From Amoebophrya sp. A120 (Eukaryota; Protista; Dinoflagellata): 64,000 bases of DNA. Under the pieces are notes generated by a model. That model was not told where the DNA came from and searched no databases. It worked only from the letters and a program-made list of their open reading frames with translations. The translations under genes and the position numbers were made by a program. The DNA lies in contig CAJINV010000005.1 in NCBI GenBank assembly GCA_905178155.1, positions 4,195,556-4,259,555 of the forward strand, written 5' to 3'. Positions 1-64,000 of this stretch are shown here, one piece after another. Position 1 is the first letter of the stretch. Every line of letters starts with the position of its first letter.

Positions 1-61
1 CGCAGATAGCATTACAAGTTCCACTCTTCCAGACCAAGACATATTTGCAATCCAATCCATA
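1..61. mobile_element. Introner family A, partial (right TIR only)
   Basis: cttccagaccaagacatatttgcaatcc...ata matches the reverse complement of the family A TIR. Confidence 0.7.
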
Positions 62-65
62 CTCT

Positions 66-3000
66 TCAATCACGAGCAAATCTGCTGGTGTCCACCATGA
101 ACTGGGTGCGCTCGGCGCGCGTGGCAGGCAGGTACTTTCGCACGAGAACGCTGATGCCGAGGACCACGGATGAAGCGTAAAGAAACGCGAAGAGGCAGGT
201 GACGAAGTTGTTCTCGAAGACGAAAAGCGACGAAAAGAGCGCCACGCAGACCTGGCTCCACGAAAACGCTGACACGCACCGCAGCACGTCGTGTACCAGT
301 ATGGCGAACGTTCCTGCTGCAGTCAGTGGCGCACCACTTCCATCGCGATTAGCTGCCGAGTCGGAGGACGCACCACGTTGGTGCTGCTGAGGCCGATCCG
401 TTCTTTCCAGGCCCGCCCCAGCAGAAGACCTACAACTAGTACTTGCTGTAGAAGCTGCGCCGCTCAGGCCAAGGCCAAGGTGGACACCCGCATGATCCGA
501 AGAAGATGCCGCGCTGGCAGTTGGCGGCAGAGCGAGTTGGTGCAGGTTCGGCCGATCGTACTGAGAAAAGTAGGCTGCGCCGGCTGCTGCGTTCCCGACC
601 ACCGGCAGAGGGGGTTCTACTGAAGGGGCTAGGGGGCCATTGCCGCGGTCACCCTGTCCTGACGGTTGTGAAGCGCTGCTTTCGGCCTGCGTTGCCCATC
701 CAGTGGAAAATCCTCATCAGCTTGGAATTCTGCTGCTCGTCATGCAAACCATTTCACGTATAGTCACCACCATCGAGTCCTACTAGTTTGAAGATCAGGA
801 CTTTGTTCATCACGTGGTCGTCACGGGCACAAGTAAGTAAGTAAGTACGTATGCGATGGATCAGAAAAAGCCGGGCGCTGGTAAACAAAATTTCTCAGAA
901 CGAACCTTTTTTCGAGAATGATAAGGACCGAACAGACCTTTTAAAAAGGTCCGTTCGGTCCTTTATTTTTTCGAGGATGCGCGGACGCTGATAAGAAAAA
1001 CTTTGCAGAGGATATAATCCCCTCGTGTGTCCGTGTTCCGGTGTTCGTCCAAGACTCATGGTCCCGAATAAGACGATCCGCGAGATCGTCCTGGCCCCGC
1101 GGAGCTACCCCCGAGAAGGGCCCCCGGCCTTGAAAAAAGGACGCAGGCGCCGCTCCGCGCACGAGGGCACTGACAAAGCCCGCAACCGACTGCGTTGCGG
1201 CCGTCCACGACACGTTCCGTCTGGTAGCCTGGTTCCTGGTACTGGCACGAGACGCCCGGCTCGGCCCCCCTCCGCGACTGTTCATTCGCGAGTATTTACT
1301 GCTGGCATCGAAATCGATGTGCGGCAGGCAGACCTTCAAAAGGAAGGAATCGCATCACAGTGAAAAATCAAACCCCCTTGCCCCTGCCCTTTGCCTTTTC
1401 TCGTCATACGATCCAAAAATAACTTCCTAGGCCTGGTGCTCTGCCTCGCGGTCTCGTACGTCAGTGATTCATCAGCTCTAGTACTCGGCCTTGTACAAAA
1501 TGACAGAAGGAGAAGCGGCCCCTTGCCCTTGTCCTGGATGTACTACATGACTCTGGAAGAACATACCAAAGCCGCAACTCAGCTTCTTCGCTTAGGGCCG
1601 GAGCTGGTGCACAACACATGCCTACCAAAACAGCAATCTAAAAAAGTTTGTGCGTCGCTAACGCTATTAAATAATCCTATGGCATTTACGAAGCGGGTAG
1701 CGGGGTTCGGCGGGTTGCCTAATTTCTCACCCTGATAAGACGAAGGCAGAACAGAGCGTATAAAGCGCGGTAATCGCCACAAACACAAAGAAGGGGTAGC
1801 CTCTCATCTTCGGAAAAGAATACGCAAAGGGCTCCGTGCCTGCTCCAGCGACTGCGCGGTTCTGGTCTTGTTCCTCTTCCCCCGGCTGCAAGGGTGTGCC
1901 ACTTCTGTCGTCCTCCACCACCTCCGCACGATGGTACGTCTTTAGAGCAGGTTCTGCTTCCTCGCCACCATTCCTCGGGTCCTCATCCTCGTCCATCTTC
2001 TTGTGCGAAGTCGGGGAAGGCGTCACGGCGGAGACGGCAGCAGGGCTGGAAGTGGCAAAATGATCTGCGACGTGGTTGCGGAACAACGCCGAAGAGAAAG
2101 GATCTCCGACTGTAGGACTTCGTGTCGCATCGCGAGGACTCTTTGATGCAGAAGAAACGTTTGATATTGCCGCGTCCTGCACGTTGGTGTTTTTTAAATT
2201 CTGCATCTTCTTCACGCCCGCGTGACCACTCGTGTCCTTCTCATCTTCGAGATGCTGTGTTGCAACGGCCAGCGTTTCATTTTTGGACGAAAGTGCGGAA
2301 GCCCCAGACGTCGCGGAACTTGTCACGATATCACTGGAAAAGTTTTTTCGGCGGACCTCTGCAACTGCTGGTCTATCTCCAGAAGCCCCTCCTGCGACTC
2401 CACTTCTCGCGTCTCCTGATCGGACAGCTCCGGCTTGTGCAGACTCCGTCGACTGCGGTTGAGAAGCAGAAGCAATCAAAATGAAGAGTCCCCCATCACC
2501 AGGAGAGTAACTCTAACTGCAAACGTTCCGCATCGCATGAACTTTTTCTATCGTGTGAAGTCTTGCAGAGCTCAGCCAACAAGCATAAGCTTAGGCATTT
2601 TACGACCAATGCCTTAGGGCATACATGGTCTCGGGAAGAGTGGGTCAAGCTGCAGCTTGAGATCGGACCCGAACTTAGGACGCACCGGAGTGCAGCATGT
2701 ACTGGTGAATATTGCATGCAGGGAATGCAACGAATTTTGATTCGGATGTTGAGCCTGTTACGCAACTTCCACATGAACGACATCGCCTATACTGCGGCGC
2801 CGCGCATCATAGACCGGGGTGGGGGTACTTTTCGTTCCATGTGATAGAAGCCGGGGAAATCGTAGGTCCTTCACGCCCATCCTGGCCTGGTTCTTCTTCT
2901 TCCAACGCCCTGGCGTCGGCGGTTTCGACTGCTGTAAGGTATGCGTGCCCGTTTGTGTTCCCTCTTTTTCGGTCGTGCGTTGACGTTGCGACCGCCGTTT

Positions 3001-6000
3001 TTTCGACCGGCACAAGCGGCGCAGCGTCCTGCGAACCTGTTAGTGACGCGTGCCCTTCATCATTTTTGTACCCTTTTACTTGCCCCACAACCACACCACG
3101 GCCCGTGTCCGACGACTGAGGCATATGCTTCTCGGGGTCTGCTTCTGCGGTGCCCGTGCCAGGCACCAAAGTTGTTCTTTCCGACTCTTCTTTACCCGCC
3201 TCAGGAGCTGCGGACGCCGTGGGCCAGACTTTCTGATCCGCACTGTTCGGCGCCCCCGATTGGGGCTGGCGTCCATCTTGCGGCACGATGCCGATGGCAG
3301 GAGGAGTTTCTGGTTCGTCCCCCTGTCGTGGGGAAGATCCCTGTTGCACCGCTGCCGCCACGTTTCCGCCCTCACCGATTCCGCTCCTCGGTCCGGACGG
3401 CAATGTATTCGTGCCAGACAGTCTACCGCGTCCGTTGCCGTCGCCCGCAGAGAGCGACAGGTCATAGTGGCTCTCCGCGAGCCGCTTGGTGAAGAGGTGC
3501 AGGAGGCCGTAGGACGGATCTGAGAATGTCTATCAGCGGCGAATATGTCTGGGTCTGAAACAATGCAAGATCATCTGCCATGCATATACCTGCGGACCAC
3601 ACACACACACAGAGTCGGGAATGCACACAAAGACAAAAGCATCGCAAATTTTGCGCGAGCTTCCACATGCCTACTGCGCATGAGACGTCCGGCGCCTGTT
3701 GCCTAGCAAGAATTGCGCAACTCGAAGCGTTCATGCACCACAAACTTTTATATTTTTTTGTGATCGAGACTTAGCGTGACAAGTTGCAGTCTTGTTCTTC
3801 CAGACCCATACATATTTGCAATGCATAATGCCATGACCAGCACAATGATGGAGGTGTAGACCGAGAAACTGAGGTAGGACCTCCACAGTATCCTGCGTAA
3901 AGACGTCCGCACCCAAGAGTCAAGATGGGGATGTCGAAACACAAATCCAGAAGTTTTGGGAGTGACAAGTTCCGCTCTGCATTGTAGCGCAGTTTAGCAA
4001 AGCCAACCGCATGACAAAGCCTCTCATGAAGATGCGCATTACAAATGTTCCTGCAATTGGTATTGGAATTGCAAATCTGCATTGACAACTCTGGGGTGGA
4101 GATGCTTTTGCTCAGGATACAGAGGCGCACATACTTATTGCGAGAGCCCCTGCGGGTCGCGTTCCATCCGGTCACCAGGGACCGGGAATCCTCGTGGTGC
4201 TGTGCTCCGAAAGGAGGATCCACACCGTCGAGGTCGTTGTAGGCCGGCAAATCCGGTGGGGAGGACGACGCTGCGTGAGCAGACGATGCTGCGGCTTCAT
4301 ACCAAAACTCCTCCTGTAGGTCCGCGCGGCCCTGCTCCTCCACCTCCTTAATCCTGCGTAAAAACGTACCCACCCTGTGGAAAGCAAAGACGAGAAATCG
4401 GGTAGACAAATGATCCCAAAGCTTTTTAAGGACTCGCTAATGATAGAGAGGACTCGCTGTCGCTAATCATGAATTAGGCCTGCAATATATCAAGTTAAGC
4501 CATGGCCAGGGAAAAAATCAGCCGAATGGAGCAACGCAAAACCGGAAAATGCTCGTCGTGCTATTAACCGTCACACAAGATCTCCAAAAATCTCTATTTT
4601 TATTGCTGTCATCAGAGTAAGAAGCATTCCGAAACGCCAGTGGACGATCGAGATCCGCCTCACGGTGCTGCGCATGATAAGGAACATCCGGGAGGGCGCG
4701 GGGCATGCAAGTCAGCATGACAAAAAATTATGTCCCGGGGTGTTTACGTTTTCACGCAGGATACCCTGAAGCTCGTCTGATTCTCTTTCCATCATGTCCG
4801 CCGCAGCAAGGTCGTGTCCGACGAAATCATCATGTCGGACCCCAATCATACCTCGTGACTCGGGGGAAATGTCCGAGGAAAAAGTTGTAGCGGGCTTGGC
4901 GCTTACCCTGCTACCATGCGTCCCAGTGTCTAGTTCCCAAGGAGAAGTAGTGGTTGAGGCCGTGATCTCTGTATTGTGAGGGAAAATACCCCCTCCCCAT
5001 ATCGAAAACGAAGTTTGTGACGCTGTATAATTTGAGTACAACATCACAAAGCGACTTGTAATATTCCTAGAAGGCCAAGAGACGCAGTTGTGCCCTCGTT
5101 TGCAGGCAATTTGTCATCCTATTTCCCGGTTCCAGTTGCTTTTCCTGTCATGCTGAAGACGGAAGGCCTTTCCACGCCAGCCAGCACTAGTGTCGGCGTC
5201 CGCATCTTTTCCCTTCTAGCATGACAACGTGATTAATTTGTGGTGACAAATCATGCTACACGACAAATCTCCCTTTGAGTACTTATGGGAACAAGGGGGG
5301 ACTTTTCATTTCGATACTCTGGACGAGAAGACGAAAAAGTTGCGGCTCCTGGTGGCATATTGCGACGAAAAATCCCCCCTCCCCATTTCAAAACGAAATA
5401 TTATGATACTGATTCGTGGCCGCAAATCAGATTTGTCTATGCAGAAAGTGTGCTTGGCGGTATTTCTACTTTCTGGTATGCAAAAGGCTAGCAATTAGGC
5501 ATGGAAAACAGGTTTGCAGTAGTCGAAAGCGCATGATAACCGACTGGCTGTAGAATGCGCCACAGGGCTGCTATTACAACCCTATAGGCATCGACAAAGG
5601 TGATTTGCGACCACCACAAATTAGCATCACGACAAGGTTCCATTTTGATATGGGGGGGGATTTTTCACTTTGATATGGCAGGTGGTGTTGTCTGAGAAGG
5701 CTTTCGTGCGGTACGACTGGCTCAGGTCCAAACCGGATGTAAAACAAGATGCAGCCGAACAAGATGCCGACCACGTACCAAAACCGATGCTCCTCGACGA
5801 CAACCAACGCCAGCACGTATGGAAGTTAAGCGCACGCTCCCGCCGGGCAGAGAAAGGGTGTCTGCCTTTTCCTTTATGTCATATTGCATTTATGTACTTA
5901 TCGCAGGTTTATGTCATATACGTATTTAATTTTAAGTACACTTATCCTCGCACGACTCATATATAAATAACTACATTTGTGATGTCATGTCAGGAGTCCA

Positions 6001-9000
6001 AAGTAGAAGCTACAACATCGGCATGGTGTTATGGTTTGCCACTTCGGTATGATAGCGTTGCTAGCCTCTTCGGGCGAGCGTGACAAAAAGCCTGCACAGA
6101 AGGCCTCAACGGAGGGCTCCCGGTCTCGTCTGGGCTTCCAGCAAAACAACATACTGATCAAAAGAAACACTAGATGAATTTTTACAGCGACCACACATGA
6201 CCCATACGACTACGATCATCTTCACGTACATATGGATAAACTTAAACCTTGGGGCGGGGGCATACTTATTCTCAGCATAGCACGTTCGTGGAAAACAGGC
6301 TCCAGCAAAGGAACCCGACACCCCATCCAAATCCGTAGATTTATACGACGAAGACCGGACACATACAAAATCAATGTCTCACAAGTTTAAGCAGGTGTCT
6401 TTCAGAAAGGTGACAGTTGTCACGCTTCAATGGAAGCAGATGTGTGTCTTTTCATGCAGTCTCGAAGCTTGTGGCTGTGTTTTGATGTGTGCAGTGCATG
6501 ATTTATCGTGGATAAGATAAAGAGAAATTGTACAAACGGAAGCCAGTGACTCCACCCGCCCAGCAGCGAATTTGTTGGGTGCCCTACACTGCCTCCGGCG
6601 GAGCTGAAGCTGACACTGAACAGGTTCATGCGACTATCCCGTGCAAAAATGGCGCCGTGTTTCGCAGCACAAGTCCATGAGAATGGGGTGAGCGTGAGTG
6701 TAAAACGCTTGTCCCTGGTGCATGCCGAGCTTGTTCCTTACGGTTACGGCTTGAATCGTGTCAGGAAATAAAAAATCGAAGCACAACAACAAAAGCAACA
6801 ACCACAAACCTGCAAAAGTACAACTTCCACAGCATTTTGTATTCTACCTCGTGCGTACTATTTGGACATTGAAATGGAAATAGCAGACGCATTTCATTCT
6901 TCCTGCTCCAAGTAGATACATAAAAAATTTGAGTGTCGACTTTGACAGACGCTTTCACACAGGGTAATAGCTACTGCTGGAACTAGCTCCCAGGTACCGC
7001 TGCTGCCGCCTGAGCATGCGAAAGTTTGTCCATGCATATCGAAAGAAAACTACCGCCCCACCAGCCCTGACCTGAGTGGCTTTGCAGAACAGATGCTCTG
7101 CACATGATCAAAAATCAAAAAAAAAATACTATTTCAATTTTATTTTACTTAGTGTCAGTCGTGATGAGGCTGCAATTGCAAATGAAAGAGGTCCCTTGCA
7201 GTCACATTTCTGCCTGATTTTACCACTACTGCTGCGGGTCCCCTTCAGGGCAGTGTCATCGTCTTGTGGTGGGTCATTTTCCTGAGGTGTCTCGTTTTCG
7301 TGGCAAGGGCCACGACCCTAGTACACATCTAGATGGAAGGCGGGTTCTTTTCTTTTCTTACTGCACAAGCAGTGGTCAGTAACGCGATGAAGAACAGGCC
7401 GGAGACAAGTTTTCCAAAGCTCCCACAGCACAGCAGGCCCAGCTTCTCCAACAGAAGTTGCCAGACCTCGAGGAACAAGCTTTATTGTGAGGAAAGCTCC
7501 CCCTCCCGATATTGATGAACGCGCATCCTTCTGAAAATTTGCCATGCAGATTTGTGGCCACAGAGTGTTTCTGTCTTGCAAGAAGGCAAATGCCGAGGAA
7601 TGCGCCACATTATGGAGGCGCTTTGTCATGCTGACTGGCCTGCAGGGCAGGGGTTTCCCATGCTAAACAGCCATACCCTTACGCTCCCTAAGAACAGGCC
7701 AAGAACCTGCCTACAGTCCCCCACTGCAAGACTCATTTGTGTACGCAAATCCAGCATCAGAAACTGCGTCTTGATATGCTGGGGAGGGAGAGTCTTTGCT
7801 TCTGATAAGCTCGCCTTGCTGACCACCAGCCCGATCGGCAGCCACTCCAGCGCCCCGATCAGAATTGGCCACGACAGCATGCGAAACAGTCGGCCAGGCA
7901 GAGTCGAAAAAAACTCCGGAACGCACCGCCGGTGACGGTCGCGCCAGTGTCATCCTGAGCATAAAAACCTACACCACATCCCATCGTCAAGAAGATGCCG
8001 GCTTTGATGCTACACGACAAGTCATGATCACAAACTTTATTTATCAGGCACCTAGTTCTGTAGAACGAGTCGTGGTTAGCTAGTGCAGCCGCATCTTGTT
8101 CTGAGCTACTTTGGTTCTTATCCTGATTCGATAGTGAGAGCATACCGAATTTCCACACAGCATGATTAGACATTGAACGCTTCTCAAGGGGTTCTTGCGC
8201 ATGGTACGACACGACATCCGATTCTGTTTCATTTCTGGCAGCTCTGGGCATGCAGATTTACATCACAAAGATGGAGTGGGTATGTTGTTTTTACACAAAA
8301 TAATAAGTGCCTCTCCTCGGTGGACGCCGGCAAAGCGGTCGTGTAGTCGACCTCCTCCTCCTGGTAGGCCTATGCATTGTAATTTCTATGTCTGGATGTG
8401 CAAGATGGCAAGCAAACCTGGGAATGGGCTGCTGATTGTTGAGTGAAAAAATCGGTCCTGCATACAAAACAACTCAGCAAAACTGCATGCGCGCTCTTTG
8501 TCTCTGGAAGAGGGCGCTTCTCGGTCTCGCGCAGGCCAGGAATGAAAAAACAAAAAGCCTCCGCAGAATTTGCTAAGTTTAATAAAGTAGTTCCTGCGCA
8601 CTGCGTTGATTCTCGCGGGTCCAACAATTGCACAAGAACGCATACCTGCTTTCTTCCAGATCCTGCTCACCAGACCACATATTTGCAATGGATAAGGCGG
8701 CAGTATTGTAGACCACAAAGACTAGAGAGTCGTGGTAGTACCAGACAAACAATCCTGCGGCCGTGATGGCAAACACCAACTCCGCAACTCCGGCAATCGC
8801 GCACTGCTCGATCCGGTCTTTTTTCGAGCTATCAAATGTAAAAATGTCTGGGTCTGGAAGATCGCGAGATTTGTCATGCATATTTCGGATCACGCGAATG
8901 GCGTCTGATGCAGGCAAAAGCATCACAGGTTTTGAACGCGCCTCATGATGCCTGTCCCGCATGAGAAACTTCCTACTTGCGTGCCAAGAAATGGACAGCT

Positions 9001-9270
9001 TTTGGCGCTCATGCAACACAAATTTTTGTGTGTTCCAGAGTTTGCATCACAAGTTGCAACCCTTCCAGACCCAGACACTTTTACATTTGATACGAGCAGT
9101 GCCCGAACCAAACGCCGACGGCGTGCGGGCTCTGCGAACTGAAGACGATAAACAAAATATCCAAGAACAGCCGAAAGGAAGTTGCCACGATCACCGTGCT
9201 ACTCATGCGTAGATAGCTGCGCAAGGTCAGCAGATATCCGCGCGGCACAAGTTTCAGAAGTTGCTGCATC
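66..9270 (-). CDS. Multi-exon polytopic membrane protein of unknown family (ends and two junctions unresolved)
   Basis: Exons join in frame after removing 12 introners plus one 5-bp repeat each, e.g. ...VWFGHCS|KKDRIEQ...YNTAA|YQEEE...EERH|WRDR...KASL|FLEVWQLL...; STNV|LALVVVEEHRFWYVVGILF...HHLP|PGAAT...RPE|ITAS...KYVRL|WRSYLSF...VMA|FSDPSY...SPAS|ASQPQ...AFV|SFLLKVCL. Many hydrophobic segments. Junctions at ~715-1012 and ~6341-7330 are not cleanly resolved. Confidence 0.6.
1353..1737. mobile_element. Introner (degenerate TIR (C/T)ATCA..GTGA.AAAT)
   Basis: Flanks aatcg/agacg; removing element+5 nt joins AFV|SFLLKVCL in frame. Confidence 0.6.
2474..2846. mobile_element. Introner family C-like
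   Basis: Perfect 5-bp TSD gaagc; frame restored. Confidence 0.8.
3531..3827. mobile_element. Introner family A
   Basis: TIR core atgtctgggtctg; TSD atgtc/atgcc; frame restored. Confidence 0.85.
3889..4119. mobile_element. Introner family B
   Basis: TIR tatcctg...caggata; TSD cacag/cagag; frame restored. Confidence 0.85.
4350..4763. mobile_element. Introner family B
   Basis: TIR atcctgcgt.aaaacgt; TSD tcctt/ccctg; frame restored. Confidence 0.75.
4972..5316. mobile_element. Introner family C
   Basis: Perfect TSD ctctg; frame restored. Confidence 0.85.
5358..5675. mobile_element. Introner family C
   Basis: Perfect TSD tggca; frame restored. Confidence 0.9.
5818..6279. mobile_element. Introner (degenerate, B-like)
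   Basis: tatg...cata ends; perfect TSD gcacg; frame restored. Confidence 0.7.
7483..7807. mobile_element. Introner family C
   Basis: TSD agctt/agctc; frame restored. Confidence 0.8.
7951..8305. mobile_element. Introner family B
   Basis: TSD agtgt/agtgc; frame restored. Confidence 0.75.
8371..8694. mobile_element. Introner family A variant
   Basis: TIR tat(g/c)cattg.aa; TSD aggcc/aggcg; frame restored. Confidence 0.8.
8830..9092. mobile_element. Introner family A (near-perfect ~31-bp TIR tatcaaatgtaaaaatgtctgggtctggaag)
   Basis: Perfect TSD cgagc; frame restored. Confidence 0.95.
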
Positions 9271-9873
9271 GCTGACGCTGCAGCTTCTTCAGATTATACC
9301 AGTACTAGTACACGTACTTAGTGTGATCCTACTACGTAAACCGACCGGGGTTCGTCTTGTTCGAGGTCGAGCTGCCTCGGCCTTTTCGAATAAGAACTTC
9401 TGCCGAATTTTCGCACCTCAGCGACAGCGTCGTGAAGATGTACCATTTTATTCTTCTCCTGAAATAAACAGGAACGTGCCAACGCCCGACCCCGGGTGGG
9501 TCAGATTCAGACTTGCAGCAACTATGCTTGAAGATGCTGATCGCCAAATGAAACTACATCATGACGTGTCTAAAATAGCTTCCGCATATCGGCAGGATCA
9601 TGGCTGCAGTCGTGGTTAAACTTCATACTTGTTTCTGTTTGTGTTTTGTTGCGCCAGCAAAAACCAAAGCATAAGCAACACAACCGTGCTGGCACGAATA
9701 GTACTGCAAGCAACCCCTCCGTAATCTTTTCCGAACCACACCAGATAAGTTCAGCTGGCGTACTACTAGCTACTATTAATTTGTGGCGCAGAGCCAAATG
9801 TACATCGACATGAAGGTTGGACATAATCCACATCATCGGGACACTGCTTTTTTTTGGTCCGGATCGTGGTATT

Positions 9874-11342
9874 AAGGTCGCGCCCGGAGGGCGATATTGG
9901 TAACCAAATGCGTGCGCGAAAATCGAACCAGCGCGAAGGCCCACCAACCTTTTTCTAACATCGCCGCGGCCCGCGCCGCGAAAGCGCGGCCCTGCGGGCC
10001 GCGCTTTCGCCGCGCGGCCGCCGCTACAAACGAGAAAAAGCACCATTTGTTTTTAGTTTCTAGATTCCCACTTCTTCTTCTTGGGTCGCGGGCCGCAGTT
10101 GTGCTCGCGGCCCTTTAGGGCCGCGACCGCAAACTGCGTACCGCTTCTTGGGTCGCGGGCTCCACCACTTCCCCGCGGCCCTAAAGGGCCGCGGACAACT
10201 ACTGTCGCCCGCGGCGGCCCGCAGGCTCCTGCGATAAGCATTGAAGGCGAAATCCGGTCTGCTATTTCGCAGCGGGGCATCCTTTCTAGCCCCCTGCATG
10301 ACAAACTGGCCTCCTGGCCAGGAAGCTATGTGGCCGGGGGGGGCAAGCCCCCCCCGGACCCCCCCACCCACCTTCGCAGCGGGGCATCCTTTCTAGCCCC
10401 CTGAATGACAAACTGGCCTCCTGGCCAGGAAGGTATGTGGGCCGCGCTCTCATCCTCTAACCAGGAAGCAAGGGCGCGCAAAAGAATGCGTTTTTTGGCG
10501 AGCAGAACACCATCGCGAGTAACATTATGCACGAGGGCACGCTGGCCAGGAAAAATGCGCAAATTTCAAAAAATTAATCAAGTCGCGCCATTTCCGGCAG
10601 CCCTTTTGGGCCACCCAGATCGAGCATTTCCAAGCGGGAGGAGGCTCACAATTTTGGACCTCATACAGGTCGAAAACCGTGAGCGGTGGACACACCTCCA
10701 CAGGCTTGATAATTGTGTTCTTGTCGTCCAATCCCGGTGGTACGGGCCTGCGGAAAATTCTGCGAACCCCTTTTGAGCGGCAATTTCCAAGCGGCTTTTA
10801 CTTTTTCAGCAAAAGTTGTCATTTTCAATTTTCCAGCGGTTTTCGGGGACTGCACAAAATCGGTAAATTTTGTCGCCCGCTTCCACCCTGCGAAAAAACG
10901 CACTTTTTAAGCATTTTTTTTCAATTTCCAAGCGGCTGGAGCTGCCTGGACGTGGCGAGTTTTTCGCTACAAAACCCATCACACCATCGGCCCTTGCCGA
11001 AGATACCACTATCTTTTTTCAGATTCAGACCGGGCGGAGCTGCAAAAATGCTCTTTTTTACGCTTTTCCCACTTAGTAATTGCTGTTTTGGCTGCTTTCG
11101 ATGAAATTCCCACAACTCTTCCCCGATCCGCTTTCTGAAGGCAGAACACACTTGATAATGCCCGATTTTGCCAGTGGTTGCATACCCCCGAGTTCCTCCC
11201 ATATGGTAACGGCAAAGCCTTCGCGCTGCGTTTGCGATGGATGAGCATCTCGCAAAGAGCGCTTTGCGCGCGGGGGCGAGCGATAGCGAGCCCCTGCGCG
11301 CAAAGCATCTCGCGAGCGCTTGCGCACGCTTTGGTTACCAGA
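9874..11342 (-). mobile_element. Non-autonomous Helentron/Helitron2-like (HINE-type) element, copy 1
   Basis: On the minus strand it starts TCTGGTAACCAAAGCGTGCGC; the subterminal inverted copy (9898-9918) is followed by a stem-loop tcgccc-tcc-gggc(gc)ga and CCTT. No TSD. Homologous to 32509-33633. Internal ~71-bp duplication at 10266-10336 and 10373-10444. Confidence 0.6.
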
Positions 11343-12270
11343 TTAAAGAACGAATAATGTTGACCTAAACACCGACCATCGACTCGTTACTGGGGACAGC
11401 TCAGAAAAGGATTTCTTGTGCAGTGCGCTTATTCCCAGCGCCAGCTCACTGCGAGGATACAAAACATAAGCACGGTTTTTAACATTTGATTTTACAAATT
11501 GACATTTCTGAATACAACCAATCTTCCAAGAAGCGAATTGGAACTGTTTTTTTTTTTAAGTATTTCCCCGCGATGTCCATACAAAGTCATAGATGAAGCT
11601 GAAGGAGCATATACTTGCATCCATTGTGATGGCGACCAACTACGTCGTGAACACGGAAGCAACTTATTGAATTCCATATAGTTGTTTGGTTACCAGCCTA
11701 TGACCAGCACTCGTTCCGTATCAAGCACTGGGACTGGCTCCGGTTTGCGGGCATGCAGAGCACGGCTAACCATAGACAAGCACAACTACATGCGTGCTGT
11801 TGTACACTAACGGAGTACTACTTACTTAAGGCACAGAGACCGTACTTTTGCGCGGCACTTTCCAGGCTGAATCCAAATTGTTGCTTCGTTCTTGTCGTGC
11901 CTCGCGTCTTTTGCGGACTGTCGTTCTTCCGCACTCTCTCCAGTGTCTTGGTTTTCTTCGAAATAAAACACATCAAACTTCTAACAGCTGCTGCTTTAGC
12001 CTCAGAGAAGAAGCTCGCTCCCGTAGCTTCATTTCGTTGGGAGGCGCTTGGTGGTACTAGTGGTGGAGCCACAGAAATTGTGCTGGTTGCGGTCGCGGTT
12101 GTGATTTCCTTTCGGGATAAGGAGGGCAGGACGGGCTACAGCGAAGATTTCGGGCATGGGTACAACTCTGGTGTGGAGGCGGTTCCGGCTGCGGGGCGAT
12201 GTGTAGTGCGTAGAACGGCCAGAAGCATAGAGAAGAAGATGAAGAACTGGTGTCGTGTCAATGAATACAA

Positions 12271-15200
12271 CTACAGCCAGCCCTTCGACTCCCTGCCTAT
12301 CATGACAAAGAAGCCCATGCTGCCAATCATGATGTATTTGAGCCAGGGGTAATCGTTCAGCTATCAAATGCAAAAATGTCCGGGTCTGGAAGATTGCGAG
12401 ATTTGTCATGCTGATCTGGCATGGCCCTTAAATCTGTATTGCGTGGCCACAAACAGCCTCTCTCGCCTGTCATCATCATCATCATCATTGAGACGAACCC
12501 CCTGTGGTCGTCCTCACGGTGTCGTCTTGGCCCTAGGCTGTTTCGGACAGATGTTGGTTGTGTCCGGCAAGAGGACGGCCCTGCCCGGACAAATGTTGGT
12601 AATGTCCAGCGAGAGCGCTGCCGTGGCCCGTTTTCTGCCGGTTTTTGGCTTTCGCCAGGAATACCCGCAACACCACCCGTGGATAGTGAAACCCATGGCA
12701 GGCTTTCGCCAGGCGGTTCCGAGGAGGCCTTCCTCTTGGCACAATGTCGGTTAGATACCAAATTGCACCCCCCGGAAGCGAATGGTGAGCCGATCCAAAG
12801 TTGGTGCAAAGCACAGGTGGGATCATGGGCTCGGGAGAGTAGTTGGGTCATGCGAAATATGCAAAAACGCAGTTTCTCATGCGGAATATGCAGCACAGAA
12901 GCACGAAGCAACTTGTCATGCTTGGCGGCGCATTTTTACAGTGCATTTGTATATTGACTGACTTGCGTCACGAGTTTCCAGACCCAGACATTTTTGCAAT
13001 CCATATCAGCAGTATTGTGATCATTCCCACGTACGGCAGAAACCCGAAAGCGCGGCCCATTACCTCCTTCCGGGAGATGAAATTCTGCTTGCTCATGTAG
13101 AGACCATATGGATTGCAAAAGTGTCTGGGTCTGGTGGAAGATTTCTAGATTTGTCATGCAGTTTTTCTATTTACTCATAAGCTCTAGAATGCAGCACCTA
13201 GCATGACAAATTCTGTGATCCCTCTATCATGCCCGTCCCGCATGAGAAATTGAATTCCCTCTCAACTTGGTAAAAAAGCACGGCTGTTGGTAATCACGCA
13301 ACACATCATCATCATCATGTAGTGGACACCCGCACCCAGCGCCACAGGTCAAGGATCCCCTCCCCGGGGGGTGGGCGAGGAAGCACTTTCGGCGACCTCA
13401 TCATACAAAAGCCGAGCGCTACCACGGCAAGTCGCCCCAAGAAAAGTACCGACCAGTCGGGAGCTACCCACCACACCTGATCAGCACAGCCCGGCCAGCT
13501 AGCCGAGCGCGACAGCCCAACATACATAACGATCCAGGACCCGACCCATTTTACGCCATACGTTTTTGTTTCCACGGAAGAGACGACGTACCCCTTTGGG
13601 TTAAGGGGCGAGACTCTCCCCTAAGCCGCAACCCCGCCCGGACAGGGGAGGCTGGACCGTTTGCGCCTTACCTGCGGCACGGGCGAACAGGGCAAACGCA
13701 TGACAAGATTTTCTGCATGATGCAGATTTAGCATGACAAGTTGTGACCTTCCAGACCCAGACATTTTTACATTTGATAGACCCCGATCGTCTACCTGGTT
13801 GTTGTCGCCTTTGGTCAAAATTATCCTATGCAAAAACGTCCCCACCCCAGAGTTGTCATGTAGATCTGCAAGCACAAGAGCGTTAGTAATGCGCATCCCC
13901 ATGAGAGGCATTTCCCATCGTGTTTTGGAACTTGTAATCCTGTAAACAGGATGAGCAGATGGATTTGTTATGCGGCTTCCCTTGCAACACTGCACAACTA
14001 CACTACAGCCTGCAATTTGTCATGCGTGGTTGCCAAAGCTTCAAGATTTGTGTTGCAAAATTCCCAACTTGACTCTGGGCTGGGGACGTTTTTACAAATG
14101 ATAAAAATCGCGTACTCCTCTGTCTTCCAGCATCGCACGAAAAAACTCTAGTTTCACCGGGAACAGGGCATTGGCATTGCTCACTTTGCCCGAAATACAA
14201 ATAAATATGCTTCTTTTTGGCACCGCAGAAACAGATTCGGTATCAGCTCGCAAGACAAAAGTCATTTAGCGCATTGTTCCTATGCTGCGGAACCGCAACG
14301 AGACAAATGTATCGGCTTCAGCCCCATGCTTTTGCACGCTCTAGAAAACAGATTAACAACCTTTTCCTTTTTTAGCATTAGCGTGGTCCTTCTGCTGCAT
14401 CAAAATTTGTTTTTGTGCGGGTAAAATTTCACAGTAAAAGAGTTTTTTCCTGGGATATCCGGTTCTTGTGGGCGTTCACTATCCCTGTTTGATGTTTTTT
14501 GTTTGTTGTTTACCATCATCCCTCATAGAGCGCTGCACTTCTTCGTCGCAAAGCATAGGAAAGACAGCTGCTCAACACATAGCCGACACTGGGTTACGTC
14601 GTGGCCCGGGGCACGACCTGCTGGTCCTCGTACTACCGAGTGGGGAAAGCGCGAAAAATTAGTTTCAACAGTCCGTCTCGGGTTGGAGCTCGTTGCACTT
14701 TATCTTTATCTTTAATAATGCTGTGCTAATTACAAATACTTATCAGGGTTTGATTTTTGCTAGCGAAAAATCAAAAATGCGGAGAAAAATTTATTAATAA
14801 GAGGTACTGTGAACAATGGGTATTCCGCGTCCCTCAACTTGAAAAACGATGACGTCGCCGGGTACAAACCGCTCTTCTCTCCACATATTCAGGATCAAGA
14901 TGTCCCCTCGGTAGAATCCCGGCTCCATGCTCCCGGAAAGCACCACGACCACCGGCGACTCGCTACCAGTCATCAAGCTCAACCCGCGCCAGAGCATCAG
15001 CGCCGTAAAGATGATACCTATTTTTTTTCGGAAAAGAAAAGGGCTGCGCGTTCGATCATCGATCCTGTAGTCCTATCCTCGTCCTCGCCTGCAACTCGAA
15101 GAACGAGCAAGTCAGGTCCTCGATTTCTCAGTAGGTGCAGCCTCCATCCGAGGCCAGCATTGATGAAGAATACTGAACGAGGGCAAGAGTTGGTTCTTCG

Positions 15201-15636
15201 CACCACCTAAAAGTTTTTCTTCTTCGTGCTACGTATCCACATGATTGGCATCACAAATTAATATCAACAAAAAACATCAACATCAAACAATATGAATTAC
15301 ATGCGAGGTTGAGCAGCTGCACGAAGAGGGCTATCCTTCAGGAAAAAGCTAGCATAGCATTGTTGATTTTTGTGTAGTAGTTCTTTGAAAAGCTACAACT
15401 GCGCAAAAATCCGCCTTGCGTGACATGGGGAGCACAGCTTCTCTCGGCCACACTTTTCACGTATCATTTCTCGTGTCTTTTTTTTCCAGTCTATGCATTC
15501 GTTGGAGCTTGGTCGTTGCGTTGCTGCAACCATCTATGCTAGTCATTTCCTGTAGGATAGAGGCTCTGGGTCTCTTGAGGAGTATGGCGAACTCACTCAT
15601 ATACCCGCCAACTGCTTCGGTCAAATAGGCCAACAT
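12271..15636 (-). CDS. SEC11: Signal peptidase complex catalytic subunit SEC11 (peptidase S26B), 8 exons
   Basis: Reconstructed MLAYLTEAVGGYMSEFAILLKRPRA(L/F)[47 protein letters not shown]...IPIVHRIVNAHKNRKTEEYAILTKGDNNQVDDRGLYMSKQNFISRKEVMGRAFGFLPYVGMITILLNDYPWLKYIMIGSMGFFVMIGRESKGWL*. Catalytic SGSMEP, IVHR and TKGDNN-x-DD motifs are present. Two GT-AG introns (14485-14807, 15018-15300) and five introner introns. Confidence 0.95.
12362..13005. mobile_element. Introner family A with internal insertion
   Basis: Perfect TSD tcagc; removal gives SEC11 LL|NDYP. Confidence 0.95.
13107..13778. mobile_element. Introner family A with internal insertion
   Basis: TSD gacca/gaccc; removal gives SEC11 DDRG|LY. 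Confidence 0.95.
13822..14103. mobile_element. Introner family B
   Basis: Perfect TSD aaaat; removal gives SEC11 AIL|TKGDNN. Confidence 0.95.
14131..14457. mobile_element. Introner family E
   Basis: TIR (c/t)atc.ca.gaaaaaactct; TSD tccag/tccgg; SEC11 frame restored. Confidence 0.85.
15332..15559. mobile_element. Introner family E
   Basis: TIR tatcct.caggaaa...ctagca; TSD agggc/gaggc; SEC11 frame restored. Confidence 0.85.
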
Positions 15637-16274
15637 GGCGCTTCTAGTTGCTGCCTATGCATTGCAAATATGTCTTGTCTGCCTGGATGTCTTGTGCATT
15701 ATTGAAGTATGTGAAGATCTATCGAGGCAGTAGCTCTCGTCCGAGACAATAAGCCTATCGGTATGAGTCTACCTTTCACAAAAAGCAAGAAAAGAATAGC
15801 GGCCCGGACCCACTTTCTATCTTGTCAACCGATACCGCAATAAAGGCCAGCACGTCTTTCTCATGCAAGATGGGCAACAACAACATGAAATCGTAAATGA
15901 CATCAGCCTGTAATGCGTACTTCACATGCCTTTCAGACGGCTGTCGCCGGTGGTCCAGAACCAGACTCTCGTCTGAGTCGCTTTTTTATAGTAAATCTAA
16001 GCTGCCCGGACGAAGTAGACATAGTCGCTGTTGATACTGCCGCACCAATGCCGCTTGAAGATGTGTGTCTTTTTAGTGCCCGCTTGTTCTTTCCCAAGCA
16101 CTGCCGCAGTTGCTCTTCGACAAGTTGAAAGAACTTCTTTATAGAATTAATCGTGTAGAATATGTTGTAACGTGTCAAATCTGTACTTACTATACGTAGT
16201 CGCTGAAAGTGTCGAATGCGTTGTGATGCTGGAGTTCTCGCTATGTATCTATACTGACAGGTTAGGCAGCACTT

Positions 16275-16723
16275 CTACTTTTTACGCGTATTTGTGAGTG
16301 CAGCATGTCTCCACGATAGAGCTTTACTTCGGAATGTCTCGAGTCCTTCCCTTGCGTAATATGGAGTCAGCTTTTCTACTAGTAAAAAGATATCAATATC
16401 TTCGGCTAGACACCTGCGAAAATCGATGATCGATAGATGGTTTCTTTGGTGCGTGTGTTGCTCCACGGAGTGGGGGCCAGGGCCAGACTACTGGCACAGT
16501 ACAAACACTTCCTCGATACAACCCGGTGACGTGTCGACTGCGTGCATGACTCAGCTTTATTTGAGTGCTCGACTCCGTGCTCGAAATAAACTTGCACCTT
16601 TACTATTTTTCCTGCGATACACGACATACAAGTCCCAAGAATCCAGCTTCCAAGCTTAGCATATACAAGGTGTAATCCGTACCCATTTTCCAACTCCCAC
16701 AGCTTGTCGTTGGTAGTTCCCAA
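16275..16723 (-). pseudogene. Possible decayed piggyBac-like transposase C-terminal fragment
   Basis: Frameshifted ...IVKVQVYFEHGVEHSNK...RVVSRK.../...HLSIIDFRRCLAEDI loosely follows the piggyBac pattern YN..MGGVD..DQ...KW...LS...FR..LA. Judged by eye only. Confidence 0.25.
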
Positions 16724-19700
16724 CCCCTGGCCCAGATATACGGATGAAAATCAACAACCACCGTTGGCATTTTCCAGCGCCAACTTTGCAACTTTTGGCG
16801 CACGGCCTTCCTTGATGAAGATCCACGGCGTGCTTCATCCTGTTACGACCCACGCCGGCGCCCTTGTCTTTTTTTTCAAAAAGGAAAGTCCAACAGAGGA
16901 ACCTGACTTGAAAAGGCTTGCATGGGTTGGAAAACCTGAAAAGGCTGACTGGAATTCGAAGTCTGGATAGAATTCGAAGGTGCGCACAGCCCGCGACGGT
17001 CCGAGAAACGAAAAAAAATCGGGAGTCTCGGGTGTATTAAAGGACGAGCAACCTCCTTTAACCAGGTGGCTCGTGTTTCACGGCGCCATCTTTTCAAGTT
17101 TGGGCATGTTTGAAACTTGAAACGAGGCGGATGAATAAAGCATCGTTTCCAATCTCAAAACCAACAGGAGATAAAGCTGCTGTGCTTTTCTGTAGCTCTT
17201 GAGATTTGAAAAGATTCTCCTGCTTCGGCATCTTTTGAAATCTTGCAACCTAAAGATCCTGCCGCGCTTCAGACTTGAAAAGTTGCCAAATGGACACCTT
17301 CGCAAATCTTAGAAGCGATGAAAGAAGAGTAAAATAAGCGCCCCCGAGCCGACAAAGATCGGCCATACCCAAGAACCAAATGAGGCGACAAAGCTCGCGG
17401 GCAAGACTCCCCGGGCCAGTTCTATTCAGAGAAAACGCTGGCAAAAAGCTGAGGCTGTCGCATTTTCAACGCGAGGGCGTTTTGACTTCGCTTCCTTGTG
17501 GGGCGATGCGCCGTGCGTTTGCAATGCATCTTTTCACATTTGTTGAATTGGCCATGGACCTGGTTCACATCTTTTGACGCGGAAAACAAAAGGATAGGTA
17601 GCAAAACAGAGAAGCCCGTGGGAATGAGCTGTCTAGGCAGTTTTGGAAGCATCTTCACACAGGAAGCAGTAGTCCGAGGGGCGAAGGGGTCCGGCACGCT
17701 TCCAACACTTTTTTTTCGAATTTCAACGCGTTGCAAATTTGAAGGGATGGGCGGGGGCGTCTTCTGCAAGTGCATACGTTCAGACTTTAACGCATCACAA
17801 TATCTTTGGCTTGCGCGGCACCTCTTCTTTGTCGCTGCCGAGCACTCGCGCGTCGTGTCTTCCGAGGAAAGGACAACGCGCTACCATTTCACTGACGGCT
17901 CCAACACTCAGCCAGGATTGATGGCCAAACGCGGAACAGAGGTATACTAAGAAGGCGCAAAGGTCGTCGAAAGACCGAGTCCGTTCTATCCGGAGGGAGT
18001 CGCCTTCTTACTTTCAGATGCCGCAAGGAAAGGACGGAGCTTTTGTTTCTTGCTGCTACTGTACCATACAAAATGCGCTTCAAGAGATGCGGCACCTGAA
18101 GCAGCTTGCACTGATTATGCGAAACTTGCCGCGTTCATCGAAAAAATGATCTTTATGAAAGTAAGTTAGCGAGCTTCGCGATCAGATGAAGTTAACGTTT
18201 TATCGACAACACTCGGCCGACAAACATGAGTGGCCGCTTTGTTCGCTGCACACAGAACAATTGTGGGAAATAAAAAGAAAATCAGATCGATGGCATTGGC
18301 AACTGCGAAAAAACGCGGAAAAATAAAAATTCGAAAAATGCTGAATATCATTTTGATTTTTATTTTGCTTTTGAGCACCGGCATCGCTCCTACCGTAATA
18401 CGTTTTTGCTTGCTCGCCTCCTCCTTTCCGACATGCTAGTGGAGATGGACGCTATGTATTGTTAAAGATCTGTGCATTCCTTGGAGGTGGAGGTGGTCTT
18501 TGTTCTGCATTGTAACATCAAGACAAGCTGCTCTACTCCTTGACTTCAGTTTTCAACTTCGATCAAATTCAAATCTTGTTTCACTGACTGGCTGGCAGTG
18601 GGTGGTGGTCAACGGTGGCCTCTAACTCTATCTCTACTATGATTTATCGATTATAATTATGGAACAGCCATCTGGATCCAGGAGGATATGTGTGTGCCTC
18701 CATATCTATCCAGGAGTATTCGATCATGTGTCTTGTCTGGCGCAGGGAACATTCATAAGTAACGAAAGGAGCAGCGCGCGACATGTGTAAATAGCAAACG
18801 CGGCGAAGTGAATACGCAATGTTCATCAGGCTTCTCCTGCGATAGAATTGCCGTGCCATGAAGTAGAAAGTCGCGGCCGCGCCACGGGGCCTCGGTGTTC
18901 TGGCTTTGCGAGCGTTTTCTTCTGGCGCCCCTTTGGGCGCCCGAAATCGCCGGAACGCGATGCGGCGGGCGCCTCCCACGGGCGGCCTTTTTGCTGGGTC
19001 GCCATCGTCGTTTTTTAGATCGGTGACCGATTGAGCGCCGCCGACGTGTTTCGTTCGTCGCAGAGCAGAACGGGATGGACTACGAGACTTTTGCTCAAGA
19101 AAAAAATTGCTAAGCGTGAGAAATTGCTGGCCGCTTTTGGCGCGACATGCCAAGGAAGAAAGCTGCGAGGCCCGGTAAAGCGCGCCGACGCTAGAAAGCC
19201 CCTAGACTTTTTGGCGCGTGGAATGAATTCCGACGCAGCTTCAGACCACAAAACAAGGCACCATATCTGACCCTAACCGAGAGGGGCCTGCGCATCGGTA
19301 AAAGGAAGCAAACAAAACAAAAAACGCAAGGGGCGGAGTGAAAGCTCTGCAGATGGCGGGGTGGGCTCGGGTTCTTTTTTCCCGTTTTCTTCCGCGGAAA
19401 AAGGCCGGAAAAATCGTGATAAATATCGGGCTGCATGTTGCCCAAAATGAATCGCGCGGCTGCGTATTTTCTTCCGCGGCCCCGGGCCCGTCGGTAAGGA
19501 AAATCCAGCGCGATTTCCTTGCGGCAATTTTTACGCCCTGCTCTTTTTAACGTATTATACTAGTAAAAAATACTCAGCGGCGCGCGTATCTTTTGCATTT
19601 TATGCACTATCCGCAGATGGGTCATCCTGTGGGATGAGTAATTCCTTCTGCGGAGGAGTGAAGGCGCCCGAAGCGCCCGAATCATGGAGCACCAACCCCT

Positions 19701-20681
19701 CTCCTTACAGAAGAAAGCAGAAGGGTCTCTGTCCGTTTATAGGCACGAGACCGCATGAACCATCCGCAGACCAGTGCAAAACGATTCATCCCCCGAGGGG
19801 GTGAACCAGGGCGGGAGGGTGGGCAAAACTAACAACAGACCCGAGGGCCGTCCTCACACACATACATCTTTCTCAGGTTCTGGCTACCGTCAACATGTCG
19901 TGCTAGGGCGGGGCCGATACATAAAATACCGCCCGCCCAGCCTCAGCCTTGGCTCACAGGCTCGCAAGACTGCTGCTGCCCGGGCATACATTTTATGCAC
20001 TATCCGCAGATGGGTCATCCTGTGGGATGAATAATTCCTTCTGCGGAGGAGTGAAGGCGCCCGAATCATGGAGCACCAACCCCATCGCCGAAGGAGCGCA
20101 GCGCCGAAGCAGCCCAAAGAACCCTGCGTCGCAGGCGACCAGCAGATGAATTTGGGCACCAGAATATGCCCCATAGATGAGGACGCAACACTCCAAAGGC
20201 GACGAGGTAAAGACGAAATAGCAACCCCCGAAAACGGACTCGAAGTAGCAGAAAAGCCCAGCCAGAAATGTGACCGCCGGCACTTCCCGTTGCGCATCAG
20301 GACGCGCGCCACTTTCACTGCCCAAACAAGCCGCAACCAATCCAATGAGAGGAGGGCTCCCGGTAGACTACACCAAAGCACCCCCGTCGGGTCCTGGAGC
20401 TACTCGCCCCATGCTTGCGAGTCGGCAAAAACCAGAAACCATACCAACCCCGGCAGCCGCAAGGCTGCCGGCGGCCTCGACCTTTCCCCCCCTTGCCTTG
20501 CCGGTGTTAGGTTTAACGGATTCAAACCGCCAGTGCCACACGTGCCGACTCAGCATGAGACGAAAAGCGCCAGGACCCAGCTAGACGCCGCAGCGTCGCT
20601 GCAACAACGCCCTCATTGAAAGGGAAACAAGTCAAAGCTCTCCCAGCCAGCGCTATGATAGGAGGCCAGCAAGGAGATACG

Positions 20682-21078
20682 CACTCGCCGAAGCGAGGAT
20701 CCAGACATCGACATGTGTCAAACTCCGCTACGGAGAGACCATCCAGGACAGACCCACTCGCCGAAGCGAGGAGCCAGACATGAGTCATCCTCCACTGCGG
20801 AGAGACCAGACAGGAAATCCTCACTCGCCGAAGCGAGGAACCAGACATGATCATCCTCCACTGCGGAGAGACCAGACCGGACAAACTCACTCGCCGAAGC
20901 GAGGAACCAGACATGAGTCATCCTCCACTGCGGAGAGACCAGACAGGACAAACTCACTCGCCGAAGCGAGGAGCCATACAGGGGCGATCCTCCACCACGG
21001 AGAGACCACACAGGACACTCACTCGCCGAAGCGAGGAACAGACAGGCGTCATCCTCCACTGCGGAGAGACCAGACAGG
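20682..21078. repeat. Tandem array, ~66-bp unit x6
   Basis: cactcgccgaagcgagg starts at 20682, 20755, 20822, 20888, 20955 and 21020. Confidence 0.95.
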
Positions 21079-21079
21079 G

Positions 21080-21227
21080 ATCATCCTCACCGAAGTGAGG
21101 GCAGCCCACAATCATCCTCACCGAAGTGAGGGCAGACAGGGATCATCCTCACCGAAGTGAGGGCAGCCCACGATCATCCTCACCGAAGTGAGGGCAGACA
21201 AGTATCATCCTCACCAAAGTGAGGGCA
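21080..21227. repeat. Tandem array, 31-bp unit x5
   Basis: atcatcctcaccgaagtgagggca at 21080, 21111, 21142, 21173 and 21204 (last copy with one mismatch). Confidence 0.95.
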
Positions 21228-21951
21228 TATGACATACTACCACGGCAGGGGCGTAACTCCCTGGAACCTGAGAAACTATCAAAAGCTAACAACAGACCCG
21301 GGGGCCGTCCTCACACACATACATCTTTCTCAGGTTCTGGCTACCGTCAACATGTCGTGCTAGGGCGGGGCCGATACATAAAATACCGCCCGCCCAGCCT
21401 CAGCCTTGGCTCACAGGCTCGCAAGACTGCTGCTGCCCGGGCATACATTTACTCTACCCCGCTTAATTCACCCGCGATCGAGACCCTTTTCGACCCCCCT
21501 TCCGGGGCAAAGTGAGGCCGCCCAGCCCCGGCAGCGCTCTTCGAATAAAGGGGGCACCGAGGGGGTCCGAAAGCCGGCGCCTCGTTGCGACGAGGAATAA
21601 ATTGCAGAAGATGCACCTTTCTCATAAGCGCTATACATTCATAAAGGTCTCGGAGGCCGGACAGCGATCAAGAGTTTTTTATCGGAGCTTTCCCATAGGC
21701 CAGGCCCGGCAGGCCCTTTTTCGGTAGGCAGGTTGGTAGTTGGGCAGGGCGGTGCTGTGAACTAGATGAGATTGATGCTAACTGAGGCGCTTCCGCTCTC
21801 AAATTCTGCGTCTTTCTCCCAGTGCTTCTGGCTTCCTACCTACCTACCTATCTACCTACCTACCTACCAGCGCCCTTGCTTGCTTCCAATTAACCACGGC
21901 GCAGCGACTGGCGCTCGGCTGTCTACCAAACCTATCTCCTAGGACGTCTGT

Positions 21952-22495
21952 CGTGGTGGCGCGCAGGCCACGGCCGGACGCTCTACTCGACCTACAACCT
22001 ACCACCGTGGAGGAGGGCAGGTCGTGGCCCGCTGGTTTGCCCGGCCTTCCTACCTACTATCGTGGCGGCGAGCGCAGGTCACGGCCGGAACATCTGCCCG
22101 ACATACCTACCGCCGTGGTGGCGCGCAGGCCGTGGCCCACTGATCTACCCGGGCGACCTACTACTGTGGGGCGCAGCGCGCGGGCCATTGGTGAGGACCT
22201 ACCCGGCCTGCCTACTAATCAGGTGGCGCGCAGGTCCGGGCCGGGCGATCTGCTCGGCCTACCTCCAACCAACCCCCACCATGGTGGCGCGCAACCCATT
22301 ACCCGCCGGCTTGCTCGGCCTGCCTACTACCGCGGTGCGTTGCGCGCAGGCCATGGCCGGGCGGTCTGCCCGGCGTGCCTACCTACCTACCTACCACCGT
22401 GGCTGGCGACGCGCAGGTCGCGGCCCGTTGATCTACCCGGCCTACCTACTACTGTGGTGGCACGCTTGTCATGGCCGAAAAATCTGCCCGACCCA
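21952..22495. repeat. Degenerate minisatellite, ~50-60-bp unit, about 10 copies
   Basis: Recurrent cgtggtggcgcgcagg...acccggcctacctactac; preceded by (CCTA)n at ~21835-21867. Confidence 0.85.
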
Positions 22496-25400
22496 TCTTC
22501 GAATTTTGCCAACCGCATTACCGCAGAAAGCCGCCATGCAGTGTCATGCTGAGCTAGGTGACCCCACTGCCTACGACCCCAGCCAATTCTCGAGCATTAT
22601 TTCCGGCTGAACATCTTCGCGCCACCCGCTCACTTTCCACAAGAAAAACACCCGCGAACACCGATCCACACAGACCACCGGCGAGGCACGACTCGACGCC
22701 AAGCACGCGGATAATGTGGCAAAATTTTATCCATGACAGGCAGCGCGAAAAAGGCCTTAGTATGAACACAGCACGCGCCAAAACCTTGCCCATCTGTCCT
22801 GAAAAGACAGGGAGCGGGTTCCAAGTTGGCAACGTTCCCAATTGATGATTTTTCAGTTTTTTAATTTTTTTGTATGGGGTTTTTTGCTTCTCTTGGAGTA
22901 GCAGATGTTTTGTTTTTTTTTTTTGTGCTGGGAGATTTTTTGTTTTTTTTTGTATTTGTGGGCTTTTTAAATAGTTTTGCGCTTTTTTTTGTGCTGGGAA
23001 AATTTTGCACATAATGCGACGAATCAGCGCACAGGTCAAGAAAAGCGAGTAGCGTTGATGTGAAACTATACCGCCGCTACAGCAACTGTGTGCTGACGGA
23101 AGCGCCTTGATATTGATACAGATACGTCCGACGCGGATATAAAAACTGACGCTACTGCTGTGCCGCAACAATACGGAACGTGACAAAGTCACGCCAGCTT
23201 GCCCAGGCATTTCAAGCTGGCGCCCAAAGCGAGCCCAACCCGCCGGTCCGCCATAACTAAGGGAGGTAGAAAGGCGGGCCGGCCTGCTGGCCAGCCACGC
23301 ACGGGCGCGCTGCGGGGCGAGACGGGCAACACAGACTCGGGCCCGCCAGCGGATACGGCATTCCCCTGAAGCGGCCGGCCGCCCGGGAAGGGCCGGCGGG
23401 CGCCCAAAATTTGCGGTGGGCCACCCATCCAACCTCCTACCCGCCAAGAAACAAAAGTCGCGGCCGGGCGGGGGTCAGCCCGCCGGCGGGGGACCCTACA
23501 TGCCGCTCGGCGCAGCACCAACGATGGGGCGGGATGGAAGGTAAAAAAGCAAAGCAAAAGGCGGTGGCGGGCCCCGTCGCTGTCTCCCATGGGGCAGCTT
23601 GCTACGCCCGGGCGCCGACGGCGAGCGGGCGTCCCCACCAGGGCAGCAACCGCAATCCGCCCAGACCGACAAAATAATTTGGGCGACCGCTGGCGGGCGC
23701 CGCCCCCCCTTCCAACAAGCGGAGCGCGGGCACAGCAAAAAGAAACTGCGACCACAAAAACAGGCGCCCAAGGGGCAAGGGGGATGCAGGCGCGCCACCT
23801 TCATCAGCGGCAGCGGGCGCGCCGCGCGCGCGGGCACAAAGCAAGGAAAGGCCCGGCTGGCCCATTCATTGCGGGGGAGGCCGGCGAGTCCCCTCGGCGC
23901 CGCGCCCGCTTTCTTGCATGCCGGGCATTACGTTTTCCTGCCGGGCGGCCAGCCGCCTTCCGCCTTGGAACAAGGCCAGCGGGCTGCACCGGGCCAACGC
24001 CCAAAGCAAAATCGGTGCCCCAGGAAGCAGGAACACACAATGCGCGCATGCTCTTCCCGCGGACTCTCCTAACCAAGAGTGGGAGCGCGCAGTCCAGCCG
24101 TCCCGATCGATGCCCAGGCCGGCGGCCCAAGAAATCCGGCGCCACTTTCGCACGCCCCCCTCCCCCCAAGAGGGCGCCCCCCGCCCTCCACCGCCTCTCT
24201 CCAACGCCACAAGAAACACAAGAGAGCCTCGGGTGGGTTGCCAGAAATCGAGCAACAGGCGGTGGCTTCTGCTATCACACCTACAGACATGGTCCCTCCA
24301 CAAGACCTCCAGGCGCGCCCGCGAGTAACTTCACTATGTTAAAGAGCTCTGGCTCAATTTCATCGAGTTCAATGCTTCAAAGGCCGAAATCGATCAAATT
24401 TAGCCAGCACTTTTGTGGCTAAAGCCAGCGCGCGCGCTCGCTAAAGCCATCAGCCGGGGGGGTTAATTTTTGGCACTATGTACCTCCTTAGGCGCTGCCA
24501 ATCCGCGGATAATACAGATCACAAACGCGAAGGCTTTGAAGCCTTAAGTTAAGGCTTCAAAGCCTTAAGCTAAGCTTTTGAAACCTTAACTTCTCGGATT
24601 TAATCCGAAAGACGCCAGTTTGCGAACTTCCCGGGCCCAGCCACCACAAAGAGATGGCGCGAGGCGTCTCATCGAGCCGGGGCAGGCTGCAATCGCCGCC
24701 CGGAAGCCGGTGCCGAACGATCCGGGGGGCCGCGGTCCCAGGGTTGGTCTCCGCTGGCCCGCGGCGATTGCGCGGGACATTTCGCCGAGCGGCCAAGGCT
24801 TGCCGCGGGGCGCGAGGAAGCCCCGGCACCCCCCAGGGCGCATCGGGGTGTGAAAAGACGTCGGGACACAAGCGTCGCCCGCCCGGCCTACCGGCGTGTG
24901 TGACGCGAACGAGGCACGCCCCCCCGGACCGCCAGCGCCGCTCCATACGCACGCCCGGACGGGGCCCACCCCTGTCCGACTCCACCGCGGCCAGGCAGAG
25001 GACAAGGGGGCGGCGAGGTAAAATAAACGAAGAACGGGCGCGCGCCCAAGCAATTGCGCCAACCTGCGATCGATGGCACCCCTTCCGGTCAGGGACCTCG
25101 CCAAGCGAGCCGCGCCCCCCCCAGAAACCGCAAGGGCGCGCACGCAATCATATAATGCATTGGGCCCCGGCGGGCTTGCCCCGCCCGTTGTCCCGTGGCG
25201 GCCTCGCGCCCCGGGGCCGATCGCTCGCCCGCATTGCGCGCAACAAGATACGCAAGTAATAGCTACCGCCAGCTTGCGCCCTGGTAGGTGCCCCGCCAGC
25301 TTGCGCCCATAATCGCGTCCCGCCATGCTATTGCCACCCACCGCTCGGGGGCCGAGTGGGCGGGGGCGCCTCGATGCGGCGGGCGGACACGCGGAGCCCC

Positions 25401-26769
25401 CCCGGCCCTTGCCTGCCAGGCTGGCCCGCCGCGGATTAATATTGTTGTGCGGCATCACCACGGCCGCGCAAAGGGCTGGGCAGGACCAGCCAAAATATGT
25501 ATCTTCGGAGCCCCGGGGGCGCCGCCTGGCACCCAATCCGCCAGCGCAGGGAGTGATGGTAGCGGCGCTCCCCTCCGGCTACAGCATGAAGCTTGCCGCC
25601 CCGCCATTCCTCCGCCACATCTTGCCGCGCACGCCCCCTAGGGAAGATTCGCCCGGCCCCTGTCTGTGCCCAAGGTGCCAGACCGTGCCGGACACCAATC
25701 CGTTGGGGCCGTGCCGAAATGTTTGGGCCGGGTGGGCGCACCGGGGCCGGCAAGGTCTCCCAAGTAGCGCCACCCGGAGGAGTAGGGAACGCGCCACACC
25801 GCGGAAACACATGCCAGCCTGCCTCGCCGGCCCTTTCACATTGCTGCCGCCTACCTCTCACTGACGCACAACGCTAGGCGCGTCGTGTGAAAACAAATCC
25901 TTTTGGGCACATGTCTTCACGCTTTTCGCATCTCGGAGAGGGCCGGCAGACTTCAACCAACAATCCAAAACACTAGCGCGACGCTCCAGCAACGCCGCCC
26001 CATAACATGGAAAAACCCAACAAATAGCTTCCGAACTCTAGATTAATCCGAGACATGTATCAGATTTATCCGGAAAAATGCCGGATTTATCCGGCGAAAA
26101 GTTAATGTTTTTTATCCTTAACTTGATGTTTACTTTTTTATCTTCATTCTCCCTAAGCTTTTTGGGCGCTGCCACTCCGCGGACAATACAGATCACAAAC
26201 ACAACACTGCGCAACATCATAAAGGGGACATGTACAGCTGTGAGTTGAGCGTGTGTGCGTGCGTGGTGTTTTGTGTGTTTTGCGCGCGCGCACGCACACA
26301 CACGTGCGCGCGCGCGCGCGTGCGTGCGCGGAGCTGCGTTTTTACGCGCACGCACACACGCGAGCTTTTTGCGTAGCTGCGAATTGCTTTTCACGAAGAG
26401 ACGCTTACGATAGCTACACAACTACTCGACCTCTGCATGTGTGTCTGTCCACAAATTGAAATTCAACCTGTTTGCATCGTGCACGAAATAAACGTGCGAA
26501 AGCTTCATTGCCGACGTTGCATCCATAGGCCCTGTCGCTGAATTATTTCTGCGCCGTAGTACTCCAGCACCCTATTGGAATCGCATCGGATGAACTTATC
26601 GCAAATCTCAATCAAAAGTTCATGGCACTGCGTATTGCGTAAAGCCTAACTTAAAAGCTCTGAACTTCTTGTGCAGTGGGTCCCGGGGGATCTGCACTTG
26701 CAGTAACTTCTTGTCGGTAGAAAAACAAACATCAAAAAACTGTGACCACAAGATTTCAATTATCCGATA

Positions 26770-26935
26770 CAATTTCGAGTCTGAAAATCAACTTCGAGTT
26801 TGAGAATCAGCTTCGAGCTTGAGAATCACGCTCGAGCTTGGGCATCAGCCTCGCGCTTGAGTTTCGGAATCAGCTTCGCGCTTGAGTTTCGGAATCAGGT
26901 TCGCGCTTGGCTTTCGGACTCGAGTTGGAACATGA
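26770..26935. repeat. Degenerate ~19-25-bp tandem repeat
   Basis: Units such as gagaatcagcttcgagctt. Confidence 0.8.
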
Positions 26936-27076
26936 GTTTCAGGGCTTTTAGCTTTAGATAGGTGGCGATTGGCGTTGCCTCTTACCCCAACCCTCGATAG
27001 ACGGACGCGGGTTTACATCTTTTCGCGAACTGGCACACGACTAGGAGGGGGCAGTGTGGACGCCTCTCTGGCGTTT

Positions 27077-27560
27077 TGATCGCCGGGGCCGAGTTTGATC
27101 GCCGGGGCCGGGATCATCGCCGGGACGGGGATCATCGCCGGGAAGGGGATCATCGCCGGGACCGGGGTCGCCGGCCCTCCAGCGCTTGCGCTACGGCAAT
27201 CGATCAAAACTGGCGGCCCGACGGACTGGGCCCGGGGCGACTGGCATGGGCGCGCGAGCGCAGGGGCGGCCAGATTGGGCGCCCGCGGCGGGGCCGGGGC
27301 GGCCAGATTGGGCGCGCCGGAGCTGGGGCGACCAGACTGGGCGCGCCGAAGCCGGGACGGCCAGACTGGAAACGCCGGGGCCGGGGCGACCAATCTGGGC
27401 GCGCCGGAACCGGGACGGCCACATCGGACGCGTCGGAGCCGGGGCGAGCAGATTGGGCGCGCCGGAAATGGAGCGACCAATCTGGGCGCGCCAGAGCCCA
27501 GACGACCACGCTGGGCGTGCCGGCACCGCGACGATCGGATTGGGAGCGCCGGCGCTTTTG
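27077..27560. repeat. GC-rich tandem arrays (18-bp units, then ~30-bp units)
   Basis: atcgccggg... x5, then repeated gggcgcgccggagccggggcgaccaga. Confidence 0.85.
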
Positions 27561-27743
27561 GGGCCGGCGCTTTTTTCTTTTTGCTTTGTTATCTAGAACT
27601 TGCATACTGGCGTTTGAATTTCCACCTCTAGTGCCTACTTACAGGCGAAGCTGGCGTTGCTAGTTACTTACGCTTCAAAACTTTTGAAAAATCACAGAAC
27701 AAAACAAAAAACATCTGCCGAAGCCGATCCAAGAGAGACCGCG

Positions 27744-30700
27744 TTAACTGAAATCGTCCGGCTCGGAAGCGGGTGGGGAGAACTCATCTCCGCCGATGGC
27801 ATGCTTGCTTTGGTCTTCGCCATCGCTAAATTCGGCCAGCGCGTCCAATTCGAGGCTCTCGGTGTCGACAGCTCCCAGCGCGGTGGGGACTCCCGCGCTT
27901 TCCATCTTGTCATCCTCGCGACCACTGACTCCGGGTGCTCCCGCAGCTGTTGAAATCTCGGGCAGGCGGCTGGGATCGGACACAACGACGAAGCTACTCA
28001 GCTCCGTTATTGTGTGCATTCGTGCGAATTTCTCCAGCATCGCGGCCATCTCCTTGAGCTTTTTCGGGAATTCTTTCTTCAGAATCTTTTTCACTTCGTC
28101 TTTGATTGTCTCTTCGTCACTTGTCACCGCACGTGCGAACCTCTTCAGAATTTTCTCCACCTCGACAACGGCCTCCGAATACAGACCTTTTGTTTTCGCT
28201 GATGATGATGATGATGATGATGATGATCGTGAGAATGGTAATCGAGAACTCAACGGCTCGGGCAACCAGTTTGTCTTTCTGCTTCTCATTTTTCCTTGTT
28301 TTGCTGTCTGCTGGGCCTCCGCCTCGGCCGCGTTGACCACCGCCTTTTCTACCGCGTTGACCGCCTCTTCTACCGCTTTTACTGCCGCGTCGGGTGTTTC
28401 GACGGCTTCTTTGAGACAATCACGAACGGCCTTCTTGACGGCGTTCACGGCAGCGGGGAGCTGTGCAATCGCATGCGGATGCAGACCAAATAAATCACGA
28501 ATCGTCTTCATAATACCAGTCGCCTTCTTGGGTGTGCTATACTCCTGGAACTGTTGGGCAATACCGTCAGCAAGAGGCCCCACAACGAGCTCCACCAGGG
28601 CCTCCTTGAGGGTAGAAAAAAAATCCATCACCGCACTACCGACGAAGTGCTCAAAAATAGCCTTTCCGTGTTCCTCGAACTTCTTAGCCACGTCCTTGAG
28701 AAAGTCGTCTAAAGAGAAACTGCTGTGCTGTAAGACATGCGTCTTCAGAATATTTGCGAAGACCTCGACCTTATCGCTGTCGAACAGGGTATCCCCATGG
28801 TGTCCGCCGCCCTTCTCGCCTTTCTTCTGGTATTCTAAAAGTGCAGAACCGTCCGCCGTGTTGTTAACGGTGTCTGTCGTAACTAGAAAAGCTGAGCTGG
28901 TCGCGGGTTTCGCCACTGCCGATCCGGAGCCCGTGAACGCGTTTTTGAGCCTCTTTTCGGTAGCGCACTTCTTGAATACAGAGAAAACGTTTTCTTCCGT
29001 GAATAGCGTGTCCTCCGCAACTCGTTTGAGAAATTCATTTACCCCCGGAATTTCCAGGATAGCATTTTTAGCATGCTCTTTAGCATTTTTTTCCGTCAAG
29101 GATTGCGCCTCAACTGCGACATGTTCTATCAACAAGGCCGCTTTCCCTTTCGTTTCTGAGCCGCCTTCCTTCTCATTCATCTCTCCGAAAATTCCAGCAG
29201 TAAGCAGCTTTTTCGCCACCTCGCCGATAACATGATGGAAGACGGGTCCCATAGCTTCGAAAAGCACTCCAAGCACAGGCACGTGCTTCATTTCAAACGT
29301 AACTAGTTTGAAAAGCCCATACAGGCCGTCTCTGACTTCTCTGGTCAGCATGAGAGCAAAAGAATGGCCGGCGTCGATCACATGTCCGGGAACCTTATCT
29401 ACAACGTGTTTTCTTAGGGATTCGGCTGTACTTCTTGCTTGTTCTTCTTCTCCCGTCATCGACGCTTTCCTCCACGCTTCTAGTGCAGCCAGCGCCTCGG
29501 CGCCTTTGTTTTCTTTTCGTGCTTTTTTTTCTTTCCCATCCTTGATCTTTCGAGCCAAAGTCGGCAGTATTTCCTGGTGGTGGTCTGCGTCAAATTTCTG
29601 TAGTTTCTTCGTCAGCTCTCGTGCTATATTGATTTCCACCTGTTGCACTTTCTTACTGGTCTCGAGATACGTCTCCAACTCCTTCTCCAGCAATTTGGGC
29701 ACATCTTCGAGACCTCGCGCGATCGGGCTCGCAACAATAGAGTGACAGACCCGCTGCACCAGCGGAAACGGTATCTCGACGACAAGTAATCCAGCCTCGA
29801 TCACTCCCACAAGTGTGGTGCACATGTCGTCGAAAAACATCTCGGTGTCCGCCAGTACCGACGCCCACATAGTCTCCAGGAAGATACTCCGCATCCTCGA
29901 CAGAAGGAACTTCACAACCTGGGGCGCAACGTTTTCTACCAGAAAGTCATTCACAGTCTGCACGTCCTTATTGGAGTCGGGAAAGCTGAAACGCTTCACA
30001 GATTGCTGCAGCCGTTGCAACTCATTTCCCACCTTCTGGGACAGCGACTCGTGTGCGTCTTTCTCGAACAAGGCGTAGTAAATTTTCTTCCAAGACATGA
30101 CTGCGATGCCATGAAAAAATTCCTTCGCAAGCGGCTTCACATCCTCCTCGATCACCTTTCCAAAATTGTTGTAAAATTTTTCCGTTAGTAGACTCAGCTC
30201 TTGCCCTTCGATCGGAGGCAGCAGCTGCGAGAACATATGCTCGACGACAGAACCGACTTCATTCTGCAGTGTCTTCTTGGCTATCTTTGCAAACATATCC
30301 ACGTAGCCGCCGCCTGAAGCTAGGTGCCATATACTGTGCATGAGATGGTCGGTCTTTTCGATGAAATTCCGAACCTTGGGGTGCGCGATCAGCAGTTCCT
30401 CCATTTTACTGAGCAAAGGCTGCTTTATTTTATCTGTAAAGTCCCGAAGCTTCTCCGTCAAGTCGTGAAACATCTCGAACGTTTCTTCGGCGGCCGACTC
30501 TCCTTTTGCTTTGACCGTTTCGGCGACCTCCGAAAGTCGGTCTTCAAATTTTTTAAAGGTTTTCTCTAAGTCGTGTTTTTTTTCTTCGCCATACTTGTGA
30601 AATTCTTGCATGTGTGTTCTTGTTTCTTGTGTCCCGGCTTCCAGAAGCTTCTGCTCGAATTTGAAAAGCTTTTTAAACTGGTCCTCCAAATGGTGGTCCC

Positions 30701-31271
30701 ACTCCATTGAACCATGAAGGTAATCTTTTTTGTGTTGTTTCCAAGCTGTCATAACTTCTCGAAAATGGCCATGCTGCGCTGCATGGGCCGCACGTTTCAA
30801 CCACTGACGAGCCCGGTATCCTTTATGTGTAAACATGTGGGAAAACGAGCGCACGCTGAGACGAGTCTGTAGTGCAGACACACCCACATCCACAGCGACG
30901 AGGGGGGGGGGGGACCTGCGTGACGTCATCTGGCGTATGTCATACACCAGTGGCAAACTCGCGTTCGGCATCATCGCCCCAGGGGTACTCGACGAAGGTG
31001 GTCCAGCTCCTCCTCTCTCCTCTCCAGCAGAATAACGGCCAGCTCCGGGGCGCATTTTCTCAACATCCACGTTCTGCAACGCCGATACGCGGCCCACACT
31101 GGAACCCGCACGGCTGCCGCTGTCATCACTTCCCAATAGGAAAGGTAGTGACGACAGCACATCTCCGAAAGTTGCGCTGATGACGAACAGTCGCTTACAC
31201 GCGGCGCTGAAGGCTGCGGCTTCCTCCCTTCTTGGCCTCTGCCACCGTGGTGGCCCACCGGAGGAATACAT
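27744..31271 (-). CDS. Intronless 1175-aa hypothetical protein, Lys/Glu/His-rich and probably alpha-helical, possible N-terminal signal-like hydrophobic stretch
   Basis: Uninterrupted 3.5-kb ORF from ATG to TAA with protein-like amphipathic composition; (GAT)n at 28201-28227 encodes poly-Ser. No recognised domain. Confidence 0.8.
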   Translation of the reverse strand: MYSSGGPPRWQRPRREEAAAFSAACKRLFVISATFGDVLSSLPFLLGSDDSGSRAGSSVGRVSALQNVDVEKMRPGAGRYSAGEERGGAGPPSSSTPGAMMPNASLPLVYDIRQMTSRRSPPPLVAVDVGVSALQTRLSVRSFSHMFTHKGYRARQWLKRAAHAAQHGHFREVMTAWKQHKKDYLHGSMEWDHHLEDQFKKLFKFEQKLLEAGTQETRTHMQEFHKYGEEKKHDLEKTFKKFEDRLSEVAETVKAKGESAAEETFEMFHDLTEKLRDFTDKIKQPLLSKMEELLIAHPKVRNFIEKTDHLMHSIWHLASGGGYVDMFAKIAKKTLQNEVGSVVEHMFSQLLPPIEGQELSLLTEKFYNNFGKVIEEDVKPLAKEFFHGIAVMSWKKIYYALFEKDAHESLSQKVGNELQRLQQSVKRFSFPDSNKDVQTVNDFLVENVAPQVVKFLLSRMRSIFLETMWASVLADTEMFFDDMCTTLVGVIEAGLLVVEIPFPLVQRVCHSIVASPIARGLEDVPKLLEKELETYLETSKKVQQVEINIARELTKKLQKFDADHHQEILPTLARKIKDGKEKKARKENKGAEALAALEAWRKASMTGEEEQARSTAESLRKHVVDKVPGHVIDAGHSFALMLTREVRDGLYGLFKLVTFEMKHVPVLGVLFEAMGPVFHHVIGEVAKKLLTAGIFGEMNEKEGGSETKGKAALLIEHVAVEAQSLTEKNAKEHAKNAILEIPGVNEFLKRVAEDTLFTEENVFSVFKKCATEKRLKNAFTGSGSAVAKPATSSAFLVTTDTVNNTADGSALLEYQKKGEKGGGHHGDTLFDSDKVEVFANILKTHVLQHSSFSLDDFLKDVAKKFEEHGKAIFEHFVGSAVMDFFSTLKEALVELVVGPLADGIAQQFQEYSTPKKATGIMKTIRDLFGLHPHAIAQLPAAVNAVKKAVRDCLKEAVETPDAAVKAVEEAVNAVEKAVVNAAEAEAQQTAKQGKMRSRKTNWLPEPLSSRLPFSRSSSSSSSSSAKTKGLYSEAVVEVEKILKRFARAVTSDEETIKDEVKKILKKEFPKKLKEMAAMLEKFARMHTITELSSFVVVSDPSRLPEISTAAGAPGVSGREDDKMESAGVPTALGAVDTESLELDALAEFSDGEDQSKHAIGGDEFSPPASEPDDFS

Positions 31272-32061
31272 CTTTGGCGCGCGAGCGAGACGGCCGGCGG
31301 CACAGAATGCAGCTGATACTCTACGGGACTGACATGAGTGCTTGCAGATGCTCGATCGTAAGCGGCGGTAGAAGTGATCACTTCGCTATCTAGTGGCCAA
31401 ATCAGCTAGCTCGCTGATAGCAAATTCCGCACAGAGGCTCACACTAGGTGCCAAACATCAAAGCCGCCGGGGCGGAGGTAGTGGGATCGCTGCGGCCTTC
31501 TTGCCTCTGCCGTGGCCGCGGGCCCGCCCCCATTTTGCTTTTTGCAGGCTTGCCGAGGCCCCACCCCTTCGTGCAGTTCAGCCACACGGGGCGGCGGCCA
31601 ATGGAAGCCCGCCACGGAGTTTGGCGAATCTCGAAAATGCCCTGCCGGAAACCAGCCCCAATGGTATCACGCCACGCCGGGCGCATCCGGGCGCGCCCCA
31701 AACGAAAGGCATCACCGGGCCCGAAGCATGCGGGCTGGCTTCATGGTTCTGGTGCGCTTTTTCTTATATTTTGCGTCACCCTTTTTTGCAGCGGGCCACC
31801 TTTGCAAGGCTTGCCACGATGTATCAGAATCCGGCGCAAAGGCGGCCGCCTTCGCAACCCCCGAAGTGGTCCGAAATCCATCGCGGCCCCCGCGCCATGC
31901 AATTCCGATGACCTACTCCTGTGCGCGTTTTTCGTCTGGACGTCCTTTTGGGCGCCCCAATCAGTTCGCCACATTGCAAGGCGGCACGCGCTTCAGAGGG
32001 GGGCCACTTTTGCCGGCTCGCCATCGTACGTTGAAACTGCCAGTGGCTTTCGATGGCGCAT

Positions 32062-32375
32062 TATCGTAAGAAAAAAACCCCCCTCCCCATATTGACAGTG
32101 GGAGTTTTCGAAAATTTGCGTCGCTGATTTGCGGCCACAAATGAAATCAAGTGTGTCTTGCAAGAAGGAAACCCCACAGGCTCCGCCGCATTACGCAGGC
32201 GGTTTGCCATGCTGTTGGGCCTACAGCGCGGACGTTTTTCATGATAGGCGCCTAGGCCAAAACCTCGCTGCTCACGCAAACTATGGGCCTGCAGTCCTCT
32301 CCAACAATCTGTGTACACAGATCCAGCATCAGAAACTTCGTTTCGATATGGGGGGGGAGAGTTTTCCTCTTGATA
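32062..32375. mobile_element. Introner family C outside any recognisable coding exon
   Basis: Family C TIRs; TSD cgcat/cacat. Confidence 0.85.
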
Positions 32376-32508
32376 CACATCCGCGCGATTCAACGGCAGC
32401 AAATCCAGCGGAGCGCTAAACTTGGCGGTCGCTTCCTTATGGCGCCTTACTGTAAGAAAGCTGCAAGGGTACGGCCGTTCGGTCATTGCCTATCATCTAC
32501 AACACAGG

Positions 32509-33633
32509 AAGGTCGCGCCCGGAGGGCGATATTAGTAGCCGAAAGCGTGCGAGCCACGCACCCCAGTCAGCGCAAAGGCTACCGCGCATCCACTGACCTC
32601 CTGGCTAGAGGACGAGAGCGCGGCCCCCGTGGGCACCAAGCGTGGAGGGCCGCGGTCCAACACTGCATCCCACTTCGGGCCGCGCTCTCATCCCCTGACC
32701 AGGAAGCAAGGGCGCGCAAAGGGGCACCCTTTTCAGGACGCCGGCTGCCGCCGTGCGTGGTGTCCTGTTACTCGCGTGACGGGAGCACGCTTTGCGCAGC
32801 GGGCGGGTGCCGTTCTCACAGTAAGTGACGCAATTCCGGAAAAAAAAGAAACGAGGGCAGGCGGCCAGGCAAAAATGGAAAAGCTCCCTCACGTTGCTGT
32901 ATTTTGGTGATTTCCGGGAGGCCTTTTGTGCCGCCCAAGTCGGGCATTTCCGAGCGGACGAAGAGCTCCAATTTGTGAACCTCAGAGAGGTGGGAAATAA
33001 CCGTGCGGGTTGATACACATCCGCAGACCTCGCACTTGTAGTTTTTCTTTTTGCAATCCCGACGGGATGGGCCCTGTGATAATTTAAAACGCCGCCTCTG
33101 AGTGGCAATCTCCAGGCGGCGTTTGCTTTTTCAAAAAATAATTCCGCCACTTTCAGTTTCTAAGCGGCTTCAAAGCCCCGGACAAAATCCGTGTTTTTCT
33201 TGCGCCGCTTCCATGCTGCGCAAAATTGTCTTTCTTGTGCACTTTTTTTCAGTTTCTAAGCGGTCGGGCCGGCCGACGGCTGGCAGGATTTCCGATATAA
33301 GCCGCCACATACCGTCGGTCATAGCCGACAACAAAGCCAATCTTTTTCAGAATCAGACCGCGCGGAGCCGCCAAACTGCTCTTTTTGTCCTTTCCACGCT
33401 TGGCAATTGCCGCTTTTGCTGCTTTCGCAAAAAATCCGGGACCTTTTCCGGAGTCCGCTTCCTAAAGGCCGTCCACGCCTACAACTGGCCGACTTTGCGA
33501 CGCCTTGCTTATCCCCGAGGCCCTCCCATGTGGCAACGGCAAAGCCTTCGCGCTGCGCTTGCGATGGATGAGGTGAGCATCTCGCAAAGAGCGCTTTGTG
33601 CGCGGAGCGCTTGCGAACGCTTTGGTTACCAGA
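32509..33633 (-). mobile_element. Non-autonomous Helentron/Helitron2-like element, copy 2
   Basis: Same ends as 9874-11342 (aaggtcgcgcccggagggcgatatt ... cgctttggttaccaga) and clear internal homology (e.g. aacggcaaagccttcgcgctgcg). Confidence 0.6.
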
Positions 33634-36600
33634 CAAACAAAGGTCCGGGCCAGAGGGACTTGACAACATAAAAACGGCGAAAAATATCAACAGCACGCAA
33701 CGAGCGCGCGGGGGCGGGCCGGGCGGGCCGCTGCACTTTCCTCGGCGCACGGAGTCGCGGGCGGGCTGCGTGCGAGTTCTCATGTGGTCGTCCTTCGAGT
33801 TTTACTTTTTTTCGGCTCTCTCACTTGCAGGATTCGCACGGCCCCTCTTCGCACTCCTATGTAGCGAATACTAGATGAACAAGCTTGACCTGTACATGAG
33901 GAGCTTCGGAAGGCTAGTATAGAGATTGTTCGAATAGTGTTATCTAGCACGGGCGGTCGCTCCGCGACCGCCGGAGAGGTATGGAGTAGACAAGAAAACG
34001 ATGGGCCCGATTTCCTACTAGGAAGGTTGCAGTCCTCGCGGGGAAAGGGAGGGGATTCTCCTGGGGGCGAAAACTCTACAGGCGCAGGGCTTTTAAGTGC
34101 GCCTGAGCCCCCTGGAGAAAGACAAAGGCGTGACAGCGGCCCGCCCCAGGCCCCAGGAGCAGGAGAAGCTCCGGGAAACAGAAACAACACCCGGGGCGAG
34201 CCCAACCTGGGAGGGGAAGAGCCTTCAGGGATGTTCCCAATTTGCGAGCACCCCCCCAAGTTGCGAGCCTTACGGGCGGCTGCTCGTCATTCTAGTTACC
34301 ACGCCCCAAAGGCAGTCGGGCTGCTTTTGACGGGGCCCACAGGGCCGCAGCTGCGGAAACTGCGCGACAAAGAACCGGGCCGGCCAGGCAGGTGCAGCCA
34401 ACACAGTGGGACTGGGCGCGCTTTGTGTGATAACCATTTAGGGCACCGAGAAAAGGCGCTTTTTTCTTTGTGCACGGCGGCGGGAGCATCCACACCAAGA
34501 GGAGGCCGCCCCCGCGCGGCAAAACGTGCCGACCCAAACAAAGCGCAAACCCCCTACCGGCACCGTGGCGGGGCCGGAGCTAGTTCGCCCGCATCTGCGG
34601 GCGCAGCAGCGCGTGCCGTGCCGCCCTCGGTCAGATAAATAAGCACTCGCCCTCCTACGGCTGCGCCTCCTTTTCCCGGGAACGAGCGCCACGCCCCGAG
34701 CTACCACAGAGGCGCGGGTTGCTCGGCGCTAGGTCCTCCACAGGGGGCAAGGGAAGCCAGCAGCGCGGGCGACCTCTGTAGCGGAAGCTCGGGGCGAACC
34801 GGCCCTCGAGGCAGTTTTCTACTAGTAAGCTTTCTCCTAGTAAGCCTCTACTAGTACGCTTACTAGTAGTTTTTTTGCTTGCTTGTTGTCCCGATAAGAT
34901 TACTAGCAGCGCAGCTTACTAGTAAAATTTCCGAGTTTTCCTTACTAGTAAGATTTTACTAGTAGAAGTCGGGCCATGCGTCAATCGATTTTCTTGCCGT
35001 ATAGTATATAGGAGATTGTTCGAATAAGTAATGTTAGTGGGTATGACAGTGCATGACCGTTGTCCGGAGGCCCAGGATTTTCCGCTCCTGCAGGATAAGT
35101 GCGCCACCTTTGCCAAAGTTTTCTGTTCCTTCATCCTGAGGCCAAAAGCGCAGGACATCGTCAACCAAAGGAAAAAGCAAAGCCCGAATTTGCGCTATCA
35201 AATTGGCGTAAGTGTTGTCGGGACACAGGAGACACGCGGGGGCGCCGCGCGCTTCCTTACTTTGTTCGAGTGGAGGCCGGGCCCCTGCTTCCGCGGAAGC
35301 CTCAGATGCGCGCTTCTGCACATCACCCCGCGTACTGCTGCGGAGTGCGGTTCCTGCCCGCGTGGTCTATGTGTGGGCCCGCGAAGCGGCCCCGACCCGG
35401 CTGACACAGCGCGCCCCTGCTCCACGGCCGCAAGGGCTGCCACGTGTTCGGCGTTTTGGCAGGCACTGCCCTACGGCGGGCGGACGTGGGCGAGCGCCAT
35501 GGCCGGTGGCGCTTGTGCGTGCCCCCGGAGGATTGCGGGCGCCCCCCCGGGGCCGCGGGGCGGAGTGCATACAGGAGGACTCCCCTCGGCCTTTCCGCGA
35601 TCCCCCTGCTAGGGGGCCGGCCAGGGTGTGGGAACGGCTAGCAAGTTCTGCGCGGCTGCGCTGGGTGCGCGCCAATCTCACTCGGCGCATGCGCGCCGCG
35701 GGGCCCTTTTCACTTAGCGAGAGGCCCGCAGCTTCGCTCGCAAGGAGTTAGCCGGCGCGGCCCGGCCAAGGTACGGCCGCGGGGTGCGTCGGTCTGCCGA
35801 CGGGCCTGGCCACTACTGCCCTGTGTTCGGTCCACCGATCTGGTCCGCGGCCCGCCCGGGCGTCGGCCTGGGGCGAACACTTGCAAGGCAGGCGCGGCCA
35901 GATGGGCAGCAACTGCGACGCTGGGCCCACAGGGCCCAGAAGGATCCCGCCGAACCGGGAGACCCACCGCTGCCGCGGGAAGGTGTCGCGGGCCATGATC
36001 GGACTCGGTGGGTCGCGCGGGCGGGCTGCTCGCACCGGCGAAGCCAACGGAGAGCCCGGTCAGATCACGAGCGGGCGCATCTCAGGCAATGGGGCGCGCC
36101 TAGCTTGGCGCAGACGGACTTGGGGCGGCTCTGTCGCTATCGAGGTAGGTGCGCGGCTTGCGCCCTCGGCGATTTTTCCCGCTGGGGCCTCGCCGACTCA
36201 CGTCAGGGCTTTGGCGGCGCTGTCGCCTTTGGGGCGCGTATCCACCGCTGGCGCGTGGTACATCTTCCGACTTTTTCACACCAAGGGAGACAGGCTGCGT
36301 CGTTTACTGCGTCCGTGTCTGTTTATGCCACCGGTTGATTATATTGATCTTTCCCCGCTGCGCTTCCGGTGACCAGCCGGAAATCAAATAAAAGCCTTTT
36401 ACTTCGATTCATGTTGCTACAATATCTGTAAAAATGACGCCCCAATTCGTATTCCGAAGTCCTACTCCTACTGTAACAGAATTATTATCCAGCCGACCCT
36501 ATATTTGGAACGCGTTAGAACAGGGCTCCCGCACTCTGGCTTTTTGCGTGTAAGTACTTTCACCTCTCGGTCGATTGGCGCTGGTGGAAAAGGAAAAATA

Positions 36601-36953
36601 GGCGCGCTATTGTGCGCCCGACAGGTTCTGCACAGGCTCCGACTTCTCTGAGTACGCGTGCAGCTGCGCCTTGTGAATTTCTTTGTGCGTTGTTTTTGTA
36701 CTTGATAGCATCGCGCTAGAATTGCAGCGGCTTCCAGTTTTCTTCTCGATGTAAATGAAATGAAACACTTTTCATACATCAGAAGAGAACAATCACAGTG
36801 TGAGAACGATTCCGCTCCTTTGGCCGGGCGAGAGCGACGCAGCTGTCGTATTCATCCATTTTCTTCCATGCGGTCTTCTACGAACAGGACTTTTCGAGTT
36901 ATGCCCGGAGCTGTCCGCCCTTGCGACGTGCGAGGTGATGAGTTTTCGAATTA

Positions 36954-39900
36954 TTATCCCCGGAGCTGTCCGCCCTTGCGACGTGCGAGGTGATCCAGGC
37001 GCTTGGTGAGAAGAGCGATAAAGGTCGAAGTGACGCCGAGGCCGCAAAGGATGAAAACAACCGTAAAGCACTTACTGGCAACTGTGGTCGGCTATCAAAT
37101 GTAAAAATGTCTGGGTCTGGAGAATACAAACTTGTGATGCGCATTTCAGAGCACAGAAAAATCTCTCATGCATAGGCAGCAAAAGTGCCCACTTTGTGTC
37201 ACCAAAATGGGGGATTTGTCATGCGGATTCGGCATTGCAAACGCTTCTCGAAACCTGTGATGCTAGAGCTTCCATGCCAGACCTTCTGCGTCATGCAAAA
37301 ACAGCATGACTCTTCCAGGCCCAGACATTTTTACATTTGATATCGGCGCAAAGTCACCGAAACCGACTGTCAGCAGCGTACAGGCGGCGAAGTAGAGCCC
37401 CTCAATCCAAGTCCAATTCTTCTGGAAGTGGAAACTGTAGGCGGAAGCCGCCATCACTGCACGCAAAATCATGCAGAAAAGTCCCGATAAATATGCCACT
37501 TCAGCATCACGACCATGAGAGAGGACATAGAAGAAGTTGCGCCTTGCGAACATTGCAGACCGAGTGTTGCGTGCAGAGGACCTCGGTCCGGACACTAGAT
37601 TAAGTAAAAGTATACTTGGGCTTGGCGTCGCGTGAGGGCGAGCGCGAACTAATAAACCGGGCGGCAAATTATAACACTCGATATCGGTTCTCGTGGAGCA
37701 CGAGCATTTTCTTTACCCGGTGTTCTCGACAAATGTGCAATCATTATCATGCCAGACGAGATTTTGTGCATGATACAGAGCACGAACAGGAAGCACGAAA
37801 ACGCGAGCCTCTGCGCCTCTCGAGTGTCCTGTGGCATCGGAGCAAGAGCACTGGGATGTTGGAGCGTAGAAGCGCCATCGTAAGTCATCGACTGCCCTTC
37901 CGAGGAGTAAAACTCAAAAAACCGAAAAAACCGATCGCGGTCACTCCTTGATGCGAGCGCGGGTGCCGCAGAGAGTCCCCGCTGCTCCTGCCCGGGTAAC
38001 CCCGGCGGTGCACCGGCAGGACTGTGGGCCCCGCTACGAGAACTCTGCTCGTGTGATCCCGCTTCTTGTTTCGCGAAAAATAGCATCAGCGACCAACGAC
38101 TCAATAAGATGAGCAGGTACCCCATCAGCGGGATGGACACGACGCCAAAAAGCATGGTAAAAACTTTTCCCGCGTCAGTCACGGGGTGCACATTCCCGTA
38201 GCCCACACTGGTGGCGAAGGTAATCACGAAGAACAGACTCCCAAACCACGTCCACTTCCGCTGGTCTTCCAATTCGTTTCCATTCTGCTGGAAGAAAGCC
38301 TGCAGTATATCGAAAGGAAAAATCCCCCCTCCCCATATCAAAACGGAAATCTGCATGCAGATTTGTTGTCACAAATCAGCTTTGTCATGCAGCTACACGG
38401 GAAAAGATGCGGACTGTAGTGCTCGGTGGCGTGGGGAAGCCTTGCATCTTCAGCATGATAGGAGGCAGCTGAGAGTGGGAAACAGCATGACAAATTTTTT
38501 TTTTTTATACTAGAACGACTATAAACCGTAATAAAAGAGTAGTAGATCAGCTCCTGTTTATTGGAATTTGAGAAAGTCAAGACGCTGTTCCGCTTCTCCT
38601 CCACTGCAGTTTAACGATTCCAGCATGCGCTTCCAGACTTGCACCACAGCACCGGGAGCCCTATCCAGTGTAGTTTTAGCAAGCCGAGGCTCCTCTTCCT
38701 CGTAGTCCGCTTTCACGTCCTCCTTCCACGCTCGGGACGACATAGCCAGAGTGCCCCCCTTCCTGCTGCGCAAGGAAAGCGAACACTCAAGAGGCGAATG
38801 AAGTACCTTGGTGGAATCCCCACTGCCTCTGCATGTCGTTGCGGCTATGCCTCTGTACCTTTTTCTCTCCTGTGCTCTGAGGTCCAAGCTGACTAGCCGA
38901 AAAGGGAAAGACAAGGCAGGCATCATCATCAGCGAGGAGCAACAGTAGCTGAAAAACGAAGTGAGAGCTGTCATGACAAGTAAAGAGCACTCGTCGTCGC
39001 AGTCTGTCATCTGAAAGCTTTCCATAGATCCAAAATCTTGATAGAGGAGACGGATATTAGACCCAGAAAATGCATGCAAACAGATAAACATATGACAGCT
39101 CTCACTTGTTTTTCGTCCGTGTAGCCATTTTTCGTTGGGGAAAAAGATAAATTTTGGCGCTTTACTCTTATATAATTGCGCAATCTAATCTTACCCTTAC
39201 TTCACTTTACTTTCCTTACTTTTGCATGCAAACTTCTCTTTCTATTTTTTGTTTTTTGGAAAGGATTGAGGTCATCAGGGGCATCCGGGGTGGTGTGTCA
39301 TCAATGCGCCAAGAAGCAGCAACACCACTTCCCTTCATTTGCCCCCGTTGTTGACGTATCTGCTTCAGATAGTTTTTGTTTTTAGTCAATCGAACCAGAG
39401 GCGCTAACGCAGGTAACCACGATACGCAAACAGGTGTCCATTCAAATTCTTCATCCTCTTTCACTATCTCATACGATCTCGAATACATGCATGACAAATT
39501 GCCTGCAAACGAGGCCACGAGTGCGGCTCTTCCTCTTGACCTTCTAGCATGACAAGTCGACTTGCGACCTCAAATACAGCATCACAAATTTCGTTTTCGA
39601 TATGGGGAGGGGGGATTTTTCCTTTCGATACAGTACCAAATCAAACTTGCGCTGATTTTTGCACAGGTCCATCTCCTTGAAAAAAGGCTCCTTGTCGCAC
39701 CTATATCCAAGAAGAAATCTTCTTACTCACAGAGAAAACGAACCGACGCACAACTTTCCATTTGTTGGTAGTGAATTCGCAAGTGCTTACGCAAGTGGTT
39801 TAATATGAGCCGTGGCAGGGCTTGCTACTCCCTTCGTAATCCCATTTTACAAAGTTGAAAGGCCTCTCTATCATGCACAAGCCGAGGACATGGTGAAAAA

Positions 39901-41126
39901 AAAAAAGTTTCTTGAAGAAAAGTTTTTGCGTCCGCCATAGGTATCACAGAGAAAACGAACAGACGGACAACTTTCCATTTGAACTTTTGCATGTTGCATA
40001 GAGAAAACCAGTAACACTCAGACTGTTGTAGGTGGTGCACCGCCACAATTAATACAGTTGCGTCGTGCCTGTCTAGCATGGCACCGGAATCCGCGTACTT
40101 GCAGTCCATTTTACGTTCCGAAGAGTTGCGCAACTGACGCAGTTTTCTTCTTGGATAACCCATCGAAGCCGTACATGGTCTCCATTTGCTTAAACAAAAA
40201 TCGGCTCTTATCCCGTGCAAAGACGTTGCCACCCCAGAGTTGTCATGCTAAAAGCTGCGCAGCAAAACTTTGCCTCTCCCTTTGCTCTATGCCGCAGATG
40301 GCTCAAACAATACGCAGGGGAGATGGATCAGGCGGACACAGAAGTGCCACCACCATCATCTCCCGGCACCTTTAGCTCAGGGTTCTTGTCATGCGGAACG
40401 GCACGCCTAAACGACTTCTCAGTCATGCGCAACCTCATGAGAGGCATTTTCTAATGCTCTCTGACGGGTCTTTGTCCTGCTCTAATGAGGATCAAGTGAT
40501 GAACTTGCGACGTGGCTGCACTAGCGAAAGAAACACGATGGTTACACTGGGAACCCAGAGTTGTCACGCGCAACAGCCGAACCTTGTTACTTTATGTGGC
40601 AAAGTAGGTAGAAGTCGCTATCTACTTGACTCTGGGTTGGGGACCTTTATTCCAGAGGGTAGTTCTTTTGATACTGATATTGTGAGAAAAAGTCTTCCCT
40701 CCCAGCCTCACTGAATAAAAGGCATGCCCCTAAAAATTTGCGCTGCTGATTTGTGCCCACAAATCCTGTCACTCTTGCAAGAGGGCAAATCCAAAGAATC
40801 CGCCGACTTATGCAGGCGATTCGCAATGCTCTTGCGGCTACATGGCAGGATTCTGCTATGCTGAGCACCTACACCAAAACACCCCTAGACAGGCTTAGGC
40901 TTTGCCTGCAATGCCTGACTGCAAGACATTTGTGTACACAAATCCAGCGACAGAAGTTTCCGTTTCAATATGTTGGGGAGGGGGAATTTTTGCACTTTGA
41001 TAACTGGTCCAATTCTGCCGGTCGCTCGAGGTGCGCAAAGACAGCTGCACCCGCCAGGAACCACACCCCCGCAAAGCCACAGGTGCCCAGCACGTGCCGG
41101 CTCGTCGAACATGGTGCTCCGGGCAT
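36954..41126 (-). CDS. Two-pore-domain potassium channel (K2P/KCNK-like), 7 exons separated by 6 introners
   Basis: TM1 (VWFLAGAAVFAHLERPAE), cap (LDQ|YQKN|RFLFKQMETMYGFDG|CDKE...FDLVL|QAFF), P1 WTWFGSLFFVITFATSVGYGNVHP, TM3 (FSCFLFVLC|AVMAASAY), P2 WTWIEGLYFAACTLLTVGFGDFAP|TTVASKCFTVVFILCGL. The start ATG at 41126 is a best guess. Confidence 0.9.
37093..37342. mobile_element. Introner family A
   Basis: Perfect TSD tcggc; K2P DFAP|TTV restored. Confidence 0.95.
37467..37775. mobile_element. Introner (TIR atcatgca.aaaa)
   Basis: Degenerate TSD cgcaa/cagag; removing element+5 nt restores K2P TM3. Confidence 0.7.
38308..39630. mobile_element. Long (1323-bp) introner family C with internal coding-like cargo
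   Basis: Near-perfect TIR tatcgaaaggaaaatcccccctccccatatc; perfect TSD cagta; FDLVL|QAFF restored. Confidence 0.9.
39704..40157. mobile_element. Introner family E
   Basis: TIR tatccaagaagaaa; TSD accta/accca; frame restored. Confidence 0.9.
40209..40661. mobile_element. Introner family B
   Basis: TSD gctct/gttct; frame restored. Confidence 0.85.
40678..41002. mobile_element. Introner family C
   Basis: TSD actga/actgg; frame restored. Confidence 0.85.
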
Positions 41127-41245
41127 CTTCAGTTGATCAGCGCCCCACAAGGAGAGGAAAGGATGGTAAGTACAGCTCCTCTCGCTGGTGATTCATTTAT
41201 TTAAGTTCAACTTGAAACGGCGATGACTACCCCCGGGCCAACCCC

Positions 41246-41508
41246 TATCAAATGCAAAAATGTCTGGGTCTGGGAGATTCCGAGATTTGTCATGCAGTTT
41301 TTCCAAGCTCCCCCACGTCTGGAATGCAGGGCCTAGCATCACAGCTTCTGCAGCTCCTTGGTGATGCGTATTCTGCATGAGAAATGCCCTCTCAGCATGG
41401 CCAGAAGTGGGCACCTCTTGCGCGTTGTGCATCACAGATCTTTGTGGGATCCGAAACACGCATCACAAGTTCGGATCCTTCCAGACCCAGACATATTTGC
41501 ATTTCATA
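41246..41508. mobile_element. Introner family A, probably in the 5' UTR or upstream of the K2P gene
   Basis: Family A TIRs; perfect TSD acccc. Confidence 0.9.
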
Positions 41509-43220
41509 ACCCCGTCGCTCGAACGAAGACAAAAAGAGCCAACTCCTGTCCTCTCGCTCCTGTTTGGACTGGGGCGGCAAGGTTTTTCTCCACCTCGCAA
41601 AGATCGGAATCGCAACCGCCTCCCGCCGATCACCTTCGCTACCGCCTCGCTCTTGCCGTGTCGCTTTCGCGGGCCCACACGTGGCCCATATCGCCGCGAA
41701 AGCTGCAAAAGCGTCGCGCACAAACCTCTCTGTCGTCGCGCACAAACCTCTCTGTGGTCAGTCTTGTCTTCACTTGCTTAATCTTCTGATCGGAAACGCG
41801 ATCGGGGAAGCAAGTAATATAGAGGTGGATTTAATATTTGAGTCCTTATTGGAATTTTCTCGAAAGACGTAGAGGGAATAAACCATCCGACTAAGCTGTA
41901 TGATACAAATCGTTACTAGGCGTTGTTCAGCCCGCCCACACAGATATTTGTGATTCTCGGGCCCTCCGCCTTCATATTCTCGCTCCTGTTCAGCCTTTGC
42001 AATTACCTCAACCTCCGTGTCTTAATATTTATATTGCTCGTTCTAATTATATAGATCACTCTCGTTGCCCGTCCTCTTCCGCGGGTGCAGAGCACCAACA
42101 GCTACAACCTCCATGCGGCTCTGTCATGGAGTACTACAACTAAGTGCTTCGGTCTGGAAAAACGGAAAACGTCCTCCAGGTTGAAAGCCAGACAGCGAAC
42201 TTCATGGTCGTTTGGTATCTATTGGTCCTCGGCCACCTTCCGCTAAAAAAACAATGTGGAGCAAGCTTCTTCGGCACTACATAAGGTGCGAAAAAGACAA
42301 ACGAAGCGCTGCTTCTGTGCGCAAACACAAGAGCGCCGCCGTCGCTTCGGGCTGCTCTAGTACTGTGCACAGGCCTAGTCCAGAAACTTCAGTCATCGTC
42401 TGCAAGATTAAACTCATCTGCCTCTTAGGAGTAGAGTCAGTTCAGGTTTCGCAGTCGTATCTACTATACACTCAAAGACATATTTGCACTAAGCAGAACA
42501 ATGCCCATGTGAGGACGACCAGGCATGCTTTTCTTTGGTAGCTTTTCCGTACATGATGTCTATCGCAGCGGATGAGGGTTTTTATGGGACTTGGAAGGCT
42601 CTTTTTGGGATTTGCTCGACGGGCCGTCCCTTTTTGGGAACAAATCATTAAATATTTCATTTGAACAATGGAAACAGCGACCAATCATGGCCGAAGTGTA
42701 TTGCTACTGTTTCCCCGGACTTTCCCGACCGCAAAATCAATATACTTATCACAGAAATATCCAAGAACCGTTTACAAACATTGGCAATTTCCGTCGTGGT
42801 AGGCCAAGAATATCAATTTTTCATCCCAAGCGAGAGCATGACCTGGCGAGCGATGAAAGGAGTAGCTTCTACTAGGTAGGCCGCTCGACGTATGTTGCTG
42901 GCCAGGGCGTCGGCTTCTCTCCGCGCAAAATGCTTACTTTTAGGATTTTGATTTTCATACAGCTCATAATAAATTCATTACGTCTACGTGGAGTTTCTTC
43001 TATATGTAATACATCACGACGATGCCGAACAGGAGGAACAAAAGTTCCCCGCCTGAAGAAGTTTTTTTATTGCAAAATGCTATATGAAGCAAAAACGCGT
43101 GGTCCTCTTTCTGAAGGGCGGATGCTTTTCACCCTGATGCGAAGACAAGAGAGCGATATCCGCCGTGCCGGCGCCCGCATCTACTTGTAAAAATTCGCTG
43201 TCCACCTCCTTCTCATCTCA

Positions 43221-46200
43221 TTACAGCTCTACATCGGTCTCCGCGTCGCTCGGAACGTCCTCGCTGCTGGTACTGCTCTGCTCCTGTTTTTGCTTGCGCC
43301 GCACAGTCTGCTTCGCTTTCCGCATTGGTTTTTTTTTGTCGACGGGCCGAATCTCGGTGTTGTAATACTCGAGATCGTCCGTGGATACGCCCTTGAAATA
43401 GTTGAACAGTGGCAGCTGTCCCGTGGTTGGTGCAACGCCGCCTTCCTCCTGCCTTTGTCCCTGCTGCAGGTTGTCGAAATAGAGCCGCAGATATTGCTCC
43501 ATCCGCTCGTGTTCTTTCGGCGACCGAACGTAGTAGGTTTCGTGTATCGAATGTAAAAATGTCTGGGTCTGCAAGGTTGGAATTTGTGATGCTAACTTTG
43601 AATTGAAGTAGCGACGCCACCCTGACGTGCCTCGGTAGCCGATCGCTCTACCAACCGGAGGTGCTAATTACATGCTTACTTCTTCCTTCGTCGAGCACCT
43701 TCTTCGTCATACAAACCGGCTGGTGAGCAATTACCCGGACTGCCGGCCCAATTTGTGCCGGTTTTGGTGTTTTAGGGAAATACCCGCAACGCCCCCGCGG
43801 AGTTGGCGAAACCCTGATAGCGAGACGCAACCCTTGGCGGACCTGAACGACCTGAGACCATCCCCACCTTTGGATGTGTTGTCTCCCGCTTGTGCTGCAC
43901 GTTCTGCTTCGAGCCGCCCAGACCCTGTGCCCCGCGGGATCTCGGTTCGCACAATGTTGGTTAGTACGCATGGGATCCTGATCGCGGACGGCGAGTTTGT
44001 AGTTGGGGGGGCTACTTCTTTTCTTGAGGGGTCGAGGTAGTGGCATACTCGGCGCACTGCGTATGTCTAAGATAAAACAGGGGTGAGCTGTTGCAGTCCC
44101 GGGGTCCTGCTGCGCTCTGCTGCTCCCAATGATCATTGCCATTTGGGGTCAAGCTACCTGTTTTGTAACCATCCACGCAGGTCGGCTCCTATTGGGTTCG
44201 TTTTCAAAAAAAAATTAGTTTTGCTCCAACTTTCCGCTACAGTGCCTACCTCTGGGGTCCTCTGTCCTACTCGTTCTGGTCCAGGGTTGAGCAAGGCCCT
44301 GGTGAAGGAAGTGATTCGTCGGAAAAAACGAATGGGATGAGCATCGCGCGCGGCCCGAGCTTGATCATTTTCTCTGTTGTAGTTTGTATCGCACCACCGC
44401 ATTACACACAGCCCGCACAAATTAGAACTACCCTGCGATCGCCCCTAGCAGGGGGAACTGGCGTCGTACTAATGCCACGCCTTTCCATGGCATCACAGTC
44501 AAATAGTTTACTTATCTTGATCAGCTCGCTAGCAGGCGTCTTTCGTGCCATTTGTTTTCTGACTTCCCGCACCCCCCCCCACAGGAAATCCCCTTTCGGG
44601 AAGCAAGGACAAAAATGCAGAAGGGAACGAACAAAAGGCCATGTATTTCTGAAATGTCGCTCTTTTTCTCTGCAGCCCTCCGCGTCCTTGCTCTCGTGCT
44701 ACCTCTTCGTCGCCGCGCTCGAACAGGAACATGGACGCGCTAAACTTTGGACTCTAAAAATCTGTATTGCATGATCAACAAAAGGAGTCTAGTTTGTGCG
44801 ACGCGGGGAGGGCATTTGTCATGCGGAATAGGCATCAGGAGGGCCTCTACAATTCTGTTATGCTAGGTCATGCATTACAGACATCCTGGGTCATGCAAAA
44901 TGTGCATGGCAAACCCGGTAGCATTCCAGACCCAGACATTTTTGCATTTGATATCGTGACCTTTATTGCAATCTAATCCGTCGTCGATGTCCACCGCATA
45001 CCGGAGCCACAGATTCAGGGGCGCCCTGCGCCAATCCAGGTCTAACTCCGATATGCTGTGCAAAAACGTCGACGTCCCCACCCCAGAATTGTCTTGGTGT
45101 GAAAAAAAACGCAGCTGCACGCTTTGCCCCCCCATTGCACCGTGCCCACAGATGGCTTGACGCGCCGGGCGGGTGGGTCAGGCGGACACCGAAGTGGTCA
45201 CCCGAGAGTTGTCATGCAAAGCTGCATGCTTATTTCGTTTCGCATGAGAAGCGTTTTGGTTTTGTTCTAGTGGTGGTTTAGAACGTATTGCAATGCTCGC
45301 TCCGCGCTAGATTCTAGAGCTGTGACGCTGATGAACTAGCCAAGCTACAGGGTGACGCTCCGAGGTCAAACTTTTCATGCGTACTAGCAGCCAGATGCGG
45401 TAGTTGATTTGTCTAGCAGATTTCCCATCTTGACTCTGGGGTGGGGAGTGCTTGACTTAGAATACTCAACAGCGGGACTTCAGGCTTCTTGCCTTTTCTT
45501 TTCTTTTTCGCTTTCTTGGCCTCCGGGCGATCTTGTCCCTCCGGTACTTGCGTTACGGTGATGTACGGGGCAAATTCTTTGCTGTACAGCTTCAGGAGGC
45601 GGCCGTCGTCCCGGCGGAAGGCGCGCGCTCCCTGCCTCTGCGCGTGGTGTCGCACAATCTCGAACGCCGCGATCTCGGCCAACTCTAGCGGTTCCACGCG
45701 TTGGCTCGAACTTCGATGGCGTTGTTTCAGTCGGTTCCGTTCTCGACCTGAGTCAAAACGTCCCCACCTCCCCACACTTGCCACGCCAAAGAAATTGCAT
45801 ACCAACGCACTTCTTTGCCTGTGCACCATGGCCGCACGCAGTAGTAGAAGATGGCTTGACGCTATTAACATGTCATTGTCAAGAACAACATGCAAATTTG
45901 CATAGTGAGGAGCAAGCTGCTTCTCATAGTGCAGCCCTCCATTTGTAGGGGCATTTTCTAAAGCGATTGAGAACCTATCATGCCCATGCGCTATCAAAAA
46001 TCCGACACATAGCAAGTATAGTGGATTTGATTGTGACGCATCTGGACCAGTTACGCAGGGCTTTCAGGGCTTCACTTAAAACCCAAACGTGCCATGCGTG
46101 AAGCCCAATGAAAAGTTCTGGACTTGTCTCGCAAATATGAAATTCCTATCTTGATTGTGGGGCGGGAGCGTTTCTTTTTACCCCGGATATGCGAATTTTG

Positions 46201-48994
46201 TGGTTTACCTCCTCGTCCAGAAGCGTCACCTCTAGTTCGCGCCCGATTTCTGCCGGGTCTGGATATCCCTGGGGAATTACGCCCGCTCCTGTGTAGTGCC
46301 ACAGCGTGTCATAAACGGCGGCGGGAAAGGACATGACATCGCCCTGCACCGGGTGGTGGTCCTGCTGCGTTGTACTATTCTTTGCCGCTTGACGGGTTTG
46401 CGGTCCTCTCGCTCGCAGAAAGGGCAGTACTTCCTTCTCGCAAACGTCTTTGTCGTACACTTCCAGCTGAGAGAACAGAAAACTCGCCGAAATCTGATAA
46501 CTCGCGTGGGTGTAAAAATCGGCAGCATACTTCCGCCCGTTGGATGCCCCGCCCTCGTCCTCGAAGCTAAAGTCCTGCAGCACAGGTTGTGCAGCTTCGT
46601 TCCCGGCCTCCGAACGGAGCTGTGCCTGTCCCCCTGCTCCAGCCTCGGAAGTAGTAGGAGCGCTGGTGTTCACAAATGACGCGTGCGTGTCGTTGAAGCG
46701 CAGGGGCTCCAAGTTGCTCCGCACGTAGTGCAGGTAGGAGAAGGGTTGGAACAAGCAGTCCCCGGGCCGCAGGTGCGCGTGCTCCAGGGTCACGTTCTGC
46801 AGCTCGTATCGTGAAGAAAAATCCCCTACCCGACGCAGCTTTGTGGCCAAGAATCTTCATGTCTGTCCTGCACGAGGGCAAGTGCCGAAGAATTGTGCGC
46901 CGCATTTTTATGGTGGGGGCTCGTCATGCTGTTGGGCCTCCAGGGCAGTTGCTTCCCATGCTAAGCAAGAACTACATCCTTTTTACGCTGCTCCTACACA
47001 GGCTGAGACCACTCTGGCTGCAGTTTCTTACAGCAACACAGATCTACTGTGTACGAAAATTTAAGTCACATGAGAGCCATTGCGTTTGATACGGGGAGGA
47101 TGAACCAGGGTTTTTCATTTTGATAGCTCCGGATACACGTTCAGATCCACCGAGTCGACGTCCACTGCCACCCAATCGGTCCCCCGATTGAGAAGATCCT
47201 CTTCCGTGTTGTAGTTTCCGCCACGGACCCACTGCATGGCCTTTCCGTATTTCCGTGTGTCAATCAAAAAAAAATCCTTCCATCCCCGGTAGACGCAGAA
47301 GAAAATATTCTCCTTATCGTAGTGCAGTTGAGACTTCGTCGGCCTTCCCGCAACCCACAGATTCGGCTCGAGGCTGTGGGTGAACGCGTTGTGGCCCTCC
47401 AGTGCGGACGGAAACGGATGCGGCCAAAGCTCCTTCTTGCGCGACACAGCGGAATTCACGTTTCCGATGCTTGTCCACGACTCTTCGAGAAGTTGTAGGG
47501 GGTCCTCTGCGGTCCCAGCATCTGCTCCTTGGCCGGCCGTCTTTTTTCCTCCTTGCCCCGCCTTGCGCGCGGCGTGCTTGGCCGCGGCACGGTCTTTTCG
47601 ACGTTGGTTGTAGTTCCGCGAGACTTTGTGGGGGTCAATCTGCTTTTTTCTGGATCCGCACAAGAACGCCTTCGGAAGCACCGTCTCCCACATCATGCTC
47701 TGCGGCAGAATGGTCACCGCGTACATCATGTCTCGCAACTTGCCCGACGGATCGAGCAGTTCGGCAATGGTGCCGCGAAAGGCCACCACTTCCTCGTGGC
47801 TACCGCGGTTCTCTTTCTTCGGCTCCAACTTCAAGGCCACGTTCCCGAACTTCTCGACGACCATGTCCTGAGGAAATAGGATGTAGTGCCCGAACCACAG
47901 TCAAGATGAGAAGCCAGCCGGAGGACAAACACAAATCCAGCTCCAGAACTTCTACTGGAGCTCAACATGCATGACGTGGTTGTAAAAAGCAAGTTTATTC
48001 ACTATGATCCAGTGTGCTGCTGGTCTTGCCCAGCTAGTCCGGCTGCGTCGCGAATCCGCTACCTTGGCCTGATTAGCCGCGCGTGACACACGCGGGGAGA
48101 GCGGGGCATCAAATAGGATTGGCATTGGATCATGGGCCGCGTGCATCAAATACGCATAACAAGTCGGCCGTGTAATTTTAGTTTAAGTTTTTGTTCTGGA
48201 AATGAAGAGCATGAGCAGGATATTAAAACGAGAAGCCTGCGGAGGTGGGTACTACGTTTCCACACAGGATAGACGTAGGCCTCATCCCAGTACGTCGCCG
48301 CCGGCGACTCCACGTCCCGCAAGAGCACAGGGACGTGCTTCTCCACGTACTCCGTCCAAAACTCGTCCGGGTTCAAGTCCTCAGCACGCACACTTCGGAT
48401 GCGCTTCACGGGCTGCCCTTGAACCCCCAGCGGCTCCCGGTGTCCCTGCCGTAGAGCGGGCCGGACGTCAGTGGGAAGAGAAAGCTTCTCGCTCTCGCCT
48501 CCTGTACGCCGCACTCCGCCGTCCTCGGCATCGGCGCGACCCTGCGCTTGGCCCTGCTGCAGGAGAACGTACTTCACGAAGGCCCGCCGCTCCCGAAACA
48601 GGGCGAACCACTCCTTGGTATTCAAAAACTTGGAGTTGTCCCGATCGTAGTACTGAAACCAGCCCGGGCCGACATCCCACAGCTGCAGTTCCTGCGCGTC
48701 CGCCACGCCATCCCTGTTGCGGTCTACGAACTCACGCAAAACCCCACTGGGGTCATCCCCCGCGCCCACCTCATCCCACTTTGTCCAGCGCGGAGGTAGC
48801 TGCGCTCCACCACCGGGCGACCAGCTTCCTTGCTGCGAATTGCTCCGTCCCTCGACGTGCTCACAAGCACGTAGCGCAAGCAGGAGCACGACAATAAGCA
48901 GAGACGACGAGGAGAACAAAAGTGAGCGTGGTCCTTCACCACACCGGGAGGCGTTGCTTGCGGCACACACTAGCGCCAGCCAGCTAGCTGACAT
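43221..48994 (-). CDS. Secreted-type EF-hand pair plus JmjC/cupin-like 2-oxoglutarate Fe(II) oxygenase, 6 exons
   Basis: Hydrophobic N-terminus; EF-hand loops DRNRDGVADAQE and DRDNSKFLNTKE; cupin-like FWTEYVEKHVPVLL...WDEAYV|VEKFG...NLWV...SQLHYDKENIFFCVYRGWKDFFL...VDLNVYPE|LQNV...LRPGDCLFQPFSYLHYVRS (HxD...H triad). The C-terminal exons join in frame across introners down to TAA at 43221. Confidence 0.85.
43545..44953. mobile_element. Long (1409-bp) introner family A with internal cargo
   Basis: Family A TIRs; perfect TSD tcgtg; KGHE|TYYVR restored. Confidence 0.9.
45052..45464. mobile_element. Introner family B
   Basis: B-type TIRs; degenerate TSD tccga/ctcaa; frame restored. Confidence 0.75.
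45747..46189. mobile_element. Introner family B (left terminal TAT missing)
   Basis: TSD ctcga/tgcga; KIR|ERNRLK restored. Confidence 0.65.
46807..47125. mobile_element. Introner family C
   Basis: TSD gctcg/gctcc; JmjC YPE|LQNV restored. Confidence 0.9.
47864..48271. mobile_element. Introner family B
   Basis: TSD gacca/gacgt; JmjC EAYV|VEKFG restored. Confidence 0.8.
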
Positions 48995-49874
48995 CCTGCC
49001 TCCAGGCCCGTTTTGAATTTCAATCTAGTAAGTTGTAGAAGTGATTCCTACTTTTGTCAAAGGATCACTCTGTCCTGACCGGACGAGCATTTGCGCTACC
49101 TTACAGCTTTTACTTTTGAGGTGTTCTCTTCTGTGCGGGTGCAGTCGTGCCCATACCAAAAATACACGACCTGCAAAAGATCATCAGCACACGTACCGAT
49201 TTCTGAGAAGGGCCGACAACAACTGTGACCGGTTGCTAGCGTTACACCAATTGCAAAGCGCGCGGACCCGCCAGCAACAACAAGGCCATACGTAAATGTG
49301 ATTTATATCATCGAGACCTCCATCAATGTGTCGCCGCGACACGTTCTGATTGACGGAGAGAAGATCCCAGTCCACTCAGCATTTGTCTCCGTACATAGCT
49401 GTGCACTAAGGCTGAAGCCATTTTTTTTTTCTGTTTATCTCCTCCCTTCCAAAATAAGGCTCAAAACGAAAACCAAACATAGCGTATCAGCCAGCACTCG
49501 GATTGCAAATGGAGCCACTTCGAGGATGGCACTCCGTCATTTGTGCGTAATTCTTGCGGTTCTTCTTCTGGCATCAGGGCCGCGAGAGTGCTTGCTACTA
49601 GAAGCATCGAGTTGAAGCATGGCCATCCGTACTAGAAGATGAGAAAACATAATGACCACATCAAGCGATCTTAGTACTTGGTACGGCTGTATGCGACCGT
49701 GCAGATATAGATACTGGGGTTTCATCGGCAGCGTGCCTTCACAGAAGACATCAGCCAACGCGAGAGTGCTGCGGACTGTCCCGCTCAGTTTTCCGTGGCA
49801 ATACGGCTCATGCCTTTTCTGTCGCAGACCCCCTGACAAACAAACTGCAGCTCCGTTTTTCTAGTGTCGCACCG

Positions 49875-52800
49875 CTACGCCTTTTTGTACGGAAAGTCTT
49901 TGTGCCAGTAGATAGCATCACCAGTAACAAAGTCTTCATCCCGTGACCTAGAACCGCCCATCCCGGCGCCAGGATCTGGTAGGGAATAGCTCTTATCCTC
50001 CGTGAAAATGTCCACAAAACGCATCACCAAGAGGATTTGCCTGGGGTGCCGGTGCAATCGCTGCATAAGCTTTGCCTCCGAACGTCCACGTTCAACGCGA
50101 CTAGTGGAAGCCTGATGTAGCTGCGAGGAGCGCCGCATAAAAAAAAAGCGTGTACTTAGACGCCAACCACGAGGCGACTCAGATTAAGGGCGCATGACAA
50201 AATTAATACAACTCTTGCTCTTCGTGTTCATCGTCCCAAGCATAGACCGTTGCGGAGAACAACAGTCTAGGTAAAAAAATCTACTTAACGATACTGTCTT
50301 TTCCGTTGTACATCAGACTGTTATCATTCACATGCCTGCACCAAAAACTCCCCCAGTTCTCATCTAGCGTTTTTTCTGGAGATTCTCTAGTAGAGAACAT
50401 TTTCTCGTGGATAGCGCCAGCGCAAAAAGTGGTGGTCAACCTTTTGGACACACTCGAGCTCCACTTCTTGGCCTAGCACGAACACGGCGCATCTGGAAGG
50501 CCTGCCAATGGGCTCGTGCAGGTTCAGGAAGTGGCTGCCATTTTTGGACACGATTCCTCGAGTACTACGGAAAATTTTGCCACTGGTGACCAGATCCCGC
50601 CGGATCGCTTCGTGCACGTCTTCCGCTGCAATGCTTCGCAAGACTTCCCGCCCGGCACAGAAAAGCCGTTCCAACCGCCGCAACACAAACAGGAACTGGT
50701 CCAGCGTCAATCTCTGCAGGCCGTCGTCTGCGTGGTCGTGCTTTTGCTGTTTGCCCCTCGTCGTAGTTGTACCGCTAGTTGTAGGACCGGAGAAGAGCCT
50801 GCTGTCCTGCTCCCGTTGCGACGTTGCGTCCATTTTCTTCGCCAGACGCTTCGCACCATCCAAAGTTGCGCAGCTCCAACTACAGTCTCCCTTGCTGTTT
50901 CGTGCTTCCTCTTGGTCTCGCTCTCCGTAGTTCTCCGCAGAGGGCGGGCCCTGTTTGCTACTCTGTCTCCTCGACTCGTCCTTCAAAAGAGAAGGCCAGA
51001 CTTGGACTTCTCGCCGAGGGGAGTGGCCGGCGTCCGCGACCTCCAAAAGAGCAGCAGCCTGAACACCAGCGTCGCTCTCGACATCATCCTCTTCTGATGT
51101 CAGCATATCGCTGCTCCTAGAAGATGAACAGCAGCTCGAAGCGTCTTCGGCGTCCGGGGTAGAGGAACCAACCACTTCTTTCCCCTTCTCCTTTTCGCGC
51201 AGCAGCCTGTTGCGCTCGAAATCGTAGAACCCGTCGAACACATGTCTTATCCGCGCCTTGACGCGTTGCATTTGTTGGACTGTCAGCGAACCATCAGCAA
51301 GATTTACAGGCTCCAACTCCATCAGCATGGAGTTTTCATCGCTAGTTCCGCTTCCATCCCCTCCAGCCCCGGATGCTAGGCCCTGTTCTGCTTCTGGCTG
51401 ACCACGTACTGCTGGGCGGTGGGATTCGGTCGCTGTGCTCGCAAGACTTGCGTGCAGCCCGCGTACGAAGAAAAAGCAGGCCTGCGCGACCTTATCCAGG
51501 AAAAAAAGTGTGTAAGTGTAACTTTCTTTGAGAAACAGCATCACAAATTTGCTCTACATGACAGAGAAAACCTGTCATGCGTGACTTGTAAGGGAAAACA
51601 CACATGAAAAAAGGACTTCATGGCTATCTGGCATGACAGGTGTAACCCTTTTGCATGTTCTGCAACACAAATTTACACTTACACAGTTTTTTTCTTGCAT
51701 AGACCTCCAATTCGGTGTATTCCGAGTAAAAACATCCCCACCCCAGACTTGTCACGCAAATCTGCATGCCAAAAATATTTCTCATGCGGAGCCCCATGCG
51801 AAGCATTTCTCCGTCGTGTTTTGGAGTTTGTGTTGCAGCTCAAATCAGCACGATATGCTAGATCTGTGATGCTGCTGGAGCTAGCTAAACAGGATTACAC
51901 TACGGGGCCAAATTTGTCATGCGAAACAACAGAAGCTGGTTGATTTGTCTAGCAGATTTCCCATCTTGACCCTGGTGTGGGGATGTTTTTACATAGGATA
52001 CGGTGACCTCATTGCTCTGTTCCTTCAAGCGACACCGGAGCCGTTCGGCAAAGTTTCGGATGTAGTCGCTCAGGCCTTCCATGGTTCGCCAAGCTGGTGC
52101 TGGTGGCACAGGCACTGGCACACTTCTTACAAACTCCTGGAAAGATTTATTATACGTGAATCAGCAGCCGCGGTCCCTTGCCCTTCGACGGAAGTAAGTT
52201 GTCCATATACTTATGTTCCATAGTAATGTTAATGTTCGAAGGAGGAGGTGGTCGTGGTATATAATAGCATCGAGCTCACAGCCAGTACGTGGCGAGTCAT
52301 GCTGTCTTCTTCATCCACCGACCTGCTGAGCGTGGCCGCTTATCCATTCCTATCGCGAACTAGACCAACATCCCTTACTTTTCACATGGGTATTTAGGGT
52401 CGCATTGAATCTTGTTCCTGCGAAGTCGGTAAATCAACGGCTCTTTATTTAGGATTTACCTGCCGGCACAACACGAACACGGCACTTATGAAAAAATATT
52501 CATCGCATCACTTTCCTCTCCACAGCGTTTCGTACTCGTTTGTTTCGATTCGGAACGCCTTTCGTTTCGATTGCCATGCCAACAGGAGCCAGGTTTTCCT
52601 TTTTTATTTTTGCCATTGCCAGCGATCGTCAAAATAAAGTTTTGTCGCCAACTATCTCCAACAGTAGAATTAGAATTGTGATCCCGGTACTTGATCTTGT
52701 CAAGATCAGGGTAGTGCAGTCGCGATCAGGCAGAATTTTACTTTTGGTCTCGGTGTCGCAGCTACCGCTACGAATCAATCCCGTAGAAATAGCATCTTCA

Positions 52801-55408
52801 ACTAATCGTTGTAATAAATGCTCTTGACTCGTCTTTTTCGCGCACTTTGACCTAAAAGCATGGAATCGAGCCAGTGTGTCGTATTGCAACGTGTTGAGGG
52901 TGGTACTTATCAGTGTGTGCACTGTGACGAATGGCACGTCGCCCTTCATGATCATGATAGATTATGACGTTGACGACCATGTTTCGCTGCATGATAATGA
53001 AACATCCTCGTGGTTGTACCACCAGGCCTGTGATCATCTACCAGCGCCCATACATGTTCGGCCGGGAACGCCCAAAGGCCGGCCTCGTTCGGTGTTTTAG
53101 GTCTGCACGGATCGCCTTTTTGCACTGCTCCCGACCGATCCGCGGGAAGTAGCCATGCTGTGTGGGCACCAGCTCTGGCGCCTTCAGGTGGCAATTCATA
53201 AGAGGAGTTTTGCCATCACTCGCAAGTTTGATTCGCGGTTGTACTAGACGATCTTGATCGACGTCCCCAGCAGGTCGTCCTCCGCAACTACCAGTCTGGC
53301 TTGTCATGCTACGCGCAAAGAGCTCGCTGTTGTCCCATCGATTGTGGACGCCGCCTCGCTGGTCCCAGTCCAGCTTGTTGGGCAGTACCCACTGCTTCCA
53401 CCGGACGTTCCGTCGCATTTCCTTTCGGTAAAAGGCCTGATCCGACTCCCCAAAGTGTTCGGTGATCCCGGCCTCCGCGTCTATTTTTCCGCGGCTTTTT
53501 CCAGCAGCCCAGAGCGCCCCGCCGATTTTTTCCGGCGAGTTCGTGCGCGGCGTTTCGTCCTGCTTAGACGTTGAGGTTGGGGGCGAGAAGACGTCAAAAG
53601 CCGCATCCTCGCGGGCCGATTCGGTCCCCGAATGCGCTCCCGTAGACCCAACGCTCGATGCGCCCGACGAAGCAGAAGAAGATGCACATGCAGTTGCACT
53701 ATATAGCTCCCTCAGCTGCTACATTCTCAACAGTCGCAAACTGCTATTGCAACAGTGGGCAACTGTTACGAATAAACCCCGCAGACTTTATTTTACGATG
53801 CAAAAAGTATAGAAAGTGCATTATGTTGGTGACCACCGGTGCATTATGTACAGGTAGGGAGTTTTCTTTTTTTCAGAACAGACCGCCCCACTGCCCTCCC
53901 GATCTCGGATCTTTGGAAATGAACTCTTGCCGACTAAGCGAGAAGATGGTAAGCGAGGTCCCAGCGTCCCCCCTTTCCCTGGAGGGCAGAAACGAGGGTG
54001 GCCCTGTAAAACTAAAAAGTGAGCTGGCCTCCTATATACAAATAACGCGCATGTTGACCGGTTCAGGAAACCCTGAGTCTCACTAGACAAACCTCCAAGC
54101 AAAATTTGTACATTCATTTGCTGAACATGCTAATTAATGCAAGACGAAATCCAAGCTCGTCTTCTGTCACAGCAACAGTTGAGATTGTAACACCTGCGCA
54201 GATGATAAACAAGGCAAAGCAGTAAGTAAATTGTACAGGACGAAGACGTCGCATACGCGAGGGCACCCCGTGCGCATTGCGTAGTCTGCTGCCGTTCTGT
54301 TTTCCGCGTCCCGCGCACGGCCGTTCGCTCCCTTTTGCAAGAGGAGGCGGCAGGTGCCGTAGGACTTCTGCTGCGCCGCCAACATGAGCGGCGTTCTCCC
54401 CGAACGTGTATGGGATTGTTCCCAAGCGTTGCATTCTCAGTTGTTGCATGATTTGTCGTCCAAAATTCTCTACTTACATCATCAAGCTGCTTCGCGTGCA
54501 AAGTTCTCGACGCGGACACGCACACGCTAGATAGCATGCATTAGAATCTGCGCCAAAGAACCTGTAACGCAAAAAGCGCAATCCTCCCCCTTTGCCTTTC
54601 ACTTTTGCCATTCTTGCAGTACATGTAACAGTTGAGAAAGTAACGTTTGAGAACCCCATAACGTGAATCTTTCCTGTCGAGTATCTGTTTCAGCACCTTT
54701 TTGTTGCCGAGCGTCCGTAGCAACTCATCTACTGCGGGATAATCCGCACTGGCGCACGCGTCACGAAGAGATTTTGCAAAATGTTCTATTGCAGCAAACT
54801 GGACCTTCTCGTTGTGTTGTCGACCACCCGCAACGACTTCACCACCGGGCGGAAGAGTAGATCCTGCAGCATGCCGTTCCTGCAGCGAAAGGTTTGTGTC
54901 CGCCTTCTGCGGTCGTAGACTTCGGGACGGAGCTCGTCCTCCCGTTCTTTCCTCCAAAACGGTAGTGCCCCAAGTGCGAGTATGCGTGCAGTCATGGCGG
55001 AGCGTGCTGGAGCTTCCTTGCGACGAAAAAAGATCGACCAAGAGCTCCTCCCTTACTGCCGCGCTCCGCGGCCCCCCAGAAGGCTTACAGCGCTCCGCCG
55101 ACATTTCCTCCAAAACACGGGGACTCCCTGTGTTCGGAACACCAGTTAGGGGCTGCCGGCATGCGAGGCTCTTGCTTCGAAGTGACGCCTATCCACTGCA
55201 AGCATGTCTGGGTCTGGAAAGACGGAGTTGCTTTGTGCTGCTGAGCTTCGCATGCCAAAGTGGACTCGCTCCTGTAGTTGTACACCATGAAGAGAGCATT
55301 GTCTTTCACTTTCAAATATTGGACGACCAAGCCATACCTAGACATATTTGCGATGCATAATGCCGTTGTGGTCGCAGTCTGCGCCAAATCTTGTACGAAT
55401 TGCTGCAT
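49875..55408 (-). CDS. Ankyrin-repeat-containing protein, multi-exon (both ends and middle junctions uncertain)
   Basis: DSR|SGRTPLMLAAQQKSYGTCRLLLQKGANGRARDAENRTAADYA is an ankyrin repeat, formed only after removing introner 54409-54660. Further in-frame joins: TTTA|SLRSK, EVT|ELEV|AQACFF, RWR|SSQLH. The downstream exons could belong to a separate gene. Confidence 0.65.
50135..50413. mobile_element. Introner (E-like, left TIR decayed)
   Basis: Perfect TSD gcgcc; frame restored. Confidence 0.6.
51493..51701. mobile_element. Introner family E
   Basis: TIR tat.ca.gaaaaaaa.tgtgtaagtgtaa; perfect TSD gacct. Confidence 0.9.
51718..52000. mobile_element. Introner family B
   Basis: Perfect TSD cggtg; frame restored. 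Confidence 0.9.
54409..54660. mobile_element. Introner family F (tatggg...cccata)
   Basis: Perfect TSD acgtg; ankyrin repeat restored. Confidence 0.85.
55190..55359. mobile_element. Introner family A (short)
   Basis: TSD acgcc/atgcc; frame restored. Confidence 0.85.
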
Positions 55409-57230
55409 CAAGGTTTGTTGCGTGGTGCGACTCACGCCCCACACCGGCCAGCTGGCGAATATGAGAGCGCAGCACACCTCTTCCTGTAATGCAAAATTGC
55501 AATTCATCCAGTGCTCCTGCCCCTGTATAAGCACTAGCAGAAGCAGCACCAGCTTGCATCAGAAATAACTTGAGCACCACGACAGTGCTGCAGTCTGCAC
55601 CTGGACTTGATACACAGATCCCAAAGCGCCACAAGAAGGCAACGAGGCTACACCTCTGCCGTGATCTCTGTTGGTGTTGCCGAGTATGCCCACTGCAAAT
55701 GAGAGAGAGGAGGACTTGTGCATCAGCGTAGCGAAGTGGCGTCGCCCGGAACGGGCGACCAACCCGCGGCTCAACCGGTTACTCTTCATACTTACAGTTA
55801 GCTGCCGCCGGTCGCCAGTTATAAAACAATGCGGCGCAACCGAACCTGCTGAAGAAGAGTCCTCTGGAATTGTTGTTCTGTTTTTGTGCTCTTCACATGA
55901 TCATACGTGCGAAGCAAAAATGGTTGTGCGTGGGGTCTTCCTTCAGCGACAGACCTGGTGCCCCATGTAAAGCTACACTCTGCAACACGACACGCGAGGA
56001 CGTTGTTGCCACTGGTTCATCCCTTGGCCCGATGGGCATGTCACTTGCCAGTCAGGTTCCCCTGGCCCGATGGGCAACATGTAAGCCACTTGCCAGTCTC
56101 AAAACACCGCCAGACAAAAAGTTGAGCAGATTCAAGTTCCTACCTTTCCGCATGAGGTTGACCGCTAATAATAACAAACAAGCGTACGAGCACTGAAAAT
56201 AATCATCGGTTCCGTTTCATGTCGCCTGAACAAGAGGCCCATGCCTCTCTACCTCCGCCTTCTGCACGCAGCAATCTCCGTCACCAGGCAACTGCGACCA
56301 ACAATCTTCATTGGAGGTAAACAAGGCTAATTTTGATTTGGATCTGATTTCCCACATACCAGAAGAAGAAATATGCGCAGGCAGAAAATCTGAAGATCTG
56401 TGCAACAAATTCATCAGCTGTAGAACACAGACTAGAGTGAGCGCGATTGCTGCAAATCAGGATGTGGCGCACTTCGTGACTGCCGTAATTTTGCCTAACG
56501 GCCTCAATTCCATTAGCGCGTTACTACACTCGTCCATCCTAGGAACCTAGCACATTCCGACCGACCAATCGTTCCTGTGTATGACCAGTATGTGAAAATA
56601 AAGTAGGGTTGATTATATGACTGTCATTTCTAGCTCTGTTTTAGTTTCTCGAGTCGAAGCGAAGTGTTTTGCTGGAGGCAGGCCTCTCCGCATATGGCTC
56701 GATCGACAAGGGCAGAGCTCCGCCTAATTTCCCAAGTCCCTACTGCTGAATAAAAATTATTTTCGTTGATATTACCTTTGGGATGTGTAGTGCTCGATCT
56801 TCAATTTCATGATACAATGAATATAAATTGATCATATTAACGCGACGCATTAGATTACTTTCTGTGCGACATCGAGATGATGCGGCAGCGTCAACAAGAA
56901 TACATGGCTCATCATACAGATAAACAGTAACAGGTAGAGTTGTCCCAACAGCACAATGAATTATACAGCAGCAGCAGCAGCAGCGCGTCACGCGGAGGTG
57001 ACCATTGGCGGCACAAGCCTTCCCTTTTTTTCCCGGGGGTTAGAAAGCTAAATCCGGCTGTTGCAAGAACAGTTCTAAATATCATCAGGCTGTTGCGACC
57101 GAAACAACTAGGTACAGGGCTTGTCGTTGTCGTTGTGGGCACCAAACTCTACAACTTTCTTATTCTTGGTCCCGTATTCTATTAATCTCCCCGCTACCAA
57201 AACCGCGACCGCGGCCACTTCAACAAGTCT

Positions 57231-60200
57231 TCAGAGAAAATAAGGGGAGTGCGCCATGTATGCATTGCAAAAGCATCGCACTAGTATAAATGACATGACA
57301 AATTTCCTTAACATGAGAAACGAGATTTGTAATGCGGATTTGCCTTGATAACAAGATTTGTAATGCATGAATGCGATTAGTACGAGTACGATACTTTTGC
57401 ACAGGATACCATGGAGGCGATGGACAGATGCCGTCCGCCTACAGAGCTCGAAGGCGGATCAAATGCAAAAATGTCTGGGTCTGGAAGGATGCAACTTGTG
57501 ATGCTGAATTCGGATTCTACAAAAATCTGTATTGCGTGAACAGCAAAAGAGGTCCAGTTTTTGCCACGGCGAGAGGGCATTTCTAATGCGGTGTAGGCAT
57601 CAGGAAGCCCCCACAAAATGTGTGATGCTAGCGCGTGCGTCACAGAATTCAGGAGTCATGCAAAGTGTGCATGACAAACCTCGCTAGCATCCTTCCAGAC
57701 CCAGACATTCTTGCATTTGATAAGGCGGATCGTGGAACGACGAGTAGAACGGGTTTGGCGAGCTGCCCAGGTAAAACAAATCCTGCTCCTGTCGCATCGC
57801 TGCGGCCCACTCGTCCGCGCGCGCCAACTGCAGCCACCCGAGGTGGTGGCTTTCGTCGTTGAAAGACGAAGGCTTGCAGTGTTCAACGTGCGCTGCCCGG
57901 TCCGCCCACGCTTTCTCCAGTCGGGGTAACGCAAACTGGCTCTTGAGCTGCTCCATCACAAACAGCGGCGCCGGGACAGTTTGCGCGGCTCCAGCGGTAC
58001 TCGTGTAGTTACAGTGGATCATGCCAATAGTTGTAACACTATTACTCCCGGCCGCAGGGGCGCTTTGCTGCGACAAGGCCGTGCTTTGCTGAGAGGAGCT
58101 GCCCCCGGCGACCGGCGCACAAACAAGGGGTCCGGCGGAGGCGGCGGCTTGCACCGGTGCTGCCGACTCTGGGACGGACGAAAGCAGTGAAGCTAGAGTG
58201 TTGGTGCTGGCCGTGCCCGTTCCGGCCCCCACCGTGGTCCCCGCCCGTGTTTGGTGGTCTCCGGCGGCAGTACCGATCGAAGGAGTAGGAGTCCCGGCGA
58301 CGGGGTTCCCGCACTGTGTCGCGGCTGCACAAGTTGTGAGCGGGGCCCTGCTCGTAAAACTTGAAGACTGCTGCGGTCCTGCGGAAGTGTTGACTACCAC
58401 TCTCTGCGACGACGTGTGCGAAGGCTCCGCACGATGAAAGAGGTATCTTAGAAAAAAGCACACCCATTCCCATATCGGAAAAAAAGAACAACTCAAAGTG
58501 CATTTACAAATTGCTTTCTACACTTGCTTTCTTATGGTCTCCGCGTTACAACTGAGCTGCTTTCTTCACTGGCGATTATCTATATCTTCATCTCCTGGCA
58601 TCACAAACATAAATTCCTGTGGTGCTAGTAGGGGCGTTGTACAGCTTCTCTGTAGGATAACTGGGGAGCCGGGAACTTTCGAAACTGACCGTACCAAACT
58701 CGTGGATCTCGGGATTTCTGTATCAACTCGCGGGCCTCCTCCATACGTCGCTGTAAGGCCAGGGCAGCTTGGGTGGTATTCGCTGATGCGGGGGGTCCAC
58801 CTCCTGCCGCGGAAACGGCCCTGCTCGTCGTGCAGCTGTTGAGTGGTCCACCAGACGCGGCTGCACGGCTCGGCAAAAAGCTACAACCTGCAGGGCCTCC
58901 ACCTCCCGTCGCTGCGTCACTTGCTCCTGGTGCCTGCGACGTTGCCGCGGCCGTTGATGTCAGCATGGGAACAACGACAGTGCCGTGTTTATAATTCCTG
59001 GGCTTCTTACCCTTTTTCTTCTTTTTTGCCGATGAAAACTCTTGGGGCACACCAGTGGTGCGCGGATTGGACGCCGTGATCCGAACCTGCATGGCCGAAA
59101 CGTCCGACGAGGGGCGGCGGAAGTAGGGACGGTCCCCTTCTTGCTCATGCTCCAACACGTCACTGTCCAAGGCCCAATTGCAGGGCGCAAGCCGCTTCCG
59201 CTGACGCGGCCCGATGCTGCTCTCGTTCATCGCGACCACACCCGTCGTAGAGGCTGCATCCATCTCGTGGTTGAAAAGAGGAACCACACCGTTGTTCTCA
59301 TCTACTACAACTTTCGTCGCGGAAGTAGTTGTACCACTGCGAGAAGGGGGCGAGGAGCCTCCTCGCTCCGTAGCTGCACAGGATATGGGGTCGTCAACGT
59401 TGTATTTGCCTCAAGCTGTAAAAAATTTTCCGCGCGCCTTTTTTTGTATTTGATATCCATCATGTTGCACGCATATAGCCTCTCGCTACATTGCATACCG
59501 AATGAACTAGCTAGCTTCTTCGCAGCACTTCTCGGTGGCTAAAGTCGGAGCTATCCGGCGCTGCTGCTCCACGGACTTGCCTCGGAGCGCCCCTGCAGCC
59601 TGGAGGTGCTGCAGCAGGTCCTCCTGCAGTCCAGCCGCTAGACAATGGGCCTCAATCTGTGCAGGTCGGTCGGGGCCAAGGGCGCAAACGCAACCGGCCG
59701 CGGCTGCGTTTCCGCTTGTTTCTAATGTCGCGCAGCCGTGCGCGCTTTTTCCGGCAGGCGCGCGCGCCTTTTGCCTTTGCGGCTCGTTCTTGAAAATGCG
59801 AAAAGCCCGAGAGCCTTTCGGAAAGGCTTCCCGGAGGGGTTCCGGGACCCCTTTTGGGGAGGGGTAGCACCATCGTGATTCGAAGAAAAAGCGATAGCCT
59901 TTTTTTTAGGGTTCCGGGCACCCCTCCGGCCCTCCCTCTTTGGGGGGCCTCCGGAAAGGCCTTCGCGGCCAACATATGCGTGTGGTGCCCGCTAGAGACG
60001 ACGACGCCAAGGCCTGTGTAGACATCTCGTGGGGCGTCTGCAGCCTCACACCCTAACCCAGGCCATAGCGGCAAATGGCTGCACGGAGAAAGCAATCCGG
60101 AAAATGGAGCAAAATATTGCGCGCGCCCGGCGCTTTCTAAGTGAAAACGCCAGCCACAAAAGAACCCTCTGTGCCCCGCCCTCCTCCGCGTCAATACTCA

Positions 60201-63200
60201 CTTACCTACTAGAGCACTGCTGCTGACAAGCTAGCTAAAACAAACCGCGCTCGAGTCAGCCCCTCACTTGCGGGCACAGGTTTACTAGCTTCCCGCCGCG
60301 AAAAAATGCGCGCAGAAATTTTTTTACGGTCTGAGGCAAATACAAGTTTGACGCCCCCATACAGGAGCCTCCTCGCTCCGTAGCTGCACTATCCTGCCCT
60401 GTGGCCGCAAAACTCGTAGCAGCGGCATAATTCTCGGATGGGAGGAGCAGGCCTCGGGAAAGGTCAAGCGCAGCTGCGTCCTCCGCCAGTTCCGGCACTG
60501 GATGTCTATCTTCTCGACGATTCCCTACCTTCTCGACGTGCACCTGCGCGGGAGTGCAGAAGTCAACGAGGTTACGTTCTTCCGGCTCCACCGAGGTGGA
60601 TCCAAGAACTCCAATCCGCACCGCGCCAGCTTCCTCACTAGAAGGCCGCGCCGAACACTGCTTGCTGCTGGACTTACTACTCGGCACACTGCTCATTTCC
60701 GAGGACCAACCATAATTGGTAGAGGAGCCCCCCAGAGGACGTAAGCTGTTTTTAAGTTTTATTTGCTGTTGGAGTATTATTTGGTGTTATTTGTTTTTTA
60801 TCGCTCACCATTTGTCGCATGATCATGATATCACTGCAGGACCTGTAATGAAATTGCTGTAAAGGCTCGGTGATGTGTAATGGCGAGGATTTCTCGGTGA
60901 TGTCATATCTCGTCTCAACATGGCGAGGATCATGGTCCATCAACTTCGATTTTAGGCGGGTTCCAGGCTGGCGGGGCCGGCGGGTGAAATGTATGCTACG
61001 AAATTGGGCGGCGGGCAAGGAAACGCCGCAGAGTCGCGGCCGCGGCCATCAATGCAACGCGCAACCGGGGGGGGGGCGCATCACCAGCGCGCCGGCCCAC
61101 GTGCTCTTTCGCTCCGCCCGGCGCTGCGGCCGCAGAAAAAGAGCGCGGGGCAGGGGCGGGGCGGGGCGCCCACCATCCGGGCCCGCAGCGACAGGACGCT
61201 GCGGTGCCAGAGCTGCTGCTGGGGTGTGTGGCTCTTGGCGTTTTACTTTATTGCAGCCCACAGGGACGTTGGCACAGGATTATCGCGCCCGTATTGGCGC
61301 ACTGGATCCGCCAAGCCGGGCGCCTTGCGGCCTGTGTTTCTCGGAAAAGGAACCGCGCGAGCCGGCGCCGCCCTCCCGATGGCAGGGAAATAGGGGCGGG
61401 CGGGCGGTGGCCCTGCGGTGTGGCTCGCGTCGCTGCGCGATCAAGGCCCGCCGCCTGCGTCGCTTAAAGTGGCCTGCCACTTGTCCGCGTCGGGTGGCTT
61501 GTCGGGCCTTGTGGCGGATGGCCCCTGCTCGTAAATCAGGTGGCCCCCGCTGGTCTTTCACTCGGCGAAGGCCTGAAACCTACCTAGAATCGGGCCTGCC
61601 TCGCGGTCTCGGGCATCTACAAGAGGACTCGAAATCTTGGGTGGTGGTGCCGTTTTTTCAGCTGCGGGTGGCCAGCGTTTGGGCGCGCCATTTCTTGCGG
61701 TTCTCGACGCGGCCGAAAACGCATTTTTCGAGGCGCGTTTTTAAAATGCTTTTTTCGTTTTTGAGTACGTTTTTTCGAAAAACGAAAATGCGCGTTTTGT
61801 ATTTTGTTAGGGCATACCATGGCGAGGATCATGGTCCATCAACTTCGATTTGCAATTTCCATGCATCCTCAAAGCTAGCCACTATTCCAAAAACGCTCGC
61901 ACTCACGAGGTACTATTTTCCCCCGCGTGCCCAGCACGTCCACGCAATGTTGCAACCACAGACCTTTTCGGAAAAGAAACTCTCCGAGCTTCTATGGGTA
62001 TGTTGGCCCTGTGGCTGTGGATTCTGTTTGATCGCACATGCTGATACTAATAAATATACCCCCTTTTCTGGCACACACAGCTGGTAGGAAGTGTGGAAAG
62101 AGCGCATGCCTCAGCAGGATCGCCGTCTCTATGAGTTAGAGAAAATTCTATATCTTTCAGTGATTGTCATACCTTTCCGTAATTTTTAAAAGCCTTACCC
62201 AATGTCCTCGGATGCGCACGAAGTCGGGACAGTGGCTGCCGTGTGCGGTGGTATCTCTGCCGCAAGATTGATCGTTGTCCGTTGCGCCTGCGGTCGATCC
62301 ACGAAATGCATACGGCTGCGGCCATGTCCTCAGGAAAAACATCCCCTCCACCCCCGAGTCGAAATGGGAACCCTGCAGCACAAATTTACGGGATTTGAGA
62401 GTAACGCGCGACAACTTTGCCCTTGTATTCTAGTGCAGGTTAGCTTTAGCAAGGAGAAGGACAGCCGCATGATCACACACAATATTCTTAGATATTCTTA
62501 TTCTGTTTACAGCACTACAAATGGAAACGCCAAGCCACGATTGCAAACGCCTCTCCTGGGGATGCGCATTCCTGTAGTTGCAAAGAAACCTGCGTGACAA
62601 CTTCGGGGTGTAGTTTATGTGCTGGAATAGACCAAAATAAAGCACAGAGAAACTTAAACTTTCAGGAAAGGGAGGTGGGGCCGTGTTTGCTCAGGGTAGG
62701 CCAAACGGGCGAGTCCTGTTCTTGAAGACCATCGCGTGTGTGGGTTGTGTGTCGTCGCGTACATTTTCTCGTAGTGGTGCAGTTTGCTGGGCACGAGACC
62801 CGGTATTTCCGGGCGCCGCGGTGGCGCCGAAGAATGTCACGCTGCTAGGTTGTTCTTCCTGGTGCTGCAGCTGCTGCAGTTGCACCGGAAGAAAAAGCTT
62901 GTTTTCGCAGTGGGGATCCCGTCCTCGTTCCGGCGTCTTCGAAAAGAACATCCGTTCCACCGCGGTAGAGACGATAGTGGTCGTTGTCGCGACAGGAGCA
63001 CCTCCGCCCGGCGGCGCAGGAGGGGCCCCTGCTGAAATAAGAACCGGAGGATGAAGATCCCCCGGTAGACAAGCTACACTTGGATCCGGGGTGGACTCTG
63101 CTTGCTCTGGTCCATTCCCAGTCGCCAGACCCCGAACATTACCTTCGGTTGTACTTAAATTCGCTGCGGACATTGCATTAGTACCTCCGGCGGGCGGAAC

Positions 63201-63798
63201 CGGAAGCGGACCGCAGCCAACTGCATTACCTCCGGTGCCACTGGATGCAGTGCCGGCACCTTTGTTCAGCAGCAAGGCACCTGCGGCTGTCCGAAAAGTG
63301 GTCTGTGCGTGTCCGCCTCCGCCTGCGAGCTTTAGGGCCGATCGCATACTGCAGTGAAGAGTGCCCCCAACCCGGAACTTGCAAAAGTTAAAGTTTGTTA
63401 TTGTGCCGCAAGGTTTCCAAATAAAAAAATCCAAAACTGTTTGTCTTGCTAATCCGACCGCTGCCATAAAATTTTTGTCGTCTACTTGCGTGACAGGATG
63501 AAATCGATTGATTACCGATGAGTTGTTTTTTTGATGCAGAGTCTAGGCGAGTGCTGAGGCACTTTTTACATAACAGAAGGGCAGACTGTTATATATTGGG
63601 CCCTTTTGCAACGATCTTTCGCTGTGTGCGATCGTCATACACGCAGCATGGCGCGCCCAGTAGGAAGTTTTGCAATGCAAATCAATGCCGCCAGCAAGTT
63701 TTTGATGGGTGGGGGCACTTTTCAATGTGATATCGATGCCCGAACAGCGAGCGTGGCGACCCGGGGCGCGCGGCCAGCGCGCGGGTGCGCTGCAGCCG
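57231..63798 (-). CDS. Low-complexity Ser/Ala/Gly/Thr/Pro-rich protein, 5' end beyond the window
   Basis: In-frame joins FGHR|SALKL, PFG|RSRMH, EDIG (GT-AG intron 60746-62198) LRPLG, GGSC|AATERGGSSPPSR, APQ|FHRAE, HDPP|SSSVG, SM|AHSPYFL*. Confidence 0.7.
57259..57408. mobile_element. Short (150-bp) introner
   Basis: TIR tat...tgcaaaag.atcg.act; perfect TSD ccatg. Confidence 0.85.
57457..57722. mobile_element. Introner family A
   Basis: Perfect TSD aggcg; frame restored. Confidence 0.9.
58444..58659. mobile_element. Introner (E-like, degenerate)
   Basis: tatc...gata ends; TSD agagg/actgg; frame restored. Confidence 0.65.
59384..60361. mobile_element. Long (978-bp) introner family F with ~60-bp TIR
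   Basis: tatggggtcgtcaacgttgtatttgcctca... is inverted at 60300-60361; perfect TSD cagga; frame restored. Confidence 0.9.
62325..62698. mobile_element. Introner family B
   Basis: Perfect TSD ggcca; frame restored. Confidence 0.85.
63347..63732. mobile_element. Introner family C-like
   Basis: TIR ...tgaa.agtgccccca; TSD tcgca/tcgat; frame restored. Confidence 0.75.
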
Positions 63799-64000
63799 TA
63801 TGCATTGCGAATACGTCTGGGCCAACAAGCATGACAAGTTTTTACATAATAATTTAGAGCGCTTCCTTTCCACGCACAAATCGCGCTTCACAGATTGCGT
63901 TTTTACATGTCTATGGCACATCAACAAGCTGCACTTTTGTCGATACAGACTGTCCACGAGTGCCCGACAACCGTGACAAGCTCCACTTCTTCAAGTTCAA
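63799..64000. mobile_element. Introner family A, partial (left TIR)
   Basis: tatgcattgcgaatacgtctggg followed by a gcatgacaa motif. Confidence 0.65.

Follow-up and report, generated by a model that had tools for sequence, protein, structure and literature searches.

Introner elements of Amoebophrya A120 leave the RNA together with one flanking base upstream and four downstream, likely through an adapted spliceosome

Wherever the cut could be placed, the transposon-like introns in this window (the whole 64-kb stretch of DNA analysed here) were removed from RNA one base before the element and four bases after it, and the probable agent is a U2-type spliceosome, adapted so as to recognise the element's TAT as donor positions +2 to +4 (N-U-A-Y) with no need for G at +1 or for AG at the 3' end. 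The intron consists of 1 nt, the element, and 4 nt (register k=1), and the five extra nucleotides lost are base 5 of the upstream target-site duplication (TSD) copy together with bases 1-4 of the downstream copy. The mRNA retains the other four upstream-copy bases and the last downstream-copy base, and the original insertion site is thereby restored. We found no earlier description of this register in print; the part of PMC7789003 available to us calls the border variable or unknown.

We curated 41 TAT…ATA elements of 150-1409 bp, all listed on the minus strand. Insertion produces a 5-bp duplication, whose copies agree at 5/5 positions in 19 elements, 4/5 in 12, 3/5 in 8, and 2/5 in 2. The first-pass annotation had given approximately 41 elements with terminal inverted repeats (TIRs), the same size range, and 19 perfect repeats, all of which the curated list confirms; it also takes in 697..1014 (TSD 2/5, 3' end ATG; RNA piece starts at 1015, frame open), which lies beyond the earlier span, so that one or two elements may be present in only one of the lists. 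TIR+TSD pairs scoring at least 45 numbered 32 in the window versus 1, 0, and 1 in three shuffles. Three candidates were rejected, namely 7037-7360 and 45052-46189, each as one single element, and 6635-6966, which is without a TSD and is crossed unspliced by a contig of run X3. The element families are repeated, forming clusters of 169, 50, 42, 28, and 26 at 70% identity, and the summed depth exceeds 1e5, compared to approximately 45 in unique DNA. Both orientations are in use, with 245 versus 231 similar pairs. Raw-read run X9 placed 130 reads, nearly all of them on one element end and derived from another locus. The data support the earlier proposal of non-autonomous elements that carry TIRs and 5-bp TSDs and coexist with GT-AG introns. 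Their assignment to IS3EU was not supported, as 329 of 431 elements collected without a TSD criterion carry a perfect 5-bp TSD and none carries a 6-bp TSD. No transposase domain was detected among 48 ORFs within long elements and 98 long ORFs of the loci, a small and TIR-selected sample, and the family TIR had no match in viral contigs. The TIRs and TSDs suggest that the elements may be mobilised by an integrase-like DDE transposase located elsewhere in the genome.

RNA contigs, considered up to position 17000, skip exactly the element plus 5 nt at all 14 readable element joints, and DNA-type contigs (run X6) retain the elements. The 15 joints listed, out of 26, comprise 12 element joints, 2 GT-AG introns, and one joint with 28 foreign letters (9916>11322), which was set aside. 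RNA joints span the introners at 1353..1737 (TSD 3/5; joint 1347>1738), 2474..2846 (5/5, 3' end ATT; joint 2467>2846), 3531..3827 (4/5), 3889..4119 (4/5), 4350..4763 (3/5; joint 4345>4765, run X3 only), 4972..5316 (5/5), 5358..5675 (5/5), and 5818..6279 (weak TIR, 5/5; joint 5811>6279), the last of which is partly retained, in an unspliced X3 contig (5789-6308). The SEC11 coding region (12274..15636, 193 aa) contains five introners and two GT-AG introns, and all its exons are joined in one contig in each of four RNA runs. The element plus 5 nt is missing in all four runs at 12362..13005 (TSD 5/5), 13107..13778 (4/5), 13822..14103 (5/5), 14131..14457 (4/5, 3' end ATG), element 15332-15559, and the 5' UTR introner 15656..16036 (5/5), as the first-pass annotation had expected for this gene. 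The GT-AG introns at 14485..14807 (donor GTAC) and 15018..15300 (donor GTAA), supported by RNA contigs and the protein model, are spliced out of the same RNA contigs as the element introns. Sliding the 14 joints to other ends gave GC-AG at 15656 only, and AT-AC or GT-AC at 3531 and 5818. A GT or GC donor together with an AG acceptor occurs in 0/41 elements of the window and 8/358 of a second assembly, and AG ends 4/41 and 24/358 element introns versus 7.3% in the flanks, which bears out the earlier statement that the AG acceptor is ignored. Rfam at gathering thresholds had no match in the window, and no group I/II ribozyme core was found.

Could the elements instead leave the DNA in some life stage, or the transcripts come from intronless copies? 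Either is extremely unlikely, given that X6 contigs pass through elements without a break (1000-3827 and 14074-17000) at a depth of 42-46, which is that of single-copy DNA, that the same RNA contigs also lack the GT-AG introns and their exon pieces are listed with 0 other letters, and that low-depth unspliced contigs coexist with them. The DNA side consists of one DNA-type run with 15 of 591 joints listed, so rare precise excision could escape.

Only k=1 is compatible with all 14 RNA joints, and just two sites pin it exactly. At element 15332-15559, joint 15327>15561, observed in 4 runs and 2 samples, allows no slide and defines the intron 15328..15560 (1 nt, element, 4 nt); the second pin is the introner 45052..45464 (TSD 2/5) in a JmjC/cupin-8 gene (43221..48994, 916 aa, PF13621) with five introners. 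The joints at 1353 and 4350 limit the register to k 0-1 and k 1-4, respectively. At k=1 only, the annotated proteins P0001 (SEC11) and P0121 (JmjC), which equal our models and may share the contigs' RNA data, are reproduced with 0 differences. Removal of a whole TSD copy would turn F26 of SEC11 into S or L and K780 of the JmjC protein into R or E; F, obtained only at k=1, is present in 5/6 homologues at that SEC11 column. The earlier rule of "element plus one TSD copy" is thus right in its length of 5 nt and wrong in its position. To retain it, one would have to attribute the chimeric 5-mers to RNA editing or strain differences, with no fixed internal register. Possible editing is reported near 2-4% of intron borders in the part of PMC7789003 available to us, and position 5 of the TSD differs at no more than three sites; however, the products at 4350, 15332, and 45052 all carry the downstream copy's base, three different substitutions would be required, and the conserved F of SEC11 is given by that base alone, which makes such an origin highly unlikely. 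The corrected register matters for junction annotation, as intron sliding alters the encoded residues.

Beyond position 17000, the evidence consists of reading frame, Pfam, and one annotated protein. By reading, 39/41 elements lie within open frames, the exceptions being 15656 in the SEC11 5' UTR and 41246..41508 (TSD 5/5), which is probably in a 5' UTR or at an N-terminus; in the translated models, the frame stays open across the joints once the element and 5 nt are deleted, in line with the earlier claim of frame restoration. Frame supports 7483..7807 (4/5; RNA piece stops at 7476), 8371..8694 (4/5; also TIR+TSD scan), and 8830..9092 (5/5; most abundant family, RNA piece starts at 9093), as well as 32062..32375 (4/5) and 37093..37342 (5/5), the latter in the part of a two-pore K+ channel gene that encodes the second pore domain. 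The same holds for 38308..39630 (5/5; long, no Pfam domain inside), 39704..40157 (4/5), 40209..40661 (4/5, 5' end TAC), and 40678..41002 (4/5). Within the JmjC gene, the protein model covers the second pin and 43545..44953 (5/5), the longest introner, with no Pfam domain inside, 45741..46189 (3/5, 3' end AGA), 46807..47125 (4/5) in the JmjC core, and 47864..48271 (3/5, 3' end ACA). The remaining introners, again supported by frame, are 49994..50413 (3/5), 51493..51701 (5/5), 51718..52000 (5/5), 54409..54660 (5/5), 55190..55359 (4/5), 57259..57408 (5/5; the shortest), 57457..57722 (5/5, 3' end ATC), 58444..58659 (3/5), 59384..60361 (5/5; long), 62325..62698 (5/5, 5' end TAC, 3' end ACA), and 63347..63732 (3/5, 3' end GTA; also TIR+TSD scan).

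Read in the k=1 register, the introns start N-U-A-Y. U at +2 is constant in 358/358 oriented elements of the second assembly, where orientation was predicted (27/28 correct on the window), and in 41/41 of the window; its mirror base, A at -5, is changed in 13 of the 358 (p=0.00024) and 6 of the 41. Among the 358, A at -7 is favoured, and +1 and -2/-1 are at background. TAC is the commonest 5' variant (14/21), with 16 TAC cases spread over 16 different clusters, and the stem-breaking change U+4>C (16) exceeds the stem-keeping A-7>G (4; p=0.012), which runs against base-pairing. Strand mutation bias was rejected as the cause of this asymmetry: A>G in the control was 28 versus 22, too weak and of opposite sign for +4. 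In a small non-coding control of 47 elements, 2/94 ends were changed at position 1 and 0 at position 3. The donor core +2 to +4 is common to elements (N-UAY) and host GT-AG introns (mostly G-UAY): GTAT begins 5/8 RPB1 donors, identified by eye from homology gaps, and GTAT (34) and GTAC (23) lead among 150 GT-AG introns predicted with a noisy parser. A fixed A at -7 was not seen in predicted GT-AG introns (18/45, like neighbouring positions), nor was a drift to G at +1 or to AG at the 3' end among elements with mismatched TSDs. The match to YURAY is poor: position -8 is C or T in approximately 29% of elements, and position -9 is G in many. In published Table S4, the top A120 motifs all begin NT (9/9) and those of A25 TT (9/9).

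Many 5' ends read N-UAUCC(U), resembling the U12 donor, whose consensus is RUAUCCUU, and TIR-bearing U12 introns exist in Physarum. Removal by a minor-type (U12-like) spliceosome that has escaped detection, or by another dedicated one, is nevertheless very unlikely, as positions +5 to +8 vary by family, equally at both ends, and neither A25 nor A120 yielded U11, U12, U4atac, or U6atac according to the part of PMC7789003 available to us.

A removal route without any spliceosome, as proposed for euglenid and diplonemid introns, would have a protein endonuclease bind the TIR stem and cut 1 nt upstream and 4 nt downstream of it, with a ligase joining the exons. It would fit the fixed offset from the stem with free terminal bases, the use of both orientations, and euglenid introns, whose stem is likewise offset and which are released as circles. 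Folding gave the three terminal pairs a mean pairing probability of 0.51-0.62, with strong end duplexes in many elements, and 12/19 changes at -5 go to G, which a stem tolerates as wobble. However, the 16 to 4 ratio at +4 and -7 is contrary to pairing, the terminal three bases are predicted unpaired (pairing probability at most 0.1) in 5/14 RNA-verified introns, and the likeness of the 5' end to the host GUAY donor would be left as coincidence, although a sequence-preferring nuclease could still fit. We regard this route as unlikely. The purely structure-guided route suggested by the first-pass annotation is likewise disfavoured by the strand-specific constraints at the ends, one of them against pairing, and by those five introns.

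In the spliceosomal route that we favour, donor positions +2 to +4 would be supplied by the element's TAT, and the TIR stem would stand in for U1/U2AF-type definition by juxtaposing the two ends. Branching would take place at the putative branch nucleotide, A at -7, and the 3' cut would follow at a set number of bases beyond it. With inverted repeats as termini, U-A-U at +2 to +4 and A-U-A at -7 to -5 are available whichever way the element is inserted. Spliceosomes normally depend on G+1 and G-1, and both terminal positions are free here, which speaks against this reading; moreover, the donor and the supposed branch A would lie buried within any long TIR stem that is not unwound, and A-7 is predicted paired, not bulged, in most folds. 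The A120 spliceosome is described as nearly complete, with U1 snRNA not detected, in the part of PMC7789003 available to us; U1 is present in a strain having GT-AG introns. Fritillaria borealis introns and group III introns serve as precedents for this route. As a wider generalisation, which we consider possible rather than probable, A120-type parasites might have a U1-less spliceosome without need of G+1 or AG, whose ruler would be a donor N|UAY, branch A-7, and a 3' cut six bases on. The palindromic TAT…ATA would provide both signals either way and the 5-bp TSD the 1+4 spacer, such that any insertion would become a scarless intron; A25 would be alike with TTA ends and a different register. 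For more than 60% of the introns in these genomes, the published account gives no splice signature and an unknown removal route, and one register provides a concrete code, N-U-A-Y … A-U-A-NNNN. If the route is spliceosomal, the machinery would be a naturally occurring spliceosome for which neither terminal guanosine matters, and the tolerance of insertions by the tens of thousands, SEC11 and RPB1 included, would also be explained.

Several known systems share parts of this pattern. IS3EU/GingerRoot elements have TIRs and TA..TA (TAY..RTA) termini, but their TSD is usually 6 bp. Group III introns of euglenid plastids resemble ours in 5'-NUNNG and, in the printed consensus, a bulged A with four free 3' bases; they are plastid, U-rich, and group II-derived with a domain VI hairpin, and no relationship is implied. 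The non-conventional introns of euglenids and diplonemids also have their ends joined by a stem set off from the cuts, with TSD-like repeats and no GT-AG; however, euglenid introns carry CAG/CTG at +4..6 and -8..-6, have junctions of the pyrimidine|purine type, and give circular products, and the Amoebophrya elements show neither that motif nor those junctions, their offset being 1 and 4 nt with U+2. Introns of Fritillaria borealis are likewise TIR/TSD-bearing and MITE-derived and are removed by a U2-type spliceosome, but with preferred ends AG-AC and AG-AT and a conserved U1, whereas the elements studied here have background composition at +1 and -2/-1, and no U1 was detected in A120. The elements themselves are already known, because they match the A120 introner elements of Farhat et al. 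(2021; PMC7789003), and the first-pass annotation had pointed to introners reported in Amoebophrya. Two exons of the window show 100% identity to proteins listed by NCBI under Amoebophrya sp. A120. In the part of that paper available to us, A120/A25 introner elements share with ours the TAT start, an A run after seven variable bases (the layout also of our position table), RNA-seq support, MITE likeness, GT-AG introns alongside, and direct repeats of 3-5 nt (5 bp in the Fig. S19 legend), a range that the repeats at our exon/intron borders fit. That account describes no clear splice signature and a variable or unknown border; unlike it, the present analysis derives one register and strand-specific signals.

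Two window exons, one in SEC11 and one in the JmjC gene, match P0001 and P0121 at 100% identity; these are the annotated SEC11 and JmjC/cupin-8 proteins, both named Amoebophrya sp. A120 at NCBI. Introner elements of A120 were already described by Farhat et al. 2021 (PMC7789003), the available part of which reports inverted repeats that begin TAT, direct repeats of 3–5 nt, RNA-seq support, a resemblance to MITEs, and U1 snRNA as undetected; it gives a clear splice signature as absent and the border position as unknown. The elements themselves are known; what needs explaining is the manner of their cutting. A search blind to termini showed that TAT-starting terminal inverted repeat (TIR) pairs are strongly enriched for 5-bp repeats (13/31 perfect), and a scored search of TIR plus target site duplication (TSD) returned 32 pairs with a score of at least 45 in the window vs 0–1 in three shuffles. 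The curated set comprises 41 elements (150–1409 bp), 19 with perfect TSDs, which bears out the roughly 40 intron-like elements with TAT…ATA ends and 5-bp TSDs of the first-pass annotation. All modelled host genes lie on the minus strand and, as also claimed there, deleting the element plus 5 nt regained open frames in the translated models.

Several other features of the window were recorded. A ~27-bp in-frame exonic duplication (59352–59383 and 60362–60388) surrounds an element besides its 5-bp TSD. Strong TIR-like ends without matching TSD or partner occur at 6635–6966, 7037, and 63799, the last being the start of an element truncated at the window edge; 6601–6997 is covered unspliced by RNA. 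An element-free open frame of 1213 codons (27744–31385, minus strand) had no Pfam match above the cut-off, and the repetitive, GC-rich regions 17000–27700 and 32400–36300, with tandem duplications and palindromes, are nearly introner-free.

Sequencing runs X1–X4 (two samples, one study) were marked 'RNA?' and were taken as RNA because their contigs without the element are also without both SEC11 GT-AG introns. In these contigs, which provide RNA evidence up to window position 17000, the element plus 5 nt was skipped at 14/14 readable element joints. The RNA check proposed for SEC11 thus came out as expected, and the coexistence of GT-AG introns with elements held, the two in SEC11 being removed in the same contigs. 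Unspliced contigs of low depth are also present in the RNA runs. Run X6, of unrecorded kind, was taken as DNA because of its even depth (42–53); its contigs pass through elements without break at single-copy depth, and its joint listing covers 15 of 591 rows. The weakest-TIR element (5818–6279) has a fully unspliced X3 contig at depth 8 vs 40 for the spliced form, possibly reflecting slower splicing in this single case. Run X9 has 122 raw RNA reads containing an end of an element ~90–95% alike to 13710–13778, joined to other-locus sequence and kept in a well-expressed transcript; SEC11 exons lie outside X9 coverage.

Imperfect TSDs restrict k, defined as how many bases the upstream TSD copy loses with the intron, to 0–1 at element 1353, 1–4 at 4350, and 1 only at 15332 (named by window start), and k = 1 is the sole value common to the 14/14 RNA joints; therefore, the intron is N + TAT…ATA + NNNN. 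When both genes were modelled at each k from 0 to 5, P0001 and P0121 were matched with 0 differences at k = 1 alone, and other values alter SEC11 residue F26 and JmjC-protein residue K780. These annotations may share their RNA source with the contigs; the F26 column, F in 5/6 homologues, A25 included, is independent of A120-strain RNA. The earlier claim that the element is excised with one TSD copy is correct in length (element plus 5 nt) and is revised in position, since k = 1, not a whole copy, fits joints and proteins. As k = 1 predicts, 9/9 top A120 motifs in the available part of Table S4 of PMC7789003 begin NT, part of which could reflect aligner or strand effects. In the same source, 9/9 top A25 motifs begin TT and A25 repeats begin TTA; an intron beginning at the repeat would likewise have U as its +2 base and A as its +3 base.

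One TIR pattern matched 147 stretches of a single other assembly, of which 141 loci (823 kb including overlaps) were analysed. The RPB1 exon of this assembly shares 86% identity with the best database match, elements interrupt RPB1 in frame, and the elements are 75–97% identical to the window elements for which a match existed. In RPB1, one introner (locus L048, 11517–11756) is nested within a GT-AG intron; cases of this kind would be a suitable control for splicing-derived vs other end constraints. At locus L012 (2635–6090), a C-5 cytosine DNA methyltransferase spans two frames, probably split by a GT-AG intron.

Of 463 mined elements, 358 were oriented by a codon model (right for 27/28 window elements; 283/297 neighbours concordant) and 105 were dropped; the miner handles both ends identically. 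For the first TIR base, which is U at intron +2, the 5' end showed 0 changes vs 13/358 at the 3' end (p = 0.00024), or 0 vs 19 including window elements. For the second base, the ends do not differ (4 vs 4). For the third, the 5' end showed 17 changes (14 to C) and the 3' end, at A-7, showed 4 (p = 0.007). The TAC cases are spread over 16 separate clusters, and similar copies occur in both orientations (245 vs 231). Intron positions +1, -2, and -1 are at background level, and AG ends 24/358 introns, near the 7.3% of the flanks, in agreement with the claim that an AG acceptor is not required.

Host GT-AG donors are mostly GTAY: GTAT in 5/8 RPB1 donors (homology gaps, by eye), GTAC and GTAA in SEC11, and GTAT and GTAC commonest among 150 of 267 introns from a noisy parser whose sole requirement was GT and AG. 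At their 5' end, introners equal this donor minus G+1, including the tolerated C at +4. Predicted GT-AG introns of the second assembly have donors without G at +5 and a (A)CAG acceptor after a G-poor, A/C-rich tract, without a polypyrimidine tract.

From these sequence patterns, we consider removal by an adapted spliceosome probable, with A-7 as a tentative candidate for the branch point and the TIR stem as a putative bridging aid. A stem-guided nuclease/ligase route, as proposed for euglenids and diplonemids (available parts of PMC12621601 and PMC11282704), seems rather unlikely: pure stem recognition predicts more A-7>G (wobble) than U+4>C (mismatch), and the opposite was found (4 vs 16); furthermore, the three terminal bases are not predicted to pair in 5/14 RNA-verified introns. 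Both observations speak against the purely structure-guided removal first suggested and, with the donor likeness, favour the adapted spliceosome. Counting against the spliceosome, predicted GT-AG introns have no fixed A at -7 (18/45, noisy parser), many element families fit YURAY poorly, and the TIR stem would need opening. According to the accessible parts of these reports, the spliceosome of F. borealis is able to adapt to non-GT-AG ends (PMC13326754) and U1 is kept in a strain with GT-AG introns (PMC12005148). The literature as available, PMC11453091 and PMC9860276 included, states neither a fixed register nor an N-U-A-Y donor for these introns and reports no lariat test of them; Figs 3, 4, and S19–S25 of Farhat et al. 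may illustrate the border. The phenomenon is already known; both the register rule and the interpretation given to it seem to be new, and they render the question of removal directly testable.

As to mobility, the anticipated DDE-transposase-encoding copy did not emerge: transposase domains were detected neither in 48 ORFs within long elements nor in 98 neighbouring long ORFs. Two long members of the abundant family (12362–13005 and 43545–44953) appear by eye to share related internal passenger sequence, with no coding signal. Gozashti 2025 (PMC12130899), in the available part (19 of 58 A120 rows of one supplementary table), assigns most of these families to TIR DNA elements of unknown superfamily, with TSD lengths of 2–5 and inconsistent splice-site calls; one family has Copia/Gypsy-like ORFs. 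Among 431 elements of the second assembly found independently of the TSD, 329 had perfect 5-bp, 3 had 4-bp, and 0 had 6-bp TSDs. We infer mobilisation by a transposase that is integrase-like and has a stagger of 5 bp. The suggested IS3EU membership fails on TSD length: IS3EU/GingerRoot elements usually have 6-bp TSDs vs the introners' 5 bp, and share their TA..TA ends (available parts of PMC10045372 and PMC12730594).
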